Part shown: in pieces, positions 1 through 32,000 of the stretch
Layout of the letters: the number at the start of each line of letters is the position of its first letter
Position numbering within the stretch: the first letter of the stretch is position 1
Made by a program: the position numbers and the translations under genes
Notes under the pieces: model-generated
Seen by the model: the letters and a program-made list of their open reading frames with translations, nothing else
What the model was told of the DNA's origin: nothing
Database searches by the model: none
Assembly (NCBI RefSeq): GCF_035285525.1
Contig: NZ_JAYKGW010000050.1
Span: forward strand, 1-32,000
Direction: 5' to 3'
Source: Okeania sp.
GTDB taxonomy: Bacteria; Cyanobacteriota; Cyanobacteriia; Cyanobacteriales; Microcoleaceae
DNA length: 32,000 nucleotides

Positions 1-549
1 TTGAGGTTGAGAATTTAATATAAATTTTGAGATGGCTGTAGTTACATTTTCTGGATTTAAACCACCTGCTAATAACCAAGGATAAGTAGGATGAAATTGT
101 GCAATAATTTCCCAATTTAAAGTTTTGCCAGTACCTCCTAATTTATCTGGAGCATAAGCATCTAGAAGTAATGTATCAACATAATTTTTATAAATATTTG
201 CTTTGGTTAAATCTTCAGAAGATTTGATTCTCATCGCTTTAATTATTTCTACATTTGGTATTGACTGACGTAGTTGATGACAAAATTCTGGAGATTCATC
301 TCCATGTAGTTGTATTCCATTTATTTTTGTATGAGTAATTATTTCTGATAATAAGTCGATTTTGGCATTAACAAATACTCCGATTTTATCAATATTTTTT
401 GGTAGTTTATCCACAATATTTCTGATGTTTTCTGGAGTAATATAACGGGGTGATTTAGGAAAACAGATAAATCCTAGAGCTGTTGCTCCTATTTGAGCGA
501 TCGCTTGTCCTTGCTCTGGTTTTGTAATTCCACAAATTTTGATGCGCAT
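1..549 (-). CDS. trpF: Phosphoribosylanthranilate isomerase TrpF (C-terminal end cut by window edge)
   Basis: Not in the ORF track because it runs off the window. The reverse-strand ATG lies at 549..547 and the frame stays open to position 1 (183 codons). Translation: MRIKICGITKPEQGQAIAQIGATALGFICFPKSPRYI...GIQLHGDESPEF...LLDAYAPDKLGGTGKTLNWE...WLLAGGLNPENV. The KICGIT, QLHGDE, GGTG and LAGGL motifs are TrpF hallmarks. Confidence 0.85.
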   Translation of the reverse strand, partial: MRIKICGITKPEQGQAIAQIGATALGFICFPKSPRYITPENIRNIVDKLPKNIDKIGVFVNAKIDLLSEIITHTKINGIQLHGDESPEFCHQLRQSIPNVEIIKAMRIKSSEDLTKANIYKNYVDTLLLDAYAPDKLGGTGKTLNWEIIAQFHPTYPWLLAGGLNPENVTTAISKFILNSQPQ

Positions 550-587
550 TAATTTTACCTAATGGAGTGAGACAGCTAATGGGTTAG

Positions 588-629
588 AATAATTAATAAT
601 TAATAATTAATAATTAATAATTAATAATT
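588..629. repeat. Heptamer tandem repeat (AATAATT)x6, STRR-like
   Basis: Six perfect 7-bp units read directly, located 39 bp upstream of the trpF start. Confidence 0.9.
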
Positions 630-1038
630 ATCTATTCTGATCAAGAAAAGGATTAGCTAAAAGAAATTTTTTTTGTTTTTCTTGGTTGATTGGATATGAC
701 GCAGTGTTTTTTCTCCATGAATGGAGAGCTTTATGCCTTTATTTTTCGGTAAATTAAGGCAAGTGGGTTTATATAATCTTAGGTTTAGCATTAAAATTTT
801 CAACTAAAATCTGCCCTTACAATTGCAATATTTTAGGTGTTTTAGTTTGTTACGATGGTAACTAAATTTTAGATTTTTGTATCAAAACTTAAAGTTATTG
901 TTAATTATTAAAACAAATTGTAGCTTTTAGTTGAACCTTTTTGATAATTTGCCAAGTATAAGTTTATTTAGACACCACGCCATTGGGCGAGGTATTTTAA
1001 ATTAACTCCAAATCTTTTTAATTTCAGGAGATAAGAAT

Positions 1039-1320
1039 TTGATTTATTCTGACTTAATTTTAGCAGTGCAATCTCATCCTCTTTCTGCGGAGTGGTCGCC
1101 AAAAGTGGCAATTGTCATGATAACTTGTAATATAGTAGCGATTGTGATTGGCTACTATGCTATTTCTAAGAAAAATCGTGGACAAGGACCTGATTTACCT
1201 GTATCCTTACCCGCAATTTTTACTGGGTTTGGAATACCAGAATTATTAGCTACTACCAGTTTTGGTCATATTTTGGGAGCAGGAATGATTTTAGGGCTTG
1301 GTAGTGCTGGTATGTTATAG
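1039..1320 (+). CDS. psaK: Photosystem I reaction centre subunit PsaK
   Basis: 93-aa ORF with two predicted TM helices. It carries the PsaK signatures WSPKVAIVMI..CN and GFG.PELLATTSFGHILGAGMILGL. The start is TTG, with AGGAGA 7-8 nt upstream. Confidence 0.88.
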   Translation: MIYSDLILAVQSHPLSAEWSPKVAIVMITCNIVAIVIGYYAISKKNRGQGPDLPVSLPAIFTGFGIPELLATTSFGHILGAGMILGLGSAGML

Positions 1321-1351
1321 AATAGATATAACCTGATTTTAGTTATGAAGT

Positions 1352-1395
1352 ATAGGGGGGTATTTTCTTGACAAAGAAAAGACTTCCCTATTTTT
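1352..1395 (+). terminator. Possible intrinsic terminator of psaK
   Basis: Outer stem ATAGGG/CCCTAT and inner stem TTTTCTT/AAGAAAA, followed by TTTT, 32 nt after the psaK stop. Confidence 0.4.
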
Positions 1396-3078
1396 AGTCT
1401 GTAATTTTAATAGATGTATAAACCAAGTATTGATTGTTATTTTTGACCAAAAAATCTTGTCTCAAGTCTCCCTTTTCCAGGAGATAAAAAAGAAAACTTA
1501 GTATTGTAAAGTATTTTTAGTCTCCTATTTCAGTAAGAGGCACTGATAACTGATAACTGATAAATTGCTTAACTACTGATCTTATACTAATTCCTAAAAG
1601 TAGTGCTATACTTGGGTCATACTTCAGTTATTAACTAATCACCACAAACAGAATCACTTCTTTGCTAACTTTAGCTAAGTTAATGTTAATTATTCTTATG
1701 TTTGCTTCTCCCCTACTCCCCTACTCCCTTATTCCCCTACTCAACAAAATGTAGAAAAGTTTTTGAGAAATGGTATTACACTTTGCTGATGCAGTACAGT
1801 ACCCTCTAAACTTACTCAGTTAGTTAATAAATATAGTCATATAAAAGAGGAAATAGGGAACAGAGAAACAAGTGGAATAATTGATAACTTCTAGAGCAGA
1901 ATTGATTTTAATTGTTATTTTTGGATATGTCTAATTTTATTATCTTTAAAAAATAGCTAAATACTTGAAACTCAAGATTTCAGAAGCGGAAATTAAGTGG
2001 GTGAAAACAGAAGACAAGATAGGTAGAGGTAGGCACGAAAAAAACTAACTATCTAAACTTTCATACTGAAGACTTAATATAACTTTTACTAATTCAATTA
2101 TATTTTGATATTGTTTTTATAAATTTAATTAGCCTCATTTTTCCCAGATTGTGACAAATTATTTCACGAGCTTGCGTTATTTCAGAAATTTGGTATCATA
2201 CCCTGTACATAAGGTATTGTGCCAATGTTGTGTCTAAACTTGAGAAAAGACTAACTTTTAACACGAAAAATAAAGATGGGAGTTTGGTAGCCTCGCCTTT
2301 TATGTATCGGGGCGGAAAAACGACTCAGGGGATTTTAATCGCCGTGAGTCTTAAAACCAACTCAATTGCTCTCCCTCTGTTCCTTTGAATTTACGACTAC
2401 GTTTGGTTTGAGTTTGAGTGGCTTGAGCAGAAAAGTCAGAAGTATCAAAAAGGTTAAGCTGAGTAGGATTAATTGGCTGATTAATTGCTGGTTTGACAAC
2501 TTTAACTTTTTGATTAACCAGTTCTCCAAACCCATAATTAAAGCCATCAGATTTATGTATTATCGTTAATCACATTTCAAATTTAGCAATTTTGAGCGGA
2601 GAAAAATAAGCTCAAAAAAACAAAATTCAGGCAATTACAAATATTCAAGAAATTATCTAATTTGACAAAATGATAGATATGAGGTATTTAGCTAAGATAT
2701 TTAATATCTATAGTTGTTCAAGTTAAGAATGAGACAAATGTTTCTTGCTATGAAAAGGTTTCAGCCGAAAAAGTGTTTCATTCTTAAATTAAATGGTTAT
2801 AAATAGGGTTGGCGCTCAAAAGTCTGATGGTGGAGGTAGGGAGTAGGGAGTTGTAGGGACGCCTTTATGCAACGTCCGTATAGAGTTAGAAAGAATAGGA
2901 GTTACAGAGGAAGTATTTGAAAAAATAGTTCCTTATTTTTTCTGTCTTAGTTAACGTAAAATGCTCAGTTTTTCAATCCTCACCATCTAAAAAATTGCAC
3001 TTTTTTCGACCATAAAAAGACTTCAATCATTAGTATGTAAAGACTTTGATATTTAATCAGCAAGCCCTAATTATATGG

Positions 3079-3352
3079 GTAAGTATTCAGCCGTCAGCTA
3101 TCAGCTATCAGCTATCAGAAGAGTGCTTTTAATCTTTGATAAAAGCTTTATTAATTGAGCCAAAAAAATCTTACTAAAAAAGTCAGTCCACTTGATATTA
3201 GAGTCTATTTTCATTGAAATAATCTCCTTAAACACAGGATTTCTTTGCTGTTAACGTTAGCAAAGCTCCTCTGCAAGAGGCACTTCCGACCCAGGAAGTT
3301 GGCTGAGGTGCTAATAGCTGTTTGCGCAGCATTCCCTATGCGAAATGCTTAC
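3079..3352. mobile_element. MITE, family 1 (TIR GTAAG[C/T]ATT...), 274 bp, TSD TTATATGG
   Basis: Left end is GTAAGTATTCAGCCGTCAGC and right end is ...GAAATGCTTAC. It is flanked by identical TTATATGG at 3071-3078 and 3353-3360. No ORF inside. Confidence 0.8.
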
Positions 3353-3468
3353 TTATATGGTATGACTTTGTAATGACTTTACATATAATCTTCCTAATTA
3401 CTGCAAAGATCAAAAACATTGTTTCAGCAAACCCTATTTACTTTTTCCTCCTTCTTTATTCCTTACTT

Positions 3469-5508
3469 CTACCAATTAAATTTCATACCTAAATATTCTT
3501 CTAAACGTTGATTATGAATTTGAAAATAATCGTTTAATTTTTGTCGAAGTGATTCACTGATAGATGAATAGGAACCAGCATTTAATTTAGGATAATTTGG
3601 AATTTCATAATCTGGCAAATCTAGAAAATTGAAAACTTGTTTCATTGTGTTTTTCGGGTTACTATAAAACTCTTCACTTTTCAAAATTAGTAACTGTTCT
3701 CTGGGAAAAATAGCTAACCATTTCTTGAGAAATTCTACATATACACCAGCAGCTATATAATCTCCTGCATAATTCCAATAATAAGGATTAGAAATTTGCC
3801 TTAGTTTTTCAAGTTGAGAATTAAGAGCTATTTCACAAGAACGAAATTCTTGATTTAAACGTACTTGATGATAGTAGTGAGAAACTGCTCGATCTACAGG
3901 GTTTCTTAGTATTAAAATTAGCTTAATTTTGGGAAAGAAATGGAAAATTCTACAGGGAGCATATTCAGCATCAAAATAGGTAGTGCTTGCTTCTCCAGTT
4001 AGAAATTTTTTTGAGTCGGAAATAGGAGGAAAATGTGCCTGATACCAGTCTATACCTCTATGGAAATAAAAAGACCAAAAATGTATTTCTTTTTTGATGG
4101 AAGGTAAAATTTGGGGATGTTTTGTTATGTAGTTATAAAGAGAGGTAGTTCCTCCTTTACCGACTCCAATAATGAGAAAGTTTGCTGGAGATAATTGTTC
4201 TAAGTTCCAATGTTTTTGAACAAAGATAGGACGAGATTTATTGACGTGATTTTTACAAGCTTTTTGATAATATTTTATTGCTTCTTTAGTTTTACCTATT
4301 TGAGTTAAAGCTTCTGCTAAATTTAGGTAAATGGAAACTGAATTATTTTGACGTTCAATAAATTTTTGAAATAAATTTATTGTCTCTTCAAGTTTGTCTA
4401 GTTTTTCAAAAGTTTCCCAGAGACGAGTATCAGACCACCAAGCAAAATCAGGATTTAATTCTATAGCACGATGGTAAGTAATGGCAGCTTCTAACCATTT
4501 TTTTTGTTGGGTTAATACTAATGCTAGATGATAGTAAGATTGACTATTTTGTTTTGTTTTAACAACAGAATAAAATGAGTTTAATTGTTGTTCTAATTGA
4601 ATTTTTTTTCTGAATATTTTGGCGATTTCTTGATATAATTCTGTTTGCTTTGGTGATATTTCTAGTAACAAATAATAGATAATAATTGCTCCAGGAATTT
4701 GATTTGCTTGTGCTAGAGAATTTCCTAATTCTAGATATAGTTCTGGATTTTTTCTGATAATATTTAGTGCTTTTTGGTAAATAGGATATTGGTCTGGGTT
4801 TTGAATTGCATGACAGTAATAATTGATAGTTTTATCTAAATTTGATTGAGAAATTTGAGCAAAAGCATCTCCTAATTGAAGGAACATCCAAGGTAAATGA
4901 GGTTTAGTCTGAGCAACTTCTAAATAAGTAGCGATCGCTTCGTCTAATCTTTTTTGTTTTAGTAAGACATCTCCTAAACATTGGCGATACCAAGTAACTT
5001 TTGGATTGAGTTTTATTGTCTGACGATATGCAATTTCTGCTGCTTCTAGTTTTCCAGTTTGAAAGAGAATTTCTGCTAATTTTTGGTGAGTTCCTTTAAC
5101 TTCTGGTTTGAGTTTTATTGCTGTTTGATAACAAGTAATTGCTTCGGCAAATTCTCCTACGTTAACCAGGGCTTCCCCTAATTTATTATAATCCCAATAA
5201 CTATCAGGTTTAAGTTTAATGGTTTGGCGGTAAGCGATGACAGCTTCTGACCATTTTTCTAGTTTAATTAAGGCATTTCCTAAGTGGTGGTAAGACCAAG
5301 GAAAATCAGGATTTAGTTTGATAGTTTGACGGTAAGCAATAACAGCTTCTGACCACTTTTTTAGTTGAGTTAAAGCTTCTCCTAATTTATAGTAAGACCA
5401 AGAAAAGTTAGGGTTTGATTTGATGGCTTGGCGGTAGCTAGTAATAGCTTCTGACCACTTTTTTTGTTCTAGGAATTTTTCTCCTAAGTCGTAGTAATTT
5501 ATTTCCAT
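3469..5508 (-). CDS. TPR-repeat protein with C-terminal PAPS-dependent sulfotransferase domain (paralog 1)
   Basis: 679 aa. The N-terminal ~440 aa consist of degenerate 34-aa TPR units (recurring KWSEAVIAYRQTIKLNPDFPWSYHHLG). The last 238 aa (nt 3472-4185) form the sulfotransferase fold: 5'-PSB loop FLIIGVGKGGTTSL, TGEAS (putative catalytic Glu) and 3'-PB LRNPVDRAVSHY. No signal peptide or TM segment. Confidence 0.9.
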   Translation of the reverse strand: MEINYYDLGEKFLEQKKWSEAITSYRQAIKSNPNFSWSYYKLGEALTQLKKWSEAVIAYRQTIKLNPDFPWSYHHLGNALIKLEKWSEAVIAYRQTIKLKPDSYWDYNKLGEALVNVGEFAEAITCYQTAIKLKPEVKGTHQKLAEILFQTGKLEAAEIAYRQTIKLNPKVTWYRQCLGDVLLKQKRLDEAIATYLEVAQTKPHLPWMFLQLGDAFAQISQSNLDKTINYYCHAIQNPDQYPIYQKALNIIRKNPELYLELGNSLAQANQIPGAIIIYYLLLEISPKQTELYQEIAKIFRKKIQLEQQLNSFYSVVKTKQNSQSYYHLALVLTQQKKWLEAAITYHRAIELNPDFAWWSDTRLWETFEKLDKLEETINLFQKFIERQNNSVSIYLNLAEALTQIGKTKEAIKYYQKACKNHVNKSRPIFVQKHWNLEQLSPANFLIIGVGKGGTTSLYNYITKHPQILPSIKKEIHFWSFYFHRGIDWYQAHFPPISDSKKFLTGEASTTYFDAEYAPCRIFHFFPKIKLILILRNPVDRAVSHYYHQVRLNQEFRSCEIALNSQLEKLRQISNPYYWNYAGDYIAAGVYVEFLKKWLAIFPREQLLILKSEEFYSNPKNTMKQVFNFLDLPDYEIPNYPKLNAGSYSSISESLRQKLNDYFQIHNQRLEEYLGMKFNW

Positions 5509-5765
5509 ATTAATCCTATTTTATTTGTGAAAAAAACTGTAGGCGTTTGGTCTCCAAACCTAAGCAAAAATGGGATTTAGAAACCAAAACCCTGAGATAA
5601 GATATTACAACTTTTATTCATAACTTTAAATTCTCCTTGCCAATTAATTCTTCCTTATTTTTAGGGAATAGGGAACAGGGAAAAGGTAAGAGTTTCCGTT
5701 TTTTTTATCTACTTTTTGATTGGTAACAACCTATTTAGGATTAATATATGCAATGGATTTATTGG

Positions 5766-5870
5766 TGAGGTACATCTACGCGGGCAAAATGCACGGTTCC
5801 CGAAAAATCGTACTGGGAATATTTCATTATTAATATTTGTACTTCAGATACTTGAAATTTGCTGTATATA
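5766..5870 (-). promoter_or_regulatory. Conserved upstream block shared with 10737-10822 (possible promoter/operator of TPR-sulfotransferase genes)
   Basis: GTGAGGTACATCTACGCGGGC plus ATTATTAATATTTGTACTTCAGATACTTGAAATTTGCTGTATATA lie 260-360 nt upstream of the 5508 start. A near-identical pair of blocks lies upstream of the 10691 start. Confidence 0.35.
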
Positions 5871-5916
5871 TTCTCTCTTCCTTCTTCCTTCTTCCTTTTT
5901 CCTTTTTCCTTTTTCC

Positions 5917-8172
5917 TCAATTTTCCCAATTAAATTTCCTACCCAAATACTCTTCTAATTTTTGATTATGAGGTTGAAAGAAATTGCTTAATTTTTGATG
6001 CAATGATTTACTGATAGGTGGATAGGAACCTAAATTTAATTTCTTATAATCAGGAACTTTATAATTTGGCAAACCAAGAAAGTTAAAGACTTGTTTCATT
6101 ATAATTGTGGGAGTGCGATAAAATTCTGCTGTTGATAATATCAGAAATTGTTTTGACGGAAATCTAGTCATCCAATTTTGGATAAAATCTATATATATTC
6201 CAGTGCCTAAATAATATAATCTATGATGCCAATAACTACTATCTAAGGGAGAATTTTTATAAATCATTTCCCAAGTTTCTAACTCCTCATTTAATGCAGT
6301 TTCTAGATCGCGATTTTCTCTATTTATTCTCAACCAATGATAATAATGAGAAATAGCTCTATCCACAGGATTTCTCAACATAATAATTAACTTAATTTTT
6401 GAGCAATAACTAAACATTCTTTCTGGCGCTTCCCAATTTCCTAAATAACTTGGACTTGCTTCTCCAGTGATAAAATTTTGATGGTTAGGAATGGCAGGAA
6501 AATGGGAGAGATACCAATTTATGCCTTTGTCAAAATTCATCGACCAAAAATTTATTTCTTTCACCACTGGAGACAAAACTTGAGGATGTTGGGTTAGATA
6601 ACTAAATAAAGATGTAGTTCCTCCTTTTCCTACTCCAATAATTAGAAAATCAGGATTTTTAACTTCTTTTAAATGCCACTGTTTTTGGAAAAGATAGGGG
6701 TGAGATTTTATGGTTTGTTGGTAACAAGCAGTTTGGTAACAAATAATTGCTTCATTGATTTTATTCTGTTTTGTCAGAATTTCTCCTAGATGTAAATAAG
6801 ATAAAAATGAATCTGGATTTTTGTTAATAAATTGCCGATATAAATTGACTACTGTATCTAATTTATTGCAGCGGTCTAAAGTATTCCATAAATTATAATT
6901 TGACCAAGATAATTCTGGATTAATTTCTATGGCATGGAGATAAGATATAGCAGCTTCCTCCCATTTTTGTTGCTCAATAAAAGCATCTCCTAAAAATTGA
7001 TGGATTTCGGAAATATTGGGTTGAAGAGAAATAGCTTTTTGATAAGAGGCGATCGCTTCTTCTAATTTTTTTTGTTTGACTAGAGTATTTCCTAAGTAAT
7101 TCCATAACCAAAAATTACTGGGATTTTTTTGAATTTCTTGGCGATAAATAGTTTCTGCTTTTTCCCATTTATCTTGTTTCAGAAATACATTCCATAAAGA
7201 TATTTGCGGTCTATCTATTTCTGGAGAAAGTTGGATTGCTTTTAAGTAATTAAGAATAGCTGCTTCTAATTTTCCTGTATTTTCCAGAACATCTGCTAAT
7301 GAATTATAAGACCAATAATAATTAGGATTAATTTCTATGGCACGACGATATGCTGTTATAGCTTCTGACCAATTTTCTAGTTTGGCTAAAGCATCTCCTA
7401 ATGAGTTATGAGACCAATAAGAATTAGGATTAATTGCTATTGCTTGATGATATTTGGTAATAGCTTTTGTTTCTTTTTCTTGTTTTAAGAAAACTTCTCC
7501 TAAATTATGGTGAGCAAAGTAAATTTCGGGATTTATTTCTACTGCTTTTTCGAGAATAATTTCTGCTTCATCTAATCTACCTAATATAATTAAAGTTTCC
7601 CCTAATTTATTGTGAGACCAATAAGAATTAGGATTAATTGCTACTGCTTTTTGATAGGCAGTTACTGCTTCATGTAAATTATTTTGATTAGTTAGTGCTT
7701 CTCCTAATTTTTCATAAGATAAATAAAATCCGGGATTTAGTTTAATTGCTTGTCTGAATGCTGTAGCAGCTAAATCCCATTTTGATAATTCTAGAAAACT
7801 CTCTCCTAGTTTTTGATATGACCAAGAAAAGTTAGGGTTAAGTTCTATGGCACGTTGATAATAATTTACAGCTTTTTCCCACTGTTGAAGTTGCATTAAT
7901 GCTTCCCCTAATTTGTGATGAAACCAGGAAAAATTAGGGTTCAGTTTAATTCCATCTTGGTAAATAGTAATAGCTTGGGAAAATTGTTTTTGTTTGAGGT
8001 AAATATCTCCCAATTTTTGGTAAATTTCCCAATGTTCAGGTTGCAGTTCTATAACTTTTTCATAACAGGCGATCGCTTCGTCTATTTGGCTTTGGGATAA
8101 ATAATTTTCTGCTTGTTTTTGGTTTTGCAGTGCTATAGTTTGTAAGTCTTTATTTGAGGGCATAAAAGTCAT
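5917..8172 (-). CDS. TPR-repeat protein with C-terminal sulfotransferase domain (paralog 2)
   Basis: 751 aa with a long TPR array. Sulfotransferase motifs are FLIIGVGKGGTTSL, TGEASPSY and LRNPVDRAISHY. The C-terminus LEEYLGRKFNW is almost identical to paralogs 1 and 3. Confidence 0.9.
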   Translation of the reverse strand: MTFMPSNKDLQTIALQNQKQAENYLSQSQIDEAIACYEKVIELQPEHWEIYQKLGDIYLKQKQFSQAITIYQDGIKLNPNFSWFHHKLGEALMQLQQWEKAVNYYQRAIELNPNFSWSYQKLGESFLELSKWDLAATAFRQAIKLNPGFYLSYEKLGEALTNQNNLHEAVTAYQKAVAINPNSYWSHNKLGETLIILGRLDEAEIILEKAVEINPEIYFAHHNLGEVFLKQEKETKAITKYHQAIAINPNSYWSHNSLGDALAKLENWSEAITAYRRAIEINPNYYWSYNSLADVLENTGKLEAAILNYLKAIQLSPEIDRPQISLWNVFLKQDKWEKAETIYRQEIQKNPSNFWLWNYLGNTLVKQKKLEEAIASYQKAISLQPNISEIHQFLGDAFIEQQKWEEAAISYLHAIEINPELSWSNYNLWNTLDRCNKLDTVVNLYRQFINKNPDSFLSYLHLGEILTKQNKINEAIICYQTACYQQTIKSHPYLFQKQWHLKEVKNPDFLIIGVGKGGTTSLFSYLTQHPQVLSPVVKEINFWSMNFDKGINWYLSHFPAIPNHQNFITGEASPSYLGNWEAPERMFSYCSKIKLIIMLRNPVDRAISHYYHWLRINRENRDLETALNEELETWEMIYKNSPLDSSYWHHRLYYLGTGIYIDFIQNWMTRFPSKQFLILSTAEFYRTPTIIMKQVFNFLGLPNYKVPDYKKLNLGSYPPISKSLHQKLSNFFQPHNQKLEEYLGRKFNWEN

Positions 8173-8174
8173 TT

Positions 8175-8195
8175 CAGTTATTAGTTATCAGTTAT
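8175..8195. repeat. Heptamer repeat (CAGTTAT/TAGTTAT)x3 abutting the start codon of the 5917-8172 gene
   Basis: Read directly. It starts 2 nt from the reverse-strand ATG at 8172. Confidence 0.85.
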
Positions 8196-8540
8196 CAATA
8201 CCTCTGACTAAATCCAGAGACTTGAAATACTGAAGCTCATTTTTTTTCATCCTCTTAACAGGATTCGTCAAAAGTAATCTGAGTAATTTCTGAGGCAAAA
8301 ATTTAGCTATGTCAAAATGTGAAAGTCGAAATTAACCTCTGAGCAGAAATTTACTTTTCCTTTTCTAGAAAGTTCCGAGTTAAAAGTTAGGCGACTCATT
8401 TTTTTTAAGCTTTCTAGTATCTGGATTGAAGTCCCTAATAAATCTCATCATCGGATAAATATGTATTTGTTTTTTATCCTATATATTCCTTGACTAAATA
8501 TGTGTAATTAATTTGGGAAAAATGCTGACACAAAACCTTG

Positions 8541-10691
8541 TTAATCCCAATTAAATTTCATGCCAAGATACTCTTCTAATTTTTGATTATGGGGTTGAAA
8601 TAATTCAGAAAGTTGACCGCGCAAATGAGTATCTATTGGAGGATAAGAACCAGGGTAGTAATTTTTATATTCTAAAAGTTGATAATTTGGTAAACCTAGA
8701 AAATCAAAAACTTGTTTAGTTGTCGCTGCCGGATTTTCATACATATCCTCACTCTTTAATATTAAAAACTGTTTTCTTGGAAATATATTCATCCATTCTT
8801 GGAGAAAATATAGATATAAACCTAGACCTAAATACCTAGTTTTTTTACCTTGGAGAAAACTAGGACTGGTTTGAGACTGATTTATCATTTTTTGCAATAT
8901 TTTTGTTTCTAAAGCTACTACTTCTGCAAAACTTCTTTGTTCTTGTCCTAGTCGTTTATCCATATAGTAGTGAGAAACAGCTCTTTCTATAGGATTTCTC
9001 AATATAGCAATTAACTTAATGTTGGGAAAATAACTAAATACTTTACTTGCTGCTTCTACAGAATAAATATAGTTAGGAGTTGCTTCTCCTGTCAGAAAGT
9101 TTTGCTGTTCTGGAATAGCTGGAAATTGGGATAAATACCAATTAATTGTCTTGTAAGAATTAACATGAAAAAAGTACAGTTCTTTTTCTACAGCAGGTAA
9201 AACTGAGGGATGTTTAGCTAGATAAAAATAAAGAGATGATGTACCACCTTTAATTGCACCAATAATCAAAAAATTTGGTTTGCCTACTCCTGTTCTTTCT
9301 CCATATTTATTGATAAATTCTGGATGAGTTTGTGCTAATTTTAAGTGTAAAACTTTTTGATAGTAACTGGTAGCCTCCTGAATTTTATTTTGTTTAGCTA
9401 AAATATTCGCTAAATTCAGATAATGCTCAGGAAATTTTGGCTTAATCTCAATAGCTTCTTGGTAACAGTTAATCAATTTATTTAATTGATTTTGATCTAA
9501 TTTAACTAACTGGTAACTATGAATCGATCTGAGCTTATTATAAGCCATAAAAAAATCAGGTTGTAGTTGAATAGCTTTAATATAACAAGCGATCGCCTCA
9601 TCTGAATTTCCTGTTTCTAAAAGAGCGTCTCCTAAGTCTTTATTAAACCAAGCTAAATCTGACTTTAAATTGATAGCTTTTTGATAATAAATAATTGCTT
9701 CATCTATTAATCCTTTTTTGTGCAGCACATATCCTAACTGATAATAAAACCAATAATAGTCAGGATTTTTTTTCAGAGCAAGTTTATAGTTGACGACTGC
9801 TTCATCCCATTTTTTTGTTTTGAGTAATACTTCCCATAAATTATGGTAGTACCAATAAAAATCCGGCTGAATATCTATAGCTTTTTGATAAGCTAAAACT
9901 GCTTCATCCCACTTTTTTAGTTTGCTTAAAGCTTTCCCTAAACTGTTGTAATCATTTGGGATATTTGGGTTTATCTTTATCGCATATTCATAAGCAGTTA
10001 CAGCTTCATCCCACCTTTTGAGTTCTATTAAAACCTCACCTAAATTTTTATATAACTCCTCAGAATTAGAATTAGTCTTAGTGGCACGACGATAATAAAC
10101 CACAGCTTCATCCCATCGTTTTAATTCCTTTAATGCTTTGGCAATTTTGTGATAAGACCAGGGAAAATTTGGTTCTAATTCCATGAATTTATCATAATTA
10201 TTTACAGCTTCATCCCACTTTTGTAATTGGATTAATACTTCTGCAAGTTTGTGATAAGACCAAGGAAAATCTGGTTTTAATTCTATAACTTTGCGAAAAG
10301 CAATTGCCGCTTCGTTCCACTTTTTCAGTTCCATCAATGCTGTGCCTAATTTTTGGTAATACCAAGGAAAATTAGGATTATTCTTGATAGCATTGCGGTA
10401 ACTAATGGTTGCTAAATCCCACTTTTTTTCTTGAAAATATAGATTAGCTAGATTAGAATGAGATTGACTAAAATGGGGATTAATTACAATGGCTTTTTGA
10501 TAATATTCCTGGGCTAATTCTTGATTGCCCATAGCTTCAAGTACCTGGCCTTTAGTATTACAAACTAACGCCAAATATTCTAGTTTTTCTAATGCTTGAT
10601 TACAAAATATCTCAGCTTCATTTAATTTTCCTTCTGCTAAACAAGATTGTGCTTTCTGGTTTAAATCTATTACTGATATTTCCTGGTTCAC
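8541..10691 (-). CDS. TPR-repeat protein with C-terminal sulfotransferase domain (paralog 3)
   Basis: 716 aa with a TPR array (KWDEAV..Y...I...P.F.W.YH.L). Sulfotransferase motifs are FLIIGAIKGGTSSL, TGEATPNY and LRNPIERAVSHY. C-terminus is LEEYLGMKFNWD. Confidence 0.9.
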   Translation of the reverse strand: MNQEISVIDLNQKAQSCLAEGKLNEAEIFCNQALEKLEYLALVCNTKGQVLEAMGNQELAQEYYQKAIVINPHFSQSHSNLANLYFQEKKWDLATISYRNAIKNNPNFPWYYQKLGTALMELKKWNEAAIAFRKVIELKPDFPWSYHKLAEVLIQLQKWDEAVNNYDKFMELEPNFPWSYHKIAKALKELKRWDEAVVYYRRATKTNSNSEELYKNLGEVLIELKRWDEAVTAYEYAIKINPNIPNDYNSLGKALSKLKKWDEAVLAYQKAIDIQPDFYWYYHNLWEVLLKTKKWDEAVVNYKLALKKNPDYYWFYYQLGYVLHKKGLIDEAIIYYQKAINLKSDLAWFNKDLGDALLETGNSDEAIACYIKAIQLQPDFFMAYNKLRSIHSYQLVKLDQNQLNKLINCYQEAIEIKPKFPEHYLNLANILAKQNKIQEATSYYQKVLHLKLAQTHPEFINKYGERTGVGKPNFLIIGAIKGGTSSLYFYLAKHPSVLPAVEKELYFFHVNSYKTINWYLSQFPAIPEQQNFLTGEATPNYIYSVEAASKVFSYFPNIKLIAILRNPIERAVSHYYMDKRLGQEQRSFAEVVALETKILQKMINQSQTSPSFLQGKKTRYLGLGLYLYFLQEWMNIFPRKQFLILKSEDMYENPAATTKQVFDFLGLPNYQLLEYKNYYPGSYPPIDTHLRGQLSELFQPHNQKLEEYLGMKFNWD

Positions 10692-10736
10692 AGTATTTTC
10701 TCCTGGTAATTATCTATTACAGCCGATTCTACTTTT

Positions 10737-10822
10737 GTGAGGTACACCCACGCGGGCTAGGAACTTTTAATTATTAATCTTAATATTTGTACTTCTTATA
10801 CTTGGAATCTGCTGTAAATATA
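10737..10822 (-). promoter_or_regulatory. Second copy of conserved upstream block (see 5766-5870)
   Basis: GTGAGGTACACCCACGCGGGC plus TTATTAATCTTAATATTTGTACTTCTTATACTTGGAATCTGCTGTAAATATA lie 46-130 nt upstream of the 10691 start. Confidence 0.35.
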
Positions 10823-10983
10823 CAGCAAGCATTCAGCTATTAACATTCAGCTATCAGCTTTTAAAATAATTCAGCAAAGACTAAGATTAACTGACAGAAA
10901 TATTTCATTGATAACTTTTAATTCTCGTTAGATTGATACCTTATAAGTTTTTGTCTTATCTAAACTGTAATACTTACCAAAAA

Positions 10984-12906
10984 TCAAGGGTATTCTTTTT
11001 CAAGTATTTCAGAAACTGTCTTAAACTTATAACCTTGAACTGTCAATGTTTCAAGAATAATTTCTGTTGCTTTTACTGTTTTGGTACGATTATCGTGCAT
11101 TAAAATAATTGCACCTGGTCTAGCATTTTCTATGACATAATTAGCAATTGTTTCCCAGTCATTTTCTTTTACATAATCCTTCGAGTCAATATTCCACAGA
11201 ATCATTTTCTTTTTCATCTCTAATATCATATCAATTAGAGAGAAACTACTCAGACCAAAAGGAGGTCGAAATCTAATTTTATGAGTAACACCTAACTGCT
11301 GTAAAATTTCATCAGTTTTGGCAATTTCTGCTTTGATTAATTCTGGAGATTCCTGAGATAAATCTAAATGAGAATAGGAGTGATTAGCTAATTCATGCCC
11401 TTTAGCTAATATTAATTTCCCTAATTTTAGATGATTTTTCAGATTTTTACCAAGAGCAAAGAACGTAGCTTGAGCTTGATAAAAATCTAATATATTGAGA
11501 ATTTGATTAGTATAGGGAGGATTCGGCCCATCATCATAAGTTAAGGCAATTACCTTTTCTTTTATAGATACTTGTTTAATCCCAAAAAATTCATAATTTG
11601 GTTTTATTTCTAAAACTTTTTGGAAACATTTTCTGGCTTCAGACCATTTTTCTTGTCGCATATAAATATCTACTAATGCTTCATAGCTTGAAAAAGATTC
11701 TGGAAAGATTTGTAAGGTTTTTTGATAATTAGTTATTGCTGCTTCTAGCTGACCTAATGTTTGGAGAACATCCCCTAATTTTTTGTATAGTTTTTCTGTT
11801 GGTTGATAACTAATAGCTTGTTGATATATTGCTACAGCATCAGACCATTTTTTTTGTTTCGTTAAAGCTTCTCCTAAACCATAGTAAGACCAATCAGAAT
11901 CTGGTTTAATTTTAATTGCTTGACGGTAGGCAGATATGGCTTCATTCCATCTTTTTAGTTGTAGAAAAGTATTTCCTAAATTGTGGTGAGCAAAATGTAA
12001 GTTAGGGTTAATTTCAATTGCCTGTTGATAAGCTGTTATAGCTTCTTCATATCTAGATAGTTTAGATAGAGCTTTTCCTAAATTATAATAATACCAATAA
12101 TTATTCGGATGAATTTCAATAGCATTTTGATATATTTCTACAGCTTCCGACCACTTTTCTAGTTTGATGAATTTTTCTCCTAACTCAGTATATAACTTAG
12201 GATTAATATTCACTGCTTGACGATAAGCTGCTAAAACTTCTGCCCAATTTTCGAGTTTTATTAAGGCATCCCCTAGATTTTTGTAAGCTAAATCTATATC
12301 TGGTTTAAGTTTGATAAAGTGACGATAAGCACTAACAGCTTCCTCCCACTTTTTTAGTTTTATAAAAGCTTGCGCCAGTTTATTATAAGGCCAAGGAAAA
12401 TTTGGTTTGATTTTAATAAAATTACGATAGGCATTAATAGCTTCCTCCCAATTTTTCAGTTCCATAAAAGCATCACCTAGTTTATTGTAAGACCAGGGAA
12501 AATTTGGTTCTATTGCTATAACTTTACGATAGGCATCAACAGCTTCATCCCATCGTTTTAACTGTAGTAATGCTTCTCCTAATTTAGGGTAATACCAAGG
12601 AAAATTAGGATTTAGTTCTGTAGCTTTTTTATAAGCAATCACAGCTTCATCCCATCGTTTTAACTGTAGTAATGCTTCTCCTAATTTGTGGTAAATTTCT
12701 CCCTTATTTGGGTTTAACTGAATTGCTTGATTATAATGTTCAATTGCTGCTTGCCATTGTTGCTGTTGGGAAAATAAATCACCTAAATTAATATAAGGTT
12801 CTACTAGGTTAAAATTCATAATGATTACTTTTTGATAATATTCCTGAGTTAATTTTTGGACAGAACTATTTGAAGAATTAAAAATGCTCAAACCTTTAGA
12901 TTTCAA
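10984..12906 (-). CDS. TPR-repeat protein with C-terminal CE4 (NodB-type) polysaccharide deacetylase domain
   Basis: 640 aa. After ~430 aa of TPR, all five CE4 motifs are present: LTYDDGP, ANHSYSH, RFRPPFG, WNIDSKDY and IILMHD. No signal peptide. Confidence 0.9.
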   Translation of the reverse strand: MKSKGLSIFNSSNSSVQKLTQEYYQKVIIMNFNLVEPYINLGDLFSQQQQWQAAIEHYNQAIQLNPNKGEIYHKLGEALLQLKRWDEAVIAYKKATELNPNFPWYYPKLGEALLQLKRWDEAVDAYRKVIAIEPNFPWSYNKLGDAFMELKNWEEAINAYRNFIKIKPNFPWPYNKLAQAFIKLKKWEEAVSAYRHFIKLKPDIDLAYKNLGDALIKLENWAEVLAAYRQAVNINPKLYTELGEKFIKLEKWSEAVEIYQNAIEIHPNNYWYYYNLGKALSKLSRYEEAITAYQQAIEINPNLHFAHHNLGNTFLQLKRWNEAISAYRQAIKIKPDSDWSYYGLGEALTKQKKWSDAVAIYQQAISYQPTEKLYKKLGDVLQTLGQLEAAITNYQKTLQIFPESFSSYEALVDIYMRQEKWSEARKCFQKVLEIKPNYEFFGIKQVSIKEKVIALTYDDGPNPPYTNQILNILDFYQAQATFFALGKNLKNHLKLGKLILAKGHELANHSYSHLDLSQESPELIKAEIAKTDEILQQLGVTHKIRFRPPFGLSSFSLIDMILEMKKKMILWNIDSKDYVKENDWETIANYVIENARPGAIILMHDNRTKTVKATEIILETLTVQGYKFKTVSEILEKEYP

Positions 12907-12933
12907 TACTTTTGGATTTAATCAGCAGAGCAA

Positions 12934-12968
12934 TAATTATTAATTATTAATTATTAATTATTCATTAT
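12934..12968. repeat. Heptamer repeat (TAATTAT)x5 spanning the stop codon of the 12954-14753 gene
   Basis: Four perfect units and one variant unit. It overlaps the ...GIMNN* end of the upstream gene and fills most of the 47-bp spacer to the next gene. Confidence 0.85.
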
Positions 12969-14753
12969 TCCGGCTTTTTTGTATAAATAAGATAAGAGTG
13001 TATTGCTAGAAATAATCTCTGCTTTACTAACATTTTTCAATGGTTCAAACATAAACTTGTTATAAAGAGGACAGAACAAGTAATTTTTGACATTTAATTT
13101 TCCTGGTTTAAGAAACTTTTCCCACTCTTTCCAGGGTACTAACCAAGCCCTTAATTTAACATTATAATATTTATAATTTTTAGCTTCTTTACATATTAAT
13201 TCTTTTCCTAATTCAGTCCATGAGATATGTTTTCCTGAGTCAAAAATAGCCTCAATTTGATTAATACAAGTTTGCAAAAAATTATGTTGAGGACGAGCAG
13301 CAAAGGATGTCAGAGCAAATGCTGAACCCAAAGTTACTAAATCAAAATCTTTTAAATGAGATATAAAATTAGTATAGAGATTTTTAAACACAATTGTATC
13401 TAGATCAATCCACATTCCTCCATTATCATTTAATAACTTTATTCTTAGGTAATCTGCTTTATGTGCTGGTAATAATGTTTTGGTAAAAATTCGAGGATGA
13501 ATTTCTTTGAGATATGCTTTAACATTTTGAGGATTAACTAAAATAACATCTGCTAAACCAGAATGAATTTTCATTGTTTCTAAGCATAATTTTAAGTAGT
13601 CTGGCATTTCTTGAGAATAGACATTTTCCCAATATACCCAGATAGTTTTGGGAATATAAGATTCATCTACTTGTTTCAGGGCATAACCTAATTTTTCATG
13701 GAATAAATAGTTATTTGGTTTAATTTTTGTAGCTGTTTGATAAGCTGTTATAGATTCATCCCATTTTTCTTTTTGAGCAAGAGCATCTCCTAAAATTTGA
13801 TAAAACGAAGGTAAATTTGGATTGGTTTCTATCACAGTTTGACACTCTATAATAGCTGCATCTAATTTTCCTATTTTTAGTTTAATTTCAGCTAATTTTC
13901 GCCGAATTTCCCAAATATCTGATTTGATTTCTATCACTTTTTGATAATATTTTTCTGCTGATTCTAAGTCTCCCTTTTGCTCAAAAATATCTCCTAATTT
14001 TTTGTAAGACCAGGGAAAATTAGGGTTAATTTCTATAGCCAGGCGAAAATTACTAATAGCTAAATTTAATTCTCCTCTTTCTTGAAATATTTTCCCTAGT
14101 TTATGGTGAACTGCCCAAAAGTCAGGTTTCAATTCAATTGCTTTTTGATAATAATTTATTGCCCCGTTGAAGTCTTTTGTTTTCAGTGAAATATCTCCTA
14201 AATTTTGATAAGCATTTGCCAAAAAAGGATTTAATTCTATGGCTTTCTGGAAATAAGCGATCGCCTCTTCTATCTCATCATTTTCTAAACAGTTTTTTCC
14301 CTGTTTTAAATATTCTGATGCTTGAGGATAATATGCTTCTAAAGTCAATGCTTGTTCTTGACAATCTCTAGCTAATTCAACTTTTCCTAATTCCTGCCAA
14401 ATTTTTCCTAAATTCCGATAAAAACCAGGAATATTTGGTTTAATTCCTATCGCTTCTCGGTAACATTCAATTGCTAACTGCCATTGTTTTTGTTGTGCAT
14501 ATATACTCCCTAAATTAGCATAGCTCTCTGCTAAATTTGGTTGTTGATTTATGGCTTTTATGTACCACTCTTTGGCTTGATTTATTTCACCCATTTTTTG
14601 CAGAATATTTCCCAATATTTTACAGGTAGGTGGAAAATCAAGCTCTATTTCTAATACTTGCTGACAAGCTGTTATTGCCTCTTCTAATTTTCCTTGAGTT
14701 AAATATATTTCTGCTTTTTGATTTAAGTGAATTACTGAGATTATCTTGCCCAT
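12954..14753 (-). CDS. TPR-repeat protein with C-terminal DXD glycosyltransferase-like domain (GT32 / capsular-polysaccharide-synthesis-like)
   Basis: 599 aa. About 370 aa of TPR are followed by IPKTIWVYWEN...HKADYLRIKLLNDNGGMWIDLDTIV. This matches the 'ADxxRxxxLxxxGGxYxDxD' sugar-binding signature of GT32/Gly_transf_sug-type enzymes. The family assignment is from memory of the motif only. Confidence 0.75.
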   Translation of the reverse strand: MGKIISVIHLNQKAEIYLTQGKLEEAITACQQVLEIELDFPPTCKILGNILQKMGEINQAKEWYIKAINQQPNLAESYANLGSIYAQQKQWQLAIECYREAIGIKPNIPGFYRNLGKIWQELGKVELARDCQEQALTLEAYYPQASEYLKQGKNCLENDEIEEAIAYFQKAIELNPFLANAYQNLGDISLKTKDFNGAINYYQKAIELKPDFWAVHHKLGKIFQERGELNLAISNFRLAIEINPNFPWSYKKLGDIFEQKGDLESAEKYYQKVIEIKSDIWEIRRKLAEIKLKIGKLDAAIIECQTVIETNPNLPSFYQILGDALAQKEKWDESITAYQTATKIKPNNYLFHEKLGYALKQVDESYIPKTIWVYWENVYSQEMPDYLKLCLETMKIHSGLADVILVNPQNVKAYLKEIHPRIFTKTLLPAHKADYLRIKLLNDNGGMWIDLDTIVFKNLYTNFISHLKDFDLVTLGSAFALTSFAARPQHNFLQTCINQIEAIFDSGKHISWTELGKELICKEAKNYKYYNVKLRAWLVPWKEWEKFLKPGKLNVKNYLFCPLYNKFMFEPLKNVSKAEIISSNTLLSYLYKKAGIMNN

Positions 14754-15188
14754 TGTTTTATTTTTGATAAATATTCGTGATATTTAAGTTGATTACTAAG
14801 TTGATAATTAAGGTAAGATGATTAGTGATTTTAGCATAAAGTTAAAAGTTAACTAGCTATGAGCTTTTAGCAGCTCTGGGTTAAAATACTCTGCTTCTAT
14901 CAGCAGGGAACCAACTACTAAAATTAGCTAATAATCTTTTTATTCATAACTTTTAATTGTCCCTAGACATTTATTCCTCCTGCCAATAAAATTAGTTAAT
15001 CACTATAACAAGGGTAAATTATTTGTGAAAAACATTGTAGGGTTTTTGTCAGATCAAGCTCATTTTCAGTTGGATGTGGAGACCAAACTACTACAATAAA
15101 ATCTTACAACCAGTTTAGGATTGCTATAATTACTGATAACTAATAGCTGAATACTTACAAATACACAACTATAATATTACAAACTTTT

Positions 15189-18100
15189 ATGACTCCTAAA
15201 GTAAGCGTAATTATTCCGGTTTATAACTGTGAACTTTACATCGCCCAAGCAATTGAAAGTGTCTTGAATCAAACTTATACTGACTATGAAATTATTGTTA
15301 TCAATGATGGTTCCACAGATAATACCTATCAAATATTACAACCATACATGACAAAAATTCGTTATTTTTATCAAGAGAATAAAGGATTATCTGCTACTCG
15401 TAACCAAGGCATAAAAATGGCAAAAGGAGAATTAATTGCTCTTCTGGATGCTGATGATTTATTTCTGTCTGATAAACTTGAAAAACAAGTAGCTATTTTT
15501 GATGCTCAACCAAATATAGGTTTAGTACAAAGTGGGTGGCGAGTTGTTAATGAAAAAGGAGAAAAAATTGAAGATGTTGAACCTTGGCATAAATCTCCAG
15601 AATTAGATTTAGTAAGTTGGTTAAAATGGAAAGCTACTAATCCTAGTAGTATGATGTTTCGGAAGGAATGGTTGGAAAGAGTAAATGGGTTTAATGAAGA
15701 GTTTCGTAGATTAGAAGATTTTGACATAGTAATTCGATTAGCTTTAGCAGGTTGTCAAGCTACTTGGTTTCCTAAAGTTGCTGTCTGTTATCGTCAACAT
15801 AGTGGCAATATGACCAGAAATTTACTTGCTCAAATAGCAGTAGAGGAAAAAATTTTAGATGAGCTTTTTTCTAATTCTAATCTACCTTTAGAAATTCAAC
15901 ATTTAGAAAGAGAATTACGCTACGGTTCTCTAATTTGGAATTGTTGGTGTTTATATAAATCTGGCTACTTTGCTGAAATGGCTGATTATTTGCATAAATC
16001 TTTAAATTTTTCTCCTGTTTCTGTGCTTAAAACTATCTGTGAATGGCTCTATTATTTTCACTATTATGCTTCTCTAGAAAACTATTCATTTAATTCAGTT
16101 TCTTTGAATCAAATACCAGAGTGGCAATTTTTAATAAATAAAATTATGCCAAATGGTTTACCATTGGTGAGCGTGGTTATTCCGACTTTTAATAATGCTG
16201 ATTATATTGTTAAAGCTATTGAAAGTGTTTTTGCTCAAACTTATACTTTTTGGGAGATTATTGTTGTTGATGATGGTTCTACCGATCGTACTTACCAAGT
16301 TTTAGAATCTTACCTTAATCAAATAGACTTTTTGCCAAATTTTCCAACAGGAAATAGACTACAGAAAACAGAGAGAAGTCAAAATTTACCTTCCGACTTT
16401 TCCCAGAACTTTCCAACAGGAAACAGACAAGAGAAACCAGGAGCAAATTTTCCCGAAACAGAGAGTAGTCAAAATTTACCTTCTGACTTTTCCCAGAACT
16501 TTCCAACAGGAAACAGACTACAGGAAACAGAGAGTAGTCAAAATTTACCTTCCGACTTTTCCCAGAACTTTCCAACAGGAAACAGACTACAGGAAACAGA
16601 GAGTAGTCAAAATTTACCTTCCGACTTTTCCCAGAACTTTCCAATAGGAAACAGACTACAGGAAACAGAGAGTAGTCAAAATTTACCTTCCGACTTTTCC
16701 CAGAACTTTCCAATAGGAAACAGACAAGAGAAACCAGGAGCAAATTTTCAGGAAACCGGAAGTAACCAAGATTTAACTTTAGACTTTTTGTCAAACTCTT
16801 CCACAGGAAATAAACAAGAGGAAGCCGATAAAAATATTCAGAAAAAAGAGAGTAATCAAAATTCAACTTTGACATTTGCCAGAGGTCTAATTAAATATGT
16901 ATATCAAGAAAATCAAGGACCATCAATCGCTCGGAATTATGGTATAGAAATAGCTCAGGGAAAATATATCGCCTTTCTCGATGCAGATGACTTTTTTCTA
17001 CCCGAAAAATTAGCCGAACAAGTAGGATGTTTTGCAGAAGATTCAACTTTAACAATGGTGCAAACTGGGTGGAGATTTGTTGATGAGAAAGGTCAGACTA
17101 TTAAAGATGTAAAACCCTGGGAAAATAGTACGGAATTAGACTTAGAAAATTGGTTAATTTGGCAAGCGACTTTACCCAGTGCGATGATGTTTAAAAGTGA
17201 ATGGTTAAAAGTTAATGGTGGGTTTGACAAACGATATTTTGGCATTGAGGATTTAGAAATAGTTTTGCGGTTAGCTTTAACCGGAGGAAAAGCGACTTGG
17301 TTACGCAAAGTTTGTGTTTGTTATCGACAGCGTAGTAGTAGTGTCTCTGGTTTGGATAATCGACAAAAAATTACTCAGGAATTAGAAAAATTATTAGATG
17401 ATTTTTTCGATAAACCTAATTTACCTACTGCCATACGTCAAATAGAAAACCAGATAAAATATCGGTCTCTACTTTGGAATTGTTGGCGTTTATATAAGGC
17501 TGGTAATTTATCAGAAATGGCTACTTATTTGCAGAAGTCTTTGAGTTATACTTCTGATTCTCCCACAACAGCAATTTGTACTTGGATAGAATTATTTACT
17601 AAGCTAGATAGTCAAGAAGGAAATCAATTTAATGCTTATAGTTTTAGTCAGTTGCCAGAATGGAAAAAATTAATTAGTAATATTTTTAATCCAGTTGTGC
17701 CGAGGGTAAGTGTAATTATTGCCACCTACAATAATGCTAACTATATTTTAGAGGCGATCGCCAGTATTTTTAATCAAACTTATACGTCTTACGAAATAAT
17801 AGTTATTGATGATGGCTCTACTGATAATACTCGTCAAATTTTAGAACCTTATTTAGATAAAATTCGCTATGTTTATCAAGAAAATAAAGGAGTCTCTCAC
17901 GCCAGAAATTTAGGTTTAGAAATGGCGCAGGGAGAATTTATTTCTTTTCTTGATGCTGATGACTTTTTCCTACCAGATAAACTGGCAAAACAAGTAGCTG
18001 TTTTTGATAGTCGTCCTTCTCTAGGAATTGTTCATAGTGGGTGGCGTTTAATTAATGAAAAAGGAGAGAAAATTTCGGATATAGAATTATGGCATGGTTC

Positions 18101-18662
18101 CCTAGAATTAGACTTAGAAACTTGGGTAGTTTGGAAACCTGTAACTATTTCTATGATGTTTCGTAAAAGTTGGATAAAAAGCGCTGGAGGTTTTGATACT
18201 CGTTGGCATCATGGAGAAGATATTGACTTAGTTTTGCGTTTATCTATTAATGGTTGTGAGGCAGTTTGGTTGCCAAAAGTTACTTATTGTTATCGTCAAC
18301 ATCAGTGCAATGCTACGAGAAAATCTAGTCAACAAGCTGTTAGTATGATGGCTGTTTTAGATAACTTTTTTGCCAGAGAAAATTTATCAATATCTATTCG
18401 TAAATTAGAGGCAAAATCTCGTTATTATACTTTAAGTTGGTTAGCATGGCAAGCACATCGAAATGGAGATTTAATTGAGATGGATAAATATCTAAGAAAA
18501 GCTTGTAAATATACTCCTTTATCTATTATAGAAACTATCGATCATTGGGTAGAAAGTTTTCATAATCTTTATCAAGATTATGGTTATGATTTTGATGTTT
18601 ATAGTTTCACAAATTCAGATGTTTGGCAAAAATTAATGTTAGATATGATTATTAGTATTTGA
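15189..18662 (+). CDS. Tri-modular family-2 glycosyltransferase (three GT2 domains, each with a conserved ~170-aa tail)
   Basis: 1157 aa. The three modules start at KVSVIIPVYN (aa 4), LVSVVIPTFN (aa ~328) and RVSVIIATYN (aa ~838). Each has (I/V)(N/D)DGSTD, QENxG, LDADD (DXD) and an (E/I)ED(F/L/I)(D/E) acceptor motif. Each is followed by a shared tail CYRQ..........L(D/E)..F......L...IR..E...RY..L.W.CW.LYK.G...EM..YL.KSL. Confidence 0.9.
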   Translation: MTPKVSVIIPVYNCELYIAQAIESVLNQTYTDYEIIVINDGSTDNTYQILQPYMTKIRYFYQENKGLSATRNQGIKMAKGELIALLDADDLFLSDKLEKQVAIFDAQPNIGLVQSGWRVVNEKGEKIEDVEPWHKSPELDLVSWLKWKATNPSSMMFRKEWLERVNGFNEEFRRLEDFDIVIRLALAGCQATWFPKVAVCYRQHSGNMTRNLLAQIAVEEKILDELFSNSNLPLEIQHLERELRYGSLIWNCWCLYKSGYFAEMADYLHKSLNFSPVSVLKTICEWLYYFHYYASLENYSFNSVSLNQIPEWQFLINKIMPNGLPLVSVVIPTFNNADYIVKAIESVFAQTYTFWEIIVVDDGSTDRTYQVLESYLNQIDFLPNFPTGNRLQKTERSQNLPSDFSQNFPTGNRQEKPGANFPETESSQNLPSDFSQNFPTGNRLQETESSQNLPSDFSQNFPTGNRLQETESSQNLPSDFSQNFPIGNRLQETESSQNLPSDFSQNFPIGNRQEKPGANFQETGSNQDLTLDFLSNSSTGNKQEEADKNIQKKESNQNSTLTFARGLIKYVYQENQGPSIARNYGIEIAQGKYIAFLDADDFFLPEKLAEQVGCFAEDSTLTMVQTGWRFVDEKGQTIKDVKPWENSTELDLENWLIWQATLPSAMMFKSEWLKVNGGFDKRYFGIEDLEIVLRLALTGGKATWLRKVCVCYRQRSSSVSGLDNRQKITQELEKLLDDFFDKPNLPTAIRQIENQIKYRSLLWNCWRLYKAGNLSEMATYLQKSLSYTSDSPTTAICTWIELFTKLDSQEGNQFNAYSFSQLPEWKKLISNIFNPVVPRVSVIIATYNNANYILEAIASIFNQTYTSYEIIVIDDGSTDNTRQILEPYLDKIRYVYQENKGVSHARNLGLEMAQGEFISFLDADDFFLPDKLAKQVAVFDSRPSLGIVHSGWRLINEKGEKISDIELWHGSLELDLETWVVWKPVTISMMFRKSWIKSAGGFDTRWHHGEDIDLVLRLSINGCEAVWLPKVTYCYRQHQCNATRKSSQQAVSMMAVLDNFFARENLSISIRKLEAKSRYYTLSWLAWQAHRNGDLIEMDKYLRKACKYTPLSIIETIDHWVESFHNLYQDYGYDFDVYSFTNSDVWQKLMLDMIISI
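16338..16880 (+). repeat. In-frame coding tandem repeat array (units of 69, 90, 69, 69, 69, 90 and ~87 bp) inside GT2 module 2
   Basis: Unit boundaries are 16338, 16407, 16497, 16566, 16635, 16704, 16794. Units 16497-16565 and 16566-16634 are identical, and 16635-16703 differs by 1 nt. The unit encodes NFPTGNRLQETESSQNLPSDFSQ. The 90-bp variants add QEKPGAN. Confidence 0.95.
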
Positions 18663-18819
18663 TTAAAAAGAAGGAAGAGGAAAGAAGCAATGAGGAAGAA
18701 AGAAATTATAACTGAATGTTTACTTCATTCATTAAAAAGCTAAATGCTTACCTCTTTGTTTTCTAGAACTAACTTGTCTAAGAATATTCATGTATAAACA
18801 AACTTCAATAAAGAAATAT

Positions 18820-19041
18820 GTAAGCATTCAGCTATTAGCTGTTAGCCATCAGCAACAAAAACCTCAAGTTTCAGAAAGATATTTAAAGGAATAAAGAAAG
18901 TGAAAACTGGCTTTTATAGTCAAATAAAATTTATGATTTTTCGGGAACCTTATAATAATACTTCTATCACAAACTAGAAGCACTCTTGTGATAGCTATTA
19001 GCTGACGGCTGTTTGCCCAGCATTCCGCAGGAAATGCTTAC
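18820..19041. mobile_element. MITE, family 1, 222 bp, TSD AGAAATAT
   Basis: GTAAGCATTCAGCTATTAGC...GGAAATGCTTAC, flanked by AGAAATAT at 18812-18819 and 19042-19049. Confidence 0.8.
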
Positions 19042-19130
19042 AGAAATATTTTTATAGTACAACTATTTATAGAATATTTGCCTATATAAATCTTAAATCG
19101 GTTGTGAACATTAAGTTATCAATTAATACT

Positions 19131-19313
19131 TTACCAGCCAAATAATTAAGCAATTTTTCTCCAAATTTGTGTCAAGATTACCATTGATTTTGCTAACATT
19201 AGTCTGTCTTTTTCAGTGATCAGTTTACCCGCCAAATAATTATACAATTTTTGTCAATATTTCCATTGTTTTTGCTGATATTTGTTTATCAAAGTAACTT
19301 GACAATTATCTCA
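19131..19313 (+). pseudogene. Two decayed tandem copies of the 5' end (RBS region and signal-peptide coding part) of the downstream 19364 gene
   Basis: Copies at about 19131-19222 and 19224-19313 align with 19354-19455. Both have ATA where the real gene has ATG. A 27-nt exact match TTTTGCTGATATTTGTTTATCAAAGTA occurs at 19270-19296 and 19410-19436. Confidence 0.6.
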
Positions 19314-19363
19314 GGAAATGCTTACATCAGTTATCAGTCATCAATTAAAAATTTTCTACCCAA

Positions 19364-19885
19364 ATGATTAAACAAATTTTTTCTAAATTTATGTTAATAA
19401 TTGGATTAGTTTTGCTGATATTTGTTTATCAAAGTACGTTGATAATAAATCCAGCAAACGCTTTAATTAGAAAAATTGAAGAAGCACCTAATCAAATAGT
19501 TTATCAAGCCAAATATACCTTAAGAGATGATACAAAAAACTCCTGGCAAATAGTATTCTATAAACGTCTAAAATCAGGTGAAGTAGATACTATTAATTTG
19601 CGTTTAGTAGCTTTTCCTGGCAGTGTAGAATTTACTCATCCACAACCTTTAAAAATTAGCTTGAATCAGAATAAAGATAATCAAATATTTCTAGCTAGAG
19701 ATAATTTTGCCGAAAAAGCACCAGGTAATAATGTAGGTGACTATCAATTTCCAGAAGATTTTTTAAGCCTCGAAACAAGTACAAAACTTTTTCTATATTT
19801 ACCTTTAAAAGCTCACCAAGAAACAAGAATCAAAATACCTTTCCCAATCTTATTAGAATGGCAAGAAATTATTAGTCATAAATAA
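19364..19885 (+). CDS. Hypothetical protein with N-terminal signal peptide/anchor
   Basis: 173-aa ORF. The hydrophobic N-terminus FMLIIGLVLLIFVY is followed by ANA. No recognisable catalytic motif. Confidence 0.7.
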   Translation: MIKQIFSKFMLIIGLVLLIFVYQSTLIINPANALIRKIEEAPNQIVYQAKYTLRDDTKNSWQIVFYKRLKSGEVDTINLRLVAFPGSVEFTHPQPLKISLNQNKDNQIFLARDNFAEKAPGNNVGDYQFPEDFLSLETSTKLFLYLPLKAHQETRIKIPFPILLEWQEIISHK

Positions 19886-19892
19886 AAAATAG

Positions 19893-20072
19893 GTAAGCAT
19901 TCAGCTATTCCTACCGAATGCGCTCCCATTCAGCAATATAGTCCTTTGCTCAAACACGGGGTTTAAATGAACATAAACTTTAGAGTTGACTTTTTCAGTA
20001 AGATTTTTCGTTTCTTAGTCAATAAAACTTTTATTACAAACTAAAAGCAATAGCTGATAGCTGAATGCTTAC
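19893..20072. mobile_element. MITE, family 1, 180 bp, TSD AAAAATAG
   Basis: 16-bp perfect TIR GTAAGCATTCAGCTAT / ATAGCTGAATGCTTAC, flanked by AAAAATAG at 19885-19892 and 20073-20080. It starts 8 nt after the stop of the 173-aa gene. Confidence 0.85.
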
Positions 20073-20078
20073 AAAAAT

Positions 20079-20127
20079 AGGACTTACGCAGGAGAACCCA
20101 GAAACCGAGTTTCTTTGCATAAGTCCT
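20079..20127. repeat. Hairpin repeat, family 2 (AGGACTTACGCA...TGCATAAGTCCT), 49 bp
   Basis: Terminal inverted repeats read directly. The core contains GAAACCGAGTTTC. Confidence 0.75.
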
Positions 20128-20251
20128 AAAAAAATATAGCAATCTTTAGTAGGTGCTAAAACCTAAACATTGTGCAATAAACTTACTCAATAGTTAAGCT
20201 TTCAACCTCAAATTAGATTGCTATATTTTTCGGTTAATATTTAGAAATTAT

Positions 20252-20442
20252 GTAAGCATTCAACTCCTAGCATTCAGGTCTTAGCTCTTAGCTTTTTAAT
20301 CAATGATGTAGCTTGATAGACTATTAAAATTAACTGATGGACTTTTGCCCATACTTTATAATTCCTTGAAATCTCTCAAATTGCTTTTTATCCTTTAAAT
20401 GTGATGAAGCTGTTAGCTGATGGCTGATTGCTGAATGCTTAC
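20252..20442. mobile_element. MITE, family 1, 191 bp, TSD GAAATTAT
   Basis: GTAAGCATTCAACTCC...GCTGAATGCTTAC, flanked by GAAATTAT at 20244-20251 and 20443-20450. Confidence 0.8.
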
Positions 20443-20481
20443 GAAATTATTGATAATAATTACTTTGCCATATTCAAGTAA

Positions 20482-20856
20482 TTATCTCTTTTTCTTAATA
20501 TCACGAGCCATATTTTTAAAGTCTATTCCATCATTAGAATTACTAACAGTACGAGGTTTAATCTTAGTAGGCTGAAATGTGGAAGATTGGGTAAAACTAG
20601 AAGTAGAAGAAGAGGAGGAAGTTTGAGTTTCTGCTCCACTTTCTCTTTTTTGCGTAGAAGAAACAGACTTTTCTGTCTCTCCTTCTATCACATTAAGTTT
20701 ACCTGCTGCTTTGGGATAACTCCTCTTAACTGTCTTAGATTTCCGCATAAAGTCCACATTACCCATGCTACTTGCACTATCTGAATCTAGGAAGAAAGCT
20801 TCCTTCGGTTGATTATCGTCTTTTTTCCCAAACAGTCCTCTGATAAATCCTGTCAT
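20482..20856 (-). CDS. Hypothetical small Ser/Thr/Lys-rich, probably disordered protein
   Basis: 124-aa ORF MTGFIRGLFGKKDDN...FFLDSDSASSMGNVDFMRK.... It is low-complexity with no TM segment. Coding status rests on ORF length and a plausible N-terminus only. Confidence 0.55.
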   Translation of the reverse strand: MTGFIRGLFGKKDDNQPKEAFFLDSDSASSMGNVDFMRKSKTVKRSYPKAAGKLNVIEGETEKSVSSTQKRESGAETQTSSSSSTSSFTQSSTFQPTKIKPRTVSNSNDGIDFKNMARDIKKKR

Positions 20857-20958
20857 TTGTCTTTTCTATCCTATAAAGATATTTTGCTTATGTTAATTTT
20901 ATATTAAATTTTATCATAATCCTTCATAAAATTTCTCATTTTAAGGAGTAGGGAGTGG

Positions 20959-20993
20959 ATAATTGATAATTGATAATTGATAATTGATAATTA
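20959..20993. repeat. Heptamer repeat (ATAATTG)x4 plus one variant
   Basis: Read directly. Confidence 0.9.
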
Positions 20994-20996
20994 AAA

Positions 20997-21044
20997 TCAC
21001 TTTCCAATACAAAAGCGACTAAAAGTTACAGCGCTTTCCGTGGT
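20997..21044 (-). pseudogene. Detached relic copy of the mnmE 3' end (..[14 protein letters not shown])
   Basis: The 26-nt stretch ACTTTCCAATACAAAAGCGACTAAAA at 20999-21024 is identical to 21365-21390, which encodes the real mnmE C-terminus FSRFCIGK plus part of the stop. The relic keeps the frame and ends in TGA. Confidence 0.6.
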
Positions 21045-21362
21045 TATGAGGTAGATCAATCGTGGACAAGATCAATATTTTTACCATTTACCATATATCT
21101 CATTTGCCCGAAATATGCTGTATATCCAAATTTAGAGAGTGGGTAAATAATGATTATCTAGATCAGAGCAAGACGCTCCCACTGTCGCCAACTGATAACT
21201 AATAACTGATATAGGAAGGGAACAAAATGCCCCCCACTATCACAAACTGATAACTGATTTAGGGAGTAGGGAGTAGGGAGTAGGGAGTAGGAGCTAATGG
21301 CCATTATGTAGGAAGAGAGCAAGATGCTCTCACTGTAGCCAAATAATAACTGATAACTGAAA

Positions 21363-22733
21363 TTACTTTCCAATACAAAAGCGACTAAAAATTCTATCCA
21401 AAACAGACTCCGTTACATCTTCTCCCGTCACCTCTCCCAAAGCATAAATTGCTCCCCTTAAATCTATCGTCCAAAAATCTAAAGGTAAATTATTTTTAAT
21501 AGTATTTAAACATTGCTCCAAAGATATCTTAGCTCTCCTTAAAGCTGCTGCTTGCCTTTGATTTACTGCAAAATCTAAGTTTTCTACCTCCACATTATCC
21601 AAATTTACAGCCTTAATAATTGCTGCTTCCAAATCCTCAATTCCTTCATTATTAATAACTGCTGTAGTCACAATATTTTTAATAGTTTCTGGATAAAAAA
21701 TTGACTTAATTAACTCTCCCTGAACCAAATCAACCTTATTAATTATCAAAATTAAAGAACGATGTTTTACCTGTTCATAAATAAACTCATCTAACTCCGT
21801 CCAACCAGCCTCAGCGTCAATCGTCAATAAAACCAGGTCAGCAGACTTAGCTGCCCCATAGGACCGCTCCACCCCAATTTTTTCCACCCGATCCTCAGTT
21901 TCCCGAATACCAGCCGTATCCAAAACCTGCACCGGAATCCCACCCACCACCAAATGGGACTCCACCACATCCCTAGTCGTTCCCGGAAGCTCCGTCACAA
22001 TAGCGCGATCGCTACGACTCCAAGCATTCAACAAACTGGACTTACCCACATTCGGACGTCCCACAATAGCCACCTTCAAACCAGTCCGTAACAATTCTCC
22101 ACGATTTGCCGTGCCTAAAACTATTGACAAATCATTCAAAATACTATCTATTTTTTGACTAATTTCCGATTCATCCAAAGGGGGCAAATCTTCCTCAAAA
22201 TCAATCCGAGCCTCTATTTCAGCCAAAACGTCCAGACAATCGGCCCTCAACCGACGAATGGGACTAGCCAACTTACCCTGTAAACCAGCCAAAGCAACTT
22301 GAGCAGCAGCAGGAGATTGAGAACCCACCAGCTCGGCAATACTTTCAGCCTGAGTCAAATCCAATCGTCCATTCAAAAAAGCTCGTAAAGTAAACTCTCC
22401 TGGTTGAGCTAATCGTGCCCCCGCTTCAATACATAATTGCAATACTTTTTGAATAGAAATAATTCCTCCATGACAGTGAAACTCTATTACATCCTCACGG
22501 GTATAAGAACGAGGAGCCTTCATAATCAATAACAAAGCTTCATCTACTAACTGCCCAGTTTGGGGATGACGAATATAACCATAGAGAATACGGTGAGTCT
22601 CCCAAACCTGTTGACCCGGTGCATGAAATAGGGTGGTAGCAATTTTCATTGATTCCGAACCAGACATTCGGACGATACCCACACTTCCTTGTTGGGGAAC
22701 AATAGCAGTAGCGATCGCAGCAATAGTATCCAT
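21363..22733 (-). CDS. mnmE: tRNA uridine-5-carboxymethylaminomethyl modification GTPase MnmE (TrmE)
   Basis: 456 aa. It begins with DTIAAIAT and has the G-domain motifs [13 protein letters not shown] and NKVD. The C-terminal FCIGK motif is diagnostic of MnmE. Confidence 0.95.
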
Positions 22734-22739
22734 TTTTTT

Positions 22740-22774
22740 CAGTTATCAGTTATCAGTTATCAGTTATCAGTTAG
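22740..22774. repeat. Heptamer repeat (CAGTTAT)x4 plus one variant, 6 nt upstream of the mnmE start
   Basis: Read directly. Confidence 0.9.
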
Positions 22775-22822
22775 CCTCCTGGATCGAAACTGCTTCTTAC
22801 AGAAGAGCTTCGCTAACGTTAA

Positions 22823-22890
22823 CAGTTATCAGCAGGAAACTGGAAATACTGAATTTGATTTTTTTCTGTGAGAATAATTATAGCAACAAA
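22823..22890. repeat. Left copy of 68-bp direct repeat bracketing xisHI
   Basis: CAGTTATCAGCAGGAAACTGGAAATACTGAATTTGATTTTTTTCTGTGAGAATAATTATAGCAACAAA. About 62/68 identical to 23770-23837, including a 30-nt exact core. Confidence 0.8.
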
Positions 22891-23001
22891 AATCATCCGA
22901 TGATTCATATTATCATAGTCTATGATAATTTGTGTTGAGTTGCGTTATTGCTTAAATTAACCTACAATTCATTAAACATCAAACTACAGAAAAACTAACT
23001 A

Positions 23002-23430
23002 ATGGCTGCTAGAGACTTTCATCACGATACTGTCAAAACTGCTTTAATCAAAGATAGTTGGACTATTACTGACGATCCACTGGTTCTCAAAATTGGTATT
23101 CGTAACGTCTTTGTTGATATGGGTGCGGAAAAATTAATTGCTGCAGAACGAGGTACTGTCAAAATAGCTGTTGAAGTCAAAACTTTTATGGGAACTTCTT
23201 TTGTTAACGAGCTGGAAAAAGCATGGGGGCAATTTTTTTTATATAGTAGAATATTAAAGAAACAAGACTCATTACGTCAAATATATTTGGCAGTCGAGTC
23301 TAATGTTTTTGAAACCTTATTTAAGCAGGAAGTTGCACAACTTTTGTTAGAAGAACCTGGTTTTTGTCTGTTTGTTTTTGATGCACAGAAAGAGGAAATT
23401 ATTCAATGGAAACCACAAATCAACTCTTAG
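23002..23430 (+). CDS. xisH: XisH family protein (fdxN-element excision controlling factor-like; PD-(D/E)xK nuclease fold)
   Basis: 142 aa. MAARDFHHDTVKTALIKDSWTITDDPL matches the XisH N-terminus. D(38)...EVK forms a PD-(D/E)xK-like motif. Confidence 0.85.
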   Translation: MAARDFHHDTVKTALIKDSWTITDDPLVLKIGIRNVFVDMGAEKLIAAERGTVKIAVEVKTFMGTSFVNELEKAWGQFFLYSRILKKQDSLRQIYLAVESNVFETLFKQEVAQLLLEEPGFCLFVFDAQKEEIIQWKPQINS

Positions 23431-23759
23431 ATCAGGAAAAATGGCGGGAAACACTGATAAATATCTTGCAATACTACGCCGATCTTCCTTACCGCTATGG
23501 TGACGTGAAAACATATCTCATTGTCAGTAGCGATCGCAACCATTTTCTGCTAATCAATGAAGGATGGCAGCAAAATGGGATCCGTTTATATGGTACTATT
23601 GTTCATGCTGAAATTTGTAATGATAAAATTTGGATTCACCACGATGGTATCGAAGATGGGATTACGGATGAACTTGTTGATGCTGGAGTACCAAAGGATA
23701 AAATTGTACTTGCTTTTCATCCTCCTAAGATTCGTCAACATACTGGATATGGAGTTTAA
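23406..23759 (+). CDS. xisI: XisI family protein
   Basis: 117 aa. LINEGWQ...R..G..VH.EI.NDKIWIHHDGIEDGITDELV.AGVPKD.IVLAFHPP is the XisI signature. It overlaps xisH by 25 nt. Confidence 0.85.
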   Translation: METTNQLLDQEKWRETLINILQYYADLPYRYGDVKTYLIVSSDRNHFLLINEGWQQNGIRLYGTIVHAEICNDKIWIHHDGIEDGITDELVDAGVPKDKIVLAFHPPKIRQHTGYGV

Positions 23760-23769
23760 TTTCAGTTAT

Positions 23770-23837
23770 CATTTATCAGCAGGAAACTGGAAATACTGAA
23801 TTGGATTTTTTGCTGTCAGAACAATCATAGCAACAAA
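23770..23837. repeat. Right copy of 68-bp direct repeat bracketing xisHI
   Basis: Starts 10 nt after the xisI stop. See 22823-22890. Confidence 0.8.
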
Positions 23838-24146
23838 TGGAGTGAAAGGGAGTAATCTAAGGGAGACAGGTCGATTCCTTCCTATCGTGGCAATGAAAAT
23901 TTTTTAGCTAGACTCTATATGCTCCCTTATGCGCTAGGGTTTGGAGACCAAACCCCTACAGTTTTTGTTGAGGCATGATTTCTTATAGCTATAATGAATG
24001 ATATCAAATCCGGTAGTATCGGTAGAAATAAATATCGTAGGGGTTTGGTATCCAATTTTTCGGGAACCGTACCCTTACAAACTAGCAGTTTTCCTCAATA
24101 TTGATGGTAAACCTTGTTCTCCAAAGCCAGCGGATTTAATACGATC

Positions 24147-24259
24147 GGGACTTACGCACGAGTAACACAATCTCGACGTTTGAGATTGCTTTCCTCCGGA
24201 ATGCTCCGCAAACGCACCTCGCGAGCAATGACAGAAACACGTTGTTCTGCGTAAGTCCT
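24147..24259. repeat. Hairpin/MITE-like repeat, family 2 (GGGACTTACGCA...TGCGTAAGTCCT), 113 bp
   Basis: 12-bp terminal inverted repeats read directly. No obvious TSD. Confidence 0.7.
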
Positions 24260-24316
24260 AATGATACAAAAAACATTTAAAGCTATAATATTCAACCAAA
24301 ACAAATTTATTTAAGT

Positions 24317-24874
24317 ATGTTTAAAAATATCTCAAAAATTCCAGAACAACTTTTACCCAATCTAATTCAAAAAAAATTTCCATCAAATAAAAATAAACCG
24401 CCAAAATTTTACAGATACGGGCAATATTTATATTGGCGTTTTATCCGAATGCGGGAAACTCCCGAATATATTGCTAGAGGTTTAGCAGTAGGAGTATTTG
24501 CTGGATTATTTCCTATTTTTGGTTTTCAAACCATAGTTGGTGTCGCATTAGCAACTTTATTCAGAGGTCATAAAGTTGTTGCTGCTGTTGGAACTTGGGT
24601 CAGTAATCCTTTAACTTATTTACCAATATATGCAATTAATTTTCAAGTTGGTCAATGGTTACTGAAGTCTCAAGAGCAGTTTGTTCCTGCAAGTATACTT
24701 TCATTTTCAGAATTAATTCAATATGGAACTAAATTTGTCACATCTCTATTTTTAGGCTGTTTAGTAATGGGTATAATTAGTGGAATATTCAGTTATTTTG
24801 TAGGTTTAAAATTAATTCATTTCTGGCGTAGCGATCGCCGTAAAAAATCCTCTTCAATGGACTCTTCTTTCTGA
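24317..24874 (+). CDS. DUF2062-like integral membrane protein
   Basis: 185 aa. PEYIARGLAVGVFAGLFPIFGFQT...VSNPLTYLPIY resembles the DUF2062 family core, and there are 3-4 TM helices. The assignment is from memory of the family motif. Confidence 0.7.
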   Translation: MFKNISKIPEQLLPNLIQKKFPSNKNKPPKFYRYGQYLYWRFIRMRETPEYIARGLAVGVFAGLFPIFGFQTIVGVALATLFRGHKVVAAVGTWVSNPLTYLPIYAINFQVGQWLLKSQEQFVPASILSFSELIQYGTKFVTSLFLGCLVMGIISGIFSYFVGLKLIHFWRSDRRKKSSSMDSSF

Positions 24875-24909
24875 TTAAAAATATCAAATTCATTGGCATT
24901 TATCTTATA

Positions 24910-24987
24910 AGAAACCGGGTTTATGGGAGACAGATATCAGTAGAGTGGACATTATGGTTCCCGATCAATCATATAAACCCGGTTTCT
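24910..24987. terminator. 15-bp inverted repeat (AGAAACCGGGTTTAT...ATAAACCCGGTTTCT) between convergent genes; possible bidirectional terminator or family-3 repeat
   Basis: A perfect 15-bp stem with a 48-nt loop lies between the DUF2062 stop (24874) and the SQR stop (25014). The same GAAACCGGGTTTC core recurs at 26717, 26749, 26838, 31883 and 31932. Confidence 0.4.
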
Positions 24988-25013
24988 CTGCTTTTACTGA
25001 TACTATTGATTCA

Positions 25014-26309
25014 TTAATCCCTATTTACTAATTGATTAAGTGGCTGAAAAACATCCGCTTCAAAAGCTCTACCTGCCAACATCCGATTCCAGTAAATCCA
25101 AGGTAGAGCATAAGCTTTAGCCAAAAACATAACATAACGTTCTTTAGTCGGATCTAGAGGGAAAGAAGGAGCCACTTTCTTCTCATAATCAAATTCCGCC
25201 ATGATCGCTGAATCATAACCAGTAATCAAAGGACAACAGGTATAACCGTCATATTTCGCCATTAATGGCTGACTCTTCATCTTTGAAAGCAGGTTTTCTA
25301 CCACTATAGGTGTTTGTTTCCGAGCAGATGCCGCCGTTTTAGAAGTAGGAGCAGATGAAGCATCCCCTAAGCTAAATACATTAGGATAACGATTGTGTTG
25401 CATTGTATATTTGTCTACATCTACCCAGCCTTTTTCATCAGCGAGGAGACTTTGTTTAATAAAATCAGGGCAACTCATCGGTGGACTAACATGAATCATA
25501 TCATAGTGAATACTTACCTCTTCTACTCCGTTTTCAGTTGTGACATCAAAAATGGCTTCTTTACTATCTGCTTTAATTTCTTTCAGGTTATGTTGAAAAT
25601 TAGTAGTAATTCCACGTCTTTGTACAACTTTTTCTAAGGTTGCATTGTATGCTGGAACCCCAAACATTCTTGTACCAGCGGTGCAAAACATGACTTTAGT
25701 GTTAATTCCTACTCCTGCTCTCTGCTTAAAAGAGTCATCTGCCATATACATAATTTTTTGTGGTGCGCCACCACACTTAATGGGAGTATTAGGATAGGTA
25801 AAAATCGCTGTACCCCCTGGGAAATTTTTAATAGTTTCCCAGGTGTAAGGGGCATAATCTTTGGAATAGTTGCTGGTGACTCCACCCTTACCTAATGCTT
25901 CTGGTAGTCCTTTAACTAAATGCCAGTCGATCTGGATACCCGGACAAAGAACGAGATAGTCATATTCTATTGTTTGACCTTGAGCTAAAGTCAAACAGTT
26001 GCGATCTGGATCGAGAGTGGTTACATAATCTTGAATCCATTTTGCCCCTTGAGGAATCACATCTTTTTCCTCTCGAATAAATTGATCGATGGGTGCAATG
26101 CCTCCTCCTACTAATGTCCATCCCGGTTGATAGTAGTGTTTCTGACTTGGTTCAATGATCGCAATATCTAAGTTAGATTGTTGTCTGAGCAGTTGAGCTG
26201 CAGTTGTAATTCCTGCTGCTCCACCACCGACAATAACAATTTGATAGTGAGAAACAGAATTAGTTAATGGAATAGATTTTTGTTGTTCAAGTTGTATGGT
26301 ACTCACCAT
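25014..26309 (-). CDS. sqr: Sulfide:quinone oxidoreductase, type II (mitochondrial SQOR-like)
   Basis: 431 aa. The FAD fingerprint is IVIVGGGAAGIT, followed by HYYQPGWTLVGGG. The redox cysteine contexts are PIKCGGAPQKIMY and YDGYTCCPLITGY, plus LGDASSAPTSKTAA. It is collinear with human SQOR as recalled. Confidence 0.9.
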   Translation of the reverse strand: MVSTIQLEQQKSIPLTNSVSHYQIVIVGGGAAGITTAAQLLRQQSNLDIAIIEPSQKHYYQPGWTLVGGGIAPIDQFIREEKDVIPQGAKWIQDYVTTLDPDRNCLTLAQGQTIEYDYLVLCPGIQIDWHLVKGLPEALGKGGVTSNYSKDYAPYTWETIKNFPGGTAIFTYPNTPIKCGGAPQKIMYMADDSFKQRAGVGINTKVMFCTAGTRMFGVPAYNATLEKVVQRRGITTNFQHNLKEIKADSKEAIFDVTTENGVEEVSIHYDMIHVSPPMSCPDFIKQSLLADEKGWVDVDKYTMQHNRYPNVFSLGDASSAPTSKTAASARKQTPIVVENLLSKMKSQPLMAKYDGYTCCPLITGYDSAIMAEFDYEKKVAPSFPLDPTKERYVMFLAKAYALPWIYWNRMLAGRAFEADVFQPLNQLVNRD

Positions 26310-26432
26310 AATAAATTTTTCTCCTTGTTTAATTAATTAAAGTTGGCTGATTGATCGGGAACCGTAAAAGTCTTTTGTGTTCAGCATTTAGCTAAAAGCT
26401 TTAACATTTATTTATCAATGTTTTAATATTTA

Positions 26433-26524
26433 TAGGACTTACGCAGAGACCCTATATATATAGCGTCTAACACTATAGCGCAATAGTTTTTCAACTCTAT
26501 ACATAGTACCTTTGCGTCAGTCCT
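26433..26524. repeat. Hairpin/MITE-like repeat, family 2 (AGGACTTACGCA...TGCGTCAGTCCT), 92 bp
   Basis: Terminal inverted repeats read directly. Confidence 0.7.
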
Positions 26525-26862
26525 AATCAGCAATCTCTAAATTAATTTATTTTTTTATATAATAAACATAAAAATCAGATATTTTGATTTTTTTACATTT
26601 GTTTAAAGAATGAACGAATTGTTAGCGATCTAGAAAAGATATTAATATCAACGGGATCGTTTTTTTTATTACATTTTTTAAGAAATATAAGTATAAAAAA
26701 GTATAGATCCCTAAAGAAACCGGGTTTCTGGGTTGTGCGATCAACCCGGTTTCTGGATTGTGCTGCGTAATAATATGTATAAAAAAGTATAGAAACCGGC
26801 TTGAAATTAAATTTTCAAACTGACACCTCACTTCTATAAACCCGGTTTATTAGTGGATAAAT

Positions 26863-27639
26863 TTACCGTTGAATTAACACAAAAATTCCCACAGCTAAAA
26901 CAAAATAGCCAAAACCTTTTTGTAAACTTTTAGCATCAATTAAACGAGTCAGATAAGCACCAGCAATAGTGCCGAAACTAGCTGCGATCGTGAAAGAAAT
27001 CATTAAAGCCCAATCCAATTCCACCTGGTCAAGATAACCCGCAAACCCCGTCATAGATTTAAAAGCAATAATGATCAGGGAAGTCCCGATCGCTTCCTTC
27101 ATCGGAATACCCCCTAAAAGGACTAAAGCCGGAATGATCGCAAAACCACCCCCTACACCCACAAATCCAGTTAAAATCCCTACTCCCAATCCTTCTAATG
27201 GGATAGCCCACCATTGACTGTGGCCTTCCTGATGACTATCATTCTCTGGTTCCGAGTCCTGATTTTTCACAGGTGGCTTTCCTTTCCGAATCATTAATAC
27301 GCTGGCCAAAACCATGATGACAGCAAAGCAAATCAGTTGAAAAGTTTCCGTAATAAAGTCAAACGCTGCTATCCGCGCTCCCAGATAAGCCCCTAACATA
27401 GCAGCAGGAGCAAAAGTACCAGCCACTCGCCAATTAAGATTTCCTTGCATCCAGTGAGGAATTGCACCAATGAGACTCACAGAACCGACAATGAATAAAC
27501 TCATAGTGATGGCTTCTTTGGCCCCTATTTTCATAACGTAGATTAAAATTGGTACGGCTAGGATAGAACCCCCGCCACCAATCAAGCCCAGGCTTAGTCC
27601 AATACAAATCGCTAAAAAATGTCCAATAATCCAAATCAT
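26863..27639 (-). CDS. TauE/SafE family sulfite/anion exporter (DUF81)
   Basis: A polytopic membrane protein with two internal repeats, each carrying the G.GGG.. motif (GLIGGGGSILAVP and GFVGVGGGFAIIP). I place the start at MIWIIGHF (ATG 27639), 8 nt after the rhodanese stop. The track start at 27699 would overlap that gene by 52 nt. Confidence 0.8.
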   Translation of the reverse strand: MIWIIGHFLAICIGLSLGLIGGGGSILAVPILIYVMKIGAKEAITMSLFIVGSVSLIGAIPHWMQGNLNWRVAGTFAPAAMLGAYLGARIAAFDFITETFQLICFAVIMVLASVLMIRKGKPPVKNQDSEPENDSHQEGHSQWWAIPLEGLGVGILTGFVGVGGGFAIIPALVLLGGIPMKEAIGTSLIIIAFKSMTGFAGYLDQVELDWALMISFTIAASFGTIAGAYLTRLIDAKSLQKGFGYFVLAVGIFVLIQR

Positions 27640-27647
27640 AATTTCGT

Positions 27648-28187
27648 TTACAACTTTTGATTGTAAGGTAATTTTGCCAGTAACATAGCCAGGGCGCAAG
27701 TATTAGTAATGCCAGCAAACAGAAGTCCGCATCCGATAAAACCACTAAGAATTAAAAACCATTGGGAAACAAATGCTCCTAAAAGTGTACCTGTTACGAC
27801 TAAAAAACCTGTTACAATTTGTACCTGACGCATCAGACTTATAGGAGCATTACGATTAATAATAGTTGGTAGTCCTGCTTTTTTCCAGGCTTCGATACCA
27901 CCATCAAGCTGAGTCACTTTCTCGAAACCTACCGCCAATAGCTTTTTGGCTGCTTGACCAGAGCGGTTGCCAGCTTGACAGTAAAGAACTAATGTTTTAT
28001 CTGGCTCTGTGGGAATTTGATGAGGTTCAAATTTAGACAAGGGGACTAATACAGCTTGGGGAATATGTTCCCCTGCATATTCTGACGCTTCCCGAACATC
28101 AACCAGAGTGGCTAGGTTGTCATCTAACCAAGATTTTAAGGTATCTGCATCAACGGTTTGTAATGGGTTGTAATTAAGAGTTGTCAT
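27648..28187 (-). CDS. Rhodanese-domain sulfurtransferase with C-terminal two-helix membrane anchor (YgaP-like, DUF2892)
   Basis: 179 aa. The active-site loop is LYCQAGNRSGQAA (CxxxxR[ST]). The C-terminal hydrophobic hairpin ends in GITNTCALAMLL. Confidence 0.85.
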   Translation of the reverse strand: MTTLNYNPLQTVDADTLKSWLDDNLATLVDVREASEYAGEHIPQAVLVPLSKFEPHQIPTEPDKTLVLYCQAGNRSGQAAKKLLAVGFEKVTQLDGGIEAWKKAGLPTIINRNAPISLMRQVQIVTGFLVVTGTLLGAFVSQWFLILSGFIGCGLLFAGITNTCALAMLLAKLPYNQKL

Positions 28188-28316
28188 CTAATTTTGAATT
28201 AAAATATTCAGTAATAGAGCGATTCGAGAAAAATCAATAGCTATTGGTAGGGTGCGTTTCGCTACGCTAACGCACCAAGACTGCATATATAATATAGTGC
28301 GTTTGCTATTGGTAGT

Positions 28317-28521
28317 GGACTGTTTCACCTTAAATGTTGCAATAGATGTAGGTTGGGTTGTTTGCGCACTTCATTGGGAAGCAGGGGAGGAAACCCAACA
28401 ACAATCTTTCTCCTGTACGGACGTTTTCGGCGCTTGAGCCGACATAAAACGCATTTTTGTTATGCAACGTCCTTACCTTACTCCCCTAATCCCTAATGCA
28501 CTATTTTAAGTGAAACAGTCC
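28317..28521. mobile_element. MITE-like element, 205 bp, TIR GGACTGTTTCAC(C)TTAAA
   Basis: Left end GGACTGTTTCACCTTAAAT (28317-28335), right end ATTTTAAGTGAAACAGTCC (28503-28521). The internal 61-aa track ORF is not credible. Confidence 0.65.
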
Positions 28522-28587
28522 TTTAGGGTGCGTTACGCTACGCTAACACACCCTACTAACAACGTTCATGGGTAAGTCCTAACTAAT

Positions 28588-29286
28588 TTAGACAGTAGCT
28601 GCCACTTTACCACAACCTTGATTAGCGGGGACTGCCTCTGCTATTTTTTTAGGGTTAGGCAAATTAAGATTGCTCATAAGTTCAATGAAACTATCGCGAT
28701 TGTGTCCCACAAAACGAGGATTGAACTGCTTTTCTTCTCCAATGGTAGAAACGGTTTGACCTCTATAATCGTGACCAGGATAAACTAATGTATCATCTGA
28801 TAAGGTAAATAGTTTCTGAGTAATGTGATCGTATAGTGTTCCTGCATCTCCACTTTGAAAATCTGTACGACCGCAACCTCTTATTAACAGAGCATCTCCT
28901 GTCAAAAGACTATCATTATTTACGAGATAAGCCATGTGGCAATCGGTATGACCAAGGGTGCTGATCGCTTTAATTTCAATTTTCCCTACTTTTAATACTT
29001 CTCCATCTTTAATGAAGCAGTCTGCACAATCAACTTTAGCATTTTCCGGGAGGACTCCCTGACAACCTTTTAGTTTTCTTAATTCCCCTGTTCCTGTTAC
29101 ATGGTCAGCATGAATATGGGTTTCTAAACAATATTTGAGTGTGAGTCCGAGTTCGTCTATGAGTTTAGCATCCCGTTCCACTTGTTCTAGAACTGGATCG
29201 ACTAAAGCTGCTTCTTTAGCACTCATATCGGCAATTAAGTATGTATAAGTGCTGGTTTCTGGATCAAACAATTGACGTAATAGCAT
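28588..29286 (-). CDS. Persulfide dioxygenase (ETHE1/Blh-like metallo-beta-lactamase fold)
   Basis: 232 aa. MLLRQLFD.ETSTYTYLI is the typical ETHE1-type start. The metal motif is THIHADHVTG, followed later by HTDCH and PGHDY. Confidence 0.88.
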   Translation of the reverse strand: MLLRQLFDPETSTYTYLIADMSAKEAALVDPVLEQVERDAKLIDELGLTLKYCLETHIHADHVTGTGELRKLKGCQGVLPENAKVDCADCFIKDGEVLKVGKIEIKAISTLGHTDCHMAYLVNNDSLLTGDALLIRGCGRTDFQSGDAGTLYDHITQKLFTLSDDTLVYPGHDYRGQTVSTIGEEKQFNPRFVGHNRDSFIELMSNLNLPNPKKIAEAVPANQGCGKVAATV

Positions 29287-29518
29287 TTTTTTCTTATTTA
29301 AAGTTACTTAATTGTTTTAAGTCAAATCATACCAGGTTACAAGCTCCAGATTTTATATTTAATAGTTATTTAATCTGAACTGAAATTTTGGCTCAAAAAA
29401 GTTAATTCAATAGATATGTCCACAATATTTATAGAAAATAGATATAGGATCAAAACCACATCAAGCTATAAAAGCTAACAAAAATTCTTTATTCACTTAT
29501 AATAACTAATAACTTGAT

Positions 29519-29673
29519 CAGGACTTACCCATGATCGACGAGTTTTAGTCATTTGAGAGCAAAAACGCTATGGTTTGCGATCGCAAACCAGCGCTTTTTA
29601 TGTCCCATAGCGTTTCATGTCGGCGCTTGAGCCGAAAACGCAATGAGAGAAATAGGTTGCTTTGGGTAAGCCC
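29519..29673. repeat. Hairpin/MITE-like repeat, family 2 variant (AGGACTTACCCAT...TTGGGTAAGCCCT), 155 bp
   Basis: Terminal inverted repeats read directly. It contains a HIP1 palindrome and the GGCGCTTGAGCC motif also seen at 28429-28440. Confidence 0.65.
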
Positions 29674-29935
29674 TATGTGATTTAATCAACTTAGATGAGA
29701 GATGATGAGTATTCCATAGAACAACTAGCAACCCCCTTGGCGGTTAGGACATAGACTAATGATGAATGTTAGACTAGGAAACACTTTTCCAGCTGTTCCC
29801 TTTTCCCTGTTCCCTGCTATAAAACTAGATTTTGTACTCAGATAAAATTTATGAATCATAAAGCTTTGATCAAAAATTAAAAGCAATAGCTTATAGCTGA
29901 CGGCTGAATGCTTACTCAGGAAGTACGTTTATTGA

Positions 29936-29964
29936 TTGACAATAGATTAATATTCTGGTACATT
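29936..29964 (+). promoter_or_regulatory. Possible sigma-70-type promoter of the ABC transporter gene
   Basis: TTGACA (29936-29941), a 17-nt spacer, then TACATT (29959-29964), about 48 nt upstream of the ATG at 30012. This is a pattern match only. Confidence 0.3.
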
Positions 29965-30011
29965 AGCAATGGCAATTCAATGGGAAAGTTACATTAATAA
30001 TACCTAAAAAT

Positions 30012-31703
30012 ATGGTAAAGAAAAAAAATTTTAACTTGGATTTATTAAAAGATTTTTGGTCAATTGCAAAACTTTATTGGTTCTCAGAACAGAAATGGCA
30101 AGCTAGGGGTTTATTATTGTTGGTAATTGTTTTATTAGGAACATTTACGGTATTTAATTTATTACTAACAAATCAACGAGCCGAATTTATTTCTGCACTA
30201 TCTGCTCAAGATTCTGATAGATTTTGGCGCTCAATTATACAATTTTTTGGTACAATTGTATTTGCTGTACCTTTTGTGTCTTCCTACTCTTTTGTTCGAC
30301 AAAAACTTAGTGTATTTTGGCGGAAGTGGATGACTCATGGTTTTCTGAAAAATTATTTAAGCGATCGCTCTTTTTATAAAATTAGTTACAACCAAGAAAT
30401 TGATAATCCAGACCAACGTATCTCTCAGGATATCAAAAGTTTTACAGACCAATCTCTAAGTTTTTTGGTGACTATTATCAATGCCATATTTCAGTTATTT
30501 GGTTTTAGTGCTTTGTTATGGTCAATTTCTAAACCATTGGTATTTTTTGTAATTATTTACGCTATTGCTGGTACAGTAATTACAACCGGGGTATTTGGTA
30601 AAGCTTTAGTAGGAATTAATTTTGAACAATTGAAGCGAGAAGCTAACTTTCGTTTTGGTTTAATTAGAATTAGAGAAAATGCTGAATCTATCGCTTTTTA
30701 TGGTGGAGAAAAACAGGAGTTACAGCAAGCAAATAATCTATTTAATGATGCGTTTAATAATTTTAATCGGTTAATTCAATGGCAACTATATTTGGATATT
30801 TTTAGAAATAGTTATGATTTTATTACCTGGGCATTACCATCTATAATTATCGGTCAACGTGTGCTTTCTGGGGAACTAGAAGTAGGAGTGATTACTAAAG
30901 CTGGAGCCGCTTTTGCTATTATTTTAGGTTCTTTAACAGTTATAGTCGATCAATTAGATAGACTGACAGAATTTGCTGCTGGAATTAATCGTTTATCTAC
31001 TTTTTGCGATGCTATTGAATCATCTCCTCAAGTTCCGGAAAAGGAATCAACTATTGATACAGTAGTAAATTCTCATTTAGCATTAGAACATTTAACATTA
31101 AAAACTCCTAATTATCAAAGAACTTTAGTCAAAGATATTTCCTTGAAAATACCCAAAGGAAAAGGGTTATTAATTATGGGAGCTAGTGGCAGTGGAAAGA
31201 GTTCAGTTTTAAGAGCGATCGCTGGTTTATGGAACTCTGGTACAGGAGCTATTTATCGACCTGAATTAGATGAAATATTATTCTTACCTCAGAAACCTTA
31301 TATGATTTTAGGTTCTCTACGTCAACAACTTTTATATCCCCACACTAATCGAGATACTTCTGATGTAGAAATACAACAAGTTTTAAAAAGAGTAAATCTC
31401 TCTCAATTAGAAGAAAGATTCGGTGGTTTAGATACAGTAGAAAATTGGAGTCAAGTTTTGTCAGTAGGAGAACAACAAAGAATTGCTTTTGCTAGACTAT
31501 TTTTAACTAAACCTAAGTATGTAATTCTGGATGAAGCAACCAGTGCTTTAGATGTACCAAGTGAGGAAATTTTATATCAACAATTACAAGAAAAATTGAC
31601 AACATTCATTAGTGTTGGGCATCGTCCAACTTTAATAAATTATCATCAACAATTACTAGAAATTACTCCTAATGAGTCTTGGGAACTCAAATCTATTGCG
31701 TAA
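30012..31703 (+). CDS. Fused permease/ATPase ABC transporter of the SbmA-BacA / ABCD (ABC_membrane_2) type
   Basis: 563 aa. The N-terminal TMD has the family motif EIDNPDQRISQDIKSFT. The NBD has Walker A GASGSGKSS, signature LSVGEQQRIAFARL and Walker B YVILDEATSALD. Confidence 0.88.
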   Translation: MVKKKNFNLDLLKDFWSIAKLYWFSEQKWQARGLLLLVIVLLGTFTVFNLLLTNQRAEFISALSAQDSDRFWRSIIQFFGTIVFAVPFVSSYSFVRQKLSVFWRKWMTHGFLKNYLSDRSFYKISYNQEIDNPDQRISQDIKSFTDQSLSFLVTIINAIFQLFGFSALLWSISKPLVFFVIIYAIAGTVITTGVFGKALVGINFEQLKREANFRFGLIRIRENAESIAFYGGEKQELQQANNLFNDAFNNFNRLIQWQLYLDIFRNSYDFITWALPSIIIGQRVLSGELEVGVITKAGAAFAIILGSLTVIVDQLDRLTEFAAGINRLSTFCDAIESSPQVPEKESTIDTVVNSHLALEHLTLKTPNYQRTLVKDISLKIPKGKGLLIMGASGSGKSSVLRAIAGLWNSGTGAIYRPELDEILFLPQKPYMILGSLRQQLLYPHTNRDTSDVEIQQVLKRVNLSQLEERFGGLDTVENWSQVLSVGEQQRIAFARLFLTKPKYVILDEATSALDVPSEEILYQQLQEKLTTFISVGHRPTLINYHQQLLEITPNESWELKSIA

Positions 31704-31861
31704 GCATAAGGAAGGAGGCTTTACTTATCTAGGAGAGAAGCTTTAAGAGAAGAAAAAACCTTATATGGCGGTAGATATTTCTGCAACTTTTACACAAACT
31801 ATACCAACGGACATGATATTACTCCCTCTTCCCTGTTCCCTCAAAGCAATAAATTTTTGAT

Positions 31862-31960
31862 AGGACTTACGCAGGCGCACTCAGAAACCCGGTTTCTCCT
31901 ATGTTTATTGTCAAAAACAATGATTTACCATAGAAACCGGGTTTCTCCCGTGTAAGTCCT
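31862..31960. repeat. Hairpin/MITE-like repeat, family 2 (AGGACTTACGCA...CGTGTAAGTCCT), 99 bp, carrying two GAAACC(C)GGTTTC cores
   Basis: Read directly. A further AGGACTTACCCAT terminus starts at 31984 and is cut by the window end. Confidence 0.7.
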
Positions 31961-32000
31961 GAACTATTCAGCCGAACATTATCAGGACTTACCCATAAAC

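Follow-up and report, generated by a model that had tools for sequence, protein, structure and literature searches.

The question raised by this locus from Okeania sp. is what is made by a three-module sugar-chain builder facing five sugar modifiers, each of them equipped with the same kind of long helical, putatively docking arm, an arrangement common to relatives of this marine filamentous cyanobacterium. Giving this view an even chance, we read the locus as a lineage-conserved, strain-variable island whose enzymes assemble and tailor a sulfated glycan in the cytoplasm, the product most likely being a surface polysaccharide or exo-polysaccharide. Within the window (the whole stretch analysed, positions 1 to 32,000 of contig NZ_JAYKGW010000050.1), six ORFs are present at 3469-18662, and the six-gene observation of the initial annotation is confirmed. 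On the minus strand, a TPR-CE4 deacetylase and a TPR-GT32-like transferase accompany three TPR-sulfotransferases. Divergent from these, the plus strand encodes GT2x3, a protein of 1157 aa with three paralogous GT2 modules. The catalytic domains all lie above the Pfam gathering scores and belong to carbohydrate-active or glycan-modifying families. As the initial annotation had called them, the C-terminal domains fall in Sulfotransfer_1/3, Polysacc_deac_1 and Caps_synth/Gly_transf_sug, the GT2 modules fall in Glycos_transf_2, and the catalytic motifs were located intact in all six proteins. Based on Pfam, each of the five minus-strand N-termini holds 6-12 TPRs covering about 350-490 aa, which bears out the shared architecture of an N-terminal TPR array and a C-terminal catalytic domain. 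None of the window genes is broken and all are under purifying selection, with dN/dS values of 0.13-0.37 in the TPR as well as the catalytic parts (0.136 for mnmE, for comparison).

GT2x3 (15189-18662, plus strand; Glycos_transf_2 E=5e-114, 4 stretches) is a soluble protein with its modules encoded at 15189-16154, 16155-17684 and 17685-18659. Every module joins a GT2 domain to a helical tail about 100 aa long, contains a DADD (at 15447, 16980 and 17952) and an ED motif, and is 48-50% identical to the others. Aligning the modules reveals an in-frame 189-aa insert of 23-aa (69-bp) tandem repeats at 16317-16883 (plus strand), in a loop of module 2 flanked by DDGSTD and YVYQENQG. TRF reports a tract at 16455-16725 with a period of 69, 3.9 copies and 99% matches, and the insert length among orthologues ranges from 0 to >700 aa. 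These orthologues are 85-88% identical, with a dN/dS of 0.18-0.24. The top PDB match of GT2x3 is K4 chondroitin polymerase (K4CP; 2z87, E=2e-38), but this similarity is generic; since the lead of K4CP (88.8 bits, best domain) over 6p61 (80.5 bits) is marginal, it carries no information on a GAG backbone.

The three sulfotransferases are all encoded on the minus strand. ST1 (3469-5508, 679 aa; Sulfotransfer_1 E=2e-19 plus TPR families) has its TPR array at about aa 1-424 (nt 4237-5508) and its C-terminal sulfotransferase domain at aa 443-679 (nt 3472-4182), with KGGTTS at 4141-4158, TGEAS at 3985-3999 and RNPVDRAVSHY at 3874-3906. Its orthologues show 80% identity in an Okeania genome (L050) and 69% in Trichodesmium erythraeum (L008), with a dN/dS of 0.25-0.35. 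ST2 (5917-8172, 751 aa; Sulfotransfer_1/3) combines a TPR array at about aa 1-488 with a sulfotransferase domain at aa 507-751 (nt 5920-6654) that is 55% identical to that of ST1, has its three motifs at 6610-6627, 6454-6468 and 6343-6375, and shows a dN/dS of 0.21-0.33. ST3 (8541-10691, 716 aa, GTG start; Sulfotransfer_1/3) carries its domain at aa 472-716 (nt 8544-9278), 47-50% identical to those of ST1 and ST2, with KGGTSS at 9234-9251, TGEAT at 9078-9092 and RNPIERAVSHY at 8967-8999. The consensus motifs KGGT(T/S)S, TGEA(S/T) and RNP(V/I)(D/E)RA(V/I)SHY are thus found in all three. ST1 matches 3rnl, the NST structure 1nst and 3-OST in the PDB, and in the sulfotransferase domains the PAPS-binding loops and the Glu base align. 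The NST (1nst, 8.9e-24) and 3-OST (2.4e-23) scores are so alike that structure matches do not separate N- from O-sulfation; the N-sulfation hinted at earlier is not supported by them, and ST1-ST3 may at most be candidates for it.

The TPR-CE4 deacetylase was annotated at 10984-12906 (minus strand). This frame is indeed open up to a TTG at 12906, but the true start is most likely Met30 (nt 12819), which gives a protein of 611 aa (10984-12819; Polysacc_deac_1 E=3.5e-28) identical to the 611-aa database entry P0241, annotated as ‘tetratricopeptide repeat protein [Okeania sp.]’. Its 12 TPRs are encoded at 11599-12819 and the NodB-homology domain at 10987-11562. All five CE4 motifs (TYDDGP, HSYSH, RPPFG, DSKDY and LMHD) were located, with no variation at the catalytic residues across the alignment. 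An AF2 model (pLDDT 93, pTM 0.76) shows 12 TPRs followed by CE4, joined by an ordered linker (pLDDT about 86-94). Among CE4 enzymes of solved structure, an acetylxylan esterase (7fbw/7y51, E=1e-41) comes nearest, followed by PgdA (2c1g), and the N-deacetylation assigned earlier went too far; it is a candidate activity of this domain. The closest CE4-domain relatives are membrane-anchored, cell-envelope-type enzymes. Among the 120 closest relatives of the TPR array, 79 bear this sulfotransferase domain and 4 a CE4. The fusion came about by exchange of the membrane anchor, in a CE4 that otherwise stands alone, for a TPR array.

The fifth tailoring gene (12954-14753, minus strand) encodes the TPR-GT32-like transferase of 599 aa, with TPRs at aa 1-350 and a Caps_synth/DXD domain at aa 367-599 (nt 12957-13655), identified by Pfam in the isolated domain (Caps_synth E=1.3e-15, Gly_transf_sug E=4e-8). 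In an alignment with yeast Och1 (9n3s), its DLD motif (13398-13406) falls on the DMD. Among 1.84e9 proteins only 4 representatives fall below E=1e-30, one being a 590-aa orthologue. Between this gene and GT2x3 lies a 435-bp divergent intergenic region (14754-15188), presumably a bidirectional promoter region. The ~70 bp nearest GT2x3 are conserved with Trichodesmium, and a promoter consensus scan of the region gave matches no better than chance.

As for conservation, nearly every GT2x3 orthologue, whether in Trichodesmium, Okeania, Dapis or another MAG or contig, stands divergent to genes for TPR-fused tailoring enzymes. The layout recurs in T. erythraeum IMS101 (NC_008312, 7.32-7.34 Mb), several Okeania genomes, Dapis M229, Microcoleaceae MAGs and the loci L057 and L051/L053. 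Because it is found in so many genomes, the arrangement is not due to chance. The adjacency is kept across genera although the flanks differ between lineages, and the tailoring set varies by genome (ST, GT61, GT10, GT32, CE4, methyltransferase). The neighbourhood proposed initially is therefore conserved, but not the exact six genes as a unit: CE4 and GT32 occur in some genomes only, without gene-for-gene conservation. A 71.7-kb contig (L051/L053) has about 13 TPR-bearing genes tightly packed in one row, a compact, operon-like array with gaps of about 10-100 bp that includes at least 7 sulfotransferase domains, 2 GT10, a methyltransferase and a TPR-CE4. Pseudogene debris is seen elsewhere: Okeania has remnants of GT32, L050 has pieces of sulfotransferase genes, and in L024 GT2x3 is frameshifted and carries an IS605 insertion, to give examples.

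With a maximum 19-residue Kyte-Doolittle hydropathy of 1.0-1.4, none of the six proteins has a TM helix or hydrophobic leader, as had been reported. Also in line with the initial annotation, no Wzx/Wzy/Wza/Wzc, ABC-2 exporter or priming transferase is found among the window ORFs >=100 aa. An ABC transporter of the ABC_membrane_2/SbmA-BacA type at 30012-31703 lies 11 kb from the island, with unrelated genes in between. The island is bounded by the housekeeping genes psaK and DUF3122/mnmE, and in Okeania SIO2B3 the 10 kb past it hold neither an ABC-2 exporter or flippase nor a polymerase or priming transferase. The link to an exported polysaccharide is consequently by analogy only. This absence had been taken to suggest a non-exported or protein-directed product. 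The absence stands, but it is weak evidence, since cyanobacterial EPS genes are typically scattered and glycan loci without export genes are normal (PMC4390846).

The product would most likely be a glycan that is sulfated and in part deacetylated, exported by machinery whose genes lie elsewhere, and of the sulfated EPS or sheath type typical of marine filamentous cyanobacteria. Substrate, order of steps, TPR function and export are proposals. At the cytoplasmic face, GT2x3 would build or extend the backbone, perhaps with one sugar of a repeat added per module, after which the divergently transcribed TPR enzymes would decorate it. The GT32-like enzyme may add a branch sugar, the CE4 may take off N- or O-acetyl groups, and the three paralogous HS-type sulfotransferases may put PAPS-derived sulfate at different positions. 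The tailoring enzymes are pictured with an N-terminal superhelix of about 10-14 TPRs and a short ordered linker to the catalytic domain; this arm could be a common docking or recruitment module keeping them at the polymerase/export complex or the nascent chain. Genes for priming, PAPS supply and export would lie elsewhere in the genome.

Cyanobacteria do make sulfated EPS with cytoplasmic sulfotransferases encoded in GT clusters, and many of their sulfotransferase genes sit in partial EPS clusters (PMC8205485). The xss (synechan) cluster of Synechocystis PCC 6803 likewise combines several glycosyltransferases with cytoplasmic PAPS sulfotransferases acting on a glycan (Maeda et al. 2021, PMC8205485). 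However, xss has a priming GT, Wzx, Wzy, PCP and the XssQRS regulators, all missing from the Okeania window, and unlike xss the island has a single three-module GT2 as backbone enzyme. The Xss sulfotransferases are classed as ST3 with TPRs unmentioned, whereas every tailoring enzyme here is TPR-fused. E. coli K4CP, from an ABC-transporter-dependent capsule/O-polysaccharide pathway, is like GT2x3 a soluble multi-GT-module enzyme without TM segments, but has two modules where GT2x3 has three, each with a helical tail. In such pathways the polymer is finished and modified in the cytoplasm and then exported; no KpsMT/Wzm/Wzt genes are linked to the Okeania island. The known bacterial GAG-type capsules are, to our knowledge, unsulfated. 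The sulfotransferase domains match animal NDST and 3-OST, and the island also encodes a deacetylase. Unlike in NDST, these are separate proteins, the CE4 is nearest to acetylxylan esterase and PgdA, and the epimerase and EXT-type polymerase of the heparan-sulfate system are missing. In the production of the exopolysaccharides Pel and PNAG, PelB-PelA and PgaA-PgaB likewise pair a TPR domain in function with a polysaccharide deacetylase of the CE4 type, and weak matches to the PgaA and BcsC TPR models were seen. Those TPRs are periplasmic, in the export porin and on a separate polypeptide, whereas the Okeania TPRs are fused to enzymes without signal peptide, which must be cytoplasmic where they depend on PAPS and NDP-sugars, given where these occur.

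Counted against the polysaccharide reading are the lack of linked export and priming genes, the varying tailoring set and the debris at some loci, as well as the RTX and PEP-CTERM proteins inside some distant cluster versions and the fact that eukaryotic joins of a TPR arm and a catalytic domain are best known from protein-modifying OGT/SPY, the top structural matches. A protein-directed glycosylation and sulfation, in which the superhelices pick a protein acceptor as OGT/SPINDLY do and the glycan is built and sulfated before export, is nonetheless rather unlikely. OGT and SPINDLY (GT41) are cytoplasmic, with a long N-terminal TPR superhelix continuous with the catalytic domain as in the Okeania enzymes, and rank first in Foldseek with the whole TPR-CE4 model, whose TPR array runs directly into the catalytic domain. 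Yet the match covers the generic superhelix (TM 0.3-0.37); none of the catalytic domains is of the GT41 kind, their folds being those of sulfotransferases, CE4 and GT-A. That all enzymes are cytoplasmic with no glycan export genes linked would suit a surface-protein acceptor that leaves the cytoplasm directly, for instance a PEP-CTERM protein or RTX/T1SS cargo like oscillin, SwmA or S-layer proteins. In L066/L067 and L025, the GT2 gene is separated from the TPR enzymes by small RTX proteins whose C-termini are of the T1SS type; L066/L067 also have secreted PEP-CTERM proteins immediately upstream of the GT2 gene, and a Microcoleus TPR-ST has a CE4, an SLH protein and an RTX protein as its flanks. 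The window itself holds no RTX, PEP-CTERM or other candidate acceptor, and as RTX genes are common in filamentous cyanobacteria, their proximity may be chance. A three-module GT2 with up to 7-8 sulfotransferases also suits a repeating polymer better.

It is quite improbable that, instead of a polymer, the island makes a Nod-factor-like sulfated oligosaccharide, soluble or lipid-anchored, or else a sulfated glycolipid or natural product. Nod-factor synthesis follows the same logic of a cytoplasmic GT2 (NodC), a CE4 (NodB) and a PAPS sulfotransferase (NodH), and a Planktothrix TPR-ST locus adjoins acyl-CoA dehydrogenase, AMP-ligase and halogenase-like genes. The CE4 does match the NodB model, but its 119.7 bits are far under the cut-off of 240, and the NodC model likewise reaches 83 against a cut-off of 550. 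Moreover, GT2x3 has no membrane synthase domain, the nearest CE4 relatives are of the envelope type, and no acyltransferase, PKS or NRPS occurs in the window or syntenic loci. We also strongly doubt that there is no common pathway and that paralogous TPR-enzyme genes with different substrates piled up beside an unrelated GT2 gene through TPR-mediated duplication and shuffling. The strain-dependent content and the pseudogene fragments fit this, as do gaps of 134-435 bp between the island genes, wider than tight operon spacing, and the 74-80% DNA identity of intragenic TPR units, which favours recombination. Against it, the divergent adjacency survives across genera and flanks and takes the compact form in L051/L053, purifying selection acts on the window genes, none of which is disrupted, and every catalytic domain is from a carbohydrate-active or glycan-modifying family.

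The TPR-sulfotransferase fusion is common rather than novel in architecture. TPR-sulfotransferases are already widely annotated but uncharacterised: no functional study of the family was found in the literature, and NCBI lists a ‘tetratricopeptide repeat-containing sulfotransferase family protein’ with the same TPR + Sulfotransfer_1/3 order in Microcoleus, Nostoc, Planktothrix, Okeania, Dapis and others. Many of these relatives have 3-5 TPRs in a length of about 390-445 aa, although forms of 590-700 aa exist; those of the window are 679-751 aa and, unlike the family known from annotation, are arrayed with TPR-CE4, TPR-GT32 and GT2x3. The Sulfotransfer_1/3 domains of the NCBI-named proteins are 42-70% identical to that of ST1, and T. 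erythraeum, with 30 sulfotransferase genes, has the highest number among the genomes listed (PMC8205485).

The ORF listing and Pfam place four TPR-fused enzyme genes of the island (window 3469-18662) on the minus strand. Three of these are the TPR-sulfotransferases ST1 (3469-5508), ST2 (5917-8172) and ST3 (8541-10691), each with N-terminal tetratricopeptide repeats (TPRs) and a C-terminal Sulfotransfer_1/3 domain, and the fourth is TPR-CE4 (10984-12906), with N-terminal TPRs and a C-terminal Polysacc_deac_1 domain. Pfam further identifies the minus-strand TPR-GT32-like gene (12954-14753), in which the N-terminal TPRs are followed by Caps_synth/Gly_transf_sug. The plus-strand gene GT2x3 (15189-18662) encodes repeated Glycos_transf_2 domains. 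Every Pfam match of the six proteins exceeds the gathering threshold, and none of the proteins contains a segment near the hydropathy of a TM helix. Outside the island, the window holds psaK, DUF3122, a small Ser/Thr-rich ORF, mnmE, xisH/xisI, DUF2062, an SQR-like/TauE/rhodanese/MBL group and a BacA-type ABC transporter, and no polysaccharide priming, flipping, polymerising or export function was recognised among these remaining genes. The initial annotation had described six adjacent genes with intact catalytic motifs, no TM helices and no export or priming genes in the window. Its layout and domains hold with small corrections, the ORF listing, Pfam and structure-sequence comparison being in agreement, and all of the motifs that it quoted were located. 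Since domains, motifs, hydropathy and the lack of glycan-export genes in the window all agree, this observation is confirmed.

ST1, ST2 and ST3 all score 62-70 bits for Sulfotransfer_1, against a cut-off of 22. When compared by sequence to solved structures, the sulfotransferase domain matches the bacterial protein 3rnl, heparan-sulfate NST (1nst, 8.9e-24) and 3-O-sulfotransferases, with 3rnl, the best match, carrying merely the deposited title 'Sulfotransferase'. In the alignment to 1nst, the 5'-PSB loop reads KGGTTS vs KTGTTA, the 3'-PB RNPVDRAVSHY vs NPADRAYSWY, and the catalytic Glu lies in TGEAS vs FEKS. NST and 3-OST match the window sulfotransferases with equal scores, so that the NST-class N-sulfation proposed initially fits the data as well as O-sulfation does.

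The TPR-CE4 protein contains the motifs TYDDGP, HSYSH, RPPFG, DSKDY and LMHD, comprising the Asp-His-His metal triad and the catalytic Asp and His, and these catalytic residues are invariant in a 20-sequence alignment. The protein is identical to a 611-aa NCBI entry (P0241), 'tetratricopeptide repeat protein [Okeania sp.]'. The mechanical ORF 10984-12906 begins with TTG and encodes 640 aa; P0241 starts 29 codons later, at the ATG at 12819, which coincides with the beginning of the first TPR helix. By sequence, the CE4 domain is related to the solved structures 7y51/7fbw (1e-41) and also to S. pneumoniae PgdA. As these nearest solved relatives are mixed, being an acetylxylan esterase (7fbw/7y51) and a peptidoglycan GlcNAc deacetylase (PgdA), the N-deacetylation claimed by the initial annotation cannot be told apart from O-deacetylation. 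Its analogy to NDST proved to be a likeness of parts, not membership: NDST carries two activities on one polypeptide, whereas here the CE4 gene is separate from the three sulfotransferase genes.

The closest relatives of the CE4 domain (50-55% identity) are standalone cyanobacterial proteins of ~234 aa, which have a few basic residues followed by a hydrophobic anchor at the N-terminus. This N-terminus suggests that these are cell-envelope enzymes. In TPR-CE4 and six further fused copies, the TPR array sits exactly in the place of the anchor, with the catalytic residues invariant. The GGG(D/N)RS loop after LMHD, present in the standalone membrane-anchored relatives, is absent from all TPR-fused CE4 copies in the CE4 alignment (A1); the site of the lost loop corresponds to aa 602-610 of the window protein (nt ~11080-11103, minus strand). 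This loss may reflect a changed substrate or environment after a move to the cytoplasm.

The GT32-like domain scores 58 bits for Caps_synth (cut-off 24.5) and 34 for Gly_transf_sug (cut-off 23), and weakly matches yeast Och1 (9n3s), with DLD aligned on DMD. Its relatives are mostly standalone proteins of ~240 aa. TPR-GT32 fusions are rare, with 4 representatives below 1e-30 among 1.84 billion cluster representatives.

GT2x3 (Glycos_transf_2, 378 bits; DADD x3) consists of three ~320-aa modules with 48-50% mutual identity, each formed by a GT2 domain and a ~100-aa helical tail. The helical nature of the tail was also noted in an AlphaFold2 (AF2) model of a GT2 module, which had a pLDDT of 52.7 on an alignment of the three paralogues only. 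The best solved-structure match of a GT2 module is K4CP, the chondroitin polymerase of E. coli K4, merely marginally ahead of other GT2s. This match was rejected as a sign of a GAG backbone, the best-domain score being barely above that of unrelated GT2s. Module 2 carries an in-frame loop insert of 189 aa (16317-16883, plus strand; core array 16455-16725) made of 69-bp (23-aa) tandem repeats, with 99% DNA identity between copies. The insert is hypervariable and Q/N/S/E-rich, and probably disordered. It is missing from the orthologues of most Okeania, MO_207 and L051, a locus on a 71.7-kb metagenomic contig; it measures ~65 aa in T. erythraeum IMS101 and >700 aa in Okeania SIO3I5 (L017), where it reaches past the contig end, and it often breaks assemblies. 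A role of the insert as a required docking site for the TPR arms was considered and rejected: because the insert-free orthologues of Okeania, MO_207 and L051 keep their TPR-enzyme arrays, it cannot be a general docking site.

The TPR units of the island follow a distinctive near-consensus repeat, ...KWxEAVxAYRQAIxLNPNFPWSYxKLGEAL..., and 79 of the 120 closest relatives of the CE4 protein's TPR array carry the sulfotransferase domain of the TPR-sulfotransferases. An AF2 model of TPR-CE4, built on the 20-sequence alignment (pLDDT 93.1, pTM 0.76), shows 24 helices (12 TPRs), an ordered linker of ~17 residues and the CE4 barrel. According to Foldseek, the CE4 part of the model resembles the acetylxylan esterase 7fbw (TM 0.92, rmsd 1.6), and OGT and SPINDLY rank at the top for the whole model, via the TPR superhelix. 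As in OGT/SPINDLY, the N-terminal superhelix of the model is continuous with the catalytic domain; however, their GT41 domain is absent, Pfam giving no GT41-type family for the six island proteins. What is unusual here is the TPR arm, which sits on enzymes of unrelated chemistry and is kept under selection. The best explanation for it would be a shared module for recruitment to the polymerase, an export complex, the other enzymes or the chain itself.

Conservation was examined by a GT2x3 protein scan covering one genome per species. GT2x3 orthologues with 70-90% identity occur in T. erythraeum IMS101 (island at NC_008312 7,319,873-7,342,977), in several Okeania and two Dapis genomes and in various Microcoleaceae MAGs. 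Where the upstream sequence is long enough, the nearest gene divergent from GT2x3 almost always encodes a TPR-fused enzyme, with more of them behind it. T. erythraeum, Okeania and Dapis have TPR-sulfotransferases orthologous to ST1, ST2 and ST3, and relatives' islands also contain other catalytic domains, as TPR-GT61 and TPR-GT10 (fucosyltransferase-like). Downstream of GT2x3, DUF3122-mnmE follows in the window, Trichodesmium and Dapis; the window mnmE shares ~88% identity with the copies of Trichodesmium, Okeania and Dapis. In most Okeania, the genes that follow encode a pentapeptide-repeat protein and a uvrC-like product, assigned in both cases by sequence only. Because this flank differs between lineages, the adjacency of GT2x3 and the TPR enzymes has survived rearrangement. 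The initial annotation's grouping could have been scattered in related genomes; instead, the association recurs.

The gene content of these loci varies. The island of Dapis M172 has two TPR-GT61, three TPR-sulfotransferases and a TPR-CE4 and adjoins psaK as in the window. On contig L057, GT2x3 is divergent from TPR-GT61, TPR-GT61 and TPR-CE4. The 71.7-kb contig (L051/L053; 36.7% GC) encodes a 1301-aa multi-GT2 protein, divergent from a tightly spaced co-directional array of, in order, a TPR-sulfotransferase, two TPR-GT10, a TPR-sulfotransferase, an 1184-aa TPR-methyltransferase-sulfotransferase, a TPR-only protein, two TPR-sulfotransferases, a small UPF0175 gene, a TPR-sulfotransferase, a TPR-only protein, a TPR-CE4, a TPR-sulfotransferase and a TPR protein with a 400-aa domain without Pfam match. 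In the more distant L066/L067, a single GT2+tail gene is divergent from TPR-GT61, a TPR-methyltransferase and a TPR-sulfotransferase. What recurs is the pairing of a GT2(+tail) backbone enzyme with a toolkit that varies, not a six-gene operon of fixed content. In pairwise comparisons with the orthologues of Okeania and Trichodesmium, dN/dS amounts to 0.13-0.37 for ST1-3 and 0.18-0.24 for GT2x3, with 0.136 for mnmE, and TPR and catalytic parts are both constrained. The island is real, conserved and selected. Distant GT2 homologues in Pseudomonas, Variovorax and Flavobacterium (25-31% identity) lie in ordinary O-antigen/EPS-like loci and were set aside as too remote to inform.

The initial description of an undescribed system stands for GT2x3 with its TPR toolkit, for which no paper was found, and all six proteins stay below the cut-off of every NCBIfam model. 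It does not extend to the TPR-sulfotransferase architecture itself: NCBI uses this name for such fusions, which are plentiful in Microcoleus, Nostoc, Planktothrix and other genera. The literature search found nothing relevant on TPR-sulfotransferases, be it in cyanobacteria or in any other bacterium.

PAPS and NDP-sugars occur in the cytoplasm. This cofactor logic, together with the lack of secretion signals, places all island enzymes there. The most economical reading would be a cytoplasmic pathway of glycan assembly and tailoring, the product of which would differ between strains, analogous to serotype-variable O-antigen and capsule loci and to xss, the sulfated-EPS (synechan) cluster of Synechocystis (PMC8205485). 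The priming GT, Wzx, Wzy and PCP/OPX of such a Wzx/Wzy-type cluster are absent from the island; none was found among window ORFs of at least 100 aa, and domain tblastn and partial Pfam checks recognised none in the 10 kb on either side of the syntenic loci. In Okeania SIO2B3, the ST1 orthologue closes the island; an IS605 element and unrelated genes come next, without an exporter. As in ABC-transporter-dependent glycan assembly, GT2x3 is a soluble multi-module GT with three modules on one chain and no TM segment, but the window has no linked ABC-2 exporter: Wzm/Wzt or KpsM/KpsT are not linked, and the sole ABC transporter (30012-31703) is of the ABC_membrane_2/SbmA-BacA type and non-adjacent. 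Cyanobacterial EPS genes typically form small units scattered over the chromosome (PMC4390846), and Maeda et al. called sulfotransferase-containing clusters 'more or less partial' (PMC8205485). Because of this dispersal, the missing export and priming genes are no strong argument against an exported polysaccharide. We infer the chemistry and the acceptor; on this reading, the island would represent a new way of organising the biosynthesis of sulfated glycans in cyanobacteria.

The TPR arms might instead serve a protein acceptor, as in OGT. In L066/L067 and L025, the cluster includes genes of small RTX proteins whose C-termini are type-I-secretion-like, secreted proteins with a PEP-CTERM sorting motif are encoded just upstream of the GT2 gene in L066/L067, and a Microcoleus TPR-sulfotransferase gene has a standalone CE4 and the genes of an SLH and an RTX protein as neighbours. 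This role is considered unlikely, as no such gene is present in the window and these organisms commonly have RTX genes. More specifically, the arms could act as OGT-like acceptor selectors of a cytoplasmic Golgi-like set (HS-type sulfotransferases, deacetylase and GT32, joined by GT61 and GT10 in relatives). Such a set would put together, on a protein or another non-classical acceptor, a heparan-sulfate-like glycan that is de-N-acetylated and multiply sulfated; a candidate acceptor would be a surface protein exported from the cytoplasm by a type I system. We regard this as quite improbable; if true, it would be the first bacterial protein glyco-sulfation machinery.

A Nod-factor-like oligosaccharide or natural product is less likely, because the NodC and NodB models stay far below their cut-offs (83 bits vs 550 and 119.7 vs 240, respectively) and acyltransferase and PKS genes are absent; GT2x3 has no TM segment, and the window has no NodA-like acyltransferase. 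The genes could also share no pathway and mark a mere recombination hotspot, which is less likely given the conserved adjacency, the selection and the existence of a compact operon-like version.

In marine cyanobacteria such as Trichodesmium, sulfated glycans outside the cell influence how colonies form, how metals are bound and how particles (TEP) are produced. To our knowledge, xss in Synechocystis, for which heterologous expression has been carried out (PMC13125312), is the only cyanobacterial sulfated-EPS pathway that has been dissected, and we know of no products assigned to the 30 sulfotransferase genes of T. erythraeum. The island offers a defined, conserved and experimentally tractable set, with one three-module backbone enzyme and interchangeable tailoring enzymes. 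One long type of TPR arm on all tailoring enzymes, up to about 13 and of Golgi-like families, regardless of their chemistry (sulfo-, glycosyl- and methyl-transfer, deacetylation) is a new organisational principle, and we are not aware of a description of such uniform tagging in bacterial glycan synthesis. As a recruitment tag, the arm would account for soluble tailoring enzymes staying on the nascent chain and could serve the engineering of designer sulfated polysaccharides; if it selects proteins, the finding would carry far more weight.

Sister genomes show signs of gene decay, and turnover of the island is quick. GT32 is intact in the window and present only as fragments in several Okeania, where remnants lie beside GT2x3 (L010 9271-9858, L016 6362-9750, L018 3548-3891). 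Okeania SIO2B3 has a string of sulfotransferase fragments (L050 7321-9852), and Okeania sp. KiyG1 a frameshifted GT2x3 with an IS605-family insertion (L024 8220-12899). In the 71.7-kb contig, the last array protein (L053 18965-21010; 681 aa) has a C-terminal ~400 aa without Pfam match, possibly a further unclassified tailoring-enzyme domain. RTX (HemolysinCabind)/PEP-CTERM sites were located at L066 7514-8098 and 8799-9344, L067 5554-6273, 6956-7675 and 8748-9365, L025 2955-3542 and L016 14811-15293; the small RTX proteins, with tails of the ...DDFELF type, are encoded between GT2 and the TPR-enzyme genes in distant or sister clusters. The RTX and PEP-CTERM proteins of these clusters are possible protein acceptors.

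Exact-protein contig look-ups returned none for GT2x3 or P0241, and for ST1 no more than a read-assembly contig of 2.4 kb. The window gave no matches to Rfam families and no tRNAs, and promoter and terminator consensus scans of 12800-19400 remained at chance level. No ORF in the 2.1-kb gap between psaK and ST1 (1321-3468) exceeds 67 aa. An M50 peptidase gene lies between psaK and the island in Dapis M172 and beside sulfotransferase genes in a Trichodesmium-like TARA contig; tblastn found no M50 pseudogene remnant in the gap, which likewise has no Rfam family or tRNA.

The group at 25014-29286, all on the minus strand, comprises an SQR-like flavoprotein (25014-26309), a TauE/SafE anion exporter (26863-27699), a rhodanese with YgaP-like TM (27648-28187) and a metallo-beta-lactamase-fold protein (28588-29286), and probably serves in sulfide/persulfide detoxification. 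The Okeania loci with the other downstream flank lack this group within the 10 kb sampled, so a relation to the sulfotransferases is improbable. The xisH/xisI pair (23002-23759), between mnmE and DUF2062, was found in some relatives (Okeania SIO3I5, L026) and went undetected in other sampled mnmE-containing loci. Intergenic heptamer tandem arrays occur at 588-630, 3094-3118, 5876-5917, 12934-12969, 20958-20992, 21260-21291 and 22739-22773, with the units AATAATT, TCAGCTA, TCTTCCT, TAATTAT, GATAATT, TAGGGAG and TCAGTTA. These include sites directly downstream of ST2 and at the GT32/CE4 junction, and the arrays resemble the STRR-type repeats of filamentous cyanobacteria.

Follow-up and report, generated by a model that had tools for sequence, protein, structure and literature searches.

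Variable-number tandem repeats (VNTRs) that stay in frame occur in surface proteins, among them the staphylococcal SD-repeat proteins, the streptococcal alpha C protein and the yeast FLO adhesins. In these proteins, slippage or unequal recombination adds and removes whole units, the repeats within each array are homogenised, array length varies between strains and the repeats provide low-complexity, hydrophilic spacers; the array described here appears to resemble them in each of these respects. The surface-protein repeats serve as stalks that separate the domains of secreted or wall-anchored proteins, while this array is inserted into a Rossmann-like catalytic core, in a protein with no predicted signal peptide or membrane helix. 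A hypermutable repeat tract inside a glycosyltransferase gene is also familiar from phase-variable loci, namely the homopolymer and tetranucleotide tracts of the Neisseria and Haemophilus lgt and lic genes. Those tracts are built of non-triplet units and switch their genes on and off by frameshifting, while the array is always in frame and alters the length of a loop rather than expression. A phase-variable contingency locus was rejected for this reason, as every unit length is divisible by three and allows no frameshift switching.

Amino-acid tandem repeats (aaTRs) have also been described in Borg extrachromosomal elements, where glycosyltransferases are among the affected proteins (Schoelmerich et al., 2023; PMC9879509). 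Like our array, the Borg aaTRs are near-perfect nucleotide tandem repeats inside open reading frames, with unit lengths divisible by three, partial units at the flanks, variable copy number and a sense strand enriched in A. The peptides they encode are mostly intrinsically disordered, as is predicted for the repeat studied here. However, Borg aaTRs are a genome-wide property of an archaeal extrachromosomal element, while our array is a single locus in a cyanobacterial chromosomal gene, its type of unit is long (90 bp), and it is of sufficient age to show ∼15–20% divergence between units and species.

The array was found in a 32,000-nucleotide stretch of DNA from Okeania sp. (contig NZ_JAYKGW010000050.1), a filamentous marine cyanobacterium in the Trichodesmium/Dapis/Okeania group; this stretch is hereafter the window. 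The host gene (15189..18662, + strand) encodes a protein of 1157 amino acids with three tandem family 2 glycosyltransferase (GT2) modules and a helical region after each of them; this protein forms a singleton cluster. Pfam PF00535 matches it with E = 4.9e-114 and 378 bits (cutoff 23.3), in four stretches because the insert splits module 2. Sequence analysis of the 1157 residues gave no signal peptide and no hydrophobic 19-mer above a KD value of 1.4, and thus no predicted membrane helix, which is consistent with a cytoplasmic three-module GT2 glycosyltransferase. Outside the insert, the AF2 model has a pLDDT of ∼90, and Foldseek matches it to K4CP, SpsA, TarS, TarP and WrtF; K4CP is also among the PDB sequence matches, and TarS/TarP and SpsA are among the Foldseek/PDB hits. 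The model and these matches support a predicted GT-A fold for module 2.

The best sequence and fold match is K4CP, the chondroitin polymerase of E. coli K4 (PDB 2z86/2z87; E = 1.6e-34, Foldseek E = 2e-23). Both K4CP and Pasteurella heparosan synthase 2 resemble the host protein in carrying several GT-A domains in one chain, but K4CP is a two-domain protein that lacks a repeat insert, where the host protein has three modules and the insert. The K4CP loop at the insert site is 3 residues longer, and therefore loop length at this position is not fixed within GT2.

The preliminary description placed a 543-bp array at 16338–16880, between ESYLNQ and IKYVYQENQG of module 2, with unit lengths of 69, 90, 69, 69, 69, 90 and 87 bp. 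Parsing in the 15189..18662 (+) frame reproduces the flanks and the lengths, and the limits are exact when units begin at the Asn codon. Translation likewise bears out the 23-residue peptide given for the unit (NFPTGNRLQETESSQNLPSDFSQ) and the equivalents of the insert site in modules 1 and 3 (LQPYMTKIRYFYQENKG and LEPYLDKIRYVYQENKG). When compared with insert-free orthologues, in which EPYLNQ runs directly into IKYVYQENQG, and with the AF2 model, the whole insert comprises 189 codons (16323..16889, +; IDFLPN...TFARGL). It extends beyond the array through a trailing GL and a leading partial unit, IDFLPN (16323..16340, +), which corresponds to the ...LDFSQN end of a unit. All insert-bearing orthologues start their arrays with [IT]DF[SL][QE]N, and the ending ...NQN.TLTFA[RG]GL is kept in most of those outside the erythraeum group, which ends in ...TF[AG]RCL.

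Seven units follow the leading partial unit, all on the + strand. Unit 1 (16341..16409, 69 bp, FPTGNRLQKTERSQNLPSDFSQN) is 3 nt away from units 3 and 4 (16500..16637), the two identical 69-bp copies at 16500 and 16569 that had been singled out as evidence of expansion. The third near-copy is unit 5 (16638..16706, 69 bp), which indeed differs from that pair by a single C>T change (Thr>Ile). Unit 2 (16410..16499, 90 bp) is a mosaic of an ancestral-type 5′ half (QEKPGANF) and a 3′ half of the 69-bp type, unit 6 (16707..16796, 90 bp) is near the 30-residue family consensus (...NFQETGSNQDLTLDFLSN), and the degenerate terminal unit 7 (87 bp) occupies 16797..16889 together with GL. Tandem Repeats Finder (TRF) reports 3.9 copies of a 69-bp period at 16455–16725, with 99% matches, 0 indels and a score of 521. 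All 6 occurrences in the window of an 18-mer taken from the unit fall within the array, against 0.06 expected from shuffles. The sense strand of the array is 40% A, compared to 33% in the rest of the gene. While 69-bp units are present as described, the family's basic unit proved to be 90 bp or 30 amino acids; the 69-bp form is derived and 7 codons shorter, and outside the window it was seen only in Dapis sp. BLCC M172.

Copy number differs widely among relatives. Most Okeania and Microcoleaceae orthologues have no insert and read ...YLNQ straight into IKYVYQENQG, including nine close orthologues that are ∼82–86% identical elsewhere. One unit is present in P0148 and four other proteins (1005 amino acids) and two in Trichodesmium erythraeum IMS101 (complete genome, 1035 amino acids). 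These two forms share one 90%-identity T. erythraeum-like cluster, and the single unit of the shorter form is a recombinant of the two units of the longer. The complete arrays of P0002 and P0167 hold 15 units, and the window holds 7, an exact count that depends on the assembly of four near-identical 69-bp units. At least 25 units are found in Okeania sp. SIO3I5 (the L013 array; TRF 25.4 copies, 86% matches, 2289 nt), the long arrays coming from short-read metagenome-assembled genomes (MAGs) in which mis-assembly is possible. Copy numbers of 0, 1, 2, 7, 15 and at least 25 show that the array is not invariant. The suggestion of recent or ongoing expansion holds up well, given the identical units and the spread in copy number, including one against two units within a single cluster. 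A metagenome scan for the 3′-junction pattern returned only two contigs, both beginning inside the array and both from another lineage.

Assemblers often mishandle such repeats, many public contigs end within the array, and the Dapis M172 sequence has a 100-N gap there; one Trichodesmium lineage has also deleted the whole array-bearing catalytic domain. These observations could mean that the array is an assembly artefact, or the mark of a decaying, non-functional module, but we find this barely credible. At least 10 independent assemblies carry an array at this site, the finished T. erythraeum IMS101 genome among them, and the open reading frame is intact in every array-bearing case. Module 2 also keeps its catalytic motifs. 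Its N-terminal part (16161..16322, +) contains beta1-alpha1-beta2 with DDGS-alpha2 and ends in ...ESYLNQ (AF2 elements E327-333, H340-348, E355-361 and H368-376), and the remainder, from beta3 (IKYVY) through the helical region (16890..17690, +), contains the DADD metal-binding motif at residues 598–601 and ED at residues 687–688. In a 56-sequence alignment, D598 is invariant and D600, D601, E687 and D688 are each found in at least 90% of sequences; all are kept in the window. In addition, pN/pS of the module-2 catalytic region, computed on a codon alignment, is 0.22 in insert-bearing and 0.21 in insert-free lineages. This equality is indirect support for glycosyl transfer by module 2, which is probably retained.

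The insert-bearing orthologues are monophyletic in a neighbour-joining tree of the 588 residues downstream of the insert, computed with no bootstrap. Within genomes, units are more similar to each other (0.847) than between genomes (0.800), and 43 of the 57 canonical units have their nearest unit in the same genome. Every unit is 69, 87 or 90 bp long, all 57 canonical units are 30 amino acids, and frame +1 alone is free of stops in all ten arrays; in the 2289 nt of the L013 array it has 0 stops, compared to 11–73 in the other frames. The array is a clear but ordinary coding minisatellite. With a probability of about 0.7, we read it as a lineage-specific, hypervariable, in-frame minisatellite that forms a tolerated passenger or spacer loop in GT2 module 2. 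A 90-bp, 30-residue ancestral unit would have entered the alpha2-beta3 loop in the middle GT-A domain of this three-module enzyme once, in the common ancestor of the Trichodesmium/Dapis/Okeania-SIO3I5 clade, as the unbootstrapped tree suggests. Replication slippage and unequal recombination among the repeats would then have added and removed whole units, a mechanism suggested by the observed pattern, with only in-frame products surviving; in the window, the derived 69-bp, 23-residue unit has multiplied recently.

The product is predicted to be a hydrophilic, acidic loop rich in N, Q, S and P, with a length of 37 to more than 760 residues, and probably disordered. In module 2 the insert connects helix alpha2 to strand beta3, and the proposal that the array interrupts the second GT2 domain in a loop agrees with its place between helix 368–376 and strand 568–572 of the AF2 model, and with the Pfam split. 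Residues 377–565 of the window protein are modelled as coil with a pLDDT of ∼23, all below 50, and residues 1–216 of P0017, which has canonical 30-residue units, have a pLDDT of ∼25, although low pLDDT may stem from a shallow alignment rather than from true disorder. Six amino acids (V, M, W, Y, C and H) are absent from the insert, N, Q, S and P are over-represented (N+Q+S+T+P = 53%), and mean hydropathy is −1.31. Low pLDDT and coil in two AF2 runs, a disorder-type composition and negative hydropathy all favour the disorder that had been proposed from the sequence.

Could the repeats instead fold into a structured domain, for instance a beta-solenoid that follows the N/F periodicity? The regular 30-residue period, the conserved Asn, Gly and Phe, a possible 15-residue half-repeat, and the short hairpin that the last degenerate unit forms with beta3 in the P0017 model would fit such a domain. 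We consider it highly improbable and rejected it on the two AF2 runs, which gave a pLDDT of 21–28 and no secondary structure across all units. Moreover, arrays of 1 or 2 units exist, the 23-residue deletion variant has been tolerated and amplified, and the insert is poor in I in addition to containing no V, W, Y or M. A disordered loop would exit at the N-terminal edge of beta3, which in standard GT-A topology is on the side of the sheet opposite to the nucleotide-sugar/DXD site, and this placement would therefore allow the catalytic domain to fold and work. Most probably, the loop is a passenger or flexible spacer that is tolerated under weak constraint and would not be needed for catalysis.

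The constraint on the repeat peptide is weak but visible. Among units, pN/pS is 0.52–0.88 (pooled 0.61), and in the 57 canonical units columns N1, N6, N14, F15 and F28 are nearly invariant, a conservation inflated by the shared ancestry of the units. A pN/pS below 1 and these columns suggest some selection on the peptide, and therefore a purely neutral passenger is not established.

This constraint is also what would be expected if the array were a selected multivalent docking scaffold, with the units acting as short linear motifs that recruit partners, for example the neighbouring TPR enzymes. TPR ligands are usually extended and disordered, as the repeat is in the AF2 models. On the opposite strand, directly upstream, are five TPR-enzyme fusion genes whose TPR domains are encoded at 3469–14753, and the proposed partners are the divergently encoded TPR-sulfotransferase, TPR-deacetylase and TPR-GT32 next door; copy number would then tune the number of tailoring enzymes near the growing polysaccharide. 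We regard docking as unlikely. The same kind of neighbours is found beside insert-free orthologues, where the Okeania hirsuta TPR-sulfotransferase is 81% identical and TPR-GT32 and TPR-sulfotransferase genes accompany the insert-free loci L006–L009, L012, L014 and L021. The array and the TPR enzymes thus do not track each other, which argues against strict dependence between them. Copy number spans 0 to at least 25, and the Trichodesmium lineage with the deletion does without the entire array-bearing catalytic domain. Of the nearly invariant columns that could make up a motif, the N14-F15 stretch is deleted in the 23-residue units of the window and F15 is replaced by Thr in the T. erythraeum units. 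The stronger version, in which the loop is a selected, tunable scaffold and each 23- or 30-residue unit docks the TPR domains of the sulfotransferase, deacetylase and GT32 neighbours, is distinctly unlikely. If it were true, copy number would set how many tailoring enzymes are held and hence how a sulfated extracellular polysaccharide is modified, and strains could vary their surface or sheath chemistry quickly and reversibly.

The composition of the insert raises one further possibility, a built-in Ser/Thr-rich acceptor that is glycosylated or sulfated by the locus's own enzymes. S and T make up ∼21% of the insert, glycosyltransferases and sulfotransferases are encoded at the locus, and there is precedent in the glycosylated Ser/Thr-rich disordered regions documented for streptococcal membrane-associated proteins (PMC12041528). 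These streptococcal regions are extracytoplasmic, while the host protein has no predicted signal peptide or membrane helix. The conserved columns of the unit are not Ser/Thr positions, and insert-free orthologues exist, making an acceptor role very unlikely.

Considered as a passenger or spacer loop, the array offers a natural experiment on how much disordered sequence a Rossmann-like catalytic core can tolerate, as the alpha2-beta3 insert ranges from 0 to more than 760 residues and the catalytic region stays under unchanged selection (pN/pS 0.22 with and 0.21 without the insert). It also explains why, in many public MAGs, the host gene is split over contigs and labelled "partial". Array length is a possible strain-typing marker for Trichodesmium, Dapis and Okeania populations. 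If the loop does recruit partners, repeat number would be linked to polysaccharide modification in bloom-forming marine cyanobacteria.

Searches with the repeat itself led back to the host gene, as its orthologues are the only credible protein matches. A Pfam scan at E up to 10 gave sub-threshold noise and no family, a word-indexed protein search with a composite of the units found nothing beyond these orthologues, and phmmer against 1.84 billion representatives returned 9 weak matches, of which the four inspected are unrelated low-complexity repeats. Local alignment of the unit to flanking gene sequence, as a possible origin, scored no better than shuffles. An Ile codon flanks the insert on both sides (ATA...ATT), a match too short to be taken as a target-site duplication. 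An RNA element was rejected, with no Rfam match and no tRNA in the window and a fold z-score of only −2.3, which is due to a small palindrome in each unit. On the opposite strand, the open reading frame list includes a 186-residue frame (16315..16875, −), an artefact of a stop-free frame in the repeated unit; it was rejected as a gene because the frame is closed in other species, with 11 stops in L013, 8 in L001 and 7 in L022. Apart from this array, the tandem repeats that TRF detects in the window correspond to TPR periodicities and intergenic heptamers.

The tandem array in the window is an in-frame minisatellite that varies by whole units between close relatives. Its host, a GT2 glycosyltransferase gene at 15189..18662 on the forward strand, is an ORF encoding 1157 amino acids, and Pfam Glycos_transf_2 matches the protein (E=4.9e-114) in four stretches, owing to three GT2 modules of which the second is split. 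An in-frame parse and translation reproduced the array at 16338-16880 with the unit lengths (69, 90, 69, 69, 69, 90 and 87 bp), peptide and flanking motifs reported in the preliminary description. Between 16455 and 16725, Tandem Repeats Finder detects 3.9 copies at a period of 69 bp, with 99% matches and 0 indels. The two units that start at 16500 and 16569 have the same sequence, from which the one at 16638 departs by a single base. An 18-mer of the unit occurs six times, always within the array (0.06 expected by chance). Measured against orthologues that lack it, the whole insert spans 16323-16889, or 189 codons.

The window protein has its nearest relatives in Trichodesmium, Dapis, Okeania and further Microcoleaceae, and the MnmE and GT2 genes of the window are ∼85-89% identical to their counterparts there. 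The genome collection contains no locus identical to the window, whose source is thus placed only in the vicinity of these genera. Compared across relatives, along the lines suggested in the preliminary description, copy number ranges from 0 to at least 25. In insert-free orthologues of 966-972 amino acids the sequence reads YLNQ|IKYVYQENQG with no residue between (Okeania SIO2B3, SIO3B5, SIO1I7 and KiyG1, O. hirsuta, two Microcoleaceae MAGs and a tar-biofilm MAG). The 996-aa protein of another MAG, labelled Trichodesmium jk18x7, is likewise free of units (YLNRA|KYIYQENQG); it is longer because of an insertion at a different place, in the stretch that separates module 1 from module 2. This array-less orthologue (P0011, MAG labelled Trichodesmium sp. 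jk18x7bins.61) carries a different, non-repetitive insertion of ∼25 amino acids, SSGEAGRGWQYGEDNKLLPKNYDGKNQ, at residues ∼298-324, in the helical region between those modules. All array-bearing orthologues hold the array at exactly the same site as the window protein. One unit is found in P0148 and four more 1005-aa proteins, and two in the finished genome of T. erythraeum IMS101, MAG_R04 and the proteins P0158/P0162. There are 7 units in the window, 15 in P0002 and P0167 (two independent assemblies) and, in Okeania sp. SIO3I5, no fewer than 25 with a further 9 or more on the other contig, the exact values for the window and the long MAG arrays hinging on assembly quality. The array is also present in Dapis M229, bin P01_H01_bin.35 and Okeania SIO2F4, where contig ends cut it, and in Dapis M172, where a 100-N gap lies within it. 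Short-read public assemblies of the relatives' loci break or have an N gap within the array (L001/L016, L002/L018, L013/L022, L015/L019, L042, L043, L003:8648-8747), so that in many MAGs the gene is spread over two contigs and labelled “partial”. The one-unit and two-unit proteins fall in the same 90%-identity cluster and so provide direct evidence that closely related strains gain or lose entire units, and the lone unit of the former looks like a recombinant of the two units in the latter. When the 588 residues that follow the insert are used for a neighbour-joining tree, all insert-bearing genes fall into one group, with no bootstrap support.

The family unit is 30 amino acids long, N-[SFY]-P-T-G-N-[RK]-Q-P-[EQ]-A-D-K-N-F-Q-[EQ]-x-G-S-N-[QR]-D-[SL]-[TA]-[LF]-[DN]-F-S-Q, and the 23-aa unit of the window lacks the seven residues after GNR. 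The window shares this short form with Dapis sp. BLCC M172, whose 69-bp units keep the same register (58/69 identical). Unit 2 of the window is a mosaic, with an ancestral-type 5′ half and a 3′ half of the short-unit type, and a 206-nt block is repeated 297 bp downstream at 83% identity; both features are consistent with recombination between units. Non-adjacent identical units are also present in the SIO3I5 array. Unit identity is 0.847 within genomes vs. 0.800 between them, and the nearest unit lies in the same genome for 43 of 57 units; the arrays are thus partially homogenised within genomes. New units would arise by slippage or unequal recombination. Each unit begins with a small palindrome, TTTCC-AACA-GGAAA (16341-16354 in the first), and the array RNA folds slightly better than shuffled sequences (z = -2.3). 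Hairpins at the unit starts could favour slippage.

The glycosyltransferase frame is the only one to stay stop-free throughout the ten arrays examined, and the SIO3I5 array has 0 stops in this frame vs. 11-73 in the other five. The pN/pS among units (0.52-0.88, pooled 0.61), a rough guide only for paralogous units undergoing conversion, indicates weak purifying selection on the units. For the part of the module 2 catalytic domain that follows the insert, a codon alignment gives a pN/pS of 0.22 in insert-bearing and 0.21 in insert-free lineages, and the conserved DXD and ED residues of module 2 are kept; selection on the split domain has thus not been relaxed by the insert. An antisense ORF of 186 amino acids (16315-16875, reverse strand) spans the array; its frame is closed in the arrays of other species, and it is open in the window solely because the unit lacks a stop in that frame.

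The array is predicted to encode a disordered loop, as the preliminary description had suggested. AF2, run on the whole window protein with a 56-sequence alignment, gives a pLDDT of ∼90 for the three modules. Residues 377-565, flanked by a helix (368-376) and a strand (568-572), have no secondary structure and a pLDDT of 21-27, a low score to which the sparse alignment across the repeat may contribute. For P0017, an orthologue with seven canonical 30-aa units, a further run returned a pLDDT of ∼25 over residues 1-216. The composition points the same way: V, M, W, Y, C and H are absent, N, Q, S, P and F are enriched, mean hydropathy is -1.31 and net charge is -9. No membrane helix is predicted in the window protein. 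The nearest solved structures are the GT-A enzymes K4CP, SpsA, TarS/TarP and WrtF, and at the point matching the insert site the K4CP loop is longer by three residues. Alpha-to-beta loops are found, in the standard GT-A/Rossmann topology, at the sheet edge opposite the nucleotide-sugar site. By analogy with this topology, the insert would also lie opposite that site, and leaving from the back of the GT-A sheet may be why the loop is tolerated.

Divergent from the GT2 gene, five consecutive TPR-enzyme fusion genes occupy 3469-14753 on the reverse strand, which bears out the locus context described previously: three encode TPR with Sulfotransfer_1, one TPR with Polysacc_deac_1 (a polysaccharide deacetylase) and one TPR with a Caps_synth/GT32-like domain. 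The 102-bp periods found by Tandem Repeats Finder in these genes correspond to the 34-aa TPR motif. TPR-enzyme genes of these kinds also neighbour orthologues without the insert. In one Trichodesmium lineage the array was removed along with the module 2 catalytic domain, when modules 1 and 2 crossed over at “WNCW” (P0029, 646 aa, vs. the three-module P0158, 1036 aa, in the same lineage); in the 646-aa two-module form of Trichodesmium MAG_R02, module 1 is fused at this motif to the module 2 helical tail. Together, the shared neighbours and this loss argue against an indispensable role for the array. A modulatory role may exist, and the loop would chiefly be a passenger or spacer under weak constraint. 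Orthologues also differ in how many GT2 modules of ∼325 aa they have (P0029, P0158, P0162, P0005), with four in P0005.

The repeat has no match among Pfam families, and a word-indexed protein search with it retrieved only orthologues of this glycosyltransferase gene. Exhaustive phmmer against 1.84 billion representatives gave nine weak hits, and the four inspected were unrelated low-complexity proteins. Significant similarity between the unit and the flanking gene is absent, Rfam and tRNA searches gave 0 hits within the window, and no paper on this locus was found in the literature. Among described phenomena, the closest are the amino-acid tandem repeats in Borg elements, which are in-frame, A-enriched, variable in number and mostly disordered, have partial flanking units and also occur in glycosyltransferases (PMC9879509). 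The window array shares the A enrichment (40% vs. 33% in the rest of the gene) and opens with a leading partial unit. It is also akin to the in-frame VNTRs classically known from surface proteins, and it is not a frameshifting phase-variation tract. Its distinctive features are its place within a catalytic domain and its size range, from 0 to >760 residues.

Three downstream genes encode a pyridine nucleotide-disulfide oxidoreductase (25014-26309, reverse strand), a TauE/SafE-family sulfite exporter-like protein (26863-27699, reverse strand) and an ABC transporter of the SbmA/BacA-like type (30012-31703, forward strand), and may be part of the locus's sulfur/sulfation theme. Tandem arrays of heptamers, perfect or nearly so and mostly between ORFs, occur at 588-630 (AATAATT), 3094-3118 (TCAGCTA), 5876-5917 (TCTTCCT), 12934-12969 (TAATTAT), 20958-20992 (GATAATT), 21260-21291 (TAGGGAG) and 22739-22773 (TCAGTTA), and are similar to the short heptamers repeated in tandem in filamentous cyanobacteria.
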